In this document: one piece after another, positions 1 through 64,000 of the stretch
Layout: each line of letters starts with the position of its first letter
How positions within the stretch are numbered: the stretch's first letter is position 1
DNA from: a virus
Length of the DNA stretch: 64,000 bases
Virus record (IMG/VR): IMGVR_UViG_3300045988_044010
Strand: one strand, 5' to 3'
Made by a program: the position numbers and the translations under genes
The notes under the pieces: generated by a model
The model's input: the letters and a program-made list of their open reading frames with translations, nothing else
What the model was told of the DNA's origin: nothing
The model's database searches: none

Positions 1-1557
1 ATTTTTTTTTTCAGCTGGTTTTTCCTCTTCTGCGGGTTTCTGTTCAGTAACAGGATATTCGCCGGATACGACGATATCTTTAGCTACTTCGTATTCTGCC
101 AGACGGTCCATAGGATCACGATACAAATTAATAACCTGACCGATAACCATACGAAGTTGATCATCTGTAGGCGTAGTCTTTTCCGGGAAGAAATTCATAC
201 GTACATTCTGAATGATCTTAGTAGCATTTTTCTTTGCTTCCTCAAGATCTATCTTCTTCTTAGGATCTTCGTCTGAAGAGATTATTATGTGATAATCATG
301 GAGTACCTTAGTAATGTAATCATTACCAAGATTGTTGACAAGAGCCTGTAAAGCTTTGTCCTCGGTTACCTTCAACTCTGGATTTTCTTTTTGTTTCAAG
401 CGGAAACGCTCCTGAATAAGAGCTTTTGCAGCTTGCATAACCTGCTCATCATTCCAGCCCATAGGCTTCATATGAGTGCGCAGTAACGAGTGTGCTACGA
501 TAGGAGACTGGTGCTGAGCAGTATACATGTATACAGCTTTGCCTAATCCATTGAACAAACCGCTAGGTTCGATAATAGAGAAGATTTCAGTAATCCAATC
601 GAATACAGAACGATCGTCTAATTTAAGACGTTTGTCAGTATTCTGTTCCTTCGTGATACGGAGTGTGCGATACCACTCTACAGTGTTCACAAGGTTCACG
701 GCAATATTACGATCCTTACGAATCAAATATTCAAGAGCAGCCTTGATCTGTTCGTCAGTTGAAATCTTTTCGATATCCAACTCAGGAATTTCAGGAGCTG
801 CACCTCCCATATTTGCAGTATGCTTATCTTTCAGTTCATCAGGAGTCTCTGACTTACCAAAATCAATAGCAAGCTGCTGTTCACCGTTAGGACCTTCAAT
901 AGCTTTTGGAGCTGCTAATTTGATGCCCATCATTTCAGCTACCTCGTTGAGCGGAATGATCTGATCCGGAGAGATCTGTACGATGAACTCACCGCGATCG
1001 GTACGTTCAGCGAACTCATTCTTAACTTCAACCATTGCCAACAACCATACAGCGTCAATTGCTTGTGCTGTTTGAGCATACTTTTCAGGATATTGTTCCT
1101 TAAACTCTTTGTTGTTGATAAAGCGCTGATAACCATAGTTAACCAACATGGCTTTAGCATCTGTAGAAGATTGACTGCTCTTTACAGCTCCGTCAATTGG
1201 TATACCTAATTGTCTACCAAGAGCAGTAGCATCTACCTCTTCGGCGATTACTGTAGGAACTTTACTTTTAGCTTTTGGCTTCTCCTGTTGTGCAGTACCT
1301 TTTTGGGCGGTCTGTTTGTCAGAAGTTTTTGCCTCAGCCTTTGGTTCCTGCTTCTTTTCCTCCTTTTTAGGAGTAGGAGCTGGAGCCTTAGGAGCTTCTT
1401 CCTTCTTAGCGGTTGCTGCCGGAGCAGCTACTTGAGGAGCATTAGCTTTCTCCTCCTTCTTGTTCTCAACTTTGGTTTCAACCTTAGTAGATTCTTTAGC
1501 AGCAATTTTTGCTGCATCTGCTGCAGCTTTCTTAGCTGCGTTCTTTTTAGATGACAT
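1..1557 (-). CDS. hypothetical protein, N-terminal 519 codons only (continues past base 1); Lys/Ala/Pro-rich low-complexity N-terminus
   Basis: ATG at 1557-1555 followed by 519 sense codons down to base 1, checked triplet by triplet. It is missing from the ORF track only because no stop lies in the window. The + ORFs 527..964 and 1210..1554 are antisense shadows. Confidence 0.8.
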   Translation of the reverse strand, partial: MSSKKNAAKKAAADAAKIAAKESTKVETKVENKKEEKANAPQVAAPAATAKKEEAPKAPAPTPKKEEKKQEPKAEAKTSDKQTAQKGTAQQEKPKAKSKVPTVIAEEVDATALGRQLGIPIDGAVKSSQSSTDAKAMLVNYGYQRFINNKEFKEQYPEKYAQTAQAIDAVWLLAMVEVKNEFAERTDRGEFIVQISPDQIIPLNEVAEMMGIKLAAPKAIEGPNGEQQLAIDFGKSETPDELKDKHTANMGGAAPEIPELDIEKISTDEQIKAALEYLIRKDRNIAVNLVNTVEWYRTLRITKEQNTDKRLKLDDRSVFDWITEIFSIIEPSGLFNGLGKAVYMYTAQHQSPIVAHSLLRTHMKPMGWNDEQVMQAAKALIQERFRLKQKENPELKVTEDKALQALVNNLGNDYITKVLHDYHIIISSDEDPKKKIDLEEAKKNATKIIQNVRMNFFPEKTTPTDDQLRMVIGQVINLYRDPMDRLAEYEVAKDIVVSGEYPVTEQKPAEEEKPAEKKN

Positions 1558-1617
1558 TTTGATAATGTTTTTAAGTGTTAATAAATAAAATTGTTTCTCT
1601 TTTTTAGTATAGAAGAA

Positions 1618-1983
1618 TTAACTATCGTCTTCTATATCTGGCGAGTCTCGTCCCTTAGTAGTATGACTATTAACTAGTACTCCTTTGAATAATGGATAGT
1701 GTGAATTGTAACTCACAACCTCAGGATGACCAACGGTAGGACCTTCTGTCACTGTCGCTACAAATTGTGTGCAATCCATACTTCCTTCATTGAAGACACT
1801 AATTAACTGAGTATAAGAAGTAAGTTCGCTATTGCTAGACTTAGTTACTTCTTTACTCAGCATACCTACTAATAGACCAGCCAGAATGAAGGATACGTAT
1901 ATCCACCACATTCTAGTACTACGGAATATCCGTGTACAGATAAAGGATCCTAAAAGGATCACTAAAATCCATGCTGCTGTCAT
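1618..1983 (-). CDS. membrane protein, candidate anti-sigma partner of the upstream sigma factor
   Basis: ORF track. Two hydrophobic segments near the N-terminus. Starts 13 nt after the sigma gene stop. TAA stop. Confidence 0.6.
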   Translation of the reverse strand: MTAAWILVILLGSFICTRIFRSTRMWWIYVSFILAGLLVGMLSKEVTKSSNSELTSYTQLISVFNEGSMDCTQFVATVTEGPTVGHPEVVSYNSHYPLFKGVLVNSHTTKGRDSPDIEDDS

Positions 1984-1996
1984 AATTAGTAAAGTT

Positions 1997-2560
1997 TTAA
2001 TTAGTTAATAATTGTTTTAATTTATCTCGTGCTCTGTTGAGCCGAGATTTAACCTGTGACTCTGTGAGTCCAAGTTGTTCAGATATCTGTTTGTAAGACA
2101 GATTCTGTATCGAACGTAGTTCAATAATATTCCTATACTTAAAGCGTAAGCGTGACAAGGCACTATCTAGCATCGAACGGGTTTCATCGAAGATATAATC
2201 CTCTTCAGGAGAGCAACCTGCAGTGTCACTCAACTGGAAACAACTGTCACTGTCGTCAATCCAATAGTTCGCGCTTTCTTTCTTTGTTCTACGAATATAA
2301 TCAATACTACTATTGATAGCTATAGTTTTTAGCCACATCTCAAATGATATATTTGTTACGTAACTATCTAACTTGCTAAAAGCTTTAACAAAAGTAATAG
2401 ATAATAAATCATCTGCTGCATCTTTATTATTAACAATACGATATATTGTTACATAAATAATCTGCTTATACTTTTCATAAAGCTTAGTAAAGGCAAGCTG
2501 GTTGCCTTCTTTTGCCTGTTTGATCAGTTCGGAAATCTGTTGTTTTTCTAAATCTGTCAT
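1997..2560 (-). CDS. ECF-type sigma-70 family RNA polymerase sigma factor
   Basis: Region-2-like DLLSITFVKAFSKLDSY..FEMWLKTIAINSSIDYIRR and region-4 HTH LSYKQISEQLGLTESQVKSRLNRARDKL. The 187-aa length is typical of group 4 sigmas. Confidence 0.85.
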   Translation of the reverse strand: MTDLEKQQISELIKQAKEGNQLAFTKLYEKYKQIIYVTIYRIVNNKDAADDLLSITFVKAFSKLDSYVTNISFEMWLKTIAINSSIDYIRRTKKESANYWIDDSDSCFQLSDTAGCSPEEDYIFDETRSMLDSALSRLRFKYRNIIELRSIQNLSYKQISEQLGLTESQVKSRLNRARDKLKQLLTN

Positions 2561-2583
2561 AATTACGGGCTTTAATAGTGAAT

Positions 2584-2605
2584 ATGGAGCCGATCAAAGC
2601 TCCAT
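2584..2605 (-). other. hairpin with T-loop-like loop (ATGGAGC-UUUGAUCG-GCUCCAU)
   Basis: 7-bp stem and 8-nt loop between genes 2610..3014 and 1997..2560, with no U-tract after it. The loop matches the other UUUGRUY hairpins in this arm. Confidence 0.5.
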
Positions 2606-2609
2606 ACTC

Positions 2610-3014
2610 TTAAAATGGTAAACCAAGTATCCATTTAGCATGCCATTCCCACCAATCCCTTGAGAATTCTTTATAAGTATCCCAGATACATTCCATGAAT
2701 CTTATTTTCAACTCGAATGAAACTTTATTCGCATCTAACTTGTTGATCATACCACATATGATTCGTACTCTAACATCTAATGTTGTCTTAGAATCTTTTC
2801 CGATTCTTTGAAGGATATTAGCATCGAACCAACATATTATGTGGTTTACTGGTTTAATAGCTTTAAAACTCATTGTTTTACATTCATTTATAGCCATTTT
2901 GAGAAAAATATTCCAGTCTGGATTCCAGTTATACAAGCTATAAAGTTTCCCAGTTGTAGAATATACATGATTAGTTAGGCAGTATATATCACTATATACT
3001 TTCTTAGTTACCAT
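2610..3014 (-). CDS. hypothetical protein
   Basis: ORF track; 7-nt overlap with the upstream gene; TAA stop. Confidence 0.65.
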   Translation of the reverse strand: MVTKKVYSDIYCLTNHVYSTTGKLYSLYNWNPDWNIFLKMAINECKTMSFKAIKPVNHIICWFDANILQRIGKDSKTTLDVRVRIICGMINKLDANKVSFELKIRFMECIWDTYKEFSRDWWEWHAKWILGLPF

Positions 3015-3460
3015 TGTCTTTTATATTGTTTTGCTATCTGCATTACTACAATATGAGCTTGAGCAAGAGACCAACCAGTGTTCTCAATGATATAAAGCTT
3101 AGTAGCATTAATACCTCTACCAGCGATAGAGATATCTTCAAGATAGCGATTTGTGAAATCTTTTAACTGATCATCAGTTATATCAGGTTTCTTACTACCG
3201 CGTACACTTTTCTTGTAAGACGGTAACTTGCACATATCAGAGTATTCGAACTCTTTAAATATGCATAAATCAGGATTATGCAGTACAGTTTGGATTTCAT
3301 ATGAATCCTCTTCTACTACTCTGAACTGACCTCTTTGAATGACGTCGTTCATTACTAATGCTCGTGGTATTCTTAACACAGGAGCTTCACCTACAACGTT
3401 TGCAAGCAATTCGAAACTATCAGTATAAATATGATAGATTCCGGGACGATTTAGTTTCAT
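3008..3460 (-). CDS. hypothetical protein
   Basis: ORF track; tightly packed in the minus-strand operon. Confidence 0.65.
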   Translation of the reverse strand: MKLNRPGIYHIYTDSFELLANVVGEAPVLRIPRALVMNDVIQRGQFRVVEEDSYEIQTVLHNPDLCIFKEFEYSDMCKLPSYKKSVRGSKKPDITDDQLKDFTNRYLEDISIAGRGINATKLYIIENTGWSLAQAHIVVMQIAKQYKRQW

Positions 3461-3462
3461 AA

Positions 3463-3654
3463 CTATGATTTTTTATTGATTTCATTACTAAAGTTGTTTT
3501 GAATAACTTCTAATAAACTCGATAGAGATAAATGAGGAAATTTCTCATTTAATGACATAGCTGCTTCCATGTCTGTTCTACTGTTATTAATCATCTTAAT
3601 AACTTCTTTCTGTTCTGTTTTAGATTCGAAAGAAAACCATTTCTTTATCTGCAT
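3463..3654 (-). CDS. hypothetical protein (ends in a genuine TAG stop)
   Basis: ORF track. TAG at 3465-3463 lies 2 nt before the next gene's ATG, so TAG acts as a stop in this arm. Confidence 0.6.
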   Translation of the reverse strand: MQIKKWFSFESKTEQKEVIKMINNSRTDMEAAMSLNEKFPHLSLSSLLEVIQNNFSNEINKKS

Positions 3655-3923
3655 GTTTCTTCATAATTTTTAATTGCATCATCCAGTTTTCGCCATTTGT
3701 CCATGTCTAAATTTGTAGCTTCTACAAGATAATAGATAGAACATGTGCGTCTAAAGACTCCTCGAATATACATCATACCTTCACGATAATGATATTTATT
3801 CTTGTACTGTCTTGGAACATTAGCATGAAGTCTGTTAATTAATTCAGTCTTCATCTTCATCTCAGTTGAGGCTTTCTCCCATGATTCTGGTAGATTCTGC
3901 CTAATAAAGTTCATTAATCCCAT
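3645..3923 (-). CDS. hypothetical protein
   Basis: ORF track; 10-nt overlap with the downstream gene. Confidence 0.6.
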   Translation of the reverse strand: MGLMNFIRQNLPESWEKASTEMKMKTELINRLHANVPRQYKNKYHYREGMMYIRGVFRRTCSIYYLVEATNLDMDKWRKLDDAIKNYEETCR

Positions 3924-3960
3924 TCCAAATTAATTTTATTGATTAAAATTAGTTATTAAT

Positions 3961-4165
3961 TGTAGCATTAGAGGGAGTCGAACCCTCTACAGCTCCTACG
4001 TCTGATCTAACCCGATATGCTCCAGCTTTTTACGACATTAGCTTAGCCGTTCGGTTTATCTCACGCTACTAAGCGTGTATAATCCATTACATAACTTGTA
4101 TTGCCAGTTATCTGCTCATTGACCTATTCTACTTCACATTGTCGCTGTCAAATTCATTCAGCCCC
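3961..4165 (-). ncRNA. tmRNA-like coding piece: 5' acceptor strand, D-loop analogue, candidate tag ORF and 3' T-arm-like hairpin
   Basis: 4165-4141 reads GGGGCTGAATGAATTTGACAGCGAC, a tmRNA 5'-end signature. Candidate tag frame 4105-4061 gives GNTSYVMDYTRLVA-TGA, with the stop inside the hairpin CACGCT-TAGT-AGCGTG. A T-arm-like hairpin lies at 3989-3969. Confidence 0.55.
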
Positions 4166-4265
4166 TTTTTGCAGGATTCTCACCTGCTATGAAGCTTTGC
4201 GGCTCTTAACCTAGGAGTGGTTTATACCCTTGCCAGGAGGAATCAAACCTCCATGCTTCTGACCG

Positions 4266-4319
4266 TGGAGCTGGAGGGGATCAAACCCTCGTCCATACGA
4301 CTGATTCATAGACCTAACA
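4266..4319 (-). ncRNA. tmRNA-like acceptor piece: T-arm, 3' acceptor strand and A73
   Basis: 4294-4266 reads GGAC-GAGGG-TTTGATC-CCCTC-CAGCTCC-A. CAGCTCC pairs with GGGGCTG (4165-4159), giving a G3:U70 wobble. It sits upstream of the 5' half on the transcribed strand. Confidence 0.6.
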
Positions 4320-4329
4320 GTCAATTTCT

Positions 4330-4587
4330 TTAAGAAAATGGTATAATTTCATTGGTTAGCATTAATAAAGTTGCTTCACAGAATCCTGACTCCTTGTAGT
4401 ACTCAATGCAATATCCTACATTATCTGTGATATGTACCTCAATAAAATCATTATCATCTACATGTTTTTGATAACTACTTTCATTACTCCAATTTCTAGT
4501 TTGAATAAATCCAGCTTCTTTTAAGTTATTTACTAATGTTTCTTTATCCATTTCTTTAATATTTTTTGTGGCATTGGACGATACCAC
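4330..4587 (-). CDS. hypothetical protein (start more likely ATG at 4551)
   Basis: ORF track. The first 12 codons overlap structured RNA. The ATG at 4551 has the A-rich leader seen at other starts. Confidence 0.6.
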   Translation of the reverse strand: MVSSNATKNIKEMDKETLVNNLKEAGFIQTRNWSNESSYQKHVDDNDFIEVHITDNVGYCIEYYKESGFCEATLLMLTNEIIPFS

Positions 4588-4592
4588 TTAGT

Positions 4593-4622
4593 GGTTATGT
4601 AGGCGACCAAACCTACATAACC
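4593..4622 (-). other. 11-bp hairpin with T-loop-like loop (GGUUAUGUAGG-UUUGGUCG-CCUACAUAACC)
   Basis: Perfect stem seen directly. The loop can alternatively pair with GACCAAA at 4629-4623. Confidence 0.5.
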
Positions 4623-4720
4623 TTTGGTCTTTAATTATTGTTTAATTTTTTATAATGCCTTGATAGCTGATCTAGAGGTATAGTCTCTTCTGATTCCCCA
4701 CCAGATAACTATACGGTACA

Positions 4721-5043
4721 GAGTCAGTATTTCTACTGCTCAACACTACTCTAATTGCCGACTTGATATCATGAAAATGCTATTGCATAATATACTCGTC
4801 TGAGTATAGAATCTATACATCTATATTGCGCAATTTAAATATACATCTTCACGATCTTAGGCACATGATCAGTGGCACGTTGTCAAATGTCCTCTCTCCG
4901 GCATCGGTCAGTATTATTACTGCCTTACACTTGTTTGAGTCTACGTTAATTCGTAGAGTAGCTGCTTATTATCAGGGGCAAGCCCTCACCATACGCATTC
5001 ATACCACTACAGCTTCACTATATAGTCAGTATCACTACTGCTA
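4721..5043 (-). repeat. three copies of a conserved bulged-A hairpin at 4721-4741, 4906-4924 and 5023-5043
   Basis: Minus strand: GAG-CAGTA-GAAA-TACTG-A-CTC, GG-CAGTA-ATAA-TACTG-A-CC and TAG-CAGTA-GTGA-TACTG-A-CTA. The upper stem and bulge are identical; the lower stem covaries. Confidence 0.6.
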
Positions 5044-5074
5044 AAGTATCATGCTTGGACTTTGCGTGGAAGTG

Positions 5075-5533
5075 TTATCTTCTCTCCAGAGTAAGATTAC
5101 GCCAATTCCATTCCCAGTTGGCTTTCGGATATTGTTCCGTCAGAGCATTAATCTGCTCGTTCTTCTTCGTGTCGGACTCTCCGATAAGCTTATCTGCGGT
5201 TCGTTTCTTTTCAGCGATTTCTTTGTGGAAGTCATCAATAGAGATGTCGCCGGAATTCAGTTTGTTATCCAGTTCAGTGATCTGTTTTGTGTAGTTAGTA
5301 CTGATCTTCGCAACTTCATTTGCGTGGCGCATATTAATGCAGGTGCGCTTACGAATATACGAACTCATATTTACACAATCCATCAAGCGTGCGGTGAGTT
5401 CTTCCTTACGCTTTTCTGAAATTCGTTTCGCTGCTTCTTCAGCAATCTCTTTTGTTACTGTTGCGTCTTGTTTCAACACAGTGTCGATATTCTCCGCTGT
5501 GATTTCGCTTACTTTTACTTCTTCTTTTGCCAT
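5075..5533 (-). CDS. hypothetical protein (charged, helical)
   Basis: ORF track; longest ORF at this locus. The overlapping + ORFs are shadows. Confidence 0.7.
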   Translation of the reverse strand: MAKEEVKVSEITAENIDTVLKQDATVTKEIAEEAAKRISEKRKEELTARLMDCVNMSSYIRKRTCINMRHANEVAKISTNYTKQITELDNKLNSGDISIDDFHKEIAEKKRTADKLIGESDTKKNEQINALTEQYPKANWEWNWRNLTLERR

Positions 5534-5575
5534 TTTGAAATAGTTTTAAGAGTTTGATACTTTATTTAATTAACA

Positions 5576-5800
5576 CTAAATTATTTCTACAAAATCACAC
5601 GATGTAAAGAAATGAGCTTTTGCATATAAGCAAGTAACTCTCATATAACCTAGTTTAAAGGTTAATGTTACATATTGATGTGTGTCATGTAAGTTTTGAG
5701 CTATTATTTCATCTAGTTTCCCAAAATAGGATATAGCTCTAATCCTTTCAGCAGTATTATCTGTAGGTTTGATCTTAACTACAGTCTTACCACAGTTCAT
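5576..5800 (-). CDS. hypothetical protein (TAG stop)
   Basis: ORF track; ATGA-type overlap with the upstream gene. Confidence 0.55.
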   Translation of the reverse strand: MNCGKTVVKIKPTDNTAERIRAISYFGKLDEIIAQNLHDTHQYVTLTFKLGYMRVTCLYAKAHFFTSCDFVEII

Positions 5801-6111
5801 GCTGCTCTTTTCTTTGCAAGATACTCTTTACGAAGACGTCTCTTGCGTTGTTTGCATGATTCACGTCTGCCTTCTTTAATGAGCTGACGATACTCATAAG
5901 CCAGATACTTACGCATTCTTTCTTCGTTAAGAATACCTAAATATACAGCTTCTCTAGCTAAGTTTTCAGCTGCTTTCTTTTCTCTAGCTTTAACTGCGCT
6001 AGCTATACCTTGTTCTGTGAAACCTCTTCTTTGAAGTCTCTTGATCATTGCATTATATTTCATTTTGATATGAATTTTAAAGTTAAAGAACTGTTCTATG
6101 TATTTGTACAT
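5797..6111 (-). CDS. hypothetical basic protein
   Basis: ORF track; Arg/Lys-rich C-terminus. Confidence 0.6.
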   Translation of the reverse strand: MYKYIEQFFNFKIHIKMKYNAMIKRLQRRGFTEQGIASAVKAREKKAAENLAREAVYLGILNEERMRKYLAYEYRQLIKEGRRESCKQRKRRLRKEYLAKKRAA

Positions 6112-6263
6112 CTTATTTCATAGATATCCCTCATCCTTCTCTCACTTTATCTATAGATTTATAGATTGTCGTTGTATGACCGTTATGTTTGACACATATT
6201 AGGGCTCTGGAAGTATTTACAGTTCTTTTGGGTTGATTGGAATCCACCATACTAACAATTTAA

Positions 6264-6437
6264 TTAGTAATATATAACAGCAGGCAGAGGCTCTGGCGGA
6301 ACCTCTTTGCTTGGACTGTTCTTTGGTATCATTCTGAGCTTACACTCATATTGACATACACTACAGTCAACGATATTGTTGCGTGTAGGACATAATTTTA
6401 CTGGTATTTCTTTACCAGTTAAGTTTGAATCGCTCAT
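6264..6437 (-). CDS. small Cys-rich (zinc-ribbon-like) protein
   Basis: Start trimmed to the ATG at 6437 (MSDSNLTGKE...). Cys cluster: CPTRNNIVDCSVCQYEC. Confidence 0.5.
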   Translation of the reverse strand: MSDSNLTGKEIPVKLCPTRNNIVDCSVCQYECKLRMIPKNSPSKEVPPEPLPAVIYY

Positions 6438-6825
6438 GATCGTCTCGGTTGAACAAATGCTTGCATAACATAGGTTTACACAGTTCTCCAAACATCTTTG
6501 CTTGAGCTTTATCCTTAAATTCTAAGGAAGTACCGACATTAGCAGCGGAAATACCAAGCCCATAGTGAGAATCCACAGCGAGCAACCCAGCAGATTCTTT
6601 ACTTCTGTGATCAGTATATACTAAACCCCAGATGAAATATCTTACTGTATTTTCATCAGCAAGATCTGGCTTCCAGTCTCCTCTGATTGCTTTTGCAATT
6701 GTTTCCAACTTGATGAAGTTCCTAGTTTCATCGCTCAGTTTGTAGCTCTTATAATTAGCTACAGGACTAATTTTTAGCAGTTTGCAAGCATCCTCGTAAG
6801 GATGTTCTTTACTCAATTCTACCAT
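6412..6825 (-). CDS. hypothetical protein
   Basis: ORF track. Same reading frame as 6919..7389, with no stop between them other than one TAG. Confidence 0.65.
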   Translation of the reverse strand: MVELSKEHPYEDACKLLKISPVANYKSYKLSDETRNFIKLETIAKAIRGDWKPDLADENTVRYFIWGLVYTDHRSKESAGLLAVDSHYGLGISAANVGTSLEFKDKAQAKMFGELCKPMLCKHLFNRDDHERFKLNW

Positions 6826-6916
6826 TTTTTGATCTTTTATAAGGTTCCAGCTTCTTATGTTTAGGACGTTTTTTATATTCCGTCTTATTCTTAGTTTCCT
6901 TCTCCTTGTTTGCCAT
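6809..6916 (-). CDS. possible 35-aa Lys-rich peptide
   Basis: Hand-translated MANKEKETKNKTEYKKRPKHKKLEPYKRSKNGRIE. Below the ORF-track size cut-off. Confidence 0.3.
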   Translation of the reverse strand: MANKEKETKNKTEYKKRPKHKKLEPYKRSKNGRIE

Positions 6917-6918
6917 AA

Positions 6919-7389
6919 CTAATAAAGTTTTATCAGTTTGTTGATAATTTTTAGATGATCACCTAAGTGCCTGAGATCATATTTATCCAATATCATCCCT
7001 ATAGGGAGCGGCAAGTATTCGGTTTCTATCAGAAACTTAATTGCTGCTTTATGAGCTCTCAATTTATCATTTCTAGCAATTGCTATAGTAAGAAGCTCAG
7101 CAAAGTTTGGAGCTTCAGAAGAAATGATACTAAGATTGTTTCTTAGATCAACACAGAACTCTTGAACAATCTGATCAATCGGAATAATTTTCTTAGCTGG
7201 GGTAGCTCTTCCTACTAAGATTCCGGCAGTAATTATATCTCCTACTTCAGTATCATTAAGATACTTAATAGATGATTGTGATACTCCGTCTCCATTCACA
7301 TTCTTTACTAAGGTTTTCAGTAAAGCATCTAGTGTCTTTTCATCTGAAGAAGCAAATTCTCCAGTAAAGGTAATGATAATTGCTTTCAT
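6919..7389 (-). CDS. hypothetical protein (TAG stop)
   Basis: ORF track. Confidence 0.65.
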   Translation of the reverse strand: MKAIIITFTGEFASSDEKTLDALLKTLVKNVNGDGVSQSSIKYLNDTEVGDIITAGILVGRATPAKKIIPIDQIVQEFCVDLRNNLSIISSEAPNFAELLTIAIARNDKLRAHKAAIKFLIETEYLPLPIGMILDKYDLRHLGDHLKIINKLIKLY

Positions 7390-7392
7390 AAA

Positions 7393-7641
7393 TTATTGAT
7401 TAATTATTTCTACTTTAATTTCGTATTCCTCTAGCTGTGCTAACATATAATCTGTAGCCATACTAGATTTAATGAGCACGTAGGGACAAAATTCTAACTT
7501 ATCTCCTGCTTTCATCCTACATATTGGTTTTGCTTCAGATAAAGTAAAACCTAATATTTTGGTTAATGCTAGTAAATTAGCTAGAAAATGTTCTGTGTTT
7601 AAGGTAATAGATTTTAAATACCTTTGCGATTCCTTTTTCAT
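7393..7641 (-). CDS. hypothetical protein
   Basis: ORF track; 3-nt spacing to the next gene. Confidence 0.6.
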   Translation of the reverse strand: MKKESQRYLKSITLNTEHFLANLLALTKILGFTLSEAKPICRMKAGDKLEFCPYVLIKSSMATDYMLAQLEEYEIKVEIINQ

Positions 7642-8088
7642 TTTTTACATAATCTTAAATTGTTAGTTAATAATAATGACGACGCCTAGGGCACTCTAGG
7701 ATAATTTAATAAGACGTGTAAGTGCCTACACGAATCCTACATCAAACGACTTTTCTAGATTGTTAATAAAGAAACCATTTGTTAATAATAAATCTAAGTC
7801 TTTTTTAAGTGTTAAAAATTTATTAGATTAGCTCTCTGTTTAAACACTGAACATATGTTCCTTAGAAGTTGCTAATTCCTAAGTGTGTACCTGATTTTAA
7901 CGTCCGCACGATCGTAATATTTGCAATTATCAGTACTAATTAGAGCAATTGCCACCCTTCTTCTCCCGCTTAAAAATACTACTTACGCCCCACAGGTTTG
8001 TCATCTTCTGATGACGCCACATCTATTCTCACGAACTAATGTAGCTTGGCTGTAAATAAAGTTTAATCTTTACTTCCTTTTTGACTCA

Positions 8089-8544
8089 TTAACGCCTTAA
8101 TGAGTCTCTTGGATTCCTTGCAGAATCTACACTTAACATGGGTGTAATAACGTCTTTTTGTATAATTGCGCCATGTTGCACATCCTTGTATCTAGATTTG
8201 TTTGACTCATATATGTTAACAATGTCAGCAATAGACAATGATGTACCATGTGTCATCAAAATATCTACTAATATTACGTCTGATAAAGACAAAAATACAC
8301 TGTCAACACGTTGACTTTCCTTCAAATCATTTCTGGCTTGAAGTACATCCTGTACAGTTAATACAGGTTCTACCTCTATTTGAGGTTCTTGTGATACATT
8401 TTCCTTTTCAGGATTAATGCTCTCAGCTATTCGGTCATGCCCAAAATAGACTGATACTCCTACGAATATGGCTAATACCAATGCAAATAGGATACTCCAG
8501 AAGATTGTATTTCCTCTGTTTGGCTGACGATCAAGTTCTTCCAT
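8089..8544 (-). CDS. membrane-anchored protein
   Basis: ORF track; N-terminal TM segment IFWSILFALVLAIFVGVSVYF. Confidence 0.65.
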   Translation of the reverse strand: MEELDRQPNRGNTIFWSILFALVLAIFVGVSVYFGHDRIAESINPEKENVSQEPQIEVEPVLTVQDVLQARNDLKESQRVDSVFLSLSDVILVDILMTHGTSLSIADIVNIYESNKSRYKDVQHGAIIQKDVITPMLSVDSARNPRDSLRR

Positions 8545-8547
8545 ACT

Positions 8548-8727
8548 TTAGTCCTCCATTTTTTCTAACATGTTAGACACTACGGATGCAGTTTCGATAA
8601 TGTCGAACGTTTCTCCGGAAATACTGATCAAAGCACCTTCGTTATTGCCACAGCAATAATCAAAAGATGTAGAAGTAAATACTAATTCTTCTCCGTCCAC
8701 TGTGTGGACTGTAGCACTTTTTTTCAT
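8548..8727 (-). CDS. hypothetical 59-aa protein
   Basis: Hand-translated MKKSATVHTVDGEELVF...NMLEKMED. Its leader is near-identical to that of gene 1..1557. Confidence 0.55.
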   Translation of the reverse strand: MKKSATVHTVDGEELVFTSTSFDYCCGNNEGALISISGETFDIIETASVVSNMLEKMED

Positions 8728-8754
8728 TTTGATAATGTTTTTAATTGTTAATAA

Positions 8755-9063
8755 TTATTTAATAGTATCACCTACAAAGTATACATTCATATACAGATAA
8801 TCTGCAACGTATGCTTTATATTCATCTCCAGTAACAGGATTTACTAAGTAGAATACATAATCTTTATCAGTTTCCTGATATTTGTTTGTTAATATGTATC
8901 TCTTAAACCTCATTTGTAAGTCTACAAAGTTGTAGGGGTCCTTAGTATCTTCAGTAATTTGTTTATAGATTAATAGACTTAACCAACAAATAATCAGAAT
9001 AGATACTACAATCATACTAATCCTATTAAGGATGTTGTGATTCGCTTTTACTTTGACTGCCAT
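8755..9063 (-). CDS. membrane protein
   Basis: ORF track; one TM segment. Confidence 0.6.
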   Translation of the reverse strand: MAVKVKANHNILNRISMIVVSILIICWLSLLIYKQITEDTKDPYNFVDLQMRFKRYILTNKYQETDKDYVFYLVNPVTGDEYKAYVADYLYMNVYFVGDTIK

Positions 9064-9187
9064 CTCTTCTTATTTCTCTCCACAGTGAAATGTAACCTAC
9101 TATTACTACTAACACTATAACAATACATGCAATAATTAGGAATGCGTTAAAGATTGTAATTAACAAATTTCCTTCTACTGTGTACAT
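9026..9187 (-). CDS. small membrane protein (53 aa)
   Basis: Hand-translated MYTVEGNLLITIFNAFLIIACIVIVLVVIVGYISLWRE...; overlaps the start of the next gene. Confidence 0.45.
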   Translation of the reverse strand: MYTVEGNLLITIFNAFLIIACIVIVLVVIVGYISLWREIRRDGSQSKSESQHP

Positions 9188-9198
9188 AGAATTTTAAT

Positions 9199-9486
9199 TT
9201 ATATTAACCGCGCTTTATTAAATAAATTAAGCCAAAAATCGTTACCTTTTTCTGATTTGCGCCAAGTAAATGATCTTAGTATAATAATGTGTGGAAAGTC
9301 TGTCATTAAGTTAATAATCCGTCTTGTTTTGTTATAGTTTGGCATTACTAGGCTATTAACTTCTGTATCTTTAATAAGATTTCTTACAAAAGCACTTAAA
9401 GCTTTCTCTTCTATAAGTAACTTAAGCAATTCATAAGGCATTTCAGTTACTATCAGATGCCTTAAACATTGTTTCTTTTCTTTCAT
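9199..9486 (-). CDS. hypothetical protein, tandem paralogue of 9507..9785
   Basis: Start moved to the ATG at 9486 (MKEKKQCLRHLIVTEMPYELLKLLIE) to match the paralogue's N-terminus. Confidence 0.6.
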   Translation of the reverse strand: MKEKKQCLRHLIVTEMPYELLKLLIEEKALSAFVRNLIKDTEVNSLVMPNYNKTRRIINLMTDFPHIIILRSFTWRKSEKGNDFWLNLFNKARLI

Positions 9487-9506
9487 GCTATTATAAATTA
9501 AATTAA

Positions 9507-9785
9507 CTACTCTAATATTCTTTTGCAACTTTCTTTATATAAAATATACCAAAAGCTAGTGTTCATTGTATTATACCATCTAAATGCCGATATAATGATA
9601 TTAGGAGTAGATTTTCTCATTAATAGAGTAATTTGGTATCTTTGACTAAAGTCATCTAATGTAGAATGGCTATCGATAGTATTTACTATAAACTTATGTA
9701 GAGCTTTTTTCTCTATTAATAGTTTAAGTAATTCGTAGGGCATTTCAGTTACTATTAAATGCTGTAGAGATTGTTCTTTCTTCAT
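9507..9785 (-). CDS. hypothetical protein, tandem paralogue of 9199..9486 (TAG stop)
   Basis: MKKEQSLQHLIVTEMPYELLKLLIEKKAL is shared with its neighbour. Confidence 0.6.
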   Translation of the reverse strand: MKKEQSLQHLIVTEMPYELLKLLIEKKALHKFIVNTIDSHSTLDDFSQRYQITLLMRKSTPNIIISAFRWYNTMNTSFWYILYKESCKRILE

Positions 9786-9982
9786 ATTACTGATTATTGA
9801 TTAATACTCTTAAATAATTTAAACACATTAGCTTCGCATGTAAACTAGGAAGGTTTGTTTTTAACATGCTACTGGACCACGTATCGCCACGATGAGGCTG
9901 TGTTTATGATAGGGAAACTACTACAATACCTTATTTGACACGGATTTTACATGTAGTAGTTGATAAAAGATATGTAATACTC

Positions 9983-10378
9983 CTATTTTATTTCAATTTC
10001 AAAGCCATTATACTTAAACTGTCTTTCTATGTTTTCCATAGTCTCTTTGTCTAATTCTTCTGTATATAGCTTTTTCATCGGAATTTTAGTAACATTTGAT
10101 TTATCGTCTGTGTACATATCAACTAAATCTTTTGTTTCCTTTAATCCTGTACTGAAGAGATCTTTTAGTACTTTGATTGCTTGTAATTTGCGAGTTGCTG
10201 TACCTATTATAGTTAATAGTACGTCTTTCTTTGTCTCTTCTCCTGTTATTAAAACAGATAAGAAAGCGTCAATAGCTGGTTCATTAGAGAATGTATCTAA
10301 TGCTTGAGCTAGTTTTTCTTCAGTTATTTGATTACGTACAAATAGACTGTTAAGCACATATTTCTGAATTGAGTTCAT
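9983..10378 (-). CDS. ribosomal protein bL12 (L7/L12) C-terminal-domain homologue with an unrelated N-terminal region (TAG stop)
   Basis: DVLLTIIGTATRKLQAIKVLKDLFSTGLKETKDLVD...GFEIEIK aligns with E. coli L7/L12 [34 protein letters not shown]...GAEVEVK. Confidence 0.7.
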   Translation of the reverse strand: MNSIQKYVLNSLFVRNQITEEKLAQALDTFSNEPAIDAFLSVLITGEETKKDVLLTIIGTATRKLQAIKVLKDLFSTGLKETKDLVDMYTDDKSNVTKIPMKKLYTEELDKETMENIERQFKYNGFEIEIK

Positions 10379-10410
10379 ATATATAATATTTGGTTAATAA
10401 TCAAATAAAA

Positions 10411-11179
10411 AAGCAGAGGTAGTATCATCGTATACTATAATCTTACATGTACTAGATTATAGTATAATATTATCTAAGATAATACTTTCATTGGTGACCT
10501 ATGCTCTGCTTTATAATACTTATTGTTCAGTTAGTATTATACTGTCAAGCACTACAGTTTCATGTAGTTGTACTATTCCCTTGCTTGCTTTGGTTGGTTG
10601 CCATTAAAAAGAGTTGCACCATCACAATGAACCTAATCATGATGCCTCTACCACGTGGATTATAATATAATATAGATATCGTCAGCTTGTGCATTGCAAT
10701 ATTCTATATCTAATATTATATTATTCTTTGACTCTGCTCCATACTAGTTTTTCTAGTACGTCCCTGACTTGTCACAGGTTAACTGTAGCATTAAAGAAAA
10801 GAGTTATAATAATATAGTATGTTAGCGTTACCTAACTATTTACAAGGGCATACCTTACCTCTATTATTATAACTGTACGTGGTCAAACTTATCCATCTCG
10901 GACTTGTAGTTATTTGCATTTCGAAGATTATCTACTTTGCGACAAATCTATTTTATATAATGAGTATTGTTATTCTATTTGAAACTACACTATCTTCACA
11001 GACTATGTAGTTATTACCTTTCTCTAGATTCAAGAAAGGAGGTCTTTCTACAACTATTATTATGGGTTCAAAAAGTTTGGTTAAAACTCTTAATCGCCAC
11101 CGTCTTTCACGGCTTGCGTCAGATTTCCCTACCAAGCTCTTACGAGTATTTATATAATGATAGCACTGATGATTAAGAG
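10411..11179. repeat. series of stem-closed modules and long AT-rich inverted repeats in an ORF-free region
   Basis: Inverted repeats: 10411-10418/10504-10511; perfect 13 bp at 10431-10443/10454-10466; palindrome 10468-10484; 18/19 bp at 10662-10679/10706-10724; 10802-10817/10861-10874; 11087-11095/11171-11179. Confidence 0.6.
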
Positions 11180-11402
11180 TTTATTTATACTTCTATTAAC
11201 TATAGCATTTTACACCTAAAACTTATAACTGCGCAACGCATAGCCTGAATGTCACACGTTCTCTATCAGTCCACAGAATTCACTGCTTCATCTGGCAGCT
11301 GAGTACGCCCTTACGTCTGCCAACTATACTATTATAAGAAACTGGTGCCCTCAATGTCTTGGGAAGTTATTGAGTTTTTTATTGTTGTTGTCGATTATTG
11401 TC

Positions 11403-11440
11403 TTTTAAAACCAGTTTTTCTGTCATAATGGAAAACTGGT
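11403..11440 (-). terminator. intrinsic-terminator-like hairpin
   Basis: Minus strand: ACCAGTTTTC-CATTATGACA-GAAAAACTGGT followed by TTTT. Confidence 0.5.
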
Positions 11441-11525
11441 AAACCACTTTGCTAAGACCTCGAGTTTTATTTGCGAGTTATGACTTATTTTGTTTCTGTC
11501 TGAATTATGTAATTGTTTTGCTAAA

Positions 11526-11558
11526 CAAAAAAAGAGGCTAGCCTTTCGGCTAGCTCTC
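11526..11558 (-). terminator. rho-independent terminator of gene 11562..12155
   Basis: Minus strand: GAGAGCTAGCC-GAAA-GGCTAGCCTC followed by TTTTTTT, starting 3 nt after the stop. Confidence 0.8.
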
Positions 11559-11561
11559 TAA

Positions 11562-12155
11562 TTACCAATTATCGCCTTGTTGCTGTTCTTTTGGTGCTGT
11601 GAACGTTGCTCCGTCTTTCTCATTGACTTTGATTACTTCATCGTCAGCTTTCTGAGGAGTTGTATCTTCCTTAATTGCAGTGCAATAAGCTCCAAACGCT
11701 CTTTGTCCTTGTTCAATAGGACTTTCTCCGACAGCAAATTGCTTAACTCCGTCTTCGTCAACGAATTGGCGGCAGAACACACGCAAGGTTGTGTAGATAA
11801 TTGGGTTTCCATCTTTGTCTTTGACATAATCTCCGACTTTGATGTTTAATTCAGGGTGTGCACTCAAATGTTTCTTGTAAAACTTCTGAGCTGGTGTAAA
11901 ATCACACCATACACCATAGATCGTGCGATACTTTTCAGGTATCTCCTGTGCAGTTTCGGCTTTTCCGCCTTTGTCTGTAGGAAGTAGGTCTTTGTATTTG
12001 TTTACAATGTTCTCAGAGAAACAAACAAATGACTGTGCATCAGCAAAAGGGTCATTTAAGTTTTCTAATTTACCTACTAGATAACGCTTTCCGGCGTTTT
12101 GTTTTCCGTCAGCTACTTTTCTGATTTCTGGATCATTAATGATAAAACGTGCCAT
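11562..12155 (-). CDS. hypothetical protein (possibly an abundant DNA-binding/SSB-like protein; function not established)
   Basis: ORF track; strong dedicated terminator; acidic/aromatic C-terminal tail ...QQQGDNW. Confidence 0.7.
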   Translation of the reverse strand: MARFIINDPEIRKVADGKQNAGKRYLVGKLENLNDPFADAQSFVCFSENIVNKYKDLLPTDKGGKAETAQEIPEKYRTIYGVWCDFTPAQKFYKKHLSAHPELNIKVGDYVKDKDGNPIIYTTLRVFCRQFVDEDGVKQFAVGESPIEQGQRAFGAYCTAIKEDTTPQKADDEVIKVNEKDGATFTAPKEQQQGDNW

Positions 12156-12498
12156 AATACATGTATTTTAATTGGTGAATAATCAAGAAAGCTATATATT
12201 ACTTGGTGAAGTAATAGTGAGGTCTTTTACAGTGTCTCTTAACTGGAGTGGTTTTTATACACTACCACATCTAAACGTAATCGTTATATAACGCTCACAC
12301 GATATTGCGGGAAGAACTGTTCCTTTTCCTCCATTTTTTGGCAGTTGTGGATGACTTGCCCCTGTGCGCAGCTGGTGACAGTACCATGTACCTAGCTGTA
12401 GATACAGGATACTGTGTACCATATACTGTGTAGCGAACCCTATTGGTTTGCTGTGCGATTGGTGTTTGTTGTGGTTTGACTTGCTTCTGTAATTGGTG

Positions 12499-12588
12499 TT
12501 AATCTTTCTTTCTTGAGTAATAGACTATGATGCCTATCACAATAAAACCAAATACTATCTGTACGAACTTCCAAGTTGCATGGTCCAT
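12499..12588 (-). CDS. possible 29-aa membrane peptide
   Basis: Hand-translated MDHATWKFVQIVFGFIVIGIIVYYSRKKD. Confidence 0.35.
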   Translation of the reverse strand: MDHATWKFVQIVFGFIVIGIIVYYSRKKD

Positions 12589-12616
12589 ATTTATTTAAAT
12601 TATGTTAATAATCGTT

Positions 12617-12643
12617 AATAAAAGGGAGCCCCGAAGGACTCCC
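12617..12643 (-). terminator. rho-independent terminator of 12653..12862
   Basis: Minus strand: GGGAGTCC-TTCG-GGGCTCCC followed by TTTTATT. Confidence 0.75.
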
Positions 12644-12652
12644 AAGGCTATA

Positions 12653-12862
12653 CTACCACAAATACAAGAATCTTGCAATGCGAATAGCTAACCCAGTGAA
12701 AGCTACACCTACTCCCCATCTCCACACTGTCAACCAAGCATGGAAATCGTATACTTCCCTTATCATCATAACAACGGGAGTCATACACATGATTAAAATA
12801 CCAAGGCAGATCAGTGTGCTACCAGCATCTTTCAACTTTAACAGTTTTTCACTCTGTTTCAT
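12653..12862 (-). CDS. small membrane protein (TAG stop followed by a terminator)
   Basis: ORF track; two hydrophobic segments. Confidence 0.6.
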   Translation of the reverse strand: MKQSEKLLKLKDAGSTLICLGILIMCMTPVVMMIREVYDFHAWLTVWRWGVGVAFTGLAIRIARFLYLW

Positions 12863-12928
12863 AATTAATTGAATTAAATGTTAATAAATGTAAGAGTACG
12901 CAACAGCTTTTACGTTTAATGCAGTCTC

Positions 12929-13126
12929 TTATTTGGAGACTGCTGCACATTCTAAAGTAAACCTAGCAGGTATAACTACTATATGAGTATATTCAGAATT
13001 TCTGGTCATAATAGTTGCATAATCTTCTGCATCTCTGCGACCATCATCTGTGTTGGGGAATACTTCAACAACTATAGGTTTAACACATGCTGAAACATAC
13101 AATTTGAGTACATAAATCTTGTCCAT
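12929..13126 (-). CDS. hypothetical protein
   Basis: ORF track. Confidence 0.55.
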   Translation of the reverse strand: MDKIYVLKLYVSACVKPIVVEVFPNTDDGRRDAEDYATIMTRNSEYTHIVVIPARFTLECAAVSK

Positions 13127-13493
13127 ATCTTGATAATTTAAAGTGAATAATCAAAAGAATAGTTCTTTTCACTCCAACAGAAGAACTATAAAGACTGTCT
13201 CGAACATTCAAGGCGTTTACAACTTGAACTAGAGTTGGTTCTTTTCGGCATTGTGGAAGAACTTATAGACCACACTCGCAACACCTCACCCAGCCTTACG
13301 CACATCAAGGTTATGCCAATCAAAGGCAACAGGAGCTGAATTGCCCCTGTTAGCCATGTTACTCAAAGTCAAACCAAGAGTCTACATAGTCGTAGTCCTG
13401 ATCAGACGGTTCGAAAATACAATCAGATAATCCCATAATTATATAAATTAAAAGTTAAACATCCAATAATAGAGAACTGAGGCTTGAATTGCC

Positions 13494-13628
13494 TCAGTGT
13501 TCTAAATATAACTCGACAATGTAGTCGAGATTATCTTCAAGGACATACTTGTCAATGTAATCATGCAAACTTAATTGAGATTTACTAGATGCCCAGCTTC
13601 TGACAATGGCTTTGATGTAGATGTTCAT
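13494..13628 (-). CDS. possible 44-aa protein, first gene of the minus-strand arm
   Basis: Hand-translated MNIYIKAIVRSWASSKSQLSLHDYIDKYVLEDNLDYIVELYLEH. The stop overlaps hairpin 13477-13497. Confidence 0.4.
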   Translation of the reverse strand: MNIYIKAIVRSWASSKSQLSLHDYIDKYVLEDNLDYIVELYLEH

Positions 13629-13796
13629 GCTTTTAAATGGTTTTAATTAATGATGGCGGGGACTTCCCCCGATCTATGGGAGCCGGGGGTGACTTGATGT
13701 GCTGTTCCACACATTCACTTTTTCTCTCATAATTTTCATACCCCCTATCTAAATTTTGGTTACTAAAAAATTTTTATATATTTTTTTCTTAAATAA

Positions 13797-13851
13797 TGTT
13801 AAATAATCACTGCTAAATAGCCCTAAACATTGTTAATAAGTGTTAACAAAT
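13797..13851 (+). promoter_or_regulatory. TGTTAA repeat cluster including the 11-mer TGTTAACAAAT
   Basis: TGTTAA at 13797, 13831 and 13841. The 11-mer at 13841-13851 recurs at 15875-15885. Lies about 140 nt upstream of the first plus-strand gene. Confidence 0.4.
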
Positions 13852-13985
13852 AGGCAACCTAACCACACAAACAAGCGTTTATATGGGGGTAAGGGGGATA
13901 TTACTACAAACTGTATATCTTAAGTAAGTAGTAATAATTATTTTTTATTAGTATATACTCTTACTTTAGATAATACAATTGAGAT

Positions 13986-14258
13986 ATGAAAAGAAAGATA
14001 GAAAAAGATTTAATGTTTATCATAGAGAGTGAAATAAGAACTGACTTATGCATCTTAGATAAAGTAGAAAGAGATGTAGAAGTTAATGTCTACTTAAGTA
14101 AGAACTTAATGGATAGACTACTTGAACAACGAGATATCAAAGCAGAATTAGTTCAACCTAGAGTGCTGAAATATAAAACAACTGATAATCTCCTAATAAC
14201 ACTTTATCAAGTAGATGCTTTTGATAATGATGAATATGATATAAGTTACGATATATGA
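13986..14258 (+). CDS. hypothetical protein
   Basis: ORF track; ATGA overlap with the next gene. Confidence 0.65.
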   Translation: MKRKIEKDLMFIIESEIRTDLCILDKVERDVEVNVYLSKNLMDRLLEQRDIKAELVQPRVLKYKTTDNLLITLYQVDAFDNDEYDISYDI

Positions 14259-14482
14259 AAAATATTAAATACAAATATACCAATACTAAAGCGCGTTCAC
14301 CTTTTGGTGATTATTTAAACTTCAACATAGCAAGAGAATTAATGAGCAGTAATGATAAAGAGTTTATAGGATCAACTGATGACGGTTGGAGTAGTATATA
14401 TAAGATTAATAACGTATATTACGTAAGTAGATCTAACGATATGGGTGAATATTATTTAACAGAAGTAGAATTAATAGATTAA
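14255..14482 (+). CDS. hypothetical protein
   Basis: ORF track. Confidence 0.65.
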   Translation: MKNIKYKYTNTKARSPFGDYLNFNIARELMSSNDKEFIGSTDDGWSSIYKINNVYYVSRSNDMGEYYLTEVELID

Positions 14483-14486
14483 GACT

Positions 14487-14681
14487 ATGAAACAACAAGA
14501 ACAAATGCCATTAGCATACTCTGGCAAATACATAGATTACAAATCAAAGACTTATTTTTTAGCACCAGAAAAATCACAGGGTGGTTGCATGGGTTGCGAT
14601 TTACTAGGTGGAGGTATCTGTACTAAACAGTTAACAGACTACTGTAGACAAGGTTATATACTTAAGAAGGTTGAATTATGA
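14487..14681 (+). CDS. small Cys-rich protein, paralogue of 14890..15090
   Basis: Shared pattern: GGCMGCDLLGGGICTKQLTDYCRQGYILK versus GSCDGCAFIGSGKCPQRAVTYCCSNGGNILIK. Confidence 0.65.
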   Translation: MKQQEQMPLAYSGKYIDYKSKTYFLAPEKSQGGCMGCDLLGGGICTKQLTDYCRQGYILKKVEL

Positions 14682-14878
14682 AATTAATTGATGTAAATAA
14701 GATTAACTGGGAAAAGATTTTTGGAGGCTGCGTATTTCCTTTAGACTTACTTAATGAAGACTACGATTCATCCATAAAACCAGAAGATTATATTTGGGAA
14801 GTCATAAGTAAGCTAGAACCAGCTACTCCAATAGAAGAAGACTTCAATCCTTGGACAGATAGAGAATACGCATTATAA
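14678..14878 (+). CDS. hypothetical protein
   Basis: ORF track; ATGA overlap. Confidence 0.6.
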   Translation: MKLIDVNKINWEKIFGGCVFPLDLLNEDYDSSIKPEDYIWEVISKLEPATPIEEDFNPWTDREYAL

Positions 14879-14889
14879 ATAATATTATT

Positions 14890-15090
14890 ATGACAATATA
14901 CGATTCAGAATTAGCAGAGATAATCAAAAGCCAAACTCCAGTAGAGATCAACGGTTTGCAATATATAATAGAGCCTAACAGATCAGGTAGTTGTGATGGC
15001 TGTGCTTTCATAGGTAGTGGTAAATGCCCACAAAGAGCAGTAACTTATTGTTGCTCAAATGGTGGAAATATACTAATAAAAGCTAAATAA
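14890..15090 (+). CDS. small Cys-rich protein, paralogue of 14487..14681
   Basis: See the paralogue entry. Confidence 0.65.
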   Translation: MTIYDSELAEIIKSQTPVEINGLQYIIEPNRSGSCDGCAFIGSGKCPQRAVTYCCSNGGNILIKAK

Positions 15091-15425
15091 TGATAGATAG
15101 AGATAAACTTAAAGAAGAATTTAATCAGTTAAGATTAGAACAATCTAATATTAGTTCGAGAATAAAGCATATAAATTGGGCTTTGTCTTCTACTACTGAT
15201 CAACTAGCTGAGTTATACTTAAGAAATGACATAATATTGTCTACTAAAACTACTATAAAAGGTATAGTACACGTCTTATTTGATTTAAAAAGTGATAAAG
15301 TATATCTGGTAGAAGGAAGATCAATATATAATGGTATACTTAGATTAAAAAGTATAATATCTTATAAAGATTATGTAGAATTAGAGAAACATAAAGATAA
15401 TCTAAACGTTATAGATAGAAACTAA
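15090..15425 (+). CDS. hypothetical protein
   Basis: ORF track. Confidence 0.6.
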   Translation: MIDRDKLKEEFNQLRLEQSNISSRIKHINWALSSTTDQLAELYLRNDIILSTKTTIKGIVHVLFDLKSDKVYLVEGRSIYNGILRLKSIISYKDYVELEKHKDNLNVIDRN

Positions 15426-15439
15426 GTTAAAAAAAGAAT

Positions 15440-15790
15440 ATGGAAGATAAAGTATTAGAAACAGTAGTTAATGGTATTACTTGGAATATGTTAAAAGACG
15501 TACTAGTTAAACCATTAGCACCTATTATGGTTACTAAGGAATTTACAGAACAAATTCCTAATGGTAAAGTAGATGAAAATGGGTTTAATGAGTATGATAC
15601 TCAAACAGAAACTAAAGAAGTAGAATCTGATTGGGCTACTGGCATTGTGTTGAAAATCCCTACTAATATTACCGATCCACAATTCAAGGTTGGAGATACT
15701 ATTGCTTATAATAAGAAATTTGCAATGTATTTTGATCTAGTAAAAGATACTCAACTGGTAAAACCTTATGATATTGTTGCCGTTAAGTAA
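15440..15790 (+). CDS. hypothetical protein
   Basis: ORF track; followed by a terminator. Confidence 0.65.
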   Translation: MEDKVLETVVNGITWNMLKDVLVKPLAPIMVTKEFTEQIPNGKVDENGFNEYDTQTETKEVESDWATGIVLKIPTNITDPQFKVGDTIAYNKKFAMYFDLVKDTQLVKPYDIVAVK

Positions 15791-15830
15791 TATATATTTA
15801 AACATATTTTAACCCTGCTGAAAGGCATTG

Positions 15831-15860
15831 AGAGCTCGACTTAGGTCGGGCTTTCTTTTT
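15831..15860 (+). terminator. rho-independent terminator
   Basis: AGAGCTCGAC-TTAG-GTCGGGCTTT stem, running into TTTCTTTTT. Confidence 0.7.
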
Positions 15861-15863
15861 ATA

Positions 15864-15890
15864 TGTTAATTAACTGTTAACAAATGTTAA
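15864..15890 (+). promoter_or_regulatory. three phased TGTTAA repeats including TGTTAACAAAT
   Basis: TGTTAA at 15864, 15875 and 15885, spaced 11 and 10 bp. Lies about 110 nt upstream of 15994. Confidence 0.45.
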
Positions 15891-15993
15891 AAGCTATTAA
15901 CTATTTTAACATGTCACGTTTATAGAGACATGGAACAATTAATAGTATTGAGTCTCTGTTCTTTTATGATGTGGTTAGCCATATGGGGACTTA

Positions 15994-16410
15994 ATGATAA
16001 AAATAAGAAATGATATGTTAAAATATAAAGTAATTAAAGATTTCGGATCAGCCAGAAAGGGCGATGTGTTAGTAAATAGTGTTGAAGATCCTCAAGTATT
16101 TACTATGGAATGTAGCAATGGTGATATCGAAGGAGATAACTATTCGTACAGATCAATGAGTATATCTGATGATATTGCAGATCTATATGTAGAAGAGGGA
16201 TACTTGGAAGAAGTGGAAGACAATAAATCTACTAAAGTAGTAGATCTAATAGATAATCTGGTAGATCAGTATGATAAGGATTACAAAGAAGTAATGGATA
16301 AATACTCAGAAGGTAAAGTACCACCTTGTGTTAAGCTAGAAGCTGAGACAGTGTACTATAACCTTACTAAAGTATTAAATAAAATTAAAGAGGAACTGAT
16401 TAATGAATAA
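15994..16410 (+). CDS. hypothetical acidic protein
   Basis: ORF track. Confidence 0.65.
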   Translation: MIKIRNDMLKYKVIKDFGSARKGDVLVNSVEDPQVFTMECSNGDIEGDNYSYRSMSISDDIADLYVEEGYLEEVEDNKSTKVVDLIDNLVDQYDKDYKEVMDKYSEGKVPPCVKLEAETVYYNLTKVLNKIKEELINE

Positions 16411-16795
16411 ATTGGTTAAGACCGTATCTAGAACCGATTTATACAGAGAATTTCTAAATAGCCTTAATGGTATACTTAAGCTTACAGACAGGGAGTTAGA
16501 GTTGTTAACAACATTTATAGATATAGATGTCAATACACCAAAACTCCCTAATGTAAGGAAGAATGTAATAAGTACTGAGAATAGGAAGTATATTAAACGT
16601 ACTTTAGGTATTACTCCTGATAATCTTAGTAGATACATAGCTAAGTTCAAACAGCAAGGCATATTAAGGGTAGGTAAAGCAGATGATGAAGTAATGGTCA
16701 GTAAAGCTTTGATACCTGAAATAATCGGTGATAGAGTACAAATCACAATAATATTAAAAGTTAATAAAGATGAAGATGAGGTCATTCCTGCTTGA
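16403..16795 (+). CDS. hypothetical protein, possible helix-turn-helix DNA binding
   Basis: Segments LTDRELELL and ITPDNLSRYIAKFKQQGIL resemble HTH elements. Weak, motif-level evidence only. Confidence 0.55.
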   Translation: MNKLVKTVSRTDLYREFLNSLNGILKLTDRELELLTTFIDIDVNTPKLPNVRKNVISTENRKYIKRTLGITPDNLSRYIAKFKQQGILRVGKADDEVMVSKALIPEIIGDRVQITIILKVNKDEDEVIPA

Positions 16796-17156
16796 GGCAG
16801 GATCTATAATAGCGTGGAAGAAGTATCCTTATATTAAGAAATTATGGAGTAAGATTAGAGGAAAACAGTTACCATTTAATATGTTTACTATAGTAACTAA
16901 CAGAACCGAACTACTTACTTCAGATTACATGAAAGATGTAGAGATATATGAACCAATACGCAAATATAGTAAACAAGAGCAATCTAAGATAAGTGTACTT
17001 GCGAGTGACACATTATATAGCAGTGATTGGGTAGATGTAGCAGCATTAATAAATATAATTAGACCTAATACGTTAAATGGTCCTATTACATTAGCTACAT
17101 GTAAATACTATAAGAAGGTTGAATGGCATGAGAAATTAGACGAGTATATATACTAA
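16770..17156 (+). CDS. hypothetical protein
   Basis: ORF track. Confidence 0.6.
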   Translation: MKMRSFLLEAGSIIAWKKYPYIKKLWSKIRGKQLPFNMFTIVTNRTELLTSDYMKDVEIYEPIRKYSKQEQSKISVLASDTLYSSDWVDVAALINIIRPNTLNGPITLATCKYYKKVEWHEKLDEYIY

Positions 17157-17325
17157 ACTAAGTAATAAGTACAACTTACCGTATCAAGTGGTTGAAGTAA
17201 TATGTAACAGCCCTTTCAAGTTTACTAATAAGGTAATAACAGAATTAGATCCTAAACCGGTTATGTTTGCTTACTTAGGAAAGTTCAAAATAAAGAAGAG
17301 ATATGAAGAAGAAGCGAAAAATTGA
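17128..17325 (+). CDS. hypothetical protein; first gene in the window carrying an in-frame TAG (17137-17139)
   Basis: MRN-TAG-TSIYTKLSNKYNLPYQVVEVICNSPFKFTNKVITELDPKPVMFAYLGKFKIKKRYEEEAKN. Without TAG read-through there is no start codon for the protein-like part. Confidence 0.55.
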
Positions 17326-17326
17326 T

Positions 17327-17725
17327 ATGTATGACCCTCAGATATATCCTAGGAAGCTATGGGTAGCTGTAGGACCAGAGGAGTTAGATGAACAGTTTAA
17401 GTTCTACTTAACAGATAAATCTGGGGTGATAGAAAACATAGATGAAGAGCTTGAGCAAGAAGGTATAGCAATGAGTACATATTCAGTAAGTAGAAAATCA
17501 GATGGATTGTATGGGTGTTTAGTATATGCTCCTAACTTAGAAGTAATTACAGACGATGCAATACCACATGAAGCAGTACATGTAGCTGACTATATGTATG
17601 AAGAATTAGGTGTACATGCTGTAGAATCATACTCTCAAGGAAATGAAAATTATGCTTACTTAGTTGGTTGGGCTGCTGGTTGCATCAGTAAAACTATAAT
17701 TAAAGAGAAACAAAATGATATCTGA
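17327..17725 (+). CDS. HExxH-motif (HEAVH) putative metallopeptidase-like protein
   Basis: ORF track frame, start trimmed to the ATG at 17327 just after the previous TGA. Motif: IPHEAVHVADYMYEELG. Confidence 0.6.
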   Translation: MYDPQIYPRKLWVAVGPEELDEQFKFYLTDKSGVIENIDEELEQEGIAMSTYSVSRKSDGLYGCLVYAPNLEVITDDAIPHEAVHVADYMYEELGVHAVESYSQGNENYAYLVGWAAGCISKTIIKEKQNDI

Positions 17726-18314
17726 TCATATATTTCAATGCATGAAAGAAGATAGTAGTGATTACTATCCTACTTCAGGATATAGAGTAATACCCGGAGT
17801 TAGAGAAGTTCCAATAGAGATAGCATATAAAACTCTTTATATATGTGATCTTATACATAAATATATAAACACACCGGATATTAAAATACTTAATAAATTA
17901 AAAGAAATGACACACGAAGAAAGCAAAAATATGTGGGAACTGGAGAAAAAGAACTCTAGACCAGAACTATTCACTAAACCAATGAAAAAGTTATATGATG
18001 TAGTTGAGAAATGTATTGAAGATGATATTATCAGATATGATGATTTCACAAGCGATATGATTGATGAACTTACTACAGTAATGGTAGAGAATGGTAAGAA
18101 AGAAGAAGAAACTACATTAGATAGAGCAGAACAAATTGATCAGATTTGCAATAATTTAACTAAAAAGTATGAACAGAAATATAATACCAGAGAGTCTGGA
18201 GTAGGAGCTACAGACGTACACACAGATAGTGCAGAAGTACAAGACACTGAAGGACTATGTGAATCCGAATGTGCCTCTACAGAGAGCGCTGACGATAGTA
18301 CAGAGATTGCATAA
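17715..18314 (+). CDS. hypothetical protein with acidic C-terminus
   Basis: ORF track. Confidence 0.65.
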   Translation: MISDHIFQCMKEDSSDYYPTSGYRVIPGVREVPIEIAYKTLYICDLIHKYINTPDIKILNKLKEMTHEESKNMWELEKKNSRPELFTKPMKKLYDVVEKCIEDDIIRYDDFTSDMIDELTTVMVENGKKEEETTLDRAEQIDQICNNLTKKYEQKYNTRESGVGATDVHTDSAEVQDTEGLCESECASTESADDSTEIA

Positions 18315-18348
18315 AGAAAAGTATTTAGGATATAAAATTGATTGAATT

Positions 18349-18687
18349 ATGGTAAAGTATATAGCAACAAAGAGAGAAGGCGATGTAATAGTAGCGAACT
18401 TCGAAGAACAAAAAGTAAGCAAGGCTACATATGGCAGTGGATACGATTATAGTTATACAATAACTGAACCCGGTGAATGGATTGTAGATGGTGAAAAGTT
18501 ATTTGATGTTAAAGAAGGAGACGTCGTACTTAAGATGTACTCTGTTACAGATAATTGGGAAGAAAAAGAATATATTAAGTTAAGTTCTCCTGAATTGAAG
18601 GACTACTATTGTAGAAGAGATGAACACGGTAAACGACGTGAACTTGAGAAACCATGCAACGATTGCATTTGTTGTGAAAAAGCTTAA
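18349..18687 (+). CDS. hypothetical protein
   Basis: ORF track. Confidence 0.6.
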   Translation: MVKYIATKREGDVIVANFEEQKVSKATYGSGYDYSYTITEPGEWIVDGEKLFDVKEGDVVLKMYSVTDNWEEKEYIKLSSPELKDYYCRRDEHGKRRELEKPCNDCICCEKA

Positions 18688-18690
18688 CGT

Positions 18691-18990
18691 ATGGAAAAAG
18701 TACTAATAAATAAACGAGGAGAAGCGATATCATTTAACACTGAATCGAACTCTATTACTCCAATGATAGACAATATCACATGCAACTTATACTAGGCAGA
18801 TAAAGATGGTCAAGTTGTTACTAATAATGAAGTTATTGACGTTAAAAAAGGAGAATTTATACTATACTGCAGATTATGGTAGAAAGATAAATTTATAACA
18901 AAAACAGTAATTATATCTGATCCTACAACTACTTATGATTTGAACGAATGGTATAAAGAACTAAATAAACAGGATAATGAAACTATTTGA
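18691..18990 (+). CDS. hypothetical protein with two in-frame TAG codons
   Basis: ATG at 18691; TAGs at 18793 and about 18877; TGA at 18988. Fills an otherwise empty 290-nt gap and overlaps the next start by 14 nt. Confidence 0.55.
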
Positions 18991-19507
18991 TATAGTCGGT
19001 GGTAAAGTTGTAATTCATTCTGATGCCTTAGGTATCCCATGCTTTAAAAAGGTATGGGATGCTGATAAAGCAGATAAAGAACATGCTACTAAAGTAATTA
19101 GTTACATTGTACTTAAGAATAAATGGAATAGTCCTTATGTATTAAGTATGGATCCAGATAGCATCGAATCTAAGTTGAAAGAAGAATTATTCGATGATGT
19201 TAATTATGAATTATCTGCAGCAGAAGTAGCATGTGAAGAGCAGTTTAAAGAGTTCTGCAATACTCGTCTACTTAGGATGTTACAGAATATGAGACGTAAG
19301 CTTGACAGTTTCAGTGATTACTATGAAGAATCATTAGGTGAAGACTTGGATGAAAAGAAGATCGAGAAGTATTTAGCTGGATTTGAGAAGGTAAAAGGAG
19401 CTTATATTACTCTAGATTTCTTGGAGAAAGCAGTTAAAACAGAAGAACTTAGTACATCTAAGATTAAAGGTGATGCTAAAGTTAATCCTTATGAATTGAC
19501 AAGATAA
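18977..19507 (+). CDS. hypothetical protein
   Basis: ORF track. Confidence 0.65.
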   Translation: MKLFDIVGGKVVIHSDALGIPCFKKVWDADKADKEHATKVISYIVLKNKWNSPYVLSMDPDSIESKLKEELFDDVNYELSAAEVACEEQFKEFCNTRLLRMLQNMRRKLDSFSDYYEESLGEDLDEKKIEKYLAGFEKVKGAYITLDFLEKAVKTEELSTSKIKGDAKVNPYELTR

Positions 19508-19564
19508 TACATCAATTACAACTTAAATTAAACAACACGTTATAATAGATAAAATTGAACTAAT

Positions 19565-19708
19565 ATGAAAAAGCAGATTGATATTGTCATTGATATGACT
19601 AAAAGCAAAGAAGAGATTTGGGCACAGATTAATGAAGCATATAATACTCTGAGAGCATTAAATGTTAAGAAACCTAGTCTGTGGAAGAGAATCAAATCTT
19701 GGTTCTAA
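19565..19708 (+). CDS. possible 47-aa protein
   Basis: Hand-translated MKKQIDIVIDMTKSKEEIWAQINEAYNTLRALNVKKPSLWKRIKSWF. Confidence 0.4.
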   Translation: MKKQIDIVIDMTKSKEEIWAQINEAYNTLRALNVKKPSLWKRIKSWF

Positions 19709-19758
19709 ACCAAGCGACGATATGGGGTTACGTCGTTAAAGAAAGAACCCCAGCACAT

Positions 19759-19834
19759 TGCCCTATGGTGTAATGGTCAAGCACAAGAGGCTCTAACCCT
19801 CTTGGTCTGGGTTCGAATCCTAGTGGGGCTACCA
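19759..19834 (+). tRNA. amber suppressor tRNA, anticodon CUA (reads UAG), encoded CCA
   Basis: Hand-folded cloverleaf. Acceptor 19759-65/19824-30; D-arm GTGT/GCAC; anticodon stem AGAGG/CCTCT with loop CT-CTA-AC (CTA at 19793-95). T-arm CTGGG-TTCGAAT-CCTAG; A73; CCA at 19832-34. Confidence 0.85.
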
Positions 19835-19845
19835 ATAAATACAGT

Positions 19846-20052
19846 ATGAGAGATCTAGTAAAGATAAACTATGACAAGAATAATCCAAAAGCAGTAGTAT
19901 GGATAGTCAAAGAAGAATATGACAAATAGAAGAAATACTATGAAGAAATGGAACGAAAATTCTTCAGAAAATACTGGTTTGGATTAGAAGAAGAAATATG
20001 TAAAGATTATCTCAAAGAATGTTTTGATTTAAAAAGAAGCTTAAAGTAGTGA
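19846..20052 (+). CDS. hypothetical protein with two in-frame TAGs
   Basis: MRDLVKINYDKNNPKAVVWIVKEEYDK-TAG-KKYYEEMERKFFRKYWFGLEEEICKDYLKECFDLKRSLK-TAG, then TGA. Confidence 0.5.
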
Positions 20053-20209
20053 AGTATGGCGCGCATACAACGTAACCTCCTAAGTCACTGACTATATAAG
20101 AAAGCTTATAGTTAACACAGCTCATGATGGACCTAATCGTAAGTAGGTGAGTTTAACAGAGTTCTCAGATAAACTGTAGTTTTAAACTAAGAGAATTATA
20201 ATCAATTTA

Positions 20210-22264
20210 ATGGTAGACTTCAATAAATAGATAAAAAATAGCAATAAGTTTAGACAGCCAGCCCTCAAGTTTTTGGAGACTGGCTCTTATTGTTAGTATC
20301 CCGCTGGTACGTCAGAGTACTTTAAATATTGGGATGAATAGATGGACAGATGTAAGTATGGTTATACTGCTGATGATGGAGATTTCATTAGTGGGTATAA
20401 CTATTTTTATTTAAACTTCTGTCCTATTCAAAGGATTATCTATACTACAATTACTAATCCAGACGGATCTACAACTACTAAGAAAACACGTGATTTGTAG
20501 TTCCCAGACTTCTATGACTATGACTATTACTTCTTCTTAGCAGTAGAAGATGCAGAAGAACAAAGTAAACACTTATGCGCACTAAAGAGTAGACGTAAGG
20601 GTTATTCGTATAAGAATGCAGCAATGGCATGTCGTAACTACTATCTATTCGCAGGTAGTAAAACATATATCTATGCTAGTAATAAGCAATATCTAACAGA
20701 GGATGGTATTCTTACTAAAGCATGGGACTATATGGACTTTATAGATAAGAATACAGCTTGGGGTAAGAAGAGATCTGTCAATACTTAGATGCGTAAACGT
20801 GCTGGTTTCTTTACTAAAGATGAATACGGCAATGAGGTTGAGAGCGGTTATAAATCAGAAATCATTGGTGTTACTCTAAAAGATAACCCAGATGTAGTTC
20901 GTGGTAAAGCTGGTAAACTTATTATATTTGAAGAGGCTGGTTCATTCTCTGAACTAGGTGCAGCATGGCAAATTGCTAGACCGTCTGTAGAACAGGATGG
21001 TATTGCGTTTGGTACAATGATTGCATTTGGTACAGGTGGTGATGAAGATAGTCACTTTGAAACACTGAAAGATATGTTCTATAATCCAGATGGTTATAAC
21101 TGTTTAGGATTTAAGAATATATGGGATGAAACTCCATCTGATAAACTATGTGGATTCTTTATTCCTCAGTATACTAATATGGACTTCCGTGATGAGAATG
21201 GTAAACGCGTTTACATGGATGATGATGGTAATACATTATATAAGAAGTCTGTAGAGTATATATTAGCTGAACGTAGAAAGGTAATAGAGAATGCTACTAA
21301 TTCAGTAGCAGTAGACCGTTATGTAGCTGAACACTGTATAACACCACAAGAAGCATGTTTGGAATTTGGTGGTAATATATTCCCTAAGAAAGAATTACAA
21401 GAACAATTAGCTAACATACGTATAAATAAACACCTAAGTAACCACAAATAGGTAGGAGATTTGATATGGGATGCTAATGGTTCTATTAAGTGGGTACTTA
21501 AGAAAACAGGTGATATTACACATTACCCATTGAAAAAAGACGATGACCCAACAGGATCTATAGTTATATGGGAACACCCTGTAAAGGATGCTCCTATTGG
21601 TTTATATATACTTGGGGTAGACCCATATGATCATGACTAGTCAGGTACTAATTCATTAGGCTCTACGTTCGTTTACAAGCGATTCTAGAGCTTTGAAAAC
21701 TATTATGATATAATTGTTGCTGAATACACTGGACGCCCTGCAACAGCAGAAGAATACTATGAAAATCTACGTAAATTAGCAGTTTATTATAATGGTAGAA
21801 TAATGTATGAAAATGAACGTAAAGGTTTATTTCCATACTTTACTGCTAAACATTGTGACTACTTACTTGCTGATCAACCTGACATTATATCTGATATTGT
21901 AGGTAATTCTAAAGTATAGAGAAAGAAAGGTTGCCATATGAATAAATAGATCAAGCAGTGGGGAGAAGGCTTGATTAAAGATTGGTTAAATGATGAACAA
22001 GCCCCCGGTAAAAAGAACCTACATAACATACTATCAGAGCCGCTATTAGAAGAACTTATAAGCTATAATGATACAGGAAACTTCGATAGAGTCATGGCGT
22101 TGATGCAGGTAATGATTTATAGAGAATAGCTCTATAATCTAAAGGTTAAAGAGAAGAAAAAAGAGAATAGAGATAGGGTCTTATTTGATGGACCAATCTT
22201 TACTCAAGAGTGGTATCATGACGATGATATCATTAATGATAATATAGAAGCATATATGTTTTAA
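20210..22264 (+). CDS. terL: terminase large subunit (684 codons, 11 in-frame TAG)
   Basis: One frame from the ATG at 20210 to the TAA at 22262. TAGs at 20228, 20294, 20339, 20498, 20786, 21449, 21638, 21686, 21917, 21947 and 22127. ATPase/nuclease-type segments: GKLIIFEEAG, GTGGDEDSHF, LGVDPYDHD. Confidence 0.85.
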
Positions 22265-22266
22265 CT

Positions 22267-24777
22267 ATGAAAAATATCAATCAATTTCCTATACAGAAAT
22301 TGCCAATGTCTAAGAAGACTCAAGACTGGAGAGAATCTTGTGTAGATTACATTATAGGTCACAGTCAAGGAGGTTCTAGGAATGGTAATACCAGAACTCG
22401 CAAGGAAGAGATGCAGACTTACTATGATCTTTACAATAGTATATACAATGAGAAAGATCTTAAGTATGTTACTAACCCATTTAAACAATAGGACGGTTTC
22501 CCTGCAATGGCTTAGGATTATAATATAATCAAGCCAAAGATAGACCTACTATTAGGTGAAGAAACCAAAAGACCTTTTAACTTTAAGGTAGTACGTACTA
22601 GTGAGATAGCAACTAGTGAGTTACAGGAAAAAGCTAAACAGATGTTGATGGACTATATTCAGGCTACCATCATGAGTAAACTAGGACCTGAAGAATAGGC
22701 TAGATACCAAGAAGCTTTGCAATCTGGTGAAATTATGCCACCAGAACAGATACAGAAATACATGAGTAAAGACTATAAGGATATTGCAGAGATTACTGCA
22801 TATCATAGTCTTATGTACTTAAAGAATAAACTCAATATTAATCATGAGTTCTTTAAAGGTTGGAAGGATGCATTAGTAGGAGGTGAAGAAATATACTATA
22901 TTGGTATAGTAAATGGAGAACCGTGTCTAGAACGTATCAATCCTATTTACTTTGATTATGACACTGAAACATCAGATTTAGAGTTTATTCATGAAGCACA
23001 ATGGTGTTGCTATGAAATGAATATGTCAGTAACTGAACTGTATGATAGACTGTATGATAAGATGACAGAGAAGCAGTTGAATGAGTTACTTGATATGATG
23101 AGTGATAGTGCTAAAGGAGGCATTAATCCTGAAGTAAGAAAAACATCATTAGATTATCCGCATATTAAAACTCATACTATTAATGGTTTTAGCTCTAACC
23201 CATTTGATGGAAGTGGAGATAATATCAAAGTATATCACGTATGTTGGAAGTCATTCAAGAAGATAGGGTTTGTTACTATAATTGATCCAGAAACAGGTAT
23301 GCCTGAAACATATGAAGTAGATGAAACATACAAAGAAACAGGTATGGAAATATCTGTTGAATGGAAATGGATCATTGAAACATGGGAAGGATATAGAGCT
23401 GGAGAAGATCTCTATATAGGCGTAGAACCTGTTGAATATCAATATGTATCATCTGATAATCCTAATGCACAAAGATTGCCTTATACTGGAGTAATATATA
23501 ATAATACTAACAGTAGACCAAGATCTTTAGTAAGTATGATGAAACCATTACAGTATATGTATATTGTACTTTGGTATCGTCTTGAACTTGCAATGGCTAG
23601 AGATAAGGGTAAGGTAGTTAATATGGATATTACTTAGATACCTAAATCTATGAATATAGATGTATCTAAATGGATGCATTATCTATCTGCACTTGGTGTT
23701 AACTTTATTAACCCATATGAAGAAGGTTGGGATATACCGGGTAGAGAAGGTGGTAAACCATCCCAGTTCAATCAAATAACGGCATTAGATCTTACTATGG
23801 CTAATACTATTAATCAGTATATTATGCTTATGGATAAGATTGAATCTATGTTATCTGAAATATCTGGAGTAAGTAAACAGCGTGAAGGTTCAATATCATC
23901 TAATGAGTTAGTAGGTAATGTAGAAAGATCAGTACAGCAATCAGCTCATATTACTGAACCTTGGTTCTGGACACATAATCAAGTAAAGAGAGAGTGTTTG
24001 AATATGCTACTGAATACAGCCAAATGGGCTTGGAAAGACGGTAGTAAGACTCATCTGCAGTATATATTAGATGACGCTACTAGAGCATTCTTAACACTAT
24101 CTGATAACTTCCCATATGAAGACTTTGATATATTTGTAGATGACTCTACTAAGAATCAACAGAATATTGAGTTCCTTAGAAGTCTTATTCAACCTGCTAT
24201 GCAAAATGGAGCTAGTTTACTCGATGTAGTAGAAATCTTTACTAATGATAATACTACTATGATTAGAAACAAACTTGAAGAGATTGAGCAGAAACGCATG
24301 GAGCAACAACAGGCTATGGAAGAAGCTCAAGCTCAAAGAGAACAACAGATGATTCAGATGCAAAATGAAGTTAAAGAAGAAGAGTTAATGATTAAAGAAG
24401 CAGAGATGGATCTTAAGAAATATGAGATAGATTCTAACAATGCAACTAAGATTACAGTAGCTCAACTTAATGCTTATAGAGGTGCAGAAGATATGGACCA
24501 AAACGATAATGGAATTCCAGATCCAATGGAGATAGCAGCCCAAGCATTAGCTGAAAGAAAACAAGCATCTGAAGAAGCTTCTAAGCAATTCGAATTCAAT
24601 GCTAAATTAAGAGAGCAGTAGATGAAGAAAGATATAGAAGAAAAGAAAGTAGCTTTAGAGAAACAGAAATTGCAATCTCAAAAGGAATTACAAAAGATGA
24701 AAGATGATGCAGCTTTAGAAAGAGAAAAACTGAAGGCTAAAACAGCATTAAAGAATAAAGTAGTAGGAGAGAAGTAA
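22267..24777 (+). CDS. portal protein (836 codons, at least 5 in-frame TAG)
   Basis: Track ORFs 22267, 22717 and 23650 share one frame and are separated only by TAG; terminal TAA at 24775. Directly downstream of terL, and the size is typical of a portal. Confidence 0.75.
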
Positions 24778-24778
24778 T

Positions 24779-25132
24779 ATGAAAGTAATACAGAATAAAT
24801 TGATACCATTTAAAGGTTATAAATATATCAATCTATTTGGTTTGATATTTACTAGAGATAAATCTAAAATAAGTGCTAAAAGCTACAATCATGAAAAAAT
24901 ACATTTAAAACAAATGTAGGAAATGCTGTGGTTACCATATTACTTATGGTATGGCATAGAGTATTGCATAATTGGATTGTGTAGATTCTTTGATAAATAG
25001 AGTACTAAATATCATGATGTTAGCTTTGAAGAGGAAGCTTACAACAACGAAGAAAACTATACATATCCAGAGACTAGAAAACACTATTCTTGGTTAAAAT
25101 ATTGTAAAATTAGAAGTTATAAGGAGGATTAA
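24779..25132 (+). CDS. HExxH-motif (HEKIH) small protein
   Basis: ATG at 24779, two in-frame TAGs, TAA at 25130. Motif: SYNHEKIHLKQ. Confidence 0.55.
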
Positions 25133-25198
25133 TTATGGCATGTAAAGGTGGAAAAAAGTCCAGCAAGGGCAAAGGTGGAAAGAAATAATTGAAAGATT

Positions 25199-25438
25199 AT
25201 GGATGCAAATAACATATTAGAAGAACTACGGACACTCTATCCTGAAGATCTAAATAAAGATTACAACTGTTACTGGTGGTGGACTTGTAATACAGATGGA
25301 TCCGCTTTAACTTACTATCTATTACTAAGAGATAAATTCATGGAAGGAGAGTACTCAGCTTGTCTCAGAGCTCATTCTTCAGATCCAGAGAGTTTAGTAA
25401 TGCTATTAAAGATGTATTTAGAAACATGTAAGTATTAA
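25199..25438 (+). CDS. hypothetical protein
   Basis: ORF track; no TAG. Confidence 0.6.
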   Translation: MDANNILEELRTLYPEDLNKDYNCYWWWTCNTDGSALTYYLLLRDKFMEGEYSACLRAHSSDPESLVMLLKMYLETCKY

Positions 25439-25439
25439 T

Positions 25440-26963
25440 ATGGACAGAAAAGCATTTAAATAGAGAATGCAGAGCTTAAAGTCTTACCGGGAGCAAAATC
25501 CCGGTAAAGGCTACTTAGATTGGAAAACTTCATTACCAGATAATTTGCAAGATGAGAGTAGCTATAATCTGTAGAGAGCATATGAACTTGGGTATGAACC
25601 AGAGTATGTTGAAGAAGATAGATCTTATCATTTACCAACTAGAGATCAAGAAACAGGAGAAATACTTAAGAAACCTTGGCATCCTACATTCTTAATAGGA
25701 TTACAAGAAGATGCTAAATTAGGTTATTATCCATAGACCATAAATGGTGTTACATATACTACTACATGGGAAGGTAATGAAAATCCTATTTATAAGTATG
25801 CAGATGGCGGTGAAGTACCTCCAACCAATAAACCTACTATAATTGAACCTATACCATATAAAGGTAAACTTTATAGTGATAGATATGGTAGAAAGTATAC
25901 TGAAGAACAAGTATATGATTACTATAATAATGGTACGGATGAGATTGATAGATTTACAGGTGGACCATTAGTTAGAGGTTTGAAACCATTATTGGATCTA
26001 GAGGATGCTGCTAACTTTACACCAGTAGGTGATGCAGTTGCTGCATATGATGTGTATGATGCTGTTAGTAATAGGGATTGGTCTGGAGCAGGTTTAGCTG
26101 CATTAGGGTTGGTTCCGTTTGTACCTAATATAGGAGAAGCTGTCTTTAAAAGTTCTAAGAAATTATCTAAATCTAAGAACTATATACCAAAAGTAAATCC
26201 TAATTATAAGTAGAGTGTTATAGATAAAGCTTTACGAGAAGAAAGTACATTCAGTAAAATACCTAATAATGTTACTGAGGAGATTATTGATCAGCGAAAC
26301 AGGACTTATGAACTTATGTAGGAGCCATATGCTAGAAATAGAGCTAAAGAAATTGATGCTTAGTACGGCACGGATTATCTTAAAGTCTATGATAGTATGT
26401 TAGATAAATATGTTAATATTGATGAGTACTTTAAATTACCTGATCCTCAATATAAGAAGATGGAGAGACCAACTATTGCAGCATAGGTTACTCCAGCAAA
26501 AGGTAATACAATGTATTTTAATAGAGACATGATAAAGGCTCCTGAAGATATACCTAGTAATGTTGTATTGCATGAAATGGGTCATCTGGTTGATGGTGCT
26601 GCTGGTATGAGTAATGAGTTCTTAAAGAAACTTGGGGATAAGAGTAAATTTATTCCATTTAACTAGGCTAAGCTTATGTATCCTACTATGACTAGAGAAG
26701 GATATAATAACATATTACAAGGAACTGAAATTAAAAGCTATATGAATCAGTTCAGAAATTATTTAAATCAGAATGGAAAATTACATAATGGCAATTATAC
26801 AGGCAGTTATAAAGGTTTAAAGAAAGAGATAATAGAAGCTCCTAAAGAGTCTTTCAATAATATCAAAGCAATATTTAATCTTTATAGAAGTCCTAAATTG
26901 TTCAATAAGGATTTTCAAATGATTCCTATAGTAAATAACAAAGATAACAGAGATATATCATGA
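25440..26963 (+). CDS. virion-associated protein with zinc-metallopeptidase motif HEMGH (507 codons, 8 in-frame TAG)
   Basis: Track ORFs 25980 and 26676 are in frame with the ATG at 25440. Motif NVVLHEMGHLVDG; hydrophobic segment WSGAGLAALGLVPFVPNIG. Confidence 0.65.
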
Positions 26964-27376
26964 GTGATTTTTATAACAAACTTTTGCCAATAGATTTTCT
27001 AAGGTACGCTTCTGCTTTTACAATACAGTGCGAACACTTGAATAAATTCAGATTTCATGATAACTTTGGTTATATTAGTGATTTTGATGAAGAGACTCGT
27101 GAGGAATATAAAAAGTGGAATAATAAACCTATTTTTAATCCAGATAGACATAAATGGTTTTCTCCAGAATTGTCTAAGGAAGAAATAGCATTATTAAGTG
27201 ATCCTGATTATTTTACCAAAGAAGATCTAAAGGATATATTAAATACATTAATATTAAATTATATAAATTTGGAGGATTTAATAGATGATCAATTAGGTAG
27301 AACAGGCAATGATAATGCCACAGTATCCGATACCAAACTACAAGGACGGAGGGATACACATAAAGAAGAAGAATAG
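26960..27376 (+). CDS. hypothetical protein
   Basis: ORF track. Its 3' end overlaps the next ORF by about 90 nt in another frame. Confidence 0.55.
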   Translation: MSDFYNKLLPIDFLRYASAFTIQCEHLNKFRFHDNFGYISDFDEETREEYKKWNNKPIFNPDRHKWFSPELSKEEIALLSDPDYFTKEDLKDILNTLILNYINLEDLIDDQLGRTGNDNATVSDTKLQGRRDTHKEEE

Positions 27377-27518
27377 AGGGAAATTCAATGCTCTAAAGAA
27401 GAGAACAGGTAAAACTACAGAAGAACTTACTCATAGTAAGAACCCATTGACACGCAAGAGAGCTATCTTTGCTCAAAACTTTAGTAAAATAGCTAAGAGA
27501 AGGAAAAAGAGAAAATGA
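27285..27518 (+). CDS. small basic protein
   Basis: MIN-TAG-VEQAMIMPQYPIPNYKDGGIHIKKKNRGKFNALKKRTGKTTEELTHSKNPLTRKRAIFAQNF... The track ORF 27309 extended to the ATG at 27285 through one TAG. Confidence 0.55.
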
Positions 27519-28045
27519 TAGGAAGATATAGAAGTAAATTTAAACAATTTGACGATAACAACAACTTGCTATGTTATTCTTGTAAAAAATACAAACCATT
27601 GGATTGCTTTGATAAGAACCCAGATAAATGGTTTAGAGCAGAAAAAGATACAAGATGCAAACAATGCAAGAAAGAAGCATATATACGTAGAAAATAGTAG
27701 AATAGAGGAAAGAAAGATTTGAATAGACTACTGTATGAGAGATTTCATGGTTTAAAAGACAGATCTAAAAGAAAGAATATCGAATGCAACATAGATGAAA
27801 GTTATTTGCACGAACTATGGGAACGCTAGAACGGAATGTGCGCTTTGTCTGGAATACCTATGACATATTACTTTGATAGTGGAAGAGTTCCTACTAATTT
27901 AAGTGTAGATAGAATTGATCCTAGTCTGGGTTATATTAAAGGCAATCTATAGCTAGTGTGTATGGCTGTTAATCAAATGAAAAATGATCTTACTATAGAA
28001 TAGTTGAAATACTTTTGTAGAAGTATATTACAAAACAATAAATAA
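27515..28045 (+). CDS. HNH/His-Me-finger-type endonuclease-like protein with N-terminal zinc ribbon (5 in-frame TAG, including a tandem TAG-TAG)
   Basis: CYSCKKYK...CKQCKK, then TAG-TAG at 27698-27703, then ...CALSGIPM...LSVDRIDPSLGYIKGNL-TAG-LVCMAVNQMKNDL; TAA at 28043. Confidence 0.6.
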
Positions 28046-28063
28046 ATCTAATTATATATAATT

Positions 28064-29233
28064 ATGGAAAAAGAAACATTAAACGGTTTCGAAATCTTTG
28101 AAGATTTCATGCCAGGGGGTAATGTATTTAAAACTGAAACAAGTACTGGCAAAGAGGATACTAAAAATGATATAGACGATAGTGCTTCGGAACCTTTGAC
28201 AGACGAAGAACTGGAAAAATTACGTAAACCAGTAGAAGATAACGATGCAGATGATGACGATGATGATACTACTGAACCAGAACCTGCAAAGACTAAAAAA
28301 GGTAAGAAGGAAAAAGAAGTAACTGAACCTGATACTAAGAAAGAAGAAGATACAGATGATGATGACGATGATGCAGATGCTGATGATACTACAGATAATA
28401 ACACAGTAACTACATTCTTTGAAGCTATATCTGAAAAGATGGGTTGGGAATTAGGTGAAGATGATGAAGTTCCTTCTACTCCGGAAGAACTTGTTGATTA
28501 TTTTCAAGCAGTAATAGAAGAGAATTCAGTACCACAGTATGCAAGTGAAGAAGTTGAAGCTTTGGATAACTTTGTTAAAAATGGTGGAAATCTTAGAGAT
28601 TACTTTGAAATTGAAGGTGAACTTGATCTTAATGAAATCAGTATTGAAGATGACGAAGTTAATCAGAAGTTAGTATTGAAAGAGTTCTTGAAAGAGAAAG
28701 GTTTTAGTACTAAACAAATAGATAAGAAATTAACTAAGTATGAAGATGCTGGGTTACTTGAAGATGAAGCAGAAGATGCTTTAGAAGCTCTTAAAGAGAT
28801 TAAAGAGCAAAAGAAACAACAGCTATTGAAAGATCAAGAAAACCAAGCTAAGGCAGCTGCAAAGCGTCAACAGGAATACTTCTAGAACGTTGTCACTGAA
28901 ATAAAAGGCATGGATAATATTCGTGGTATTAAGATACCTGAAAAAGATAAACAGGTATTACTTGAATATATATTTAAGCCTGACGCTGATGGTATGACAA
29001 AATTCCAAAAGGATTGGTCTAAAAGCGTAAAGAACTTACTTGAGTCTGCTTACTTTACTATGAAGGGAGACACACTATTGAAGGCTGCTAAGAGCGAAGG
29101 TTCCACCAAAGCTATTAACAAATTTAAAGAAAGTCTAAATAGAACTGGAGTAAGTAGAAAGACTAAAAAACAAGAGATCTCGAATGATACTGATATCTGG
29201 AGTTCTGCTGCACGAATGCTACGTGCAAATTAA
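28064..29233 (+). CDS. acidic protein upstream of the capsid gene (scaffold-like; function inferred only from position and composition)
   Basis: Track ORFs 28064 and 28910 are in one frame, joined by one TAG. Contains long D/E/K-rich tracts. Confidence 0.6.
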
Positions 29234-29267
29234 TAATAACTAATTAAATTAAAATTACTAGTATTTT

Positions 29268-30737
29268 ATGGATAATAATATTCTAAATAACTTAGTTTTA
29301 TACAAAGGTAAATGGTTTTCAGACTTGATTGACACTGCTAAGATCAGTGCAGCTTCACAATAGAATCCATATCAGGTTGCTACCGTATTGTCTTATGTAT
29401 TTGGTACTAAGGATAACGGTTACCAGACTTCTCTGGATATGCTCACTGGCGGTCTTGGTAATGTAATGACCATTGATCAGCCAAGCTGGGAATGGAGCGT
29501 AATGATTGATGCTGATAGAGCTGTAACAATTAGAGACGCAAAATGGAATGGTGCTGCTATTACTGATGATTCTACAGCTGGTTTGGGTAATACTCCTATC
29601 CTGTTGTGGTTGGAAGATAACTGGTTTGGACCTACTGCTATTCTGGAATTTGATAATAAAGATTTCCAAGTACGCGTATCAGGTGCACCTTATCAGGATG
29701 GTAACCTTTGGGTATACACTTGCTTTGTAGCAGATGGTAACCCTACATCTTATATTCCTGCTGAATATCTGAAAGCTGGATGTCAGGTATCTCGTCTTGC
29801 TTCTGCTGTAGAGGAATACAGTGAAGAAGGTGATATCCTGAACTATAATACTCATTTCAAAATGCGTAATTATCTGACGACAATTCGTATTAACTATGAT
29901 ATTACTGGTTCAGCATATTCAACAGTAATGGCAATAGCTCTGCAAGATCCTAAAACAGGTAAGAAATCATATCTGTGGGCAGACTATCAGGAATGGGTTG
30001 CAATGAGAGAATGGTATAAGAGATGTGAAAGAATGCTGGTTTACATGAAAAACAATGTAAACAAAGATGGTTCTTGTAACTTGAAAGGTACTAACGGTCG
30101 TCCAGTATTTATTGGTGCTGGTCTGTTGGAACAGATTGCTCCATCTAATAGACGTTTCTATACTAGACTGAGTGCAGAACTGTTGGAAGACTTCTTGTTC
30201 GACCTGTCTTACAATGTACTTGGTACTAACGAACGTAAGTTTATTGCCTTGACTGGTGAAATGGGTATGAGAGAATTTGATAGAGTATTGAAAGAAAAGA
30301 TGATCAATATGAATCTGATTGATACAGTATTTGTAACAGGTTCTGGTGATAGTCTTACTTTTGGTGGTCAGTTCAAGACTTACAAGATGACTAACGGTAT
30401 CGAACTTACTCTGAAGTATTTCCCATTGTATGATGATACTACTTACAACCGTATGTTGCATCCGATCACACTGAAACCTCTGGAATCATATCGTATGACA
30501 TTCCTTGATCTGGGTAGACGTGATGGTGAAGCTAACATCGTAAAAGTAGTTCGTAAAGACCGTGAATTTGTAACTTGGTACACTGGTGGTGCTGTTGCTC
30601 CAACTGGTTATGCTAACTCAAAGAGTACTCTTAGATCTAATGGTAAGGACGGTTATACTGTATTCTTCCTTGGTGAAATGGGTATTATGCTCCGCGACCC
30701 CAGAGCATGCGGAGAATTGATCATGGAGGCAGAATAA
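29268..30737 (+). CDS. probable major capsid protein (489 codons, 1 in-frame TAG)
   Basis: ATG at 29268 is in frame with track ORF 29388, through a TAG at about 29361. Strongly biased codon usage (ctg/cgt/ggt/gaa). Lies in the head module. Confidence 0.65.
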
Positions 30738-30811
30738 TTTCGCCGCGATTGAGGAACCTTAATTAAAATATTCCGTTATAGTAGTATGTGAAATTAAAAA
30801 AACATACTACT

Positions 30812-31417
30812 ATGATTGGAAATATTTATAAAATTACAGATACAACAAACAATAAGGTTTATATAGGTCAAACTAAAAGGGATATAATGAGAAGATATTC
30901 CGATCACATATCTCATGCATTTGTATCCAAACGCCCCAATGATTTATCTTGTGTACTCTATATAGCAATGAGGGAGCATGGAATTCAAAATTTCATACCA
31001 GAGTTAATAGAAACTATAGAAGGTAATCCTAAAGAAATAGATAAGAGAGAAAGATATTGGATATCTTATTATGACTCTACTAACCCTGATAAAGGTTACA
31101 ATAAGGATAAAGGTGGACACATTATATCAGAAGCATGTAGAAAAGCTGCAGAAAAACATCTATTTAAAGCTGGAGACAAGTTAACTGGTAAGATGTTAGA
31201 GATAGCTAGAGAAAATGGAATGAAAGTAGCAAAATCTGTATGTCAGATAAACAAGCATACTGGAGAAATAATTGCTGAGTTTCCTTCCATTATAGAAGCT
31301 AGTAGATCTACAGGATGTGATAGAAGATCAATACAAAGACAATTGAAAGGAGAATATGGCAAATTAACACCTAGATCTTTCTCAAACCTTAAGTATATCT
31401 GGAGATACAAAGAATAA
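30812..31417 (+). CDS. GIY-YIG homing endonuclease (TAG-free)
   Basis: GNIYKITDTTNNKVYIGQT...RRYSDH...RERYWISYY matches the GIY-YIG motif order. C-terminal repeats resemble DNA-binding modules. Confidence 0.8.
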   Translation: MIGNIYKITDTTNNKVYIGQTKRDIMRRYSDHISHAFVSKRPNDLSCVLYIAMREHGIQNFIPELIETIEGNPKEIDKRERYWISYYDSTNPDKGYNKDKGGHIISEACRKAAEKHLFKAGDKLTGKMLEIARENGMKVAKSVCQINKHTGEIIAEFPSIIEASRSTGCDRRSIQRQLKGEYGKLTPRSFSNLKYIWRYKE

Positions 31418-31445
31418 CTAACTGAACAATCTAATTAAAAATATT

Positions 31446-32198
31446 ATGGAAGTAATCGTTAGAATAATTAAAACAAACCCATGGACGGGGCTTACAAAAT
31501 GGTCCACATGTTATGACTATGTTAGTTCATACTGGACTAGATCTGGTAACATTTATACTGGATTAACTGCAGAGGATGCAGAAAGATTAGAAAAAGAAAT
31601 TGGTTTCGAACAAGGTAAGCTAGCTCCCAATAGTACATTTTGGGATACTTTTGCTGTTAAGATTGGCAAAAAGGATGTTATACTAGATACTGATAGACCT
31701 GAAGACGAACTAAAATATTTGTTCCTTAAAGGACATAAGAGAGTGGCAAACGGACTGAATAAGATCACACCAGCTACTGATTATGTAATGATTAATAGGG
31801 ACAGTGAAGCTGAAGAAGCTAACAAGATCAATAAGATCAAACGTGAAGCATATAGAGAAATGGATAAGATGTCTATTGAAGATATGCGTAAATGTCTTAG
31901 ACTTTATGGTATTAAATCTGATACTATGTCAAATGAGTTGATTGAAGCTAAGCTGACAGAACAGATTGAAGAATCACCAAAGAAGTTTATCATGAAATGG
32001 GTAGAAAACCCAAACAAAGAAATTAACTTTGTGATTGAAGAAGCTATTGCTAAGAATATCATTAGAAAGAATAGAGCTCAATATTACTTTGGTACAGACC
32101 TTATTGGTAATGGTTTGGAAGACGTAATTGCTTATTTAAAGGATAAGAAGAATAATGATATCAAGATGGCTATTTTAAATGAAATCAAGTCCAAGTAA
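31446..32198 (+). CDS. hypothetical protein
   Basis: ORF track; no TAG. Confidence 0.65.
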   Translation: MEVIVRIIKTNPWTGLTKWSTCYDYVSSYWTRSGNIYTGLTAEDAERLEKEIGFEQGKLAPNSTFWDTFAVKIGKKDVILDTDRPEDELKYLFLKGHKRVANGLNKITPATDYVMINRDSEAEEANKINKIKREAYREMDKMSIEDMRKCLRLYGIKSDTMSNELIEAKLTEQIEESPKKFIMKWVENPNKEINFVIEEAIAKNIIRKNRAQYYFGTDLIGNGLEDVIAYLKDKKNNDIKMAILNEIKSK

Positions 32199-32896
32199 TG
32201 AATAACCGTACTGCACATATTTAGTTTAAAGTTATCCTAGATAAGAATGCTCAGGGAGTTGCCTATGGTGGCTCACCTGCATTCTTACCTGAGGAAATAG
32301 ATATCTTTCTTAATTAGGCTCAAAATGAGATAATTAGTAATAAGATAAGTGGGAACAATGTATTAAGACAGGGTTTCGAAGGATCTCTCCAAAGTATATC
32401 TGAACTGGATGCTTTAGTACGTACTGATGAGAACATCTTTGCTAACAATTCTATGTATAATGAATTCGTAATAGATGATATACATGATGGTGGTAGAAGA
32501 GTAACTATATTATCTGCAGTAATTATGTTTAAAGGTTCATCTACTAATTGCTTAATAGTAGACCATGAGAATGCGAACCTATTTAAACAAACATACAACA
32601 ATATACCTTGGGTTGAAGTACCTGTAGCTACATTAGAGGATAATAGAATGAAAATCTATGTAGATCCTGTAATGCAGATATCAGATAGTTTTAAACCATC
32701 AAGCAATAAGTATGCAGTTAATATTACTTATATAAAGAGACCTAAACAGTTTGATTACACACAGTTAGACGAAGAATTAGATCTACCTGAAGATGTAATG
32801 AATGAAGTTATCAATAGAGCTGTAGTAATAGCATTGGAAAATATTGAATCACCAAGAACATCTACTAAATTACAGTTAAACCAATTATCTGAATAA
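32198..32896 (+). CDS. virion structural protein (function unassigned)
   Basis: ATG at 32198 (TAATG overlap) is in frame with track ORF 32453, through 2 TAGs. Confidence 0.6.
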
Positions 32897-32897
32897 T

Positions 32898-33563
32898 ATG
32901 ACTGAAAGACAATTCCAAATAGCATTTGAAAGATAGTTGAATAATATTATACCGGGTTATAATATTATGAGTAAGTTAAACTCAGACACTATATTCTACT
33001 ATATAAATAGAGCTAAAGACGAATATGTTAAACAGTTATACAGAGCGTTTTAGCTTAATCAAGAATTGTCTGATAAGTTACGTACTCTAGTAAAGACAGA
33101 TAAATATACTAGTTTTGATTTTAAAAAAGTAAATAATAGGTGGTCTACTAATTATCCTGATAATTACTTATATACTTTAGGCGAATAGGTAAGCATCAAT
33201 ATATATAATGATAGATGTCCGCAATTGGCTTCTAAATCTACAGATGTTATTGAAGCTACTATTGAAACAGTTGATAGAATATTAAGTAACAGCTTATCAG
33301 AATATCATTTACACCACAATCAAGCTAGACCAGTTAGATTATATACAGACGGTAATATCGTGTTGATAACTGATGGAAACTATGGTATAGATGAATATCA
33401 GTTAACTTACTTAAGAAGTGCTAAAGACCTAGGTAATAATCTAACGGAAGAGTACACTGAAATGCCAGTTGATACTCACCAAGAAATTATAGATGCAGCA
33501 GTAATGATGTATATACAGCAAGCTGCTTCTATGCAATAGTCAGGTAAATCTGACAAAGACTAA
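32898..33563 (+). CDS. virion structural protein (function unassigned)
   Basis: ATG at 32898 is in frame with track ORF 33225; 4 TAGs; TAA at 33561. Confidence 0.6.
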
Positions 33564-33662
33564 TGCGTTCATTGACGTGGAAATCTGAAATAAGGAAAGT
33601 AGAAGATGAACTAAGTTTACATGAGCGCGCATTTATGTTAAACTAAAAATAAAATTTAAATT

Positions 33663-34643
33663 ATGTTACAACACGTAGATATCGTATTGATCGGTAAAAA
33701 TATCCCTGCATCATATACTACTGCTGATGCTTTAGCTGTAGGTGATGTTGCTTTGTTCGACCAGAATAGAGCTATCTTAAAAACTGCTGCTGAAGCTGCT
33801 AACGCTACTTCATTGTATGTAGGTGTAGCTCAGAACAAAGTTAATGTAACTATGCCTGATGGTACAGTTGCTCAGAAAGCTAATATCAAATTTGGTAATG
33901 AAATCAAGAAAGATTCAAAACCTAGTGCTGTTATTGGTGAATATGTTGCTCCGGTTCAGGATAAAATTACTATTACTTTGACTGATGCAACTATCGTAGC
34001 TGGTCACAGATACGTTCTGAGAATGGTTTACAAAGATATGTATGAAGCTCCGGGTCAGTTTACTCATACTTATGAAGTATATGCTGCTAGCACAGATGCT
34101 TCTGCTTTAGCTGCTGCTATTGTTAAGAAGATCAACAAACACGCAAATCGTAGAATTAATGCTACAGTTTCTGGTGCTGTTATCACTTTGACTGCAATGG
34201 AAAAAGATGATAATGAAGGAGTTTACTCACTGTCTGAATATTCTACAGTAAGCATGGAAGCTAGTCTGTATGTTACTATTCCGGGAGCTATCCTTAGCAA
34301 CTACCCTGAAGCTATTCCGGGAGCTACTATCAATAAAGTTGAAGGTACTCCGGGTAAGGGTTACTGGAAACAAGTAAGAGATACTGAAGTACGTTTCATG
34401 GGTTACCAAGGACATGTATTTACAGGTGCTTATCCTATTGTAGAACAGCCTAGAATGGTAGAAGAAGGTGCAGAATACAACTACATCACTATCGAAAATG
34501 ACAATAAATATCTTAGTAATGATAACCAGTATATCAAGACTACTCCTCTGACAACTGAGGTTTATGTTAAGAAAGCTGAAGGTTTCACAAATTCAATCGT
34601 TGCTAAAGGTATCGAAGCTTTCATCTCAGGAGAAGCTGCTTAA
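33663..34643 (+). CDS. abundant virion protein (possible auxiliary capsid or decoration protein)
   Basis: ORF track; no TAG; MCP-like codon bias. Has its own 100-nt upstream spacer and a strong downstream terminator. Confidence 0.65.
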   Translation: MLQHVDIVLIGKNIPASYTTADALAVGDVALFDQNRAILKTAAEAANATSLYVGVAQNKVNVTMPDGTVAQKANIKFGNEIKKDSKPSAVIGEYVAPVQDKITITLTDATIVAGHRYVLRMVYKDMYEAPGQFTHTYEVYAASTDASALAAAIVKKINKHANRRINATVSGAVITLTAMEKDDNEGVYSLSEYSTVSMEASLYVTIPGAILSNYPEAIPGATINKVEGTPGKGYWKQVRDTEVRFMGYQGHVFTGAYPIVEQPRMVEEGAEYNYITIENDNKYLSNDNQYIKTTPLTTEVYVKKAEGFTNSIVAKGIEAFISGEAA

Positions 34644-34667
34644 TCGAATTAATTCAATCAATTATGA

Positions 34668-34707
34668 AGTGGGGCTGGTGGAGTATATCTCCCCGCTCCA
34701 CTTTTTT
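34668..34707 (+). terminator. rho-independent terminator
   Basis: GC-rich imperfect hairpin AGTGGGGCTGGTGGAG...CTCCCCGCTCCACT followed by TTTTTT. Confidence 0.7.
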
Positions 34708-34718
34708 ATTTTAATATT

Positions 34719-35336
34719 ATGAATAAAATATTTAATGTAACCATAAAGGATAATCTAATGGTATTCAGTGTGTATACTAATATATCTATAGTAAATACTA
34801 ATGATATAGTATTATACATTGACGAATGCCATAATATAGGTAATATATATTGCGAGAATCCAGACAATCATGATTACGTGTTGAACTATAATAACGCTAG
34901 GATATCTTATAAAGAGATTGTACGTGAAGGCGAAGAGAAGGAAGTAACAACTATATATGCATATGAAATAACAGTTGAATCTGATGTATTAACAGAGTTT
35001 GATACTAATATGAAGTATATTAAGATGTTTGTTACTACTGAGTATTACGCTAATGACTATGTAGATGGTATATACTATGATCCTAATATTCTGTACAATG
35101 CAGAAATAAAGATGCTGCGTAAATATTGTCAGACGTGTTTGGATGATAGACAGATGTAGCTTCTAATGTTAATAGTGTTTAAGAGACAATTACTAGAATA
35201 GGCTATTGCTACTGCGCATAATAAGGAAGCACTATAGTTTTACTTGGATTTATGCAAATTGTTGAACGTTAATATTAATACTAAAACTGTTAACACAGGA
35301 TGTAAAACATGTGTTAATGGAGTATGTAAATTGTGA
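34719..35336 (+). CDS. hypothetical protein with Cys-rich C-terminal module
   Basis: Track ORF extended through 3 TAGs to the TGA at 35334. C-terminus: ...DRQM-TAG-LLML...TGCKTCVNGVCKL. Confidence 0.6.
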
Positions 35337-35340
35337 GAAT

Positions 35341-35553
35341 ATGTGCACATGTGATGAATTAAAATAGTTCCTATATATTGCGTTAGACTATCATGGCAAT
35401 ATTGTAGTGATATCAGATTATGCTAAGTATCCCAATGCATTTGTGGATTCTAAGGATAATCAAATTACTTTTGATGCACCAGATGTTAAAGACTTTATTA
35501 AACCAGAAACAGAATTAATTTTTTAGAATGGAATATACGAAATTATTAGGTAA
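35341..35553 (+). CDS. possible small protein (2 in-frame TAG)
   Basis: Hand-translated MCTCDELK-TAG-FLYIALDYHGNIVVISDYAKYPNAF... Overlaps the fibre gene start by 26 nt. Confidence 0.4.
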
Positions 35554-38500
35554 AGTTACACTTACATGTGACGGTAAACATGATTCTTCTAAATAGTATG
35601 ATAGACTTTGTTTGGTCTATGATAACGATTATAAGTCTTTTATATCTATAAAGGAAGTACCTGTTAATATTAGCATTACCAATAAAGCATATTGGCAACC
35701 AGTAAGTGCAATATCAGCAGATGGTGAAGACATAATGGTTGATTATGATTTCAACCTTAAGTTTGCAGATAAAGAATATGTACCAAATCAGTTTAGCGGT
35801 TTGGGTAGAAAGATATTGCGTAAACGTATTGTTAACAATGTTAATTTACTTCAGTAGTCAGATATAAATAGAGCTGGTACTATTTATAGAATATAGTATG
35901 ATTATAATCTGCAAGGTCAAACAATATAGATGCCAGCTAACTGTGTATTGTTCTTTGATGGAGGTAGTATATCTAATGGTAGTATTATACTGAATAATAC
36001 TTTAGTATTACCGCAGTGTTTAGACATTGCTAAGAATATTAAATGTAATATTAGTGGTACTTATCAAAATGGTCAGATATACTATGATTCTACTTAGGAT
36101 AAACTCATGGCAGTAATAGGTCATAAGTTAGTAGACTTATCAGAGAAAGGATCAGGTAGTGGTGCTGTAAGTAATTATACTTGGATTAGATACGCTAATA
36201 ACTCTAGTGGTCTTAATATGACTATGCAGCCTCAACCAGATACTACTCATATAGGTATTGCTGAGAATCAAGCTGTAGAAACTCCTAGTTCAAATCCTGT
36301 AGATTATACTTGGATACTATTCAAAGGACCACAAGGAGAACAAGGTAAACAAGGAGAAAGAGGTATACAAGGACCTCCGGGAGAGAAAGGTGATCCGGGT
36401 AAAGATGGTGTTGACGGTCAACCGGGAGAATCAATTAAACCAAATTGGAATACATGGGTATTCAAACAATCAGAACTACAACCAAGTAAACCAAACTTCT
36501 TTGTACCTACTCCGGGAGCAGCAGGTATTGACGGTTGGTTTGATGGTCCGGGATCTACTGGTAGATGGTGGATGTCAATGGGTTTGGTAGATGGTAGTAC
36601 AGACACAGTGGCTACTTGGACGGATCCAGTACAATGTACAGGTGAAGACGGTAAGACTAATAGTTATATGGACTTCAAGTATGCTAAAAGTGCTGCTGAG
36701 ACTATTCCACCTCCATTAGATAGAACTGTGAGATTCCCAGAAGGATGGACAGATGAACCACCAACATTGATCAAAGGTGAATTCATGTGGATGATTAATG
36801 CGTTAATCGACGAAAATGGTGATCTTGTTGATAAATGGGTAGGTCCTATTAGAATTACAGGTGAATCAGGTCCTCAAGGAGAACCGGGAGAAGGATTACC
36901 CGGAGTATCTTACAAGACTGTGTTTGCATATAAATCTAGTGAAGAAGAACCTGAGAAACCAGTAGGCGGATCATGGGACTCTGAAACTAACGAGGTAGTA
37001 TACCCAGAAGGATGGCAAGGCAATGATCAGAAACTGACTCCTCCAATATGGATGTCAGATAGAACATTTACTTCTAATCCTGATATAGTAGAGGATTGGT
37101 CTACTCCAATTAAGATATCTGGTGCTGATGGTAAGCCGGGTGAAGATGGAAAAGCTGATGAATTTATCTATATACGTACTGCAACAGCTGGTGATTTAGA
37201 TAGACCTGATACTCCGCCTAGTGAACAAGTTGATGATTATGTACCTACAGAGTTAGGTTGGACTGATAATCCTAGAGGTGTAACAACTAATTATCAGGGA
37301 GAATGGGTTAGTACTAGAAGTAAGAGAAACGGTAAATGGAGTGTATTTAGTCAACCTGCCTTATGGTCTAAATGGGGAGAAAATGGTTAGGATGGAGATG
37401 GTATATAGTATATATTCTTTAGAACTGGAACAAATAATGATCCAGATAATCCTACTCCAAATAATACTAACTCTGATGCATATCAAGAAACAGGTGACTT
37501 CGAAGGAATAGAATATATTCCTGGAGGTGGTTGGTCTGATAATCCTCAAGGAGTAACTAAAGAACTTCCATACGAATGGGTATGTCAAAGAAAGTTCAGA
37601 GGAGGTAGATGGAGAGCATATACTGGACCATCATTGTGGGCTAAGTATGGTAAAGATGGTCTTGACGGTTTAGGTAGTATTGTATTAGACTTAGATAATG
37701 AAATACAGTCTGTAGCCACAGATAGCTTAGGAAATGTAATTAGTGGATTACCACTAAAGACAACCCTAAGTATGTACTATGGAACTGTGCAATTAAATCT
37801 AAGTTCATTAACTGTACGTCCTCCAGAGGGAGTTGTAGCAACAGCTGATAGACAAACAGGAGTTATTACTGTTACTTCTATTGCTAATACTACAGATACC
37901 ACAATACGTATACCTATTGATGCTAGTACAGTATATAACAATGAGTTAATGGAACGTACTACGTACCTTACTATTAACAAAATCAGACCCGGTGCAGATG
38001 GAGAAGATGCTATACTATATTCACTGATGCCTAGTGTAGATGCTATTCATGTAGATAAAAAAGGTGTATCAGACGTAACATTCATTAGTTGTGGTATTAA
38101 GAAGACTCAAGGTACTAATACTATAGAACTATCTCAATTACCTAATGGATATGCTTTTAAATACGTAATTGATGAAGACCTAGCTGAAAATTATACCATA
38201 GATCAAAATATATCTACTGCATCTATTAAGAAGAAAATAATCTTCATGCTTACTAATGGTGGTCAGTTAGTAGATAAAGAGACTATCTATAAGATTAGTG
38301 ATGGTAAAGATGGAGTAGATGGTGTAGGTGGTTTAGTTACAGACTTTGATAATGATATGATTGCTGTAGCTTGTGACTCTGAAGGTAATGTAGTAAGTGG
38401 TTTACCAGTAACATCTACAGTAAGTATGTATTATGGCACTACTAAATTAACTCTATATGAAAATCCTACACTAGGAGAAGTAACCGGAGTAACAGCTACA

Positions 38501-40981
38501 TCTTCAGTATTAGGTACTATTACTATAACTGCTATTGACAAATCAGCACCAGAGATAATAAGACTTCCTGTATCAGTAAAAGCTGTATATGAAGGTAATA
38601 CATATATAAGACAAGTTACTTTAACTATCACAAAAGTTAAACCCGGTGCGGATGGTCAAACTCCTAAGATATATCAACTAGCTCCTTCTGTTAGTGCTAT
38701 TCATGTAAATAAGAATGGTACTCCATCTGTAGCTAATGTATCATGTGGTATAAGATTGTTCGAAGGTGATTCTACTACTACTGTAGATAGTACTCCGTAT
38801 GGTTATTACTTTGCTTATAAGATTGATAATGCTAATGAGGTAAGATATTATGCTAACAATACTATTAGTACTAGTAGTATAGTTGCTTATATTACATTCT
38901 CGCTATATGATCAAAGAAATAGTAGTAATATACTTGTAGATCAAGAGACACTATATGTACTGAAAGATGGTGAGGACGGAGAATCAGGATCAGTGCCTAA
39001 TTGGAGCACATATGTATATAAGAAATCTAATTCTAGACCAGCTAAACCAACATTTAAGAACCCTAGACCGGGTACTACTGGTATAGACGGATGGTTAGAT
39101 TATCCAACTACTTCAGATGGTCAATGGTGGCAATGCGTTGGTATGGTAGATGGACCTAAAGATGAAGTACAAACATGGTCTGAGGTTATACAATTGAATG
39201 GTAGAGATGGAGAAGCTCTAGATGGTCAGCATACAGAGTTTAGATTTATGTCTATGACCAAAGGTTATTCTCCTAGCATTGCTTCTACTGTTAGAAACCC
39301 AGCAGGTTGGACTACTACTGTACCAGTAGTTAATAGTTATGAGTACTTGTGGATGTCGCATGCCGAAATATCTGCTAACGATGATTTGATTGGAGTATGG
39401 GACCAACCTGTCAGAATTAGTGGTGAAGATGGTGCTGCAGGTGAACCGGGTACTAGTTTATACACTTGGATTAAGTATTCTGATGATCAACCTACATCTG
39501 ACTCATAGATATACGACAAACCTAATATGTATACTAAGTATATAGGTTTAGCTTATAACCAAACTAGTTAGGTAGAAAGTACTCGCTATACAGACTATGA
39601 ATGGGTTAAATGGGTAGGTAATGATGGTGTAAATGGTACTAATGGATTAAGAGGAAGACTTGTATATCCAGCAGGAACTTATATTCATAGTAAAACATAT
39701 GAAGCAACTGATACTCAAGCACCGTTTGTGTTAGAAGGAGAAGCATTCTATGTAATGAATAAAACCACTACATGGAATGGTCAAAATTTAGGAATTACTC
39801 CAGAGCAAGATTGGAATTCTAATGGCGTCAATGCTACTTGGATATTGATGGATGATTTTGAAGCAGTATATACTAAGCTATTAATTGCAGATAACGGTAC
39901 ACTTGGCGACTTTGTATTCAATAAAGAGTATATGTTCAGTAAACAAGGTACTGATACACTTGGACAAGATTCAACTGATTATTAGAACTTTAATAGTACT
40001 GTTAAACCGTTTTCATTCACAGATACATCTATATGGTCATATAATTTTAAAAGTAGCAGTAGTAACTACAATGGAACTATAACAAGTGATATTATCACTG
40101 TTACTGGCAAAACATCATCTTCTACTGCATCAGATTATTTAGTATGGACTCAAAGTAGTCATAAAGATCTCCCAGAATTTAATATAAGTGTAAAAGGAGT
40201 TTCTAATAATGCTAACATATATCTCTTATATAACTATATGACAGAAGGTGGAACAAGGGACTCTATAAGAATGGATTATGATGGAACCTATGCTCTACCT
40301 AAAAGTTTTATACGAAGTGGTTCTCTAAAATATGGTTTATAGTTAGTAGTAAATCTTGCAAGTACCTATTTGAGTGAGAATGTTGTAGTTACTTTGTTGC
40401 CTAATAAATTCAATCCAAATTTCTAGGTAAATGGAGTTACTGGTGAAGTAATAATGAATAAAGCAACTGTAAAAGGAAGATTTAGTACGAATGCTGTAAT
40501 TCATAAGGTTACTTCACTTACTACCACACATTCTCTAACTATACCTAATGATTATTCTTTTAAAACTTTGTATATAGTCAGATAGAGAGACGATGTAACT
40601 GTAACCAATAATACCATAGACTTATACACAGCTTCTTTTGCAACTCCAGATCCTGAATTTTACCCAGATGAATATTAGGCAGATCAAATGGTATAGGCTT
40701 AGCTAAATATAGTAAACTTAACTAGTTATAATGTAGATATACACAAAGGACCTAGTAGACTAGATCCCGGTTTTGTATTGCCTAATTCGGGCGGTTTTGG
40801 AAGTTGTGATACTATTCGACTATACAATGGAGGTAATGTTACTATAGATTTTATATATTTTAAGAATGAGTTATACGCCATGGGTAGTTAGACTAATGAA
40901 TTAAGAGTAGTAAAAAATTCTGGAGATTTTGTGAAGACTACAATAGGAAATTATACATATGCTGTTAATAAATCATTCTAA
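35528..40981 (+). CDS. giant tail fibre / receptor-binding protein with collagen-like Gly-X-Y runs (1817 codons, about 17 in-frame TAG)
   Basis: Track ORFs 35612, 36107, 37634 and 39728 all share the frame of the ATG at 35528 and are separated only by TAG; TAA at 40979. Collagen-like run GPQGEQGKQGERGIQGPPGEKGDPGKDGVDGQPGE. Contains internal tandem domain repeats. Confidence 0.75.
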
Positions 40982-40983
40982 AA

Positions 40984-41241
40984 ATGACAAACAAAGTAGA
41001 TAATAAATTAAGATATAGCGCTATCATAGACAATAGATCTGTGGTAGCAGCTATATGTATAAATGAACTAGAGTTTCTAATAACACAAACTGATTTCGTA
41101 TAGGACAGATAGATGTTACAATCTATGATTTGTGGATGTAATAGACAGATTGATACTGACAATCCGTTGAAATTAGAAACACTATGTAATATTATAGATT
41201 GTAAAGTTTGTAATTCATGTAAGACATGTAACATTTTTTAA
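40984..41241 (+). CDS. small Cys-rich protein, homologous to the C-terminus of 34719..35336
   Basis: ...VQDRQMLQSMICGCNRQ...CNIIDCKVCNSCKTCNIF; 2 in-frame TAGs. Replaces the antisense track ORF 40965..41234. Confidence 0.5.
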
Positions 41242-41277
41242 CGTTAATAAATATTATTAATTTTAAAACTAAATATT

Positions 41278-41595
41278 ATGTTGATTGATTTTAGAAACAT
41301 TACAATTAAGAACATTGAGGGAGAAGAATCTACAGTTGATATTTCTAAAGATTTAGGAAATCTATTGTATAATTCTGCAGTAAGTCAAGAAGGTTTAGAA
41401 ATATCTAGAGAACTGTATCATAATGGTGAAATGGATGTTACTAAAGAAAATGTAGAAGTACTTAAAGGCATTATAGCTGGTAACTTCTTAGCAGTTATAC
41501 AAGAATCTTTGAACCCTATTTTTGATAAGATCATGAACACTGAAGAAATCGAAACTAGTGCAGAGGAGATTAAGGATGAACAAACAACTCGCTAA
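41278..41595 (+). CDS. hypothetical protein
   Basis: ORF track. Confidence 0.6.
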   Translation: MLIDFRNITIKNIEGEESTVDISKDLGNLLYNSAVSQEGLEISRELYHNGEMDVTKENVEVLKGIIAGNFLAVIQESLNPIFDKIMNTEEIETSAEEIKDEQTTR

Positions 41596-41767
41596 ATATA
41601 CTGATAGAGAATTGTTAGAGTGGATCTACTTAATGTAGATCCATATTCTATCCAAAGTAAATGAGATAGATAATGATGATAAACAGTTTGGAATGAACTT
41701 AGCTGCAGATTTATTGGGTAGTGTAGTATATGATGCTCAACCAAGAACTACAAGATATGCAAATTAA
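41576..41767 (+). CDS. possible small protein (1 in-frame TAG)
   Basis: Hand-translated MNKQLAKYTDRELLEWIYLM-TAG-IHILSKVNEIDNDDKQFGMNLAADLLG... Confidence 0.4.
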
Positions 41768-41778
41768 AAAGATATAAA

Positions 41779-42180
41779 ATGAAATACTTTACTATAAAAG
41801 AATTAACAGAATCTACTACAGCTACAGCTAAGAAATTAGATAATACTCCTACAGAGTAGGCAGAGAAGAATCTAATTACTCTAGTAGAAAAGGTACTTGA
41901 TCCACTTAGAGAATTGTATGGTAAACCTATTATAGTTAATTCAGGTTATCGCAGTCCAGAAGTAAATAAAGCAGTTAAAGGAGCTAAGACAAGTCAACAT
42001 GTATTAGGAGAGGCTGCTGATATAACAGCAGGTAGCAAAGAAGAGAATAAGAAGTTATTTGAGTTAATCAGAGATAACTTTGAGTTTGATCAACTTATTA
42101 ATGAGAATGACTACTCATGGATACATGTATCATATAGAGAAGGAAGACTTAGAAAACAAATATTAAAGCTTGGTAAATAA
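41779..42180 (+). CDS. peptidase M15-type (D-Ala-D-Ala carboxypeptidase-like) endolysin
   Basis: Motif IIVNSGYRSPEVNKAVKGAKTSQHVLGEAADI. ATG at 41779 is in frame with track ORF 41914, through 1 TAG. Confidence 0.75.
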
Positions 42181-42182
42181 AG

Positions 42183-45100
42183 ATGGTAAGATTTGTTAAT
42201 TTTAGAGCAAGTGATATATAGCCCAATCCTGATGAAGTAATGTACTGGGTTGACCTTAATACTGATCCACTTGGTGGTAGTATAAAGGTATGGAATGCAG
42301 AAGGATATTGGGAGACTATAAAAGTACTTCAAGGAACTCTACCTGAATTTGAAAACAGAATAAAGAAATGGGTAGAACAACAATTAAAGAACTTTGATGA
42401 GCATCTGAATGAAGAGATACGTCAATTTGACGGTAGGATTGCTATCATAAGTTAGGATATAGAGACATTAAAACTAACTAAATAGGATAAACTTATTGCT
42501 GGTTCAGGCATAGATATTACTGATAATGTAGTATCATGTGTACTGGATCTAACTTTATATAAGATAGTATCAGAACTGCCTACAGAAGATATTGATACTA
42601 CTAAGATATATCTAGTAGTTGATAGTGAAGGTACTCATGGTAATCTCTATAAAGAGTATATCTATGTAGATGGAGAGTGGGAACTGTTGGGCGAATATAA
42701 AGCCGATATAGATCTATCTCCTTATCTTACTAAGGTAGAAGCTGCTGATACTTATGCTACTAAACTAGAACTGCAACAAGAAGTAAATCGTGCAACACAA
42801 GCAGAGGTTACTGAGAAGAATAGAGCATTAGCTGCAGAGGAACAACTGTCTAAAGACATTGATGCAGAAAAGGATAGAGCTCTTATTGCAGAAAGAGATA
42901 ACTTCAACCGTATTATAAATGAAATTGCACGTGCAGAAGCTGCAGAAAAAGCTAATGCTAAAGCAATAGAAGATGAGGCAAAGCGTGCTATAGAAATTGA
43001 AACAGCTCTTGCTTCAGGAATGGTAGAAGAACAGAACAGAGCAATTGAAGCGGAAGAACAGTTACAAGGTGAAATATGGGCTGTAGATGCTAAAATATCT
43101 GAACAGGGTGGTTCTTTAATTGATGCTATAAATTCTAATACACAAGCTATAGCTGATGAAACTGCTAGAGCTACTCAAGCTGAAGATAATAATAGGAATC
43201 TTATTAATGCAATGGATACAGCTTATAAGGCTGCTGATACTGCAACTAACACTAAATTAGACAATGAGATTACTAGAGCTAAAGCAGCTGAGAAAACAAA
43301 TGCAGATGCTATAGTAGTAGAAGCGGATCGTAATGATGCACAAGATACTTTAATCAGCAATCTGCAATCAAGCAAAGTTTCTACTGTTAACTTAGTATAG
43401 GATCCTGATAATGAGTTACATTATACATTGATGGTAGACTCTACTAATGCTGGTGAAATAAGCATACCTAAGGATAGATTCTTAAAGCAAGCTTATTACG
43501 ATCCACAGAAGAAGAGCCTTATTTTTATATTTGTAACTGAGGATGGTGAACAAACTGTACCTGTAGATATTAGCGATCTAGTAGATACATATACTGCCGG
43601 TAATGGTTTAAGTCTAGCGAATAATAAGTTTAGCATTACTATTGATAGTACTTCTGATTCTTACTTAACTGTAGGAGCTAATGGAATCAAATTATCTGGT
43701 GTAGCAGCAGCTATTAACAAACTAGATACTGACTATAAAGCAGCAGATACTGCAACTCTTAATTCAGCTAAAGCATATACAGATACTAAAGCATCTGATA
43801 TAACTGATGCAGTTACACAACTACAATCAGATATAGAAGCTGAAGAAATCAGAGCTACAGATGCAGAGAATAGATTGGCAGGACAAATATTTGCGTTAGA
43901 CGCTGCGAAACAAGAAAGACTAGTTAGTGGTGAAACCATTAAGACTGTCAATGGTAGTTCATTACTAGGAGCTGGTAACATTGTTATTGAAGGTGGTAGT
44001 AGTGGAGGAATTGATGATGCTCCATCTGATAGTAAAGAATACGTTAGAAAGAATGCAGCATGGTCAGCATTACCTACTAGATCTGTAACTCCAGTTGCTG
44101 ATTCGTTAGTATAGAGAGACGGTTCAGGTAATCTGATAATTAATAAAGGCTCCATTAATTTCAACAATAATATGGAATGGTGGATGCAGGTTAATTCTGA
44201 TGGTAACTTCATACTTAACAGTACTGGTAATGCAAATAAGTTCTTATATCATGGAGACGAAGTAGGTACTTTAAAGAATCTTTATGTTTTGAAAGAAACA
44301 CTAATAGATACTACATCATTAGATCAATACACATACTATCCTGTAACTATAGAAATATCTTCAGCTTATAATTCTAGAATAGAAGTTCATTCAGCATTAT
44401 ATCTTTCTGGTACACCAGAATGGTCTACACATGGCAATGGATTTACTACTCATTTTATAGAAGAAGTTTATGGTAGTGGATGGGGAGCTAATTATTCTAC
44501 TCACAGAAGAATAATTGATTACCAATATAAATATACTAATAATGTACAACCTATTGGTAAAGTAAGACAGATGGGAAATTCCTCAGAAGAGGTCATTTGG
44601 GTAAGAGGGGGAGCTAAGTATTATTTTGAAACTAGTAGAAACGCTACTCCTATATTACATACCGTTGCTTACACGAATAGTAATGATACGGTGTATCCTA
44701 CAGGAGCTGCTGATATGACTAATGCCGATTATAGTACTCTTAAAAGAACTATGGTTGAAACTTCTGATACGAATGTTTCTGCTACTGGAGATTCGCTTGT
44801 AAAAAGAGATGGTAACGGTAGTATAATAAATATCAGTTATTAGACTACACAAAGAGTAAATGACGATGGAACTATATCTGTTATCTGGGTAGACAATGGA
44901 GATGGTTGGTTAAGACGAAGAACTTTATCTAGCTTTAAAACACAAATATCAGGTACAGGTCTAGATGCAGATACATTAGATGGTCAATAGGATACTGCTT
45001 ATTTAAGATATAGAAGTACTACGACAACGCATGATGATAATACACTATGGGATAAGATAGGTATTAAAGAATATTCTTCAGCTAATCCAGATCAGCTAGA

Positions 45101-47024
45101 TGCGCCGTTTAATTATGGAGCCGCTATATCATTACCTGCAGGTTCGAGAAGATTTGATATATGGTATTCTGATAACTCGTCAACTAATTCTACTTAGAGA
45201 GGAATATTCTATAGAACTGGTTGGAATGTAACTAAAAATCCATGGGTTAGATTTTTAGATGCCAATGATATGAGTGCTACTAATACAGCAGACAAAATTC
45301 CAGTTAGAGACGCTAACAAACAGATACTAACTAGTGGTTATAAGAAAGAAGGATCTAGTGATTCATACGTACTACTTGGTGGTGGAGGTCATGTACTGTT
45401 GGCAAAAGGAACAACTGGTAATACTATGGTACAGAGAGATGCTGATGGTATTGTATATGGTAAGTATTTTTACACAGAACAAGAAGATGAAGCAGCTGGT
45501 ACATCTATATCTTCAGTGTATATAAAGAGTACAGATAAAATTATTAGAAGAGTATCCTTTGCTAACTTTAAATCAGCATTAAACATTCCTTCTGCATACA
45601 CATTACCAACCGCATCTAGTACTACTTTAGGAGGTATCAAGGTAGGAGCAGGATTGTCTATTAGTAATGGAGTATTATCTGCTAATGGAGGTGGCACAGC
45701 TGATTCAGTTGCATGGGCTAACGTAACAGGAAAGCCAACGTGGATTGGAACTACTAAACCAACTTACAGGCTAGACGAGATAGCTTCATCTACTAATCAA
45801 ACTGTAGATGCTAGTACTACCCCTGTATCTAGAAAGAAGATAGTTTATGTAGGCAAATCAGGTAATGGATGTATTAGTGCTGTAGCTTTAGGTATACGTA
45901 ATGTAAATGGATCATTTGGTCCAGCTGTATTATCGTTAGGAACTAAAGATACGCCATCAGATACAGCAGCTATTGATGACGGATGGGTAGATTACCAATT
46001 CCAAACTAGTGGTAGAGTTGTATCTAAAGCAGGTACATTTGCTGTCACTTCTGATATTCCTACTTCATTAAAGAATCCTAACGCCATTAAGTTTACAGGA
46101 GCAGTTACGGGTACTTATGATGGTTCTTCTGCTGTTACTTTGAATATACCAACTATTGCTGGACCAAAAGGCGATACTGGTGAGAAGGGAGAAAAAGGTG
46201 ATTAGGGTCCGTAGGGTTTGAAAGGTGACACTGGGGATCAAGGACCTAGAGGATATGCTGGTTCAGATGGAGCTAATGGTAAATCGTTAGAGTTTGTATG
46301 GAGTGGTTATACTCTTGGTGTAAGACAAGAAGGTACTACATCATATACTTATTCAACTAGTTTACGTGGAGCAACTGGAGCGAAGGGTGATAAAGGAGAT
46401 AAGGGTGATACAGGTCCAGCTGGTACTACAACGTGGTCTGGTATTACTGGAAAACCATCATGGATTGGTAGTAGCAAACCAACGTATACATGGTCGGAAA
46501 TCACAAGTAAGCCATCATGGATCGGTTCAAGTAAACCTTCCTATTCATATTCAGAAATATCTGGTACTCCATCTCTTGCTGATGTAGCCACATCTGGATC
46601 ATATAATGATCTAAGTAATAAACCAGTTATTGATACTGCTCTATCTTCTACTAGTACAAATGCAGTTCAGAACAAAGTAATATATGAATAGTTAGTAAAG
46701 AAGGCTGAGATAGTAGGATATTAGGCAGGTTAGAATGGTTACATAAAGTTTGACAATGGTTTATTAATGCAATGGGGGTATAAAACAGCAAGTTCTACTG
46801 GTACTAATACTACTTATACACCTATAGCTTTTTATAATGCTACATATGTTCCCGTTATTACTTATTATGAACCGGGCAACGGTATGAATATTGTCACAGG
46901 TCTTATTATAAATAAACAGACTAGTTATTTCACGATAAGGAGTAGATATACAGTGGGAGATTCAAACGGTACTGGCGCGGGAACCAATGATTTTTATTGG
47001 GTAGCCGTTGGTAGATGGAAATAA
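42183..47024 (+). CDS. second giant tail fibre with coiled-coil and collagen-like segments (1613 codons, about 13 in-frame TAG)
   Basis: Track ORFs 42240, 42687, 43428, 44172, 45270, 46218 and 46767 share the frame of the ATG at 42183. Collagen-like run GPKGDTGEKGEKGD-TAG-GP-TAG-GLKGDTGDQGPRG. Fibre-type C-terminus ...FYWVAVGRWK. Confidence 0.75.
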
Positions 47025-47037
47025 AAAATTAACTATT

Positions 47038-47568
47038 ATGAAATATTGGAAATAGGGATTCTATGATGAATTTCAAGAAGGTTCGGTTGAAATAACCGAA
47101 GAATATTGGCAGAAACTATTAGTCGGGTAGTCATCAGGAAAAGAAATAAAAGAAAACGAAGTTGGATATCCCATATTGGTCGATTATCAGTATACTATTG
47201 ATGAATTAAAAGAAATGAAAATAGCTGACATTAATGCTTATGATAAATCAGATGCGGTAAATTCATTTTATCTTTCAGGAAAAAAAATGTGGTTAGATAA
47301 AGAAGACCGAGTAGGGCTTGTTAACTCAATTAATATTGAGAAACATACTGGTAAACTAGATACAGTTTTATGGTTTGATACAATAAAATATACTATACCT
47401 ATAACAGATGCTATATCTATGCTAAATTCATTAGAGTTATATGCACTTAATTGCTATAATACTACCCAACAACACATTTCGGCAATCTATAAATTACAAA
47501 CAAAAGAGGAAATAGAGTCTTATAACTATAAGACAGGTTATCCAGATAAGCTATAGTTTACATTATAA
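47038..47568 (+). CDS. fibre-associated protein (possible fibre assembly/chaperone type; weak)
   Basis: ATG at 47038 is in frame with track ORF 47176; 3 TAGs; TAA at 47566. Confidence 0.55.
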
Positions 47569-47595
47569 ACATATAAAATTAAATAATTTTTTCAT

Positions 47596-48126
47596 ATGAA
47601 AGAGAAAATAATATTTCTAGCCCAAACGTATGCTCCAAATCCATCGGAGTGTACTTATTGGATTGATTTAAAAGAAGATCCGACTGGAGCTGTCATCAAA
47701 GTATGGAATGGCGCTACATGGAAACCTATTAGTGGAGACACTGAAGTGGTAGCTATGTTACAGGAAGAGATTAAAAAGAAAGCTACTAAGGCTACTACTT
47801 TATCTGGTTATGGCATTCAAGATGCATATACCAAAGATCAAGTAGATGCAAAAGTAGCATCAGTATACAGAGTAAAAGGATCGGTTGCTGATTTTGATTC
47901 ATTACCAAGTACAGCATCAGTTGGTGATGTGTATAACTTGGATGATACAGGAGCTAACTATGTATGTATTACAGCTAGTCCTGCAGAATGGGATAAATTA
48001 TCTGAAACTGTAGACTTAACAGGGTGCATTGCATCTGACGTAGTATCTAATGTAGTTTATATGACTCAGGCACAATACGAAGCATTATCGGTTAAAGATT
48101 CCAAAACATTATATTTAATTTACTAA
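47596..48126 (+). CDS. short fibre-like protein sharing the N-terminal module of fibre 42183..47024
   Basis: PNPSECTYWIDLKEDPTGAVIKVWNGATWKPI versus PNPDEVMYWVDLNTDPLGGSIKVWNAEGYWETI. Confidence 0.65.
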   Translation: MKEKIIFLAQTYAPNPSECTYWIDLKEDPTGAVIKVWNGATWKPISGDTEVVAMLQEEIKKKATKATTLSGYGIQDAYTKDQVDAKVASVYRVKGSVADFDSLPSTASVGDVYNLDDTGANYVCITASPAEWDKLSETVDLTGCIASDVVSNVVYMTQAQYEALSVKDSKTLYLIY

Positions 48127-48130
48127 TAAT

Positions 48131-49399
48131 ATGAAATTACAGAATAATGACATAATAGCAGCTTATCTAGGTGCTTAGACTATTTCTGATATTAATTTAG
48201 GAGATAACAATGTCTTCTCTAATTACTATGGAGTTAGCTTTCCATTAGAACCTCAGAATACTCTTATGACTAGAATAGGTTATATGCCTTGGCATAAGTC
48301 ATTACCTATTCAATCTAAAATGAAAACATGTACTATTACTTCTGATGGTACTGTTAAATATATCAATGCATCTGATAGAACTAAGTATGAAGATGGAACT
48401 GACAGAGATATGACGCTTAATACTATGGTAGAAATACCTGAATTCTGGTATAAGTGTATGAAGAATGATACAGACGTTTTCCTTAACTTGTATGTTAATG
48501 ATCCTAAACTAGCAGACGTGGAACATGTAACTAAATTCTATATTTCAGCATATGAGGCTACTACAGTAGATGATAAGTTGATGTCAGTTAATAATGGTTC
48601 TACCCCTACAGTATCTATCCCCAGAACTACTATGCAATCTAGAGCTAGAGCAAATGGTAGTGAAAAATGGAATATGTATACTTATAAAGCACATAGAATA
48701 CTTACTATTCTTTACTTAGTAGAATACGCATGTACTAATAGTCAAGCAACTTACAATGCTACATTAACTTCAGAAGGATATAGACAAGGCGGACTTGGCG
48801 CAGGTGTAACTGGTGCAGGTCAACCAGTTAAGAACGGTTCTAATATATACTCAATTGTTCCATGTGGCACCACAGATTCTTTAGGTAATTCTACGGGTGT
48901 GGTTTCGTTTGCTTGGAACAATACTAATGCAGAAGGTGCTACTACATCTACATTCAATTATAATGTACCTAGTTATAGAGGTGTTGAGAATCCATTTGGA
49001 CACTTATGGAAGAATGTAATAGATGCATTAGTACACTTTAACTCTACTGATAATTGTAATGATGTAATGTTGAATAGTAATCTCGCTACATTTGGTTCAA
49101 CCACAATAGGTGATTATACATTACAAGGGCAGACAACAATTAGAGAAGGATATAAAAAGCAGTTGATATATAACTCTGCCTTTGATTTATTCCCATCTAA
49201 AGACGAAGCATTTGGAGGAAATACTACAACATATTGGTGTGATTATAATTACAGCAATAATAGTACATCAGACAGAACTATCCTTTTGGGTGGTAGCGCG
49301 GCTCACGGCGGTATTGCTGGGTTGCTCCATGTGGGTTCTAACAATGGGCTTGGTCATTCCTATGCTTCTGTCGGTACTCGGTTAATCTATATACCGTAA
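48131..49399 (+). CDS. DGR target protein (receptor-binding candidate) with C-terminal variable region
   Basis: ATG at 48131 is in frame with track ORF 48266, through 1 TAG. The last 39 codons contain the VR. Confidence 0.8.
49283..49383 (+). repeat. DGR variable repeat (VR)
   Basis: 101-nt alignment to 49441-49541. All 24 substitutions sit opposite TR adenines, apart from one non-A mismatch at 49380. Confidence 0.9.
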
Positions 49400-49440
49400 A
49401 AATATAGAATTTTATTGAAAAATAATAGGTTGTTCTCTTG

Positions 49441-49541
49441 CATTTAGGTAGTAACACGACTAACAGCAGTAATGCTAGGTTACTCAATGTGAATTCTAAC
49501 AATGAGCTTAGTAATTCCAATGCTAATGTCAGTACACTGAT
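49441..49541 (+). repeat. DGR template repeat (TR)
   Basis: 35 adenines, 24 of them changed in the VR. In the VR frame it reads AAC/AAT-rich. Non-coding, 41 nt after the target stop. Confidence 0.9.
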
Positions 49542-49662
49542 CCCCAAAACAGAAAAAATATTTAAAGAAGCACTGTTAGAGAAGACCTTACCTCTTGGTA
49601 AAAAACGACATTTTAAAACACTGTATTAGTAGCGCAAGCGAAAATTCGGTATGGGATTTCAG

Positions 49663-50685
49663 ATGAAAAGATATAATAATTTATTTGAACAGATTGTTAG
49701 CTTAGACAATCTACGTCTAGCTGAAAAGAAAGCTAGAAAAAACAAGACTCACAGACCAGAAGTTATTGAGTTCGATAAGAATAAAGAACAGTTACTGTTA
49801 GAGTTATAGAAAATGTTAATTGATGGTACATATGTGACATCTCCGTATTATATCTATAAGATATATGAACCAAAAGAAAGAGAAATCTTTAGGTTGCCAT
49901 ATTATCCAGATAGAATAGTACACCACGCAATAATGAATATATTAGAACCTATATGGGTTTCAACCTTCGTGAAAGGTACATATAGTTGCATTAAGAAACG
50001 TGGTATTCATAAAGCTATGAGAGATGTAAAAGAATCATTAAAGGACATACAAGGAACTCAGTATTGTCTAAAGTTAGATATCAGAAAGTTCTATCCTTCA
50101 ATTGATAATGATATACTCAAACAAGTAATAAGAAGAAAGATAAAGGACGTTAAGTTATTAAATCTATTAGATAGTATAATAGACTCTGCTGAAGGAGTAC
50201 CTATTGGAAATTACTTATCACAATTCTTTGCAAACTTATATTTAACTTATCTAGATCACTATATTAAGGAAGTTCAGAAAGTTAAACACTATTTCAGATA
50301 TGCAGATGATATTGTAATATTACATAGTGATAAGAAATATCTTAGATATCTATATGAAGATATTAAGGATTATTTAGAGAATAAACTTAATTTACATTTC
50401 AAAGATAACTGGCAGATATTTAAAGTAGATTCTAGAGGAATAGATTTTGTAGGATACAGATTGTTTCATACACATATACTTCTTAGAAAGAGAATCAAAC
50501 AAAACTTCTGCAGAAAGATAACAAAACTAAATAAAAAAGATATTGATAAGGATGATTATAAACAAAAAATATGTAGTTATATAGGTTGGATTAAACATTG
50601 TAATGGAAGGAATTTGTTCAGTAAAATGTTGAAATATAAAGAGCTATTAGAATACGTTAACATCCATAGACCAAGTAAAACATAA
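49663..50685 (+). CDS. DGR reverse transcriptase (1 in-frame TAG at 49807)
   Basis: MKRYNNLFEQIVSLDNLRLAEKKARKNK...; DGR-type motif VPIGNYLSQFFANLYL; catalytic YADDIVIL. Confidence 0.9.
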
Positions 50686-50780
50686 CATACTTATATACGT
50701 TTTATAGTTATATCTCAAAACGATTATCAGCCCTAGCAGATCAAGTTCAGCCGGGGTTTTTACTTTTAAACTATTATCAA

Positions 50781-51404
50781 ATGTTTTTAGAATTCTTGCC
50801 ACAAATACTTACAGGAGTAGCTTCAATTTTAGCTTTATGGTTCACTTATAATCAGTACACAAAGAATAAGATAACTGACTATAAGATTGAAAGATGGAAA
50901 AAGCAAGAGCATGTTAACAATGTTAAAAATGCTGGAAATATAGCTACAATTTATGGAGAACTATGGGAACTCCTATACTTCTTAAAAGCTGACAGGGTAT
51001 ATCTTATCCAACCACATCCTCTATATAGAGAGATGTACATATCTGCTACATTAGAAGTAAAACAATATGGAGTATCTTCAGTAAGAGATAGTTTGTCTGA
51101 TATCAAGATTGAAACAATCTCTAAGTTCGTATCTGATTTGGCAAATACTGAATATACATTTATAAACGATATAGATTCATCAGACTTTCTGGATAACAAG
51201 ATTAAGTCAATCATGACAGGTAATGGTTGTCACTCCGTTGCTATCAGAAGATTAAGCGATGAAAAGAATAATTGGATAGGATCTATAGTAATAGGTTACA
51301 TACATACTTTTGATGATAACGTAGATCCTCAACTTATCGAAAAAATGTCTAGGTCAAGTGCACTTTCGATCTAGTACATATTACCAGAATTCAAAACAGA
51401 ATAA
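50781..51404 (+). CDS. membrane-anchored protein of unknown function
   Basis: Track ORF extended through 1 TAG to the TAA at 51402. N-terminal TM segment. Confidence 0.6.
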
Positions 51405-51405
51405 C

Positions 51406-52017
51406 ATGTTATTAAAAAGCTTTTTCAACAAATTGGCAGTCACTATCATAATTGGTTTGACTGCCTTTTGTTTTTTTTAGAGATAGAAAATAAAGACACT
51501 AGATAAAAGTCTAGGTCAAGTAACAAACAATTACAAGTATTATCAGGAATTAAATAGCAAACTAAAAGAAGATAATAGAACCTTACAACTTACTATAGGT
51601 GAATTGAATAATAGTAAAGATAGTTTAATTACTGAAGTAAAGAAGGTTTAGAAGGAACTTAAAATCAAAGATAAGAATCTCTAGTAGGTACAAGTAATCA
51701 ATACAGAAATGAAAGACTCAGCATCCGTTGAAATAAAAACTAAGAATGTTGACTTTAGTGAAAAACTAAAGCTAAATGAATTAACTACTATCACAGTAAA
51801 TAGAAAAGACTCAATCTTAACTGCCATACTAGATCTAAGAAATTCCCAGATACTATTTGTAGAAGAAAAAAAAGAATATCGTAATTAGTATAAAAATGGC
51901 TTCTAGAGGTTCTTGCACTTTGATTGGAAGAAAGATCGTGTCAGAAAGTATCAAATACATAATAGCAACAAACTTATAAAGGTAACTGATACTAGAATCG
52001 TAGAAGTTACTAAATAA
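51406..52017 (+). CDS. membrane-anchored coiled-coil protein (8 in-frame TAG in 203 codons; lysis/spanin-like role is speculative)
   Basis: MLLKSFFNKLAVTIIIGLTAFCFF-TAG-R-TAG-KIKTLDKSLG... Includes a tandem TAG-TAG; TAA at 52015. Confidence 0.5.
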
Positions 52018-52056
52018 AAAATAAATCAATCTATTAATATATTAATCAATAATAAT

Positions 52057-52653
52057 ATGCATAGAATAATCCGTATAAAAGCTTATGAAGCTGAACACGG
52101 TCCTCATTTCAATGATGAGCATGCTCGCAAAGCTGTAAACAAGATGGAAAATGAAGACGGAACAAGAGGTCAGCATTGGTCACTTGAGGAAACTACAGCA
52201 TTAGCTAATCAGTATGGTATTCGTTTGGATGAAAAGATAAACAAATATGACTGGTACGTAGCATTAAATATGGTATACTCAGATTACTACCGTGTAGTTG
52301 TTAGCATGACAGGCTCTAATAATACGAAGTACTTCGTAGAATTAGCTAAAGCATGGCTGCATGACAAAGACATAGATGAAGGTAAAATGTGGTTCTACTA
52401 TATTTATGTAATGTGTGATAAGATTAGAAATGCTGAAGAGGATCTTTTCGAAAGACATTACAGCAAATATGAAGATGACGACGAAGAGGAACGTTACGGT
52501 AACTACCGTAGAATGGGCAGATCTTCATATGGTAGACGTAAAGAGTACGACAGAGAATACGATGAAAGAGACTTTGAAAGGGAAAGAGAGAAATTTTTTC
52601 CTATGGAAGAAGAATCCAAACGTGGTCGTTCTGTGCGCTACATTAGATATTAA
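52057..52653 (+). CDS. hypothetical protein with R/E/D-rich tail
   Basis: ORF track; no TAG. Confidence 0.65.
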   Translation: MHRIIRIKAYEAEHGPHFNDEHARKAVNKMENEDGTRGQHWSLEETTALANQYGIRLDEKINKYDWYVALNMVYSDYYRVVVSMTGSNNTKYFVELAKAWLHDKDIDEGKMWFYYIYVMCDKIRNAEEDLFERHYSKYEDDDEEERYGNYRRMGRSSYGRRKEYDREYDERDFEREREKFFPMEEESKRGRSVRYIRY

Positions 52654-52685
52654 TCAAATTAAATCAATCCTAAATAAAATCAATT

Positions 52686-53540
52686 ATGTTAGAAGATAAA
52701 ATTATCGTTCAAGATCGCGGTTTTGACGCTGGTCTAGCTGCTTTAATGCAGAATGCAAACAAAGGTAATATGGACCCTGCAGCTCTCATGGCTATGATGA
52801 ATAACAATGGTATGGGTGGCAATGGTTGTTGGTGGATTTGGATCATCTTACTGTTCTTTGTATGGGGCGGTTGGGGTGGAAACGGCTTTGGCAACAGAGG
52901 CGGTGAAGCTTCACAATTGGCTTCTCAACTGAACACAGATGCTAACACTAATCTGTTGATGCAGGCAATCAATGGTAACAAAGAAGCTATCAGCACATTA
53001 TCTAATACTTTGAATTGCGATATCAACTCAGTACAGTCTGCATTAAACACTATTAATACTAGCGTAAGTCAGATCGCTTGTGACACTAAACTTTCTGGTG
53101 CTCAGGTAATAAATGCTATCCAGAGTGGAAATGCTAGTCTTGCATCACAGCTCGCTTCTTGCTGCTGCGACGTAAGAAATGCCATAACTACTTAGGGTTA
53201 TGAAAGTCAATTAGCAATAGTAAATCAGACAAATACATTAACTAGCAACGCTAATACTCAGTTCAATATCCTAGGAGCTAAGATAGACGCTTAGACTCAG
53301 ATTATCAATGATAGATTCTGTCAACTTGAAATGCGTGAAATGCAGAACAAGATTGACTCATTACGTCAAGAAAACACTCAGTTGGCTTTGGCTGCTTCTC
53401 AGCAAGCACAAACAGCTAATATTGTTTCTCAGTTGAAAGCTCCGTGCCCAACTCCTGCGTACGTAGTTCCTAATCCTAACTGCTGCTATGGTGGGTTTGC
53501 AGGCTATGGATATGGCTACAACGAAGGATGTGGTTGCTAA
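52686..53540 (+). CDS. membrane protein with Gly/Trp-rich TM segment and Cys-rich C-terminus
   Basis: Track ORFs 52686 and 53331 are in one frame, joined through 2 TAGs. TM segment: CWWIWIILLFFVWGGWGG. Confidence 0.6.
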
Positions 53541-53556
53541 TAGAAAGGAGGTAATT

Positions 53557-54000
53557 ATGTATCCTTTCTATAATCTAGGTTACGGTTTTCCTCGTAGAAA
53601 TGTATAGAGATTAGATAGAGCTGGTATACCTGTAGCACGTACAATATACGTGACTACAGATACCGAAGCTAATCAGGTTACTTATGGTCTGTGCCCATAC
53701 CAATGGAGACAATTGCCAAATGAAGGTATCTTACTGTTGAACGTACAGCACACTCCTTCAGCTAGTACTGCTGCGGATGCAGCTATCCTGATTGATCCTA
53801 CTCATACTACATCTTCTGTTAACACAGTAAGCAATGTATCTGCGGGAGGAAAACAATTGGTAAATGGTTCTGGTGATCAGATGGTTAATCAAGAAGTTAC
53901 TGTTGGAAATAAATATTTCGTATACTATAATAAGTGTAATGGAATATTCCAAGTAGTAAACCATATTGTTACTCCAGCTGCCCCAGCTCCAGCAGCTTAA
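53557..54000 (+). CDS. hypothetical protein
   Basis: ATG at 53557, preceded by AAAGGAGG, is in frame with track ORF 53650 through 1 TAG. Confidence 0.55.
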
Positions 54001-54015
54001 TAATAAGGGCTCTAT

Positions 54016-54609
54016 ATGAGCCCTTTAAACACTATACTAATTATGATGACATTTTCCCAATTAAATATTGGTCAACCAATTCATGTGCTTGAGGTAGTAG
54101 GCACATTTAAAAAGAGTACTACTTACTATAGAGGTATGGTTACTAGCGTATCTAAGATATACGAAGAGCAACTACCACCACAACAATTTCCAATGCCTAA
54201 TTAGACTAGAAAGAAATTAGTAGATATAGTAATTAGTTGTGATGGAGAATCTAAGAAGTTGTCAGTAGAAGAAAACAAATCTATAGTGACAGATGGGTCA
54301 ATAGGTTTAACAGTGGCTACTGATAAACAACAAATAATAAACATGGTTAAAGCTAACTACGATGAATGCAAAGCTAAGAAAGAAGCAATGGCTAAGTATG
54401 ATGAAGAGATGAACAAATGCGAGAACATACTTAAGTAGTTAGACTATAATGACAAAGAACCTGAGAAAGAAGATCCAAAGATAAAGGAGCTGCAAGATCA
54501 GGTAGAAGAACTCAAAGGTTTAATAAAACAAGCGAGTAACATGGTTCCACCTTAGATGAAGTAGATGTTACCATAGAATATTCAAAAAGCAATGAATGAG
54601 GCTAGTTAA
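54016..54609 (+). CDS. hypothetical protein (5 in-frame TAG; start may be 54043)
   Basis: Track ORF extended to the TAA at 54607. The ATG at 54016 lies inside hairpin 54005-54025. Confidence 0.55.
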
Positions 54610-54623
54610 TACTAGCCTTTTTT
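54600..54623 (+). terminator. rho-independent terminator
   Basis: GGCTAGT-TAAT-ACTAGCC followed by TTTTTT. Confidence 0.75.
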
Positions 54624-54742
54624 CATTTATAGCCCCAAGAACAAACGCTATTAGTTCATATGGTCTATTGTATTACTTACTACGTAAAGTGGCTAGAAAC
54701 GCCTTAAAATACGTTATTATTATATTTAATAAATAATGCATT

Positions 54743-55399
54743 ATGAAATTAAACACATTGAATACTATTATTGATGATATTCTACTTGAATTGCGCAACA
54801 GTTCTATTGCCGAATCAGAACATATAAGTAGAATACAAATCGAGCAATGGATTCATAACTACAGAGCTATGTTAATTAAATAGGATATTGATAAAGGAAG
54901 AGATATCAATCCTATGTATGTGTAGACTCTGCCTTGTATTCATCTAGATCGTGTTGAGTGCACTCCCGGTCATATTGAATACGTAAGTAATATTGAATTA
55001 CCAAAGCTTATAGACTTTCACTTTAGAACTGGATTAGTATCTGTAAAAGATATGTTCGGCAATTTAATCTAGTTAGGAAGTGAAACTAAAAACAAATATC
55101 AAAAGTATAGAAAATATACATGCAAAGACTACATAGCATATCTGAAAGGTAACAGAATATATGTAGATGGAGGTAATCATCAGTTAGAATATATCGAGGC
55201 AGATGTTATATTAGAGAATCCAGCTGATGCAAATGAATGCTTTGATCCAGATATGCCTTATCCAGCACCAGCTCACATGATACCAACTATTAAAGATTTA
55301 ATCTTTAGTAAAGAGTTAAATATAATGCCAAAAATGCCTACTGATGAGACTAATAACTCTAGAGATGATATGTAGAACATTTATAAACAGCAGAAATGA
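54743..55399 (+). CDS. virion structural protein (function unassigned; 4 in-frame TAG)
   Basis: Hand-translated continuous frame from the ATG at 54743 to the TGA at 55397. No track ORF here because of the TAGs. Confidence 0.55.
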
Positions 55400-55845
55400 C
55401 ACACAGAAAATCTTACACAATAAGTGACTTCTATTAGTTCTACCTATCTAATATTGAAAGAGATACTGTATATGATATTGATTATAAAGTGTACAGACAA
55501 ATAATAGAAGACTATTTTAAATTTATAGCAGACTAGGTTATTGAACATAGTAGAGAATTTAAACTACCATGCAGATTGGGTAATCTAAGTATAGTGAAAC
55601 GTAGACCTAAGAACTTTGATAATAAGAGTCTAAGGATTGATTATCATGAAAGTGCTATACAAGGTAAAGCAGTATACTTTATCAACGAACATTCCAATTT
55701 TTTTAAATTCAGATTTTTGTGGTCAAAAAAAGACAGTCTTCTAAAAAATAAAACCAGATATTAGTTTGTTGCCACCAGAGCAAACAAGAGAAGATTAGCA
55801 CAAATAATAAAAAATAGAGAGCATGATTACGTGGAGATTCGCTGA
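55396..55845 (+). CDS. hypothetical protein (3 in-frame TAG)
   Basis: ATGA overlap with the previous gene; in frame with track ORF 55576. Confidence 0.5.
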
Positions 55846-56578
55846 TGTTAACAAATTACCTGAGGAATCTGGTATTTATATGATATTGAATATATTAAAC
55901 AATCATAAATACGTAGGTAGCACCAATAACTTTAAGAGAAGACTAACCAGACATCGCGGAGAATTACGTAAGGATAAACATCATTCCACTTACTTGTAGA
56001 GGGCGTATAATAAATATGGTGAAGACAAATTCATAATATATATACTAGAGAGATGTTAGCCTATAAAAGATACTTTGATATATTTAGAGTAGAAGTATTT
56101 GGATTTAAATCCAGAATATAATATCGAGAAAGTAGCAGATAGAAGATTTACTAAATAGGCAAAGATAAAAACAAATAAGGTAAAGCATCCAATACAACAA
56201 TATAGTTTAGACGGTAATTTTATCAGAGAATTTGACAGTATAACACAGGCAGCCAAATGGTGTGGAAATAAAAACAAACACCCTCAAATATCTTTGTGTT
56301 GTTAGGGTAAATTGATCCAAGCGTGCGGGTATCTATGGAAATATAAGAATGATGATAGAAGCATTATGCAAGTAACAAAACAACCTTGTGATAAAGGAAT
56401 AAAAGTTGATCAATTAGACATAAACGGGAACTATATTAAAACTTATGATAATATGAGAATAGCTGCAGAATCAAATGGATCAATACAAAATAGATCTGCT
56501 ATAAATAGAGTATGTAGAGGATAGAAGAAAACAGCTTTTGGGTATAAGTGGAGATACCATACAAATAATATATTATGA
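55823..56578 (+). CDS. GIY-YIG homing endonuclease (6 in-frame TAG)
   Basis: SGIYMILNILNNHKYVGSTNNFKRRLTRH...HHSTYL-TAG-RAYNKYGEDKF. The TAG sits where I-TevI has Gln (HSSIKLQRSFNKHG). Confidence 0.75.
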
Positions 56579-57486
56579 TAGACAATAATATGATATCATC
56601 TAAAGCAGTTATAGCCAAAATAATTGCTGATTTAGATTTAAAAGAAGATGAAGTTAAAATAACCGATATAAGAGAATATATTGGTGAGGCTATGGAAAAG
56701 ATAGGTGCTATATAGCAACTAGAACATAAAGTAGAAAATATTCCTGTAATAGGTTACTAGGCAAAGTTGCCATGTGATCTATACAGATTAAATTAGGTAG
56801 CATTTTCATTTGAGAATAGTTGTGGTTGGTTACCCATGAGAAAGGTTACCAACTCTTTTGGTGTTTATACCAAATGTGATAAATGCGATCCTAATATGAT
56901 AATTGGAGATAACGCTCTTATACCTTTGGTAAAGAATTTATACAACCTTATAGATGATAGGTCTGCATTAGATATCATTAACTCTGATCCTAACGTTAAA
57001 AAGACATTAAGTGCTTTAGTAAATCAATATACTATACCTAGTGTAAATGGTAGACTTATAGTAGGTAATCCAGCATCATTAAACGGATCATTACAATACT
57101 CTACTAAACCGGGGTATATTACAGTTAATGTTCCTTGTGGTTGGGTTAAGATATCTTATCATGCTATCATTACTGATGAAGATAGTATGCCTATGATACC
57201 TGACAATCCTTCTTATTTCGAAGCTATATTTTGGTATGTAGCTATGAAGTTATCTTATCCTAAGTATCTAAAAGGACAACTGAATCAAAACATATACTAT
57301 GATATGAAGAACTCATGGAACTTCTATCGTAGACAGGCTTACGCAGAAGCTATGATGCCGGGTGTAGATGAAATAGAATCTATCAAGAATGATTGGCATA
57401 AGTTATATACAGAGTTTGATGATCATGATACGTTCTTTGCTACTACTGGAGATGAACAAATAATATATAATTAGAATAGATTATGA
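56575..57486 (+). CDS. virion structural protein (function unassigned; 4 in-frame TAG)
   Basis: ATGA overlap; in frame with track ORF 56836; TGA at 57484. Confidence 0.6.
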
Positions 57487-60400
57487 CAAATACTTTACAA
57501 ACTAACAGTTTCGTAGGTGGTATGAATATGGATATTGATATTCATGCAATACCTGAGAATCAGTATAGATATGCTGAGAACATCAGAATCATTACTGATA
57601 CTGAAGGTACTAGTGGAGTATTGCAAAATATTTAGAATATTCGCCCAGTAGATGGTGGCGGATTTATATCAGATGATGAAACTGTATTATATGCTGTTAC
57701 TGTAGATAAGTATGCTGTTATTCTTACTGTAGATAGTAAAAACATAAATAGAGTATATAGAGTATCTGATTATAATAATCTACCTCTAAAGAACACTGTA
57801 ATAATAAAAGGTAAACTATAGTATGGTAAGTCTAATAGGGTTAAAATAGTAGCTAACTATGAGGCTGAGAATAATATTAAGATATACATAACAGATGGAA
57901 ATACTCCTATTAGAGTATTAAACATTATGGATAATAAGTATGTATATGAACCGGGTGTTACCAATGACTTGTTAGATAGTGAAGGCAATATTAAAGATCT
58001 AAGTATATTAGATTTAACTCCGAGTTCATTACTATCTCCTCCAAAAATAACAGAACTAGGCTCTGGTAATTTATCATCTGGTATTGTACAATATGTATAC
58101 CAATTATTTAATGTTAGAGGATCTAACACTATTATGTCTCCTTGTAGTGGTTTAGTGCATTTAACAGACAGTAATACTTCTAGTAGCCTAAATGAATATC
58201 ATGGGTTAGATAAAGAGGTATCTACAGGTAAGTCTGTTAAAATGACTATTGATCTGGTAGATAAAACTACAGGAATAAACTATAATAGTTATTATACTAA
58301 TTGTAGGATATTTAGGATATTTTATAATGATAACACGGCATTACCAACTATTGATGTTATTGCTGAAATTAAATCATCTAGTACAGCTACTAGTATTGAG
58401 TATGAAGATTTAGGTGGAACTCCAATTAATACTATTACTTTAGAAGAATTAAATTCTTTAACAAACAATTCATTTGTAGCTTCTACTATTGAGAAGAAAG
58501 ATAATAGATTATTTGCTGCTGGTATTAAAGAAAATACTTGGAGAACAGATTATGATGCTAGAGCTTATAGATGTACTAAGGAAGGGAGACTTATTCTTAA
58601 ATCTGCTAGCGGGTAGAATGATATTGATGTAATGCTACCAGAGTATGGTTCGCAAGCATGGAAGAATATATTATCAGATATAGATCCTGAACATGATTGC
58701 ATCAATCCCTATAACTCTGTAAAGGGATAGCCAACTGCTAACGATAATCTACAATATAGTAATAAGGTTGAAAGAGGTGCTAGAATATTAGGAGGTAGTG
58801 GTATAAATGTAAGCTATAGATTTGTTTATACTGAGCTTACTATGGATACCATGTAGTCTATGAATACATCTGCAACAGAAGGTCATGACTATGCTAAGAT
58901 TCAAGTACTCCCTCAGACTACATCTTCTATGACATTCTATTTCTTAGATGGACTGAAGGATACATCAATAAATCGTAGTATTCCAGAGTATTCTAGATAG
59001 ATGAATTATGCAGATCCATATATTGATGCTAATTTCAGAGGATATTAGAGAGATGAAATATATAGATTTGGTATTGTATTCTATAACAATAAGAGTATTC
59101 CATCTAATGTTAGTTGGATTGGAGATATTAGAATGCCTAACGCTCATGAGTACCCAACCTTCTTTGCAGGAGAAAATCTTATTGGTAAAGCATTAGGATT
59201 ACAATTTGAAGTATCTAATGTACCAGAAGAAGCAGTGGCGTACGAAATAGTAAGGTGTAGACGTACTATTGATGATAGAACTGTATTGATGCAAGGAGTT
59301 ATATCAGAGATAACCAACTATCCATATAAGTATATCAATAAAGGTGATGAACCAGATAATAGTTATAGACCTAGAATACCGCTTGGATACACAGATCAGG
59401 ACATACCTGTTAAGTATGCAAAAGCTTATCCTTATGGAGAACTAGGGGCTGAGCAATCCTCTATGTTCTATAATGATAGAGTTACAAAATACTATGTTAC
59501 ATTCATAAGCCCAGAACTAGATATAACAGGTGAAAGCTTGGTAGGCAAACTTAAGAATGCTCATGCTGAATTACTATATTATTTACACCCAATAGCTAGT
59601 AAAGGATACTGGTATAAAGCTACTGATAGTTCTAATGTATTTTCTAATAAATACTTTATAACTCCTAATAATACAAATTGGGGATTTTCTTCTGACAGAG
59701 TAACAGAATCAAAGCTCATAGGATGTTATAATAGTAGCATTAATGGATTTGTAATAGCATCTGAAGAATTTGGTACACATTAGACTGTACACTCTATATC
59801 AAACTTAATAGGCAAAAGATACATATTACATAATACTGCAATATCTGAAAATAGGTTAACTGTAGATATTAATAATAACTCTATATTTCCACCAATTATG
59901 GCTGGAGGAAATATTATGGCAGAAAAGATGCAGTACTATAGAACTATTGGTGATATTAATTATCTAAACTTAGGTCATATACACAACAGTGATGGCGATA
60001 ATAATGGTGCACGTAGAGCAGGACCATTTGGTTATTGCGCAGTATTGAATGGAGATTTTACTAAGATACCAAAGTTTCATAGAGTGGATGGTGTTATACA
60101 GGCTAACTACAACATAACAAGCGTAATAGGTTCTCAAGATATATTCTTGAATAAGGCTTGGTTTGAGTTACCAGTAGTAAACATAAAACTTAGTAATATA
60201 CCATATGGTGGGAATAGTTATATAGCTAGAACTAACTCTACATATATTAGTACTAACTCATTTACTACAGTAGGACCTAGTGGTGGTCAATCTTTAGTAT
60301 ATGGTGGCGATACTTTTATTGGTGTTCATGATCATAGGACTGCCAACGCATTCCCAGATCCGGGTGACGGAGATTATAGAGCATCATTAATTAGCTGTAC

Positions 60401-61649
60401 AGATTATATTCCAGTAGAAAGTAGTATTAATCTAGCATTGCAATATGGTGAAACTACTAGTCGTAGTTGTGAAGGTATGGATGATTATACTAACCCATAT
60501 TTAGGTACTACTATAGATGGGGGTACGTTGGGTAATTATAATAAATAGACTAAACCATACTATGCATATAATGATGCATATTCAGTTCAAGGTGATGCAA
60601 AGAAGTATGTTACAGAATCAGCTTATGCAATAACTAATGCTAATAATATAAATAGAATTGTATATTCACAAGCTAAGATTAATAATGAAGTAACGGATAG
60701 TTGGTTACAGTTTAAGTTTGCAGATTACTTAGATGTAGACAATCAGTATGGTAAGATAACCAATCTTAAGTCATTTAATGACAAACTGTTCTTCTGGCAA
60801 GATAGCGCATTTGGAGTAGCTTCTGTAAATGATAGATCACTTATTACTGATAACAATATTAGTGAACTTACTTTAGGTACTGGTGGTATATTGACAAGAT
60901 ACGATTATATTACTACTGGTAATGGGTCATCTGTTATAAACGACAATAGTATAACTAACTCTGACTTCGCATTATATTGGCATGATAGAGATAAAAATGA
61001 GTTATGCCAATTCTCTGATACTATACATAAGTTGTCTAAAGAGAAAGGAGTATAGACTTATTTGAATGCAAATCCTAACTTTGTAGTTCATGATTCATTC
61101 TATGATAATGAATTCAACGAAGTTAGATTCTGTTTCAATACTAAGACATTAGTATATAATGAATATACCCAAAGTTTTACTTCATTTTATACTGAAAATC
61201 CTACTAGTCACTTGAAATTTTCTGACAAGTTGTTATATATCAAAGACAATAAAGTGATGCAAACCGAAGATCGTGCGTTAAATGTAATGGAGTGTAAGAT
61301 ATAGTATATTATTAATAAAGATATACTATATACTAAGACATTTGACAATGTATTCTTTAGCGGTCAGTTTAGAGATATAAAGAATATGCTTACTGATGCT
61401 ACATTTAGAACTACAGATCAAGTAGGTACTATTACTTAGGATTATGTAAATGGTGGTTATGCTATAGATCATAGAGAAAATACATATAGATTTGCTATAG
61501 GCAGAGAATAGAATAGTGATGATACATTATCATATCCGGGCAGATTAAGAGGTAAGTACTTAATATGTGATCTTACTTTGAATTGTGGAGAACAACACAA
61601 CTTTACTCTCCCTAATATTAATACAACATATAGATACTCATTAGTATAA
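57483..61649 (+). CDS. large tail structural protein (1388 codons, about 14 in-frame TAG)
   Basis: Track ORFs 57927, 59133, 59898 and 61062 all share the frame of the ATG at 57483; TAA at 61647. Confidence 0.7.
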
Positions 61650-63838
61650 TGAAAAAAAAGAATAAGATAAATAAATACCAAACGGGCGGGTATAATTTTA
61701 ATAGTGATTATATAAAGTCAAGATACTAGAATATTACTAGTAATCCTTTGCGACCTATTAGTCCTGCAATGTCTGCACAAGTTCCATAGAAACTATCAGG
61801 AAATCCTATACAGACACAACCATATAATCCTAGTACAAGTACTAATATCATGGGAGTAGCTGGTAATATGATAAGTGGAGCAGGTGATATGTTAACTCTA
61901 GTAGGAGGTAATTCTAATGCTGCTACTGGAGGTGAGGCTGCTAAAGAATCTGTATAGAGTGTATTCAAGGGAGCTGCCACTGGAGCTAAAATGGGAGCTG
62001 AATTAGGACCTGTTGGAGCCGTTGTTGGTGGAATAGGTGGAGCTGTAGTTGGTTCCATAGGTAAAAGTGGTAAAGTACAAGTAAACGGATTCTATGAAGA
62101 TCCTACTCTTACATTAGGTACTGGATTTAAAGGAGCTGTATAGAACAAAGGTCTTAGAGAAAAGTACAGAAGAGAAAAAGAAAGAGTACTGGGTAATAGA
62201 TTTGCATTGCAAAATAGTGCATTATTGAATGCTGATTGGAATGAAACATATGATCAGTATGTAGATACTATGGCATATGGAGGTACTACTTCTAGTCTGG
62301 CTTATGTAGATGATGGTGAGCTTATTAATACTCCAGATGGTAACATATTAGAAGTACCAGAAGAAGGTAAACCTACAGATAGTAATTTAGTAAATATTCC
62401 GGAAGGCAGTAGAATATTAAGTGATACTTTGAAAGTGCCCGGAAGTAAAGAAACATTTGCACAAATGGGTAAAAGAATGATGTCTAAAAAGAAAAGTAAA
62501 GGCAAAGACAAATATGCTGAGAATTCAGCTAAATTGAATTAGATGAATGATCAAATGATTCATGATCAATTATTTAACCTACAAGAATCTATAAAGAGTT
62601 CTAAAAATCAATCTATAGACAAGTTTAAGGATGGTGGAACTAAACGAGGCTTCAGATATAGAGATAATTCTGGAAAAGAATATGATTATCAAATAGGTGA
62701 TACATTTGATTATAAAGGAAGAAAATATAAAGTAACAGATAGAAATAGTGCTGTACCATTAGATGACAAATACTCTGGTTTCAACGCAAACATGAATCCA
62801 GATAATATATTGACTTCTTTATATTAGACAGAAGGATTACCTATTAATTTGCCGAATGTAGATGCTTCAGCATCAGCCATTGCCGCCAATAGAATAGCTA
62901 GAAGACCTAGAGCAAAGATGGTAGATACTGTTAATAACGAATTAGATCTTAGTAATGAGGCTATAGATAGACTAGGAACAGAGAGAATACCTACAAGCTA
63001 CTCAGCGTCTCCCACTCGTAAAAGAACAGTATCAAGTGCTACTGCTGTACCTACTGCTACTAGATCTACTAGAACCAATGCAACTACTACTGATCTACCA
63101 CTAATAGATAATGCATTAGATTTAAGTGCAGAATACCCTTCTAGACTTGGACAGGAAACAATTTATACTACTCCTTCTACAGTATCATCTGAAGTACCAG
63201 AAGCAGGTTCTACAAGGAGCCCACGTATCAGAAATAGTTTTGATTGGAGAAAATTAGGTCAAGGATTGACAGATTTAGCAGCTTTAACTCCAGTATTATC
63301 TAACCTAGGAACTACCGCAGAAAGTTTTGATACAGTATATAATCCATACTCTAGTCAAATACTTAGTACTATGGCTGGTAGAAAATATGATATTACTCCA
63401 GCTAGAAGAGCTATCAGAGAGAACAGAGCTATATCAAACTACAATGCTTCTCAATCTAATACAAATACAGGAGCTAGTATGGCTTATAGATTACAAAGTC
63501 AGGTAGCTGCAGATAAAGCTATAGCAGATTTATATTCACAGAAGAGTAATATTGAGAATCAATATAAAGGAGAATACGCAAATACTCTCAATAACTTAGG
63601 ACAGCAATTTGTATCTGCTCGTAACATGTCTACTGATCTGAATGCTAGAAGTAGAGCAGCAGCTAGAAATATTAACAGAGAAGCTTTATCACAGATAAGT
63701 AACTACGCACAGAATAGAAGATTAATGAATAATCAAAAGTATAGAGATATGGCTATGTTGGATGCATACGCTCCTTTCTTAGAATCTATATATAAGACAG
63801 AAGATTATTCTAACTTAATGAGTAAATTTAGAAGATAA
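61649..63838 (+). CDS. virion internal/ejection-type protein candidate (729 codons, 6 in-frame TAG)
   Basis: Track ORFs 62207, 62543 and 62849 share the frame of the ATG at 61649. Gly-rich hydrophobic stretch: GAELGPVGAVVGGIGGAVVGSIG. Confidence 0.6.
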
Positions 63839-63839
63839 T

Positions 63840-64000
63840 ATGGCAGCAAATATGTACGATCAAGCCGCATAGGCTTAGTTTATTAATACTTATGCTCCAA
63901 TTAATTTTGGAGAATTGTTTAGAATTGGTGCAGCGCAGAAAGAAGAAATGGATAGAGCTGCCCAACAATTTGGAGCATAGTTATAGAAGTTTGGAGAATT
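63840..64000 (+). CDS. hypothetical protein, 5' end only (4 in-frame TAG already)
   Basis: MAANMYDQAA-TAG-A-TAG-FINTYAPINFGELFRIGAAQKEEMDRAAQQFGA-TAG-L-TAG-KFGEF, running off the window. Confidence 0.5.

What the first reader, a model, noticed from the sequence alone, without database searches (positions are those of the whole stretch)
3961..4319. Circularly permuted (two-piece) tmRNA-like gene in the phage early arm
**3' half.** On the minus strand, 4294-4266 reads GGAC-GAGGG-TTTGATC-CCCTC-CAGCTCC-A. This is nearly the canonical tmRNA 3' end (E. coli ssrA: GGACGGGGGUUCAACUCCCCCCAGCUCCACCA).

**5' half.** 4165-4141 reads GGGGCTG-AATGAATTTGACAGCGAC, matching the tmRNA 5' end (E. coli GGGGCUGAUUCUGGAUUCGACGGG; as I recall it, Bacteroidota-type ...UUUUGACAGCG).

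**Acceptor stem.** The two 7-mers form a perfect stem with a G3:U70 wobble and an A73 discriminator, which is the AlaRS identity set.

**Permuted order.** The 3' half is transcribed about 100 nt before the 5' half. That layout is known from the permuted two-piece tmRNAs of some proteobacterial and cyanobacterial lineages. I am not aware of it in a phage or in Bacteroidota; this needs a literature and database check.

**Supporting pairings**
- GCGAC (4145-4141) with GTCGT (4301-4297), P2a-like.
- An 11-position helix (10 pairs, 3 of them G:U) between 4319-4309 and 4009-3999 could clamp the two pieces.

**Candidate tag frame.** 4105-4061, GGC AAT ACA AGT TAT GTA ATG GAT TAT ACA CGC TTA GTA GCG TGA, gives GNTSYVMDYTRLVA. 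It has a hydrophobic LVA end, its stop lies inside a 6-bp hairpin, and it terminates with TGA rather than the reassigned TAG.

**Inference.** Amber suppression late in infection should drive read-through and non-stop stalling on standard-code mRNAs. A phage-owned trans-translation RNA could manage that.
Basis: partly seen in the sequence, partly recalled or inferred. Interest (0 to 1): 0.9.

Follow-up and report, generated by a model that had tools for sequence, protein, structure and literature searches.

The report
Two-piece tmRNA gene in crAss-like phage
This gut phage carries a real, rearranged ("two-piece") copy of the bacterial ribosome-rescue RNA tmRNA, derived from its Bacteroidales hosts; relatives already have it auto-annotated in public records, so it is a solid but only moderately novel find.

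Summary
On the minus strand, 4325-4022 encodes a circularly permuted tmRNA. It consists of a 60-nt acceptor piece (4325-4266), a 100-nt spacer, and a 144-nt coding piece (4165-4022) carrying the tag frame GNTSYVMDYTRLVA (4105-4061). ARAGORN calls it a permuted tmRNA. Rfam's tmRNA_permuted model matches full-length at 41.2 bits (E=1e-6), just under its cut-off, and several homologs pass it. In 122 related loci both halves are always present. There are 11 fully compensated acceptor-stem variants, and G3:U70 and the A discriminator never change. Covariation on a 28-sequence alignment exceeded all 500 shuffles. The RNA is Bacteroidales-derived, as shown by its 5' signature, resume context and Gly-start tag, but host genes are one-piece. 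It is also miniaturised (about 205 nt, no room for PK1). The proposed link to amber suppression is not required: standard-code cr10_1 has the gene too. Two-piece tmRNAs are known in marine phages, and homologs in Suoliviridae RefSeq records are already labelled tmRNA, but I found no paper analysing them. Some relatives combine permutation with a T-loop group I intron.

The parts
4266..4325 (-). Acceptor piece (60 nt). It holds the 5' strands of three P2-type helices, the T-arm, the acceptor 3' strand and discriminator A4266. CCA is not encoded (the next bases are CGG).
   Evidence: ARAGORN; RF04321 alignment; covariation. CCA is never encoded in 104 loci.
4319..4325 (-). Outer clamp helix, 5' strand ATTGACT. 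It pairs with GGTCAAT at 4124-4118.
   Evidence: RNAalifold; intermolecular in the cofold; changed on both strands in L101 (TTAGC/GCTAA) and in cr10/cr50.
4308..4312 (-). Middle helix, 5' strand TCTAT. It pairs with GTAGA at 4132-4128.
   Evidence: 100% of cells paired; 4 of 5 pairs show double changes (TCTAT/GTAGA versus TCATT/AATGA).
4294..4301 (-). P2a-like helix, 5' side: GTC 4301-4299 pairs with GAC 4143-4141, and TG 4295-4294 pairs with CA 4147-4146.
Evidence: All 6 consensus pairs show double changes.
4274..4290 (-). T-arm: GAGGG, loop TTTGATC, CCCTC.
   Evidence: All 5 pairs show double changes; 11 stem variants in relatives.
4267..4273 (-). Acceptor stem, 3' strand CAGCTCC.
   Evidence: Pairs with 4165-4159. 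There are 11 compensated variants in 122 loci, and the U of G3:U70 is invariant.
4166..4265 (-). Intervening spacer (100 nt), presumably excised. It contains a T-arm-like hairpin at 4252-4236 and a second hairpin at 4187-4171.
   Evidence: Spacers range from 15 to 216 nt, with 55 distinct versions, and reach about 600 nt when they carry an endonuclease gene. This spacer type occurs only in the window, L105, cr10 and cr50.
4022..4165 (-). Coding piece (about 144 nt; the 3' end is inferred). It holds the acceptor 5' strand, the D-loop-like AAUGAAUUUGAC, the P2 3' strands, the tag frame, a P5-like hairpin and a conserved 3' motif.
   Evidence: ARAGORN; RF04321; alignments A1 and A2.
4159..4165 (-). 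Acceptor stem, 5' strand GGGGCTG (G1-G7).
4061..4105 (-). Tag reading frame: resume codon GGC, peptide GNTSYVMDYTRLVA, stop TGA.
   Evidence: ARAGORN. There are 22 related peptides, all ending in Ala; ORF lengths differ by multiples of 3; TAG is never the stop. The resume context is host-like.
4052..4086 (-). Two-tier P5-like hairpin enclosing the last codons and the stop codon.
   Evidence: The stop is paired in 35 of 43 variants against 41% of shuffles. The outer stem covaries between the coding strand and the post-stop strand.
4022..4051 (-). Conserved 3' motif AACGGCTAAGCTAATGTCGTAAAAAGCTGG; possibly a small H-type pseudoknot.
   Evidence: Invariant in more than 120 loci, which were selected by this motif. 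The stem is predicted by RNAalifold. There is one double change in the second stem, in cr4_1. Weak evidence.
3963..4021 (-). Reduced tRNA-like element (T-arm 3987-3971, 5 of 7 acceptor pairs) abutting the coding piece. It is the likely 3' processing signal.
   Evidence: It sits at a fixed offset of 9 nt after the motif. It is tRNA-sized in 55 relatives, with covarying acceptor stems, and is called a tRNA by ARAGORN or Rfam in several.

Best explanation
The locus is a functional, circularly permuted tmRNA (ssrA) gene of a Suoliviridae (crAss-like) phage. It derives from the one-piece tmRNA of Bacteroidales hosts.

Proposed mechanism:
1. It is transcribed inside the minus-strand operon, lying 5 nt after the upstream ORF's stop and 40 nt before the next ATG.
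2. Host tRNA-processing enzymes cut it into a 60-nt acceptor piece and a coding piece of about 144 nt. RNase P would act at G4165 and at the 5' end of the flanking tRNA-like element. A 3' trimming activity would act at A4266, followed by CCA addition.
3. The two pieces stay together through the 7-bp acceptor stem plus about 18 bp of P2-type helices, forming a tRNA-Ala-like domain.
4. Host AlaRS charges it via G3:U70 and A73. Host SmpB and EF-Tu deliver it to stalled ribosomes.
5. Translation resumes at GGC and appends (A)GNTSYVMDYTRLVA, ending at UGA. The hydrophobic, Ala-terminated tail marks the product for host proteases.

What is shown: the RNA structure (by covariation), the permuted order, the Bacteroidales ancestry and the conservation of the tag frame. 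What is inferred: processing, charging, SmpB use, tagging and proteolysis.

The benefit to the phage is most likely extra or re-specified ribosome-rescue capacity during infection. It is not specifically tied to TAG recoding.
For: - **Detection.** ARAGORN calls a permuted tmRNA and has a negligible null rate. RF04321 matches full-length, 1-213, at 41.2 bits and E=1e-6. Homologs score 60.3, 50.9, 50.3 and 49.6 bits against a cut-off of 47.
- **Completeness in relatives.** All 122 full-length related loci keep both halves, with 11 compensated acceptor variants, invariant G3:U70 and discriminator A, and 11 T-stem variants.
- **Covariation.** RNAalifold recovers the tRNA-like domain and P2 helices without any prior. 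The pair-count test gives 95.6% paired against 78.6% for shuffles and 38-51% for slid partners; 20 of 30 pairs show double changes; the covariation score is 0.426 against 0.135, reached by 0 of 500 shuffles.
- **Tag frame.** It is conserved as a peptide family with in-frame indels and an invariant C-terminal Ala. A covarying hairpin covers the stop codon.
- **Host ancestry.** The 5' signature is found almost only in Bacteroidales. All 93 host genes are one-piece, and 89 of 93 host tags start with Gly. The resume context and the 3' end are alike.
- **Spacer.** It is hypervariable, as expected for an excised segment.
- **No phage SmpB.** None is found in the window, in cr10_1, in cr4_1 or in any Crassvirales record.
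Against: - The window's own Rfam score is below the curated cut-off (41.2 against 47).
- There is no room for PK1 (12-13 nt between P2 and the resume codon), and PK2-4 are absent, so the architecture is unusually reduced.
- The synonymous excess in the tag is modest (30-34% of codon differences), and frame +2 is also open in 33 of 42 variants. Part of the tag's conservation is explained by the overlapping hairpin.
- Thermodynamic cofolding gives only a modest duplex gain (-13.9 against -8.6 +/- 3.3 kcal/mol).
- There is no expression, processing or tagging data.
- The alignment representatives were chosen by a parser that required perfect acceptor and T-stem pairing. This inflates the statistics for those two helices, although the other three helices were not selected on.
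Confidence: 0.82

Rival explanations
1. The RNA is a tRNA-like decoy or inhibitor. It binds host SmpB, AlaRS or ribosomes and blocks or competes with host trans-translation, and its reading frame is not used for tagging.
For: - A CDS-less phage tmRNA (mycobacteriophage DS6A) inhibits endogenous tmRNA (PMC11915505).
- tmRNA rescue can obstruct phage propagation when UAG is mishandled (PMC6207430).
- The RNA lacks PK1-4.
- The synonymous excess in the tag is modest.
Against: - The tag frame is kept open, with in-frame indels only, an invariant C-terminal Ala, a hydrophobic end, a host-like resume context and a helix-5-like hairpin over the stop codon.
- These features would be unnecessary in a pure decoy.
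Confidence: 0.08
2. This is the reader's rationale: the tmRNA exists specifically to cope with read-through and non-stop stalling caused by amber (TAG) suppression in a recoded phage.
For: - The window is TAG-recoded and has a tRNA(CTA).
- The tag never ends in TAG, in 0 of 104 loci.
- UAG conflicts do trigger tmRNA rescue experimentally (PMC6207430).
- TAG-recoded Lak megaphages of Prevotella encode SmpB.
Against: - cr10_1 has the gene but uses the standard code and has no suppressor tRNA.
- The gene is conserved across three Suoliviridae subfamilies regardless of code.
- The absence of TAG stops is weak evidence on its own, because the loci are related.
Confidence: 0.12
3. It is a non-functional relic: a captured fragment of the host ssrA gene (for example an attP-like 3' end next to an unrelated 5'-like fragment), or a decaying pseudogene.
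For: - The 3' 36 nt are 83-89% identical to Bacteroidales tmRNA 3' ends.
- Many temperate phages carry ssrA 3' fragments as att sites (established knowledge; mentioned in PMC9004378).
Against: - Eleven compensated acceptor variants, plus compensated T-arm and P2 helices, show selection on RNA pairing between the two halves.
- The gene is retained in 122 of 122 loci across three subfamilies.
- No integrase is found among the 8 adjacent ORFs scanned.
Confidence: 0.02
4. It is a chance resemblance or an ARAGORN false positive.
For: The Rfam gathering-threshold scan reported no tmRNA in the window.
Against: - ARAGORN made 1 tmRNA call (0 permuted) in 9.6 Mb of shuffled sequence.
- RF04321 matches at E=1e-6.
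- Homologs pass the gathering score.
- The covariation is strong.
Confidence: 0.005

Closest known systems
tmRNA genes annotated in RefSeq/GenBank Suoliviridae genomes (cr52_1, cr60_1, cr115_1, cr114_1, cr125_1, cr10_1, cr50_1)
   Same: They are direct homologs at the same genomic position. ARAGORN gives a permuted form and related tags such as GNTSYVTDYTRLVA, GNTSYVMDYTRLAA and GNFYVTDYTRIAA.
   Different: The window's phage is a different genome: the early arm has at most 19% coverage at about 80% identity to any record. The records do not say the gene is permuted, and I found no paper that analyses them. cr113_1, cr56_1, cr53_1 and cr4_1 have the gene but no annotation.
Two-piece (permuted) tmRNAs of Alphaproteobacteria, some Betaproteobacteria and Cyanobacteria (Rfam RF01849-51, merged in RF04321)
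   Same: The gene order is the same: acceptor piece, spacer, coding piece. The tRNA-like domain is assembled from two RNAs and held by P2, and there is a tag frame. RF04321 aligns full-length.
   Different: The sequence signatures are Bacteroidales-type, not alpha, beta or cyano: beta_tmRNA scores only 24.5 bits against a cut-off of 84, and the 5' signature, Gly resume codon and resume context match the host phylum. There is no PK1. The RNA is much smaller, about 205 nt.
Two-piece tmRNAs of marine phages (OM43 phage Melnitz, pelagimyophages, cyanophages; PMC9004378)
   Same: They are phage-encoded permuted ssrA genes in an early region, without a phage smpB reported nearby.
   Different: In those phages the form matches the lineage of the host or ancestral host (alpha or cyano). 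Here the host phylum uses the one-piece form, so the permutation is probably phage-specific. There is no glutamine riboswitch (none).
Standard one-piece tmRNA of Bacteroidales (about 398 nt, tag GENNYALAA)
   Same: The 5' end matches GGGGYTGANNNRNTTTGACAGCG. The 3' 36 nt are 83-89% identical. The resume context is ...TAACT/TAAAT GGC. The tags start with Gly and some read GN(N/T).Y.
   Different: The host gene is one-piece, has the pseudoknot-containing body and encodes a 9-10 aa tag. The phage gene is permuted, half the size and encodes a 13-15 aa tag.
tmRNA 'intron form' (group I intron in the T-loop; PMC11915505)
   Same: Relatives (L012, L033, L050, cr4_1) have RF00028-positive introns at T-loop positions 3 and 8. 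In bacteria these two sites are reported only from Bacteroidota.
   Different: The window itself has no intron. In the relatives the intron sits in a permuted gene and carries an opposite-strand endonuclease ORF. That combination is not in the paper's table of forms.

Membership tests
tmRNA (SsrA), permuted / two-piece form | A tRNA-like domain: a 7-bp acceptor stem formed by the RNA's 5' and 3' terminal strands, plus a T-arm. | tested here: met
   4165-4159 pairs with 4273-4267, and the T-arm is at 4290-4274. There are 11 compensated acceptor variants and 11 T-stem variants in 122 loci.
tmRNA (SsrA), permuted / two-piece form | Alanine identity elements: the G3:U70 wobble and an A discriminator. 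| tested here: met
   G4163:U4269 and A4266. The wobble is invariant in 28 of 28 representatives and in all parsed loci. Charging itself was not tested.
tmRNA (SsrA), permuted / two-piece form | Permuted gene order: the 3' (acceptor) segment lies upstream of the 5' (coding) segment, separated by an intervening sequence. | tested here: met
   The acceptor piece is 4325-4266, the spacer 4265-4166 and the coding piece 4165-4022. ARAGORN reports 'tmRNA*'. The spacer is hypervariable in relatives.
tmRNA (SsrA), permuted / two-piece form | A P2-type helix joining the tRNA-like domain to the rest and holding the two pieces together. | tested here: met
   Three helices (cols 8-14/116-124, 21-25/108-112 and 32-39/91-97 of A2). 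Of their 18 pairs, 11 show double changes, and 88-100% of cells are paired.
tmRNA (SsrA), permuted / two-piece form | An internal tag reading frame with a resume codon and no start codon, ending in a hydrophobic/Ala C-terminus and a stop codon within a hairpin. | tested here: met
   4105-4061. There are 22 related peptides, all ending in Ala, with in-frame indels only, and a covarying hairpin over the stop. The synonymous excess is only modest.
tmRNA (SsrA), permuted / two-piece form | Pseudoknot PK1 between P2 and the resume codon (typical of most tmRNAs, including known two-piece forms). | tested here: not met
   Only 12-13 nt separate the end of P2 from the resume codon in all 102 loci measured. 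A 6-bp hairpin (ATAACU/AGUUAU) spans the resume codon instead. PK1 is not universally required, so this marks a variant rather than an exclusion (my own knowledge).
tmRNA (SsrA), permuted / two-piece form | The Rfam RF04321 covariance-model score reaches the curated gathering threshold (47 bits). | tested here: not met
   The window scores 41.2 bits, E=1e-6, full-length match. Homologs score 60.3, 50.9, 50.3 and 49.6 bits and pass; others score 37.5-46.3. The model was built only from alpha, beta and cyano sequences.
tmRNA (SsrA), permuted / two-piece form | Processing into two stable RNAs, alanylation, SmpB binding and trans-translation activity. | not testable with these tools
   No transcript or biochemical data are available. 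There is no phage SmpB, so host SmpB would be needed.
Alpha-, beta- or cyanobacterial permuted tmRNA lineages (RF01849, RF01850, RF01851) | Lineage-specific sequence and structure scoring above the family thresholds. | tested here: not met
   The best match is beta_tmRNA at 24.5 bits against a cut-off of 84, covering the tRNA-like domain only. The sequence signatures match Bacteroidales standard tmRNA instead.
tmRNA intron form | A group I intron interrupting the T-loop. | tested here: not met
   The window's T-arm is uninterrupted, and the window has no RF00028 hit. The feature is met in the relatives L012, L033 and L050 and probably in cr4_1.

The most novel reading that the evidence does not exclude
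Suoliviridae phages carry a fourth, independently permuted lineage of two-piece tmRNA. It arose from the one-piece Bacteroidales gene, probably within the phage lineage. It has been miniaturised to about 205 nt with no PK1-PK4. It is excised from an mRNA-like operon transcript by flanking tRNA-like 'punctuation'. It tolerates endonuclease genes in its spacer and group I introns in its T-loop, giving a 'permuted plus intron' gene form not listed in the current tmRNA database. The phage would use it, with host SmpB and AlaRS, to re-specify ribosome rescue by adding a longer, different tag during infection.
Probability: 0.55. Interest if true: 0.6.

Novelty: new member of a known kind. Interest (0 to 1): 0.45.

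Why it matters
Three permuted tmRNA lineages are recognised in bacteria, and the two-piece tmRNAs found in marine phages match them. An independent phage-borne lineage derived from a one-piece host gene would give a natural experiment on how tmRNA tolerates permutation, loss of all pseudoknots and intron invasion. It would also define a near-minimal tag-encoding tmRNA.

For gut-phage biology, it shows that a whole family of abundant crAss-like phages invests in ribosome rescue while depending on host SmpB. Whether they do so to boost, redirect or compete with host trans-translation is testable.

There is also a practical point. Several RefSeq crAss genomes (cr113_1, cr56_1, cr53_1, cr4_1) lack the annotation because long spacers or introns defeat ARAGORN. 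In addition, some of the 48 'permuted' tmRNAs assigned to Bacteroidota genomes in the tmRNA database may be mis-binned phage contigs.

Tried and rejected
- **Rfam at gathering thresholds** found no tmRNA in the window. Only the permissive scan revealed RF04321 at 41.2 bits.
- **Single-sequence folding** of the spacer, the 3' element and the coding piece gave weak z-scores (-0.6 to -1.3) and was uninformative. Cofolding the two pieces gave only a modest gain over shuffles.
- **My first two parsers** mis-framed or missed acceptor variants. Apparent 'disrupted' loci turned out to be long-spacer genes, intron-containing genes or further compensated variants.
- **Frame openness** does not discriminate, since frame +2 is open in 33 of 42 variants. 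The synonymous/non-synonymous ratio is only mildly informative.
- **A column-based count of the stop-codon hairpin** was abandoned because MAFFT does not keep the post-stop strand in register. I replaced it with a swap test.
- **A phage SmpB** was sought and not found.
- **The 'ribosomal protein-like' neighbour** annotated in relatives has no Pfam support in the window.
- **The attP-relic and decoy readings** were considered and are disfavoured (see the rival explanations).
- **Seven literature searches** found no analysis of crAss-like tmRNAs.
Full report

Yes. Reading the minus strand confirms every string and coordinate in the finding:
- GGAC-GAGGG-TTTGATC-CCCTC-CAGCTCC-A at 4294-4266.
- GGGGCTG-AATGAATTTGACAGCGAC at 4165-4141.
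- A perfect 7-bp acceptor stem with G:U at position 3:70 and an A discriminator.
- The frame GGC...TGA at 4105-4061.

ARAGORN made one tmRNA call and no permuted call in 9.6 Mb of shuffled window.

Rfam at gathering thresholds reports no tmRNA. A permissive scan finds RF04321 "tmRNA_permuted" matched over its full length (1-213) at 4061-4325, with 41.2 bits against a cut-off of 47 and E=1e-6, plus a partial beta_tmRNA match. RF04321 was built only from alpha-, beta- and cyanobacterial sequences (PMC11915505), so a near-threshold score for a different lineage is unsurprising.

**2. Relatives**

blastn against the annotated phage collection finds 18 records, all human-gut crAss-like phages. Every named one fetched belongs to Suoliviridae (Loutivirinae, Uncouvirinae or Boorivirinae). 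Several already carry a "transfer-messenger RNA, SsrA" feature at the homologous place. On these loci ARAGORN again gives permuted genes with related tags: GNTSYVTDYTRLVA, GNTSYVMDYTRLAA, GNTSYIMNYSRIAA, GNFYVTDYTRIAA, GNNFVTDYTQLAVA and GNNFVTDYTAIGA. Four homologs pass the RF04321 threshold, at 60.3, 50.9, 50.3 and 49.6 bits.

The window itself is not one of these genomes. Its first 20 kb match the best record over only 19%, at about 80% identity.

**3. Covariation**

Of the 122 loci with enough flanking sequence:
- 104 have the simple permuted layout.
- 2 are further compensated variants.
- 7 have intact pieces separated by a spacer of about 600 nt that holds an endonuclease ORF on the other strand.
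- 9 have the acceptor piece split in the T-arm.

None has a broken acceptor stem. Eleven acceptor variants occur: GGGGCAT/ATGCTCC, GGGGCTG/CAGCTCC, GGGGCTA/TAGCTCC, GGGGGTA/TACCTCC, GGGTGTG/CACATCC, GGGGTAT/ATACTCC, GGGGATG/CATCTCC, GGGGGTG/CACCTCC, GGGGTTG/CAACTCC, GGGCGTG/CACGTCC and GGGCCTA/TAGGTCC. All keep G3:U70 and discriminator A. There are eleven T-stem variants.

I aligned 28 representatives (under 93% identity, spacer spliced out) by sequence only. On that alignment RNAalifold recovers the acceptor stem, the T-arm, a two-part P2a-like helix and two further helices clamping the pieces.

The explicit pair count gives:

| Measure | Observed | Control |
|---|---|---|
| Cells paired | 95.6% | 78.6% shuffled; 38-51% with partners slid |
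| Pairs with changes on both sides | 20 of 30 | 11.7 shuffled |
| Covariation score | 0.426 | 0.135 shuffled; 0 of 500 shuffles reach it |

One caveat applies. The representatives came from a parser that required perfect acceptor and T-stem pairing, so those two helices are partly selected for. The three P2 helices were not.

**4. Anatomy in the window (minus strand)**

- The upstream ORF stops at 4332-4330.
- The acceptor piece is 4325-4266. It contains the outer helix ATTGACT (4325-4319), the middle helix TCTAT (4312-4308), the P2a strand (4301-4294), the T-arm (4290-4274), the acceptor 3' strand (4273-4267) and A4266.
- CCA is not encoded, here or in any of 104 loci.
- The spacer is 4265-4166.
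- The coding piece starts at G4165. Its P2 partner strands lie at 4147-4141, 4132-4128 and 4124-4118.
- Only 12 nt separate the end of P2 from the resume codon GGC (4105). This distance is 12-13 nt in every locus, which leaves no room for PK1.
- A two-tier hairpin (4086-4052) encloses the last codons and the UGA stop.
- A conserved motif follows at 4051-4022.
- A 59-nt tRNA-like element (4021-3963) abuts the coding piece, and the next ORF starts at 3923.

The two mature pieces would total about 205 nt, against a median of 398 nt for host tmRNAs.

**5. The tag frame**

Across 104 loci there are 22 peptides fitting (G/D)(N/K)..(F/Y)(V/I)(T/M)(D/N)Y(T/S).(I/L/V)(A/V/T/S/G)A. All end in Ala, and ORF lengths differ by multiples of three. 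The stops are TGA in 66 and TAA in 38, and never TAG (with ARAGORN correcting the one mis-parsed case).

The synonymous share of codon differences is only 30-34%, and frame +2 is often open too, so openness alone proves little. Part of the nucleotide conservation comes from the overlapping hairpin. The stop codon is paired in 35 of 43 variants, against 41% with shuffled flanks. The outer stem covaries between coding and non-coding strands: GGAC/GTCC in 3 of 3, GAAC/GTTC in 4 of 4, AGAT/ATCT in 3 of 4, and the GAC/GTC core in 15 of 15, with no wrong-variant matches.

**6. Origin**

The 5' signature GGGGYTGANNNRNTTTGACAGCG retrieves almost only Bacteroidales genomes. ARAGORN finds 93 tmRNAs in those loci. 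All are one-piece, and 89 have tags that start with Gly (GENNYALAA, GNNNYALAA, GNTNYALAA and similar).

Regions not used for selection also agree:
- The 36-nt 3' end is 83% (median) to 89% identical to host genes.
- The resume context in hosts...TTAACT/TTTAAAT GGC GAA, resembles the phage's ...GATAACT/TTTAAAT GGC AAT.

The tmRNA database counts 24,380 standard genes against 48 permuted genes in 29,415 Bacteroidota genomes. The phage gene is therefore a Bacteroidales-type tmRNA that has been permuted and shrunk, most simply within the phage lineage.

**7. Spacer and flanks**

Spacers are hypervariable: 15-216 nt in 55 versions, many just A/T-rich 15-18-mers. Some hold a tRNA-His (cr114_1) or an endonuclease gene. 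This fits an excised, dispensable segment.

The window's spacer type occurs only in the window, L105, cr10 and cr50. Its T-arm-like hairpin (4252-4236) shows one compensatory change in cr10. I cannot explain it.

The 3' flanking element begins at a fixed offset. It is tRNA-sized in 55 relatives, with covarying acceptor stems, and is called a tRNA by ARAGORN or Rfam in several. The window has a reduced copy. Because the gene sits between ORFs on the same strand, I infer that these tRNA-like elements recruit RNase P and 3' processing enzymes to excise the pieces.

**8.

*The clamp helix.* The pairing of 4319-4309 with 4009-3999 is no better than chance. It also uses nucleotides that belong to two covarying helices.

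*The amber-suppression rationale.* The context is right. Reading TAG as sense fuses +-strand frames from about 20 kb onward into ORFs of 1820, 1615 and 1392 codons, against a maximum of 699 under the standard code, and a tRNA(CTA) lies at 19759-19834. It is also experimentally established that UAG conflicts trigger tmRNA rescue, which can block phage (PMC6207430).

However, cr10_1 uses the standard code and has no suppressor tRNA, yet it has the gene. TAG-recoded cr4_1 has it too, in intron-split form. So the gene is a family trait rather than an adaptation tied to recoding.

*SmpB.* No SmpB is encoded in the window, in cr10_1, in cr4_1, in 1.1 Mb of related loci or in any Crassvirales record. 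The query proved identical to annotated E. coli smpB. Host SmpB would therefore be needed.

**9. Novelty**

Two-piece tmRNAs are known from three bacterial lineages, from mitochondria and from marine phages (PMC9004378; PMC11915505). The Suoliviridae homologs are already labelled tmRNA in public records. Seven full-text searches found no paper that analyses them or notes that they are permuted (checked).

I therefore rate the window's gene a new member of a known kind, with three variant features worth recording: a Bacteroidales-derived independent permutation, the loss of PK1, and tRNA-like punctuation.

The most novel item lies in relatives, not in the window. Group I introns (RF00028 at 96.2, 85.1 and 76.8 bits) carrying opposite-strand endonuclease ORFs interrupt the T-arm of the permuted gene. 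They sit at T-loop positions 3 and 8, the two sites reported only from Bacteroidota, and the database's table of forms has no "permuted plus intron" class.

**10. Verdict**

The finding is real and correctly interpreted at its core. It still merits moderate interest as a probably independent, miniaturised, phage-borne two-piece tmRNA lineage.

Noticed in passing
L012 3568-3827 (-), L033 887-1142 (+), L050 4117-4373 (+); cr4_1 NC_055893.1 about 67.7-69.0 kb: In some relatives the acceptor piece of the permuted tmRNA gene is also split by a group I intron (RF00028 at 96.2, 85.1 and 76.8 bits). The intron carries an endonuclease ORF of 164-200 aa on the opposite strand and sits at T-loop positions 3 or 8. 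The T-stem halves remain complementary. This 'permuted plus intron' form is not in the tmRNA database's list of forms.
   Followed up: partly
L003 (cr113_1), L005 (cr56_1), L013, L029, L040, L049, L080, L123: Both tmRNA pieces are intact, but the spacer is about 600 nt and holds a 191-aa endonuclease ORF on the other strand. ARAGORN misses these genes, and RefSeq has no tmRNA feature for cr113_1 or cr56_1. The gene is likewise unannotated in cr53_1 and cr4_1.
   Followed up: partly
window 4853-4957, 6084-6240, 7889-8015, 10514-10724 (all minus strand): The same arm holds a dense cluster of Rfam RNAs: RAGATH-20, RAGATH-9, a Hatchet ribozyme and RAGATH-7. In cr115_1 and cr125_1, RAGATH-9 ends 16-19 nt before the tmRNA acceptor piece, which hints at a role in transcript processing.
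   Followed up: no
window 19759-19834 (+) and + strand from about 20 kb to 64 kb: A suppressor-type tRNA with anticodon CTA (ARAGORN labels it tRNA-Pyl) sits at the head of the + strand arm. The ORFs in that arm only become long when TAG is read as sense (1820, 1615 and 1392 codons, against a maximum of 699).
   Followed up: partly
window 4166-4265 (-): The spacer contains a T-arm-like hairpin (GGAGG-TTTGATT-CCTCC, 4252-4236) that shows a compensatory G:C to A:U change in cr10, and a second 5-bp/7-nt hairpin (4187-4171). This spacer type is shared only with L105, cr10 and cr50, which include a different subfamily. That suggests a horizontally moved or functional element of unknown nature.
   Followed up: partly
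window 3963-4021 (-); homologous position in relatives: A tRNA or tRNA-like element always abuts the coding piece at a fixed offset. It is tRNA-sized in 55 loci, and ARAGORN types some as Ile-GAT or Leu-TAA. Many have odd anticodon loops that ARAGORN cannot type. It is reduced to 43-59 nt in others, including the window.
   Followed up: partly
related loci such as L015, L083, L024, L025: Some relatives have non-canonical T-loops in the tmRNA acceptor piece: GGCAGTA or GGCAGTG in 10 loci, an 8-nt TATCGTAT in 8 loci and a 6-nt TTCGCC in 9 loci. All have compensated stems. The usual T-loop/D-loop contacts would be altered.
   Followed up: no
L024, L032, L084, L119 and similar: One sub-group uses the resume codon GAC, giving tags that start with Asp (DKSFVTDYTRIAA) instead of the Gly start typical of the host phylum.
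   Followed up: no
phage collection: Prevotella Lak megaphages MK250015-29; huge phages LR745206 and LR756501-4: SmpB homologs are encoded by Lak megaphages (host listed as Prevotella sp.) and other huge phages, but by no Crassvirales record. Other large phages in the collection thus carry the protein partner, whereas Suoliviridae carry the RNA.
   Followed up: no
window 1997-2560 (-): An ECF-type sigma factor (Sigma70_r2, Sigma70_r4_2 and Sigma70_ECF domains) lies about 1.5 kb downstream of the tmRNA on the same strand. The homologous gene is annotated 'RNA polymerase sigma-W factor' in relatives.
   Followed up: no
window 4022-4051 (-); cr4_1: The conserved motif after the tag frame can form a small H-type pseudoknot, with stems ACGGC/GUCGU and AGCU/AGCU. 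cr4_1 shows a U:A to C:G double change in the second stem. There is too little variation in my sample to test it.
   Followed up: partly

What the first reader, a model, noticed from the sequence alone, without database searches (positions are those of the whole stretch)
17128..64000. TAG is a sense codon across the late module, with a sharp code boundary near 17.1 kb
**From 17137 onward.**
- Protein-like frames run straight through TAG. I count about 150 in-frame TAGs by hand.
- Examples: 11 in TerL, about 17 in fibre 1 and 8 in the 203-codon gene 51406.
- Reading TAG as sense merges every fragmented track ORF into compact genes with ATGA/TAATG junctions.
- All roughly 45 genes there end in TAA or TGA, never TAG.

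**Other parts of the window.**
- The minus-strand arm uses TAG as a true stop in 6 genes (3463, 5576, 6919, 9507, 9983, 12653). One of these is followed directly by an intrinsic terminator.
- The plus-strand block 13986-17127 has no in-frame TAG.

**Which amino acid.** Gln is supported by the GIY-YIG gene at 55823. Its HHSTYL-TAG-RAYNKYG aligns with I-TevI HSSIKLQRSFNKHG.

**TAG avoidance in abundant genes.** The MCP has 1 TAG and the abundant protein at 33663 has none.

Stop-codon reassignment is an established phenomenon in crAss-like and other gut phages. The value here is the precise boundary and the per-gene density map.
Basis: partly seen in the sequence, partly recalled or inferred. Interest (0 to 1): 0.7.

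Follow-up and report, generated by a model that had tools for sequence, protein, structure and literature searches.

The report
Amber-to-glutamine recoding in crAss-like phage
This is a gut crAss-like phage that reads the stop codon TAG as glutamine in its late genes, using its own suppressor tRNA; this is a real but already well-documented trick, and the switch is a 2.7-kb transition zone, not a sharp line at 17.1 kb.

Summary
The core observation holds. Reading TAG as sense raises plus-strand ORF coverage of 17128-64000 from 0.57 to 0.93 (controls 0.58 and 0.63). That gives 46 compact genes with 144 in-frame TAGs, plus 4 in a cut last gene, all ending in TAA or TGA.

TAG means glutamine. At orthologous codons in three relatives, window TAGs face TAG (57), CAA (31) or CAG (15) of 176. 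Gln beats every other amino acid by at least 140 lnL units. In cr50_1, whose TerL and portal have no in-frame stops, Gln faces 7 of 16 TAG sites.

The window is about 80% identical to Buchavirus (Suoliviridae), whose RefSeq records already carry full-length late genes and this tRNA. Late-gene TAG-to-Gln recoding in crAss-like phages is published and proteomically validated.

The "sharp boundary at 17.1 kb" is only partly right. 17137 is the first sense TAG, but 17128-19708 holds just 3 TAGs. The change-point is unresolved between 17.1 and 19.8 kb. Relatives carry a sense TAG further upstream. TAG stops end at the strand switch near 13 kb.

Verdict: real, correctly interpreted, already known.

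The parts
1618..13126 (-). Leftward (early) arm: 25 complete small genes read in the standard code. Six end in TAG (3463, 5576, 6919, 9507, 9983, 12653) and none needs TAG as sense.
   Evidence: Treating TAG as sense changes coverage only from 0.509 to 0.519. Orthologous gene ends swap TAG with TAA/TGA at the same position.
12624..12643 (-). Terminator-like hairpin plus T-run, 10 nt after the TAG stop of gene 12653-12862.
13986..17156 (+). First part of the rightward block: 10 small genes including a GroES-like chaperonin (15440-15790) and a transcriptional regulator (16403-16795). TAG is used neither as sense nor as stop.
   Evidence: 0 TAG in 984 codons, against 9.7 expected at the late rate (P 6e-5). 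Function names are by synteny with cr56_1.
17128..17325 (+). Conserved 65-codon gene whose codon 4 (17137-17139) is TAG. This is the first sense TAG in the window.
   Evidence: 85-91% identical to cr113_1 and cr56_1 with the TAG conserved. Homologues in cr6_1, cr50_1 and cr114_1 align from residue 5-6, and ATG 17128 is the only start codon upstream of that.
18691..18990 (+). 99-codon gene with two in-frame TAGs (18793, 18880). It is the maximum-likelihood position of the TAG-density step.
19759..19834 (+). Amber-suppressor tRNA: anticodon CUA, anticodon loop CU-CUA-AC, U1/U72 mismatch, A73, encoded CCA. It lies 375 nt upstream of TerL.
   Evidence: ARAGORN; Rfam tRNA model 57 bits; sequence. 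A CUA tRNA occupies the same position in cr113_1, cr56_1, cr114_1 and cr6_1.
19846..64000 (+). Recoded late module: 39 complete genes with 141 in-frame TAGs (0.98 per 100 codons; 24% of all Gln codons), plus a cut last gene. All stops are TAA or TGA.
20210..22264 (+). Large terminase, 684 codons, 11 TAGs (high TAG share: 11 of 26 Gln codons).
22267..24777 (+). Portal protein, 836 codons, 5 TAGs (significantly low share: 5 of 55 Gln codons).
29268..30737 (+). Major head protein, 489 codons, 1 TAG.
33663..34643 (+). 326-codon conserved protein with no TAG (0 of 10 Gln codons). Function unknown.
   Evidence: no PHROG match.
35528..40981 (+). 1817-codon tail or fibre-like protein, 17 TAGs.
   Evidence: synteny with cr56_1.
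51406..52017 (+). Orthologue of the relatives' 'lysis regulatory protein-like (LysB/FtsL)' gene. Among genes with more than 10 Gln codons it has the highest TAG share (7 of 13 Gln codons), and it carries 4-6 TAGs in three relatives.
55823..56578 (+). GIY-YIG homing endonuclease, 6 TAGs. The first aligns with Gln of I-TevI.
63840..64000 (+). Start of a gene cut by the window end. It has 4 TAGs in 53 codons: two are conserved as TAG and two are CAG in cr56_1.

Best explanation
The window is about two thirds of the genome of a crAss-like phage (Crassvirales, Suoliviridae, close to genus Buchavirus) that uses two genetic codes in sequence.

Early stage. The leftward arm is translated by the unmodified host machinery, where TAG terminates.

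Transition. The rightward transcription unit opens with about 5.7 kb of small genes that almost entirely avoid TAG, so they can be read in either code. It then delivers a phage-encoded tRNA with anticodon CUA.

Late stage. Once this tRNA accumulates and is charged with glutamine, presumably by the host glutaminyl-tRNA synthetase, it out-competes release factor 1 at UAG. The packaging, head, tail and lysis genes downstream, which carry about one TAG per 100 codons, can then be translated in full. Before that point every one of them truncates, so the in-frame TAGs act as a translational lock that holds back late and lysis proteins.

Shown here: the in-frame TAGs, their equivalence to Gln codons, TAG used as a stop in the early arm, the tRNA and its conserved position, and the family membership.

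Inferred, not shown: that the tRNA is charged with Gln, that it is expressed before or together with the late genes, and that the purpose is timing control.
For: Coding test: coverage goes from 0.57 to 0.93 only when TAG is sense; no in-frame TAA or TGA; compact junctions.

Amino-acid test, read from DNA codons and so independent of any translation table. Window TAGs face TAG 57, CAA 31 and CAG 15 of 176 in cr113_1, cr56_1 and cr114_1, against backgrounds of 1.8% CAA and 0.9% CAG. Gln is best by 140 lnL units; in the reverse direction (relatives' TAG against window codons) by 214. Counting TAG as Gln brings the late-gene Gln content to 4.0%, from 3.0% without it; the early arm has 3.3%.

Homologues without in-frame stops: cr50_1 TerL and portal (66% identical) have Gln at 7 of 16 TAG sites (P 1e-5). 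Across six homologues, including the cultured phages crAss001, DAC17, Fpv3 and phi14:2, Q is 15 of 80 (P 9e-6), and the rest are mainly E, K and D. No TAG aligns with a protein end.

TAG is a stop in the early arm: window gene 8089 ends TAA where three relatives end TAG at the same residue; window gene 3463 ends TAG where relatives end TGA.

tRNA(CUA) at 19759-19834, and syntenic in four relatives.

Literature:
- Late-gene TAG-to-Gln recoding with suppressor tRNAs in crAss-like phages (PMC7886860).
- Sup-CTA tRNA at the 5' end of the recoded strand, and dual-coded early genes (bioRxiv 10.1101/2022.06.29.495998).
- Lysis genes enriched in TAG (bioRxiv 10.1101/2021.08.26.457843).
- Peptides with Gln at TAG in two crAss-like phages (PMC9523058).
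Against: The isotype of the tRNA cannot be read from its sequence. Its nearest ordinary tRNAs in crAss001 and DAC17 are Leu and Lys (0.72-0.74 identity), with Gln at 0.67.

CUA tRNAs at this locus differ strongly between relatives. One is 91 nt long with what looks like an extra arm, so charging specificity is an assumption.

No release-factor or aminoacyl-tRNA synthetase gene is seen in the window, and about one third of the genome is not in view.

Three sense TAGs lie upstream of the tRNA gene (17137, 18793, 18880), so a strict 'tRNA first, TAG genes after' order does not hold.

The timing-lock function rests on gene order and the literature, not on expression data.
Confidence: 0.93

Rival explanations
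1. TAG is read as sense but as an amino acid other than glutamine, for example Leu, Lys, Tyr or Ser, as the tRNA's overall sequence similarity or the long-armed cr113_1 tRNA might suggest.
For: The nearest ordinary tRNAs by sequence are Leu and Lys, not Gln. In I-TevI only 1 of the 3 aligned TAGs faces Gln.
Against: Gln wins the 20-way likelihood comparison by 140 and 214 lnL units. Glu comes next in both directions, then Lys or Ser. CAA/CAG are enriched about 14-fold opposite TAG. Gln is enriched at TAG sites in homologues without in-frame stops. Published peptides show Gln in related phages (PMC9523058).
Confidence: 0.02
2. The whole genome uses code 15, with TAG as Gln everywhere and no switch. 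The early-arm 'TAG stops' would then simply be read through. RefSeq annotates the relatives this way.
For: Relatives' records extend early genes past the TAG (for example, cr56_1 gene gp15 ends 5 codons after a TAG). Read-through tails are short (median 8 codons), so the difference is hard to see.
Against: No early-arm gene needs TAG as sense (coverage 0.509 against 0.519). TAG alternates with TAA/TGA at the exact orthologous C-terminus. One TAG stop is followed directly by a terminator hairpin. TAG stops are 6 of 25 on the early arm against 0 of 56 on the plus strand (P 5e-4). Proteomics of a related phage found no recoding in early proteins (PMC9523058).
Confidence: 0.03
3. UAG is only partly suppressed. 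The in-frame TAGs would act as leaky attenuators that set the yield of each protein (fewer TAGs meaning more protein), not as a clean switch of code.
For: TAG share differs between genes (chi-square P 0.0013). It is low in portal, and trends low in MCP and gene 33663 without reaching significance for either. It is high in TerL and the lysis-regulator-like gene. The host release factor 1 is presumably still present.
Against: Genes with 13-17 TAGs (35528, 42183, 57483) would yield almost nothing unless suppression per site is very efficient. The MCP and 33663 deficits are not individually significant. This is a refinement of the main explanation more than an alternative to it.
Confidence: 0.1
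4. The TAGs are damage: pseudogenes, or assembly or sequencing errors in a defective genome.
For: None beyond the fragmented appearance under the standard code.
Against: Only TAG interrupts the frames, never TAA or TGA. 57 of 176 aligned sites are TAG in relatives too. The same pattern is seen in many independent genomes.
Confidence: 0.005

Closest known systems
Buchavirus and other Suoliviridae crAss-like phages (cr56_1 NC_055890, cr113_1 NC_055896, cr60_1, cr114_1, cr6_1)
   Same: About 80% nucleotide identity over TerL to MCP. Same gene order. A CUA tRNA immediately upstream of TerL. In-frame TAGs in the same late genes, 57 of them at identical codons. Early arm on the opposite strand with TAG stops and the same set of small RNAs.
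   Different: A different genome at species level or above. The TAG sites turn over: about two thirds of aligned sites differ. The window has CAA where cr113_1 and cr56_1 have TAG in the regulator gene 16403. The window's tRNA is of a different sequence type from those of cr56_1, cr114_1 and cr113_1, and resembles that of cr130_1 (85%).
The two crAss-like phages in which TAG-to-Gln was shown by metaproteomics (Peters et al. 2022, PMC9523058)
   Same: Code 15 in structural genes, standard code in early genes, and a suppressor tRNA.
   Different: No peptide data exist for this phage. I did not test how closely those two genomes (94 kb and 191 kb) are related to the window.
Multi-code phage genomes as segmented by Mgcod (Pfennig et al., bioRxiv 10.1101/2022.06.29.495998)
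   Same: A block using code 11 next to a block using code 15. The switch is associated with the change of coding strand. The Sup-CTA tRNA lies toward the 5' end of the recoded strand. Early genes give nearly the same protein in either code.
   Different: Here the strand switch (about 13.1-14.0 kb) and the rise in sense TAGs (17.1-19.8 kb) are 3-6 kb apart, with a nearly TAG-free stretch between them.
Alternatively coded gut phages of Borges et al. (Lak, Agate, Jade and others; bioRxiv 10.1101/2021.08.26.457843)
   Same: Recoding is confined to structural and lysis genes. A lysis-cassette gene is among the most heavily recoded (gene 51406 here; the spanin in their crAss-like set).
   Different: No release factor or tRNA synthetase gene is seen in this window, unlike some Lak, Agate and Jade phages.
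Classical amber suppression by tRNA-Gln(CUA) (E. coli supE); from my own knowledge
   Same: A tRNA with anticodon CUA inserts Gln at UAG in competition with release factor 1.
   Different: supE is a weak host mutation. Here the tRNA is phage-borne, presumably highly expressed, and the genome has evolved to depend on it.

Membership tests
TAG-to-Gln (code 15) recoded crAss-like phage | In-frame TAG codons in conserved late genes (TerL, portal, MCP) that are restored to full length when TAG is read as sense | tested here: met
   TerL 11, portal 5, MCP 1. Coverage rises from 0.57 to 0.93. Full-length alignment to TerL and portal of seven phages.
TAG-to-Gln (code 15) recoded crAss-like phage | TAG positions correspond to glutamine in homologues | tested here: met
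   46 of 116 non-TAG aligned codons are CAA or CAG. Gln is best by 140 lnL units. Gln at 7 of 16 sites in cr50_1, whose TerL and portal have no in-frame stops.
TAG-to-Gln (code 15) recoded crAss-like phage | Phage-encoded suppressor tRNA with anticodon CUA | tested here: met
   19759-19834: ARAGORN and Rfam tRNA model at 57 bits. Syntenic in relatives.
TAG-to-Gln (code 15) recoded crAss-like phage | The suppressor tRNA is charged with glutamine | tested here: inconclusive
   Sequence similarity does not identify the isotype. The U1/U72 mismatch and U35 are compatible with what I recall of GlnRS recognition, but that is recollection, not a test. It needs a biochemical assay.
TAG-to-Gln (code 15) recoded crAss-like phage | Gln detected at TAG positions in peptides | not testable with these tools
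   Done for two other crAss-like phages (PMC9523058), not for this one.
Dual-code (11 + 15) genome architecture | Early block compatible with the standard code, with TAG functioning as a terminator | tested here: met
   6 of 25 early genes stop at TAG. Orthologous ends swap TAG with TAA/TGA.
Dual-code (11 + 15) genome architecture | The code switch coincides with the switch of coding strand | tested here: inconclusive
   No plus-strand gene stops at TAG (0 of 56; but only 0 of 17 before the tRNA, P 0.066 against the early arm). Sense TAGs begin 3-6 kb after the strand switch.
Crassvirales, Suoliviridae (Buchavirus-like) | Sequence similarity and synteny of the TerL-portal-MCP module to classified members | tested here: met
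   About 80% nucleotide identity to five Buchavirus genomes. TerL is 90-91% identical to cr113_1 and cr52_1. I did not compute the ICTV demarcation criteria, and the whole genome is not available.

The most novel reading that the evidence does not exclude
The most novel reading not excluded concerns the roughly 5.7 kb of rightward genes ahead of the suppressor tRNA. On this reading it is a deliberately TAG-free 'code-neutral' buffer, translated while the cell is changing codes. A few single-TAG genes (17128, 18691) would act as early sensors of suppression. The conserved permuted tmRNA-like RNA in the early arm (about 3970-4358) would belong to the same toolkit, rescuing ribosomes that run through host TAG stops once the suppressor is active.
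Probability: 0.1. Interest if true: 0.55.

Novelty: already known. Interest (0 to 1): 0.17.

Why it matters
For annotation it matters a great deal. With the standard table, about 40% of the late module is lost or fragmented, while applying code 15 to the whole genome over-extends early genes that end in TAG. Scientifically this is one more example of a published strategy, not a new one: stop-codon recoding as a lock on late and lysis gene expression in abundant human-gut phages.

The modest additions here are:
- a codon-level demonstration of Gln that does not depend on any translation table;
- evidence that the position of the first sense TAG differs between close relatives, so the code boundary is a zone and not a fixed point;
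- evidence that the suppressor tRNA at this locus has been replaced or has diverged strongly within one phage family.

Tried and rejected
1. Backup stops. In the window, three of the six TAG-terminated early genes have a TAA or TGA within two codons. My first count of 4 of 7 (naive P 0.003) included an ORF later shown to be spurious. Pooled with three relatives and compared with extensions after TAA/TGA stops, there is no difference (35% against 25%, Fisher P 0.54; this pool still includes the spurious ORF). Rejected as an adaptation.

2. tRNA isotype from sequence similarity to the tRNA sets of crAss001 and DAC17. Uninformative: best matches were Leu and Lys at 0.72-0.74.

3. MFE folding of the tRNA alone gave a non-cloverleaf structure with z = -1.1. 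Single-sequence folding is not informative here, so I relied on ARAGORN and the Rfam model.

4. The large protein search with TerL listed only near-identical proteins (90% or more), probably recoded themselves, so it could not serve as an independent test. I replaced both with tblastn against annotated phages and alignment from DNA.

5. cr130_1 was meant as a standard-code comparator but is itself recoded (8 and 12 in-frame stops in TerL and portal). Dropped.

6. The sigma-70 promoter scan of 12.5-20.4 kb found fewer sites than shuffles (35 against 40), so it says nothing about transcription units. Terminator-like sites are enriched (11 against 2.5).

7. A seventh early TAG-stop ORF (939-1160) turned out to lie inside a longer ORF that runs off the window.

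8. Avoidance of TAG stops in the 17 plus-strand genes ahead of the tRNA is only suggestive (0 of 17 against 6 of 25, P 0.066).

9. Literature searches for a tmRNA in crAss-like phages and for RAGATH or Hatchet RNAs in phages found nothing specific.

Full report
WHAT THE WINDOW IS

A megablast of 20000-44000 against annotated phage records finds crAss-like phages from human faeces. About half of the query is covered at roughly 80% identity by cr113_1, cr56_1, cr109_1 and cr60_1. These are classified as Crassvirales, Suoliviridae, Loutivirinae, genus Buchavirus. The gene order is the same: a leftward arm of small genes, a rightward block of small genes, a tRNA, then TerL, portal, head, tail and lysis genes. 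TerL is 90-91% identical in protein to cr113_1 and cr52_1. The closest public metagenome protein is 97% identical.

Yes. ORFs of at least 100 aa on the plus strand cover 57.2% of 17128-64000 under the standard code and 93.4% when TAG is sense. The control reassignments give 57.9% (TGA) and 62.6% (TAA). The same change does nothing on the leftward arm (50.9% against 51.9%).

With TAG as sense the region resolves into compact genes. The median gap is 2 nt, and 21 of 55 junctions overlap. I count 144 in-frame TAGs in 46 complete genes from 17128 on, plus 4 in the gene cut by the window end. TAA and TGA never occur in frame in these genes, although all three stop triplets are abundant in the other two frames.

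Gene 51406 has 7 TAGs, not 8.

The six TAG-terminated genes on the minus strand are as listed, and the hairpin plus T-run after gene 12653 is there. A seventh that I called at first is spurious.

WHICH AMINO ACID?

I compared codons directly, so no translation table is involved. Window genes were aligned to their orthologues in cr113_1, cr56_1 and cr114_1 (64-69% amino-acid identity). Of 176 aligned window TAGs, 57 face TAG, 31 CAA and 15 CAG. The background frequencies are 1.8% for CAA and 0.9% for CAG. The next most common partners are GAA, AAA, ACT and AAG.

Using the substitution pattern of these same alignments, Gln is the best of the 20 amino acids by 140 lnL units. For the reverse comparison (relatives' TAGs against window codons) the margin is 214. 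The sites are counted once per relative and so are not independent, but the margin is very large.

As an independent test I aligned TerL and portal, with TAG masked as X, to homologues translated from DNA with the standard table. cr50_1 (66% identical, no in-frame stops in these two genes) has Gln at 7 of the 16 TAG positions (P 1e-5 against a 5.5% background). Across cr50_1, crAss001, cr116_1, Fpv3, phi14:2 and DAC17, Gln is 15 of 80 (P 9e-6), and the remainder are mostly E, K and D. No TAG coincides with a protein end.

The other two aligned TAGs there face Pro and Asn, so that example alone was weak.

Counting TAG as Gln brings the late-gene Gln content to 4.0%, from 3.0% without it. The early arm has 3.3%.

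ARAGORN and the Rfam tRNA model (57 bits) find a tRNA with anticodon CUA at 19759-19834 on the plus strand, 375 nt upstream of TerL. It reads as a normal cloverleaf. The anticodon loop is CU-CUA-AC, there is a U1/U72 mismatch, the discriminator is A73, and the CCA end is encoded.

A CUA tRNA sits at the same place in cr113_1, cr56_1, cr114_1 and cr6_1, where RefSeq calls it tRNA-Gln.

Its isotype cannot be inferred from similarity to ordinary phage tRNAs. The CUA tRNAs of this phage group are also surprisingly diverse:
- The window's tRNA is 85% identical to that of cr130_1, which shares the 1/72 mismatch.
- Those of cr56_1 and cr114_1 have a UGGGG...CCCCA acceptor stem.
- That of cr113_1 is 91 nt long, with what looks like a long extra arm.

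That Gln is the residue inserted therefore rests on the codon comparisons and on published proteomics of other crAss-like phages (PMC9523058), not on the tRNA sequence.

TAG IS A REAL STOP ON THE LEFTWARD ARM

Orthologous early genes end at the same residue with different stop codons. Window gene 8089 ends TAA where cr60_1, cr113_1 and cr56_1 end TAG. Window genes 2610, 3008 and 3645 end TAA where one or two relatives end TAG. Window gene 3463 ends TAG where relatives end TGA.

TAG stops are 6 of 25 on this arm against 0 of 56 on the plus strand (P 5e-4).

Read-through would add only short tails in five of the six cases. This agrees with the 'dual-coded' early genes described by Pfennig et al. 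A specific enrichment of backup stops did not survive a control.

WHERE IS THE BOUNDARY?

It is codon 4 of a 65-codon gene (17128-17325) that is 85-91% identical in cr113_1 and cr56_1, with the TAG conserved. Homologues in three more distant phages align from residue 5-6, and ATG 17128 is the only start codon upstream of that.

The picture, however, is a gradient and not a step at 17.1 kb:
- 13986-17127: 0 TAG in 984 codons.
- 17128-19708: 3 TAGs in 838 codons, and five of the seven genes have none.
- After the tRNA: 141 TAGs in 14343 codons.

A two-rate change-point restricted to gene starts peaks at 18691. Starts at 17128, 18349, 19565 and 19846 are all within 2 lnL units of it.

cr114_1 has one at another codon of the same gene.

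The end of TAG-as-stop coincides with the strand switch near 13.1-14.0 kb. For the 17 genes ahead of the tRNA this is only suggestive (P 0.066).

The transition therefore spans several kilobases and differs between close relatives.

DIFFERENCES BETWEEN GENES

TAG accounts for 24.5% of Gln codons in the late module, with significant heterogeneity between genes (chi-square P 0.0013).
- Low: portal (5 of 55) and gene 52686 (2 of 24).
- High: TerL (11 of 26), gene 27515 (5 of 9) and gene 51406 (7 of 13).
- MCP (1 of 12) and gene 33663 (0 of 10) lean low but are not individually significant.

Gene 51406 is the orthologue of the relatives' 'lysis regulatory protein-like' gene, and it carries 4-6 in-frame TAGs in the three relatives with a match, at mostly different codons. 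This matches the report that the spanin family is the most TAG-biased in crAss-like phages (bioRxiv 10.1101/2021.08.26.457843).

COMPARISON WITH WHAT IS KNOWN

Each element is published:
- TAG-to-Gln in the late genes of crAss-like phages, with suppressor tRNAs (PMC7886860).
- Block structure with the switch near the strand change, the Sup-CTA tRNA at the 5' end of the recoded strand, and dual-coded early genes (bioRxiv 10.1101/2022.06.29.495998).
- The timing and lysis-control hypothesis, and the TAG bias of lysis genes (bioRxiv 10.1101/2021.08.26.457843).
- Peptide evidence for Gln at TAG (PMC9523058).

The nearest RefSeq genomes are already annotated with full-length late genes and the tRNA. 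The finding is therefore correct but already known. Its claimed added value, a precise boundary, does not hold up.

I give 0.93 confidence to the explanation that a phage suppressor tRNA decodes late-gene TAG as Gln after an early phase in the standard code. The remaining uncertainty concerns charging, efficiency and purpose, none of which can be tested from sequence.

Noticed in passing
window 4853-4957, 6084-6240, 7889-8015, 10514-10724 (all minus strand): Four structured RNAs score above Rfam's curated thresholds in gaps between early genes: RAGATH-20, RAGATH-9, a Hatchet ribozyme and RAGATH-7. RAGATH-20, RAGATH-9 and Hatchet recur in the same order in the early arms of cr60_1, cr113_1 and cr56_1; RAGATH-7 recurs in cr60_1 and cr56_1. 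cr113_1 also has a sub-threshold twister-P1 match. No paper in the library links these RNAs to phages.
   Followed up: partly
window 3970-4358 (minus strand); Rfam match 4061-4325: Permuted (two-piece) tmRNA-like element. ARAGORN calls it with tag peptide GNTSYVMDYTRLVA, ending at UGA. Rfam's tmRNA_permuted model gives 41.2 bits (threshold 47), E 1.2e-6. cr60_1 has the same sub-threshold match, and relatives annotate a tmRNA here. It is the most conserved stretch of the early arm (85-92% identity to distant relatives). A ribosome-rescue RNA in a phage that changes stop-codon meaning may be worth a separate look.
   Followed up: partly
window 48131-50685 (VR 49285-49377, TR 49443-49535, reverse transcriptase about 49650-50685): A diversity-generating retroelement. 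The C-terminus of the tail protein 48131-49399 (PHROG tail protein, E 1e-75) carries a 93-nt variable repeat. It is 77% identical to a template repeat upstream of a reverse transcriptase (PHROG E 1.7e-126). All 21 mismatches are at template adenines.
   Followed up: yes
window 30788-31417 versus 55823-56578: Two GIY-YIG homing endonuclease genes sit inside the late module. One has no TAG (0 of 5 Gln codons) and the other has 6 TAGs (6 of 15). The TAG-free one may be a recent arrival from a standard-code source, or may be expressed at a different time.
   Followed up: no
L005:4345-4435 (cr113_1), L006:5092-5171 (cr56_1), L009:5455-5532 (cr114_1), L013:158-231 (cr130_1), window 19759-19834: The CUA suppressor tRNAs of related phages differ strongly in length (74-91 nt) and acceptor stem. 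In the four Suoliviridae relatives examined for synteny (cr113_1, cr56_1, cr114_1, cr6_1) they occupy the same locus just upstream of TerL; cr130_1's lies elsewhere on the same strand. cr113_1's appears to have a long extra arm. The window's and cr130_1's share a U1/U72 mismatch. This suggests repeated replacement or fast divergence of the suppressor.
   Followed up: partly
L020:3884-4282 (cr56_1 gp15) and other early genes of the RefSeq relatives: The RefSeq records of the relatives appear to have been translated with TAG as sense genome-wide. Early genes that really end at TAG are therefore annotated a few codons too long; in this example, 5 codons past the TAG.
   Followed up: partly
window 6412-7389 (minus strand): Gene 6919-7389 ends in TAG and is in the same frame as gene 6412-6825, with 31 stop-free codons between them. 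Once the suppressor is active, read-through would produce a fusion about 325 aa long. This could be chance: about 1 in 10 for 31 open codons, by my rough estimate.
   Followed up: no
window 1-1599 (minus strand): A long ORF of at least 519 codons runs off the left edge of the window, in a stretch with higher G+C (0.40 against about 0.33). It corresponds in position to the roughly 490-510-aa hypothetical protein next to the sigma-factor-like gene in relatives.
   Followed up: no
window 15830-15855 (plus strand): A strong terminator-like hairpin (11 pairs) plus T-run follows the chaperonin-like gene, and a 203-nt gap comes after it. The rightward 'middle' block may therefore be more than one transcription unit.
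   Followed up: no

What the first reader, a model, noticed from the sequence alone, without database searches (positions are those of the whole stretch)
48131..50685. Complete diversity-generating retroelement targeting the C-terminus of a fibre-cluster protein
**Repeat alignment.** VR 49283-49383 and TR 49441-49541 align over 101 nt with no gaps.
- 24 of the 35 TR adenines differ in the VR (A to G, C or T).
- 65 of the 66 non-adenine positions are identical. The single exception is T49538 versus G49380, at the 3' edge where IMH-type differences are expected.

**Codon design.** In the target frame the TR reads as AAC/AAT-rich codons, with the adenines at codon positions 1 and 2. This is the classic DGR design.

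**RT.** The adjacent RT carries the DGR-type IGNYLSQFFANLYL motif and YADD.

**Target.** The target sits directly after two fibre genes and a short fibre-like protein, so it is very likely a receptor-binding protein.

DGRs are an established class, also in Bacteroides phages.
Basis: partly seen in the sequence, partly recalled or inferred. Interest (0 to 1): 0.7.

Follow-up and report, generated by a model that had tools for sequence, protein, structure and literature searches.

The report
Active crAss-like phage DGR, two targets

Summary
VR 49283-49383 and TR 49441-49541 align without gaps; 24 of 25 mismatches fall on TR adenines (P about 1e-13).

The reverse transcriptase (RT) matches the Bordetella phage DGR enzyme bRT best (E 4e-52). 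The target models confidently (pLDDT 95.8), and its closest solved folds are DGR variable proteins (TaqVP, Mtd) and formylglycine-generating enzyme.

Sixteen distinct VR/TR pairs from related contigs share the TR, but their VRs differ at the ten AAY codons. Non-adenine TR variants are mirrored in the VRs. The element therefore appears active.

- **Recoded TAG.** The phage (Crassvirales, Suoliviridae-like) reads TAG as glutamine in late genes. Target and RT each carry an in-frame TAG, and the "two fibre genes" are one 1613-aa ORF.
- **Second VR.** VR2 (6530-6594, minus strand) lies in a 137-aa hypothetical protein. It is hypervariable in 40 related loci and follows each genome's own TR.
- **No Avd.** No Avd gene was found, yet the TR is bracketed by an 11-bp long-range helix plus a hairpin and an A-run. 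This resembles the BPP-1 "cPRT Stop" and is supported by covariation.
- **Isolated adenines.** Those followed by G almost always appear as G in the VR.

Verdict: a new member of a known kind.

The parts
48131..49399 (+). Target gene 1 (422 aa; tail-module protein; one in-frame TAG at 48176-48178 read as Gln)
   Evidence: ORF under TAG=sense. phrog_5302 'tail protein', E 9.5e-76. AF2 model of residues 46-422 has pLDDT 95.8. Foldseek top hits are TaqVP 5vf4 (E 1.6e-10), FGE, Mtd 1yu0-4 and TvpA 2y3c. Its 90%-identity cluster holds 2469 member sequences.
49283..49383 (+). VR1 (variable repeat). The diversified core is about 49288-49373; the 3' end 49370-49383 carries fixed IMH-type differences from the TR.
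   Evidence: 24/35 TR-A differ and 65/66 non-A are identical. In 16 distinct VRs, all ten AAY codons vary and the edge differences are invariant.
49386..49408 (+). Inverted repeat TCTATAT/ATATAGA straddling the stop codon. It is a weak candidate for the hairpin that follows the IMH in BPP-1.
   Evidence: Conserved in relatives, with one compensatory change (CCTATAT/ATATAGG in cr52-like genomes). Folding energy is not significant (z -1.1). Inconclusive.
49427..49438 (+). 5' strand of long-range helix P1 (AGGTTGTTCTCT), immediately upstream of the TR
   Evidence: RNAalifold and pair counts: 11 bp, 100% paired in 10 sequences, 6 pairs with compensatory changes. The motif is unique in the window.
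49441..49541 (+). TR (template repeat), non-coding, with ten AAY codons in the target frame
   Evidence: nearly invariant across strains whose VRs differ. The rare non-A TR variants are mirrored in the VRs of the same genome.
49529..49540 (+). Small TR-specific hairpin TCAG-TACA-CTGA at the TR 3' boundary; the fixed TR/VR differences lie in it
   Evidence: Predicted. No covariation, so suggestive only.
49578..49588 (+). 3' strand of long-range helix P1 (AGAGAAGACCT)
49589..49605 (+). Hairpin P2 (TACC-TCTT-GGTA) abutting P1, followed by five unpaired adenosines (49601-49605)
   Evidence: A-U to G-C compensatory change in 3 of 10 sequences. The A-run is conserved in all groups. The layout matches the BPP-1 'cPRT Stop' (bioRxiv 10.1101/2023.10.23.563531).
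49620..49650 (+). Hairpin P3, just upstream of the RT start codon
   Evidence: 9 pairs, 3 with compensatory changes.
49663..50685 (+). DGR reverse transcriptase (340 aa; an alternative but unconserved ATG at 49651; in-frame TAG at 49807-49809 read as Gln)
   Evidence: Best PDB match is bRT 8ub7_A, E 4.2e-52 over residues 6-326, and the TAG codon aligns with bRT Gln. RVT_1 E 6e-17. phrog_1423 E 4.5e-126. GxxxSQ and YADD motifs are present. All 86 near-full-length (335 codons or more) RT reading frames recovered for this clade carry 1-7 in-frame TAG, and codons 10 and 130 alternate TAG with CAG/CAA.
6412..6825 (-). Target gene 2 (137 aa, hypothetical protein, no known domain)
   Evidence: Stand-alone 134-137-aa ORF in 40 related loci. 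No Pfam hit. phrog_11581, unknown function. Annotated 'hypothetical protein' in five RefSeq crAss-like genomes.
6530..6594 (-). VR2: a second variable repeat matching TR 49471-49535, in frame, codons 78-99 of target 2
   Evidence: 65 nt, 15 mismatches, all at TR adenines (P 8e-10). Hypervariable at AAY sites in 40 loci. In the 15 genomes where VR2 and the TR could be paired, it follows that genome's own TR. VR1 and VR2 are the only TR-like copies in the window.
19759..19834 (+). Amber-suppressor tRNA (anticodon CUA), needed to translate the RT and target 1 in full
   Evidence: ARAGORN. Rfam tRNA, 57 bits. It sits just upstream of the TAG-rich late operon that starts at 20210.

Best explanation
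The finding is an active diversity-generating retroelement of the Avd-less, Bacteroidota-phage type, carried by a crAss-like phage close to Suoliviridae/Loutivirinae.

Proposed mechanism:
1. An RNA spanning the TR and the 110-nt spacer is made. It folds so that sequence just upstream of the TR pairs with the spacer (helix P1). P1 is followed by hairpin P2 and an adenosine run.
2. The RT copies the TR from its 3' end and stops at P1. This fits the 5' limit of TR/VR homology at 49441, three bases after P1.
3. Template adenines are copied unfaithfully. In AAY codons any base appears. At adenines followed by G, and largely those followed by C, the outcome is almost always G.
4. The cDNA replaces VR1 at the C-terminus of a C-type-lectin/FGE-fold tail protein. 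It also replaces VR2 in a separate 137-aa protein, 43 kb away on the other strand.
5. Fixed differences at the 3' ends of the repeats (GTCGGTACT in both VRs, GTCAGTACA in the TR) keep the TR from being overwritten.
6. The RT and target 1 each contain an in-frame TAG, so the full-length proteins can only be made once the phage's CUA suppressor tRNA is active.

Shown here: the repeat anatomy, RT family, fold of target 1, RNA helices, natural hypervariation and TR-to-VR correspondence.

Inferred by analogy with BPP-1: cis-priming, stopping at P1, the role of the 3' differences, and expression timing.
For: - Repeat statistics.
- RT: best match is bRT, full length, E 4e-52. R74 and I181 equivalents are conserved by my reading of the alignment. 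GxxxSQ and YADD are present.
- Fold of target 1: pLDDT 95.8. The top PDB hits are DGR variable proteins (TaqVP, Mtd, TvpA), together with formylglycine-generating enzymes of the same fold.
- Activity:
  - 16 distinct VR1 sequences go with an almost invariant TR.
  - AAY adenines read A 36%, G 35%, C 16%, T 13%.
  - Non-A positions are 1038 the same and 21 different, of which 16 are the fixed 49380 site.
  - TR variants in L010, L018/25/26 and L019/29 are mirrored at the non-A sites of their VR1. VR2 does the same.
  - The 90% clusters of target 1 and target 2 hold 2469 and hundreds of member sequences.
- RNA: P1, P2 and P3 are 99.6% paired, with 10 covarying pairs against 0-2 in the slid controls. 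The layout matches the BPP-1 cPRT Stop.
- TAG = Gln:
  - 1-17 in-frame TAG codons occur in most late ORFs.
  - A suppressor tRNA is present.
  - TAG alternates with CAG/CAA between strains.
  - A collagen-like G-X-Y repeat runs in phase across a TAG.
  - Published mass-spectrometry confirmation exists for Suoliviridae (PMC10136315).
Against: - No experiment or read-level data. The variation is between assembled contigs, mostly from one IMG dataset, not within one population.
- No Avd was found in the 24 window ORFs screened against Pfam (14 within about 8 kb of the cassette). BPP-1 requires Avd, so the enzymology may differ. The lineage is, however, reported to lack avd (PMC5758913, PMC7290462).
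- The hairpins after VR1 and VR2 are weak, and there is no GC-rich IMH as in BPP-1.
- The priming site is not identified.
- The near-fixed G at isolated adenines means part of the TR/VR difference is not diversification. Its cause is unresolved.
- The fold and role of target 2 are unknown.
Confidence: 0.92

Rival explanations
1. Fossil DGR. The repeats and RT gene remain, but the element no longer works. The in-frame TAG codons in the RT and target would then be inactivating nonsense mutations.
For: Under the standard code the RT is split into 52-aa and 290-aa ORFs, and target 1 loses its first 45 residues. The related genome cr109_1 kept the target but lost the TR and RT.
Against: TAG is a sense codon throughout the late genes, and a CUA tRNA is present. 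TAG alternates with CAG/CAA in the RT of sister strains, and the 86 near-full-length RT reading frames recovered from the clade all carry TAGs. The TAG aligns with Gln in bRT. Strains 94-99% identical have unrelated VR1 and VR2 sequences but the same TR, and TR point variants have been copied into the VRs.
Confidence: 0.04
2. The VR/TR similarity is an ordinary duplication kept alike by gene conversion. Diversifying selection on a receptor-binding tip produces the differences, and the neighbouring RT (group II intron-, retron- or defence-type) is unrelated.
For: Tail-tip proteins are commonly under diversifying selection. NCBIfam gives sub-threshold hits to group II intron, Drt3a and retron RT models.
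Against: Mismatches fall on TR adenines with P about 1e-13 for VR1 and 8e-10 for VR2. Four-fold degenerate sites also change, which protein-level selection does not explain. bRT is the best structural-database match by more than 30 orders of magnitude over intron and retron RTs. No intron or retron RNA was found by Rfam.
Confidence: 0.01
3. The apparent hypervariation among contigs is an assembly artefact: chimeras between the two VRs and the TR in short-read metagenome assemblies.
For: Some IMG/VR contigs carry a VR-like, adenine-depleted sequence at the TR locus (L035, L048, L057, L062, L105). That could be mis-assembly across the 100-nt repeat. Most contigs come from one dataset (3300045988).
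Against: Variation is seen in independent sources: IMG/VR, ENA, Logan and RefSeq. VR sequences contain base combinations present in neither the TR nor the other VR. Non-A positions stay clean (0.5% differences).
Confidence: 0.03

Closest known systems
Bordetella phage BPP-1 DGR (mtd / avd / TR / brt)
   Same: - The RT is homologous over its full length (E 4e-52).
- It shows adenine-specific TR-to-VR transfer.
- The VR is at the C-terminus of a C-type-lectin-fold tail protein.
- The TR is bracketed by an 11-bp upstream:spacer duplex with one bulged base, then a short tetraloop hairpin, then adenosines. This is the 'cPRT Stop' layout.
   Different: - No Avd gene was found.
- The template uses mostly AAT rather than AAC codons.
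- There is no GC-rich IMH or strong hairpin after the VR.
- It has two targets, not one.
- The RT and target carry in-frame TAG codons in a recoded phage.
DGRs of crAss-like phages: crAssphage LMMB (alpha, PMC7290462), epsilon (PMC11054128), zeta (PMC12386605)
   Same: - The cassette order is target-VR-TR-RT without avd, at the end of the tail module.
- The RT has the GxxxSQ motif.
- The target has a C-terminal C-type-lectin domain.
- Amber codons inside DGR RT genes are already reported for zeta phages.
   Different: - This phage is closest to Suoliviridae/Loutivirinae (about 80% nt identity to Buchavirus and relatives).
- The papers I read describe DGRs for the alpha, epsilon and zeta groups, not this family. 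The RefSeq records of cr60_1 and cr52_1 do annotate the RT and an Mtd-like tail protein.
- The non-adjacent second target is not annotated in those records.
Lineage 3 / CLec3 DGRs of Bacteroides and relatives (Wu et al. 2018, PMC5758913)
   Same: Architecture is target-TR-RT. The lineage lacks avd. Phage-associated DGRs often have non-adjacent targets within 50 kb.
   Different: Membership of lineage 3 was not tested by phylogeny here. It is inferred from the architecture, the missing avd and the published placement of another crAss DGR.
TaqVP (PDB 5VF4), Thermus aquaticus DGR variable protein
   Same: It is the best structural match to target 1 (Foldseek E 1.6e-10, probability 1.00, TM about 0.5).
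   Different: Sequence identity is only 12%. No sequence-level hit to any PDB entry or Pfam family was found.

Membership tests
Diversity-generating retroelement (DGR) | Reverse transcriptase of the DGR clade (GxxxSQ in motif 4, YxDD catalytic motif) | tested here: met
   IGNYLSQ and YADD are present. The best solved-structure match is bRT, E 4.2e-52, against 1e-18 for retron or group II RTs.
Diversity-generating retroelement (DGR) | TR/VR repeat pair whose differences are confined to TR adenines | tested here: met
   VR1: 24 of 25 mismatches at adenines (P 8.6e-14). VR2: 15 of 15.
Diversity-generating retroelement (DGR) | VR lies in frame near the 3' end of a protein-coding target; TR adenines sit mainly in AAY codons | tested here: met
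   VR1 ends 16 nt before the stop codon, and the TR has ten AAY codons in frame. VR2 is in the same codon phase but is followed by 37 codons.
Diversity-generating retroelement (DGR) | Variable protein with a C-type-lectin/FGE (or Ig) fold that displays the VR | tested here: met
   Target 1: AF2 pLDDT 95.8. Foldseek hits TaqVP, FGE, Mtd and TvpA.
Diversity-generating retroelement (DGR) | Natural hypervariation restricted to adenine-templated sites, with an invariant TR | tested here: met
   16 distinct VR1 and 41 VR2 sequences were compared. The comparison is between contigs, not reads of one population.
Diversity-generating retroelement (DGR) | IMH/IMH* difference at the 3' end, and a hairpin downstream of the VR | tested here: inconclusive
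   Fixed differences exist: GTCGGTACT in VR1 and VR2 against GTCAGTACA in the TR. There is no GC-rich IMH, and the inverted repeats after both VRs are weak.
Diversity-generating retroelement (DGR) | Structured RNA around the TR (upstream:spacer duplex, hairpin and adenosines = cPRT Stop) | tested here: met
   P1 has 11 bp with 6 covarying pairs, followed by P2 and an A-run. Compared with the description in bioRxiv 10.1101/2023.10.23.563531.
BPP-1-type DGR (Avd-dependent) | Accessory variability determinant (Avd) gene next to the TR/RT | tested here: not met
   There is no ORF between VR1 and the RT other than one overlapping the TR. No Avd-family Pfam hit in the 24 window ORFs screened (14 within about 8 kb of the cassette). 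Not every ORF of the window was scanned.
Wu et al. lineage 3 (Avd-less, CLec3) DGRs | RT falls in lineage 3 of the DGR RT tree | not tested
   No reference tree was available. Inferred from the target-TR-RT order, the missing avd and the published placement of crAssphage LMMB.
TAG-recoded (code 15) crAss-like phage | In-frame TAG in late genes, a suppressor tRNA, and TAG/Gln codon interchange | tested here: met
   The literature reports the same for Suoliviridae.

The most novel reading that the evidence does not exclude
The second target is a conserved 135-137-aa protein with no known domain. It is encoded among TAG-free, opposite-strand (presumably early) genes. It may not be a virion receptor-binding protein but an intracellular protein, for example one that binds a variable host defence or surface-synthesis factor. 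The phage would then use one TR to diversify both an adsorption protein and a non-structural protein. Separately, the RT of this Avd-less lineage may copy adenines followed by G as G almost deterministically. If so, AGY codons in the TR would effectively encode glycine.
Probability: 0.2. Interest if true: 0.7.

Novelty: new member of a known kind. Interest (0 to 1): 0.42.

Why it matters
DGRs in gut phages are thought to let phages follow rapidly changing Bacteroidota surfaces. This case adds four things to that picture.
- It provides a well-supported, apparently active example in a Suoliviridae-like crAss phage.
- The same template also rewrites a second, unannotated protein that is conserved across the clade. 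That gives a concrete lead on what else such phages diversify.
- The RNA "cPRT Stop" architecture known from the Avd-dependent Bordetella element is kept in an Avd-less lineage, which bears on how these enzymes work without Avd.
- The RT and target 1 are only intact under TAG=Gln. Standard-code DGR finders would therefore split or miss such elements.

Tried and rejected
- **First structure prediction.** An alignment of 36 close homologues failed (pLDDT 26.6). Adding distant representatives from the 50%-cluster search fixed it.
- **Sequence searches for target 1.** Searches against PDB and Pfam/NCBIfam found nothing. Only the fold search was informative.
- **Sequence and profile searches for target 2.** Pfam, PDB profile and hhalign against target 1 gave no fold assignment.
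- **Exact-pattern search for the VR2 flank** in IMG/VR found nothing. A protein-based search worked.
- **Single-sequence folding of TR plus spacer** was not more stable than shuffles (z 0.58). Only comparative analysis revealed the helices.
- **Hairpins downstream of VR1 and VR2** are not significant. No promoter or terminator signal stood out above shuffles.
- **Rfam** has no family covering the TR/spacer.
- **Explanations considered for the near-fixed G at isolated adenines:**
  - Rejected as the sole cause: selection for glycine. Four-fold degenerate GCA, GGA and TCA sites followed by G are G in 46 of 48 cases.
  - Rejected: isolated mismatches are simply never transferred. Isolated non-A TR variants are transferred.
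  - Not rejected: G:T-biased repair of a heteroduplex, or a 3'-neighbour-dependent RT bias of the kind reported for bRT (PMC12875486).
- **An early script mis-anchored VR2**. It was redone on alignment columns.
Full report
**Observation.** VR 49283-49383 and TR 49441-49541 align over 101 nt without gaps. 24 of the 35 TR adenines differ (14 to G, 6 to T, 4 to C). 65 of 66 other positions are identical, the exception being T49538/G49380. The chance that at least 24 of 25 mismatches fall on the 35 adenines is 8.6e-14. The repeat finder recovers the pair on its own. The RT translation contains PIGNYLSQFFANLYL and YADD.

**Genetic code.** Under the standard code both DGR genes are broken. The target's first 45 codons end at TAG 48176-48178, and the RT is split at TAG 49807-49809.
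- Treating TAG as sense gives long plus-strand ORFs from 20210 onwards, most carrying 1-17 in-frame TAGs. The minus-strand genes before 17 kb have almost none.
- A tRNA with anticodon CUA lies at 19759-19834, just before the TAG-rich block.
- In the alignment to bRT, the RT's TAG falls on a glutamine.
- In sister strains, RT codons 10 and 130 alternate between TAG and CAG/CAA. All 86 near-full-length (335 codons or more) RT reading frames recovered for the clade carry 1-7 in-frame TAGs.
A collagen-like G-X-Y repeat runs in phase across the TAG that separates them.
- TAG-to-Gln recoding is already documented for Suoliviridae (PMC10136315). Amber codons in DGR RT genes are documented for zeta crAss-like phages (PMC12386605).

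**Host genome.** The closest records are crAss-like phages of Suoliviridae/Loutivirinae.
- The DGR region is 72-76% identical to Buchavirus cr60_1, cr52_1 and cr109_1. The packaging, head and adjacent late-gene region (20210-44000) is about 77-82% identical, over 28-50% of its length, to these and related genomes.
- cr60_1 and cr52_1 have the same cassette. Their records call the target [quoted passage not shown].
- cr109_1 keeps the target but has no TR or RT.

**The proteins.**
- The RT's best solved-structure match is the Bordetella phage enzyme bRT (8ub7_A, E 4.2e-52, residues 6-326). Retron and group II intron RTs score 1e-18 or worse. By my count on that alignment, the residues matching bRT R74 and I181 are conserved.
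- The conserved start is ATG 49663. The ATG at 49651 is not conserved in relatives.
- Target 1 has no Pfam, NCBIfam or PDB sequence match. It does hit a PHROG "tail protein" family.
- A first AlphaFold run on close homologues failed. With 49 diverse homologues the model reached pLDDT 95.8 and pTM 0.94.
- Foldseek then placed it next to TaqVP (E 1.6e-10), formylglycine-generating enzymes, Mtd and TvpA. These are the known DGR variable proteins, together with formylglycine-generating enzymes of the related fold.

**Activity.** Exact and protein-based searches brought in related contigs from IMG/VR and metagenomes.
- Within the window's own species there are 16 distinct VR1/TR pairs. The TR is nearly invariant while VR1 differs.
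- Adenines in the ten AAY codons read A 36%, G 35%, C 16%, T 13%.
- Non-adenine positions are identical in 1038 of 1059 cases, and 16 of the 21 exceptions are the fixed 49380 site.
- Rare TR variants are mirrored at the non-adenine positions of the VR in the same genome. Examples are T>C in L010, AAT>TAT in L018/25/26, and five changes in L019/29. This is the expected signature of TR-to-VR transfer.
- The 90%-identity cluster of target 1 holds 2469 member sequences, with variation concentrated in the VR-coded residues.
- This is variation between assemblies, not reads from one population.

**A second target.** Scanning the window with the TR while ignoring adenines gave one further hit. At 6530-6594 on the minus strand, 65 nt match TR 49471-49535 with 15 mismatches, all at adenines (P 8e-10).
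- It lies in frame, in the same codon phase as VR1, at codons 78-99 of a 137-aa ORF (6412-6825).
- Homologues are stand-alone 134-137-aa ORFs in 40 IMG/VR loci. They are annotated "hypothetical protein" in five RefSeq crAss-like genomes.
- In all these loci the VR2 segment varies at the AAY-templated sites. In the 15 genomes where VR2 could be paired with the TR of the same contig, it follows that TR.
- The family forms 962 clusters at 90% identity.
- No other TR-like copy exists in the window.
- Only the VR-coded 46 columns align with target 1. Pfam and PDB profile searches are empty, and the PHROG hit has unknown function. Its fold and role are therefore open.
- Non-adjacent targets within 50 kb are known for phage DGRs (PMC5758913). 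This is an extension of the finding rather than a new principle.

**RNA architecture.** Comparative folding of the region from just upstream of the TR to the RT start, in five sequence groups, predicts three elements:
- A long-range helix P1 (49427-49438 with 49578-49588), 11 bp with one bulged G.
- An abutting hairpin P2 (49589-49600), followed by five adenosines.
- A hairpin P3 (49620-49650).

On ten sequences, 99.6% of cells pair and ten pairs show compensatory changes, six of them in P1. Slid controls give 0-2. The single sequence is not unusually stable.

This layout matches the "cPRT Stop" seen by cryo-EM in BPP-1: an 11-bp upstream:spacer duplex with one unpaired base, then a short tetraloop hairpin, then adenosines that make A-minor contacts. 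There it both terminates cDNA synthesis and is required for it (bioRxiv 10.1101/2023.10.23.563531). Here the TR/VR homology begins three bases after P1, as that model predicts. That survey covered DGRs with Avd.

In this window no Avd gene is present next to the cassette or among the 24 window ORFs screened. This agrees with reports for crAss and "lineage 3" DGRs.

**Boundaries.** The differences at 49284 and 49378-49382 never vary. Both VRs read GTCGGTACT where the TR reads GTCAGTACA. I take these as the IMH/IMH*-type distinction. There is no GC-rich IMH. The inverted repeats after VR1 (49386-49408) and VR2 (6512-6528) are weak.

**An unexplained bias.** Over 68 unique TR/VR pairs from the clade, the outcome at a TR adenine depends on its 3' neighbour:

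| 3' neighbour | Observations | A | G | C | T |
|---|---|---|---|---|---|
| A | 679 | 24% | 32% | 19% | 25% |
| T | 578 | 46% | 18% | 23% | 13% |
| C | 287 | 29% | 63% | 4% | 4% |
| G | 442 | 5% | 95% | under 1% | 0% |

- VR2 shows the same pattern.
- Selection for glycine at AGY>GGY cannot be the whole story. Four-fold degenerate GCA, GGA and TCA sites followed by G are G in 46 of 48 cases.
- A dominant effect of the 3' neighbour, and a preference for dC misincorporation, were recently measured for bRT (PMC12875486). The near-complete conversion seen here is stronger than the roughly 31% average reported there.
- It could be enzymatic, or it could reflect biased repair. I cannot tell which.
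That allows up to about 15^10 protein variants for VR1 and 15^7 for VR2, counting 15 amino acids per AAY codon from general DGR knowledge.

**Verdict.** The element is a new member of a known kind. Three things add value: the missed second target, the recoded reading frames, and the covariation-supported RNA structure in an Avd-less lineage.

Noticed in passing
window 20210-63838 (+), tRNA 19759-19834: Late genes use TAG as a sense codon (1-17 in-frame TAG in most ORFs). An amber-suppressor tRNA (CUA) sits just upstream. Minus-strand genes before 17 kb are almost TAG-free, so the code appears to switch between early and late genes.
   Followed up: yes
window 42183-47024 (+): The 'two fibre genes' are one 1613-aa ORF with 13 TAG codons. 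A collagen-like G-X-Y repeat continues in phase across the TAG at 46206-46208.
   Followed up: yes
window 4853-4957, 6084-6240, 7889-8015, 10514-10724 (all minus strand): Rfam hits above gathering score: RAGATH-20, RAGATH-9, a Hatchet ribozyme and RAGATH-7. They are interspersed with the small early genes, and RAGATH-9 lies about 170 nt downstream of target gene 2.
   Followed up: no
TR/VR pairs of 68 related loci (L004-L105); window sites 49288, 49324 and others: TR adenines followed by G appear as G in the VR in 95% of 442 observations, including four-fold degenerate sites. Adenines followed by C give A or G only. Adenines followed by A or T give all four bases. This points to a context-dependent mutational spectrum or biased repair.
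   Followed up: partly
L035, L048, L057, L062, L105 (TR locus): In five IMG/VR contigs the TR position itself carries a G-rich, adenine-depleted, VR-like sequence flanked by TR-type sequence. This is either self-homing that destroyed the template or an assembly chimera across the repeat.
   Followed up: no
L003 (NC_055892.1, cr109_1) 4953-6962: This relative keeps the target-1 homologue followed directly by the holin gene, with no TR or RT. It also keeps a target-2 homologue. It looks like a natural DGR-loss variant.
   Followed up: partly
L131/L056 (cr60_1, NC_055891.1): VR1 and VR2 of cr60_1 share the same diversified bases over about 30 nt, including a non-adenine T>C. This suggests one cDNA served both sites, or VR-to-VR gene conversion.
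   Followed up: no
window 6829-7389 (-) and 6412-6825 (-): A 156-aa ORF ends at a TAG and is in frame with target gene 2, with no other stop between them. This holds in all nine strains of this species but not in Buchavirus relatives. Amber suppression late in infection would yield a 325-aa fusion protein.
   Followed up: partly
window 3970-4358 (-): ARAGORN calls a permuted tmRNA here, and the cr60_1 RefSeq record annotates a tmRNA at a similar place. Rfam finds no tmRNA at gathering threshold.
   Followed up: no
window 1997-2560 (-), 9947-10378 (-), 30812-31417 (+), 55823-56578 (+): An ECF-type sigma factor (Sigma70_r2/r4) and a protein with a ribosomal L7/L12 C-terminal-like domain. By eye only, two ORFs with GIY-YIG-like N-termini sit inside the late operon.
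   Followed up: no
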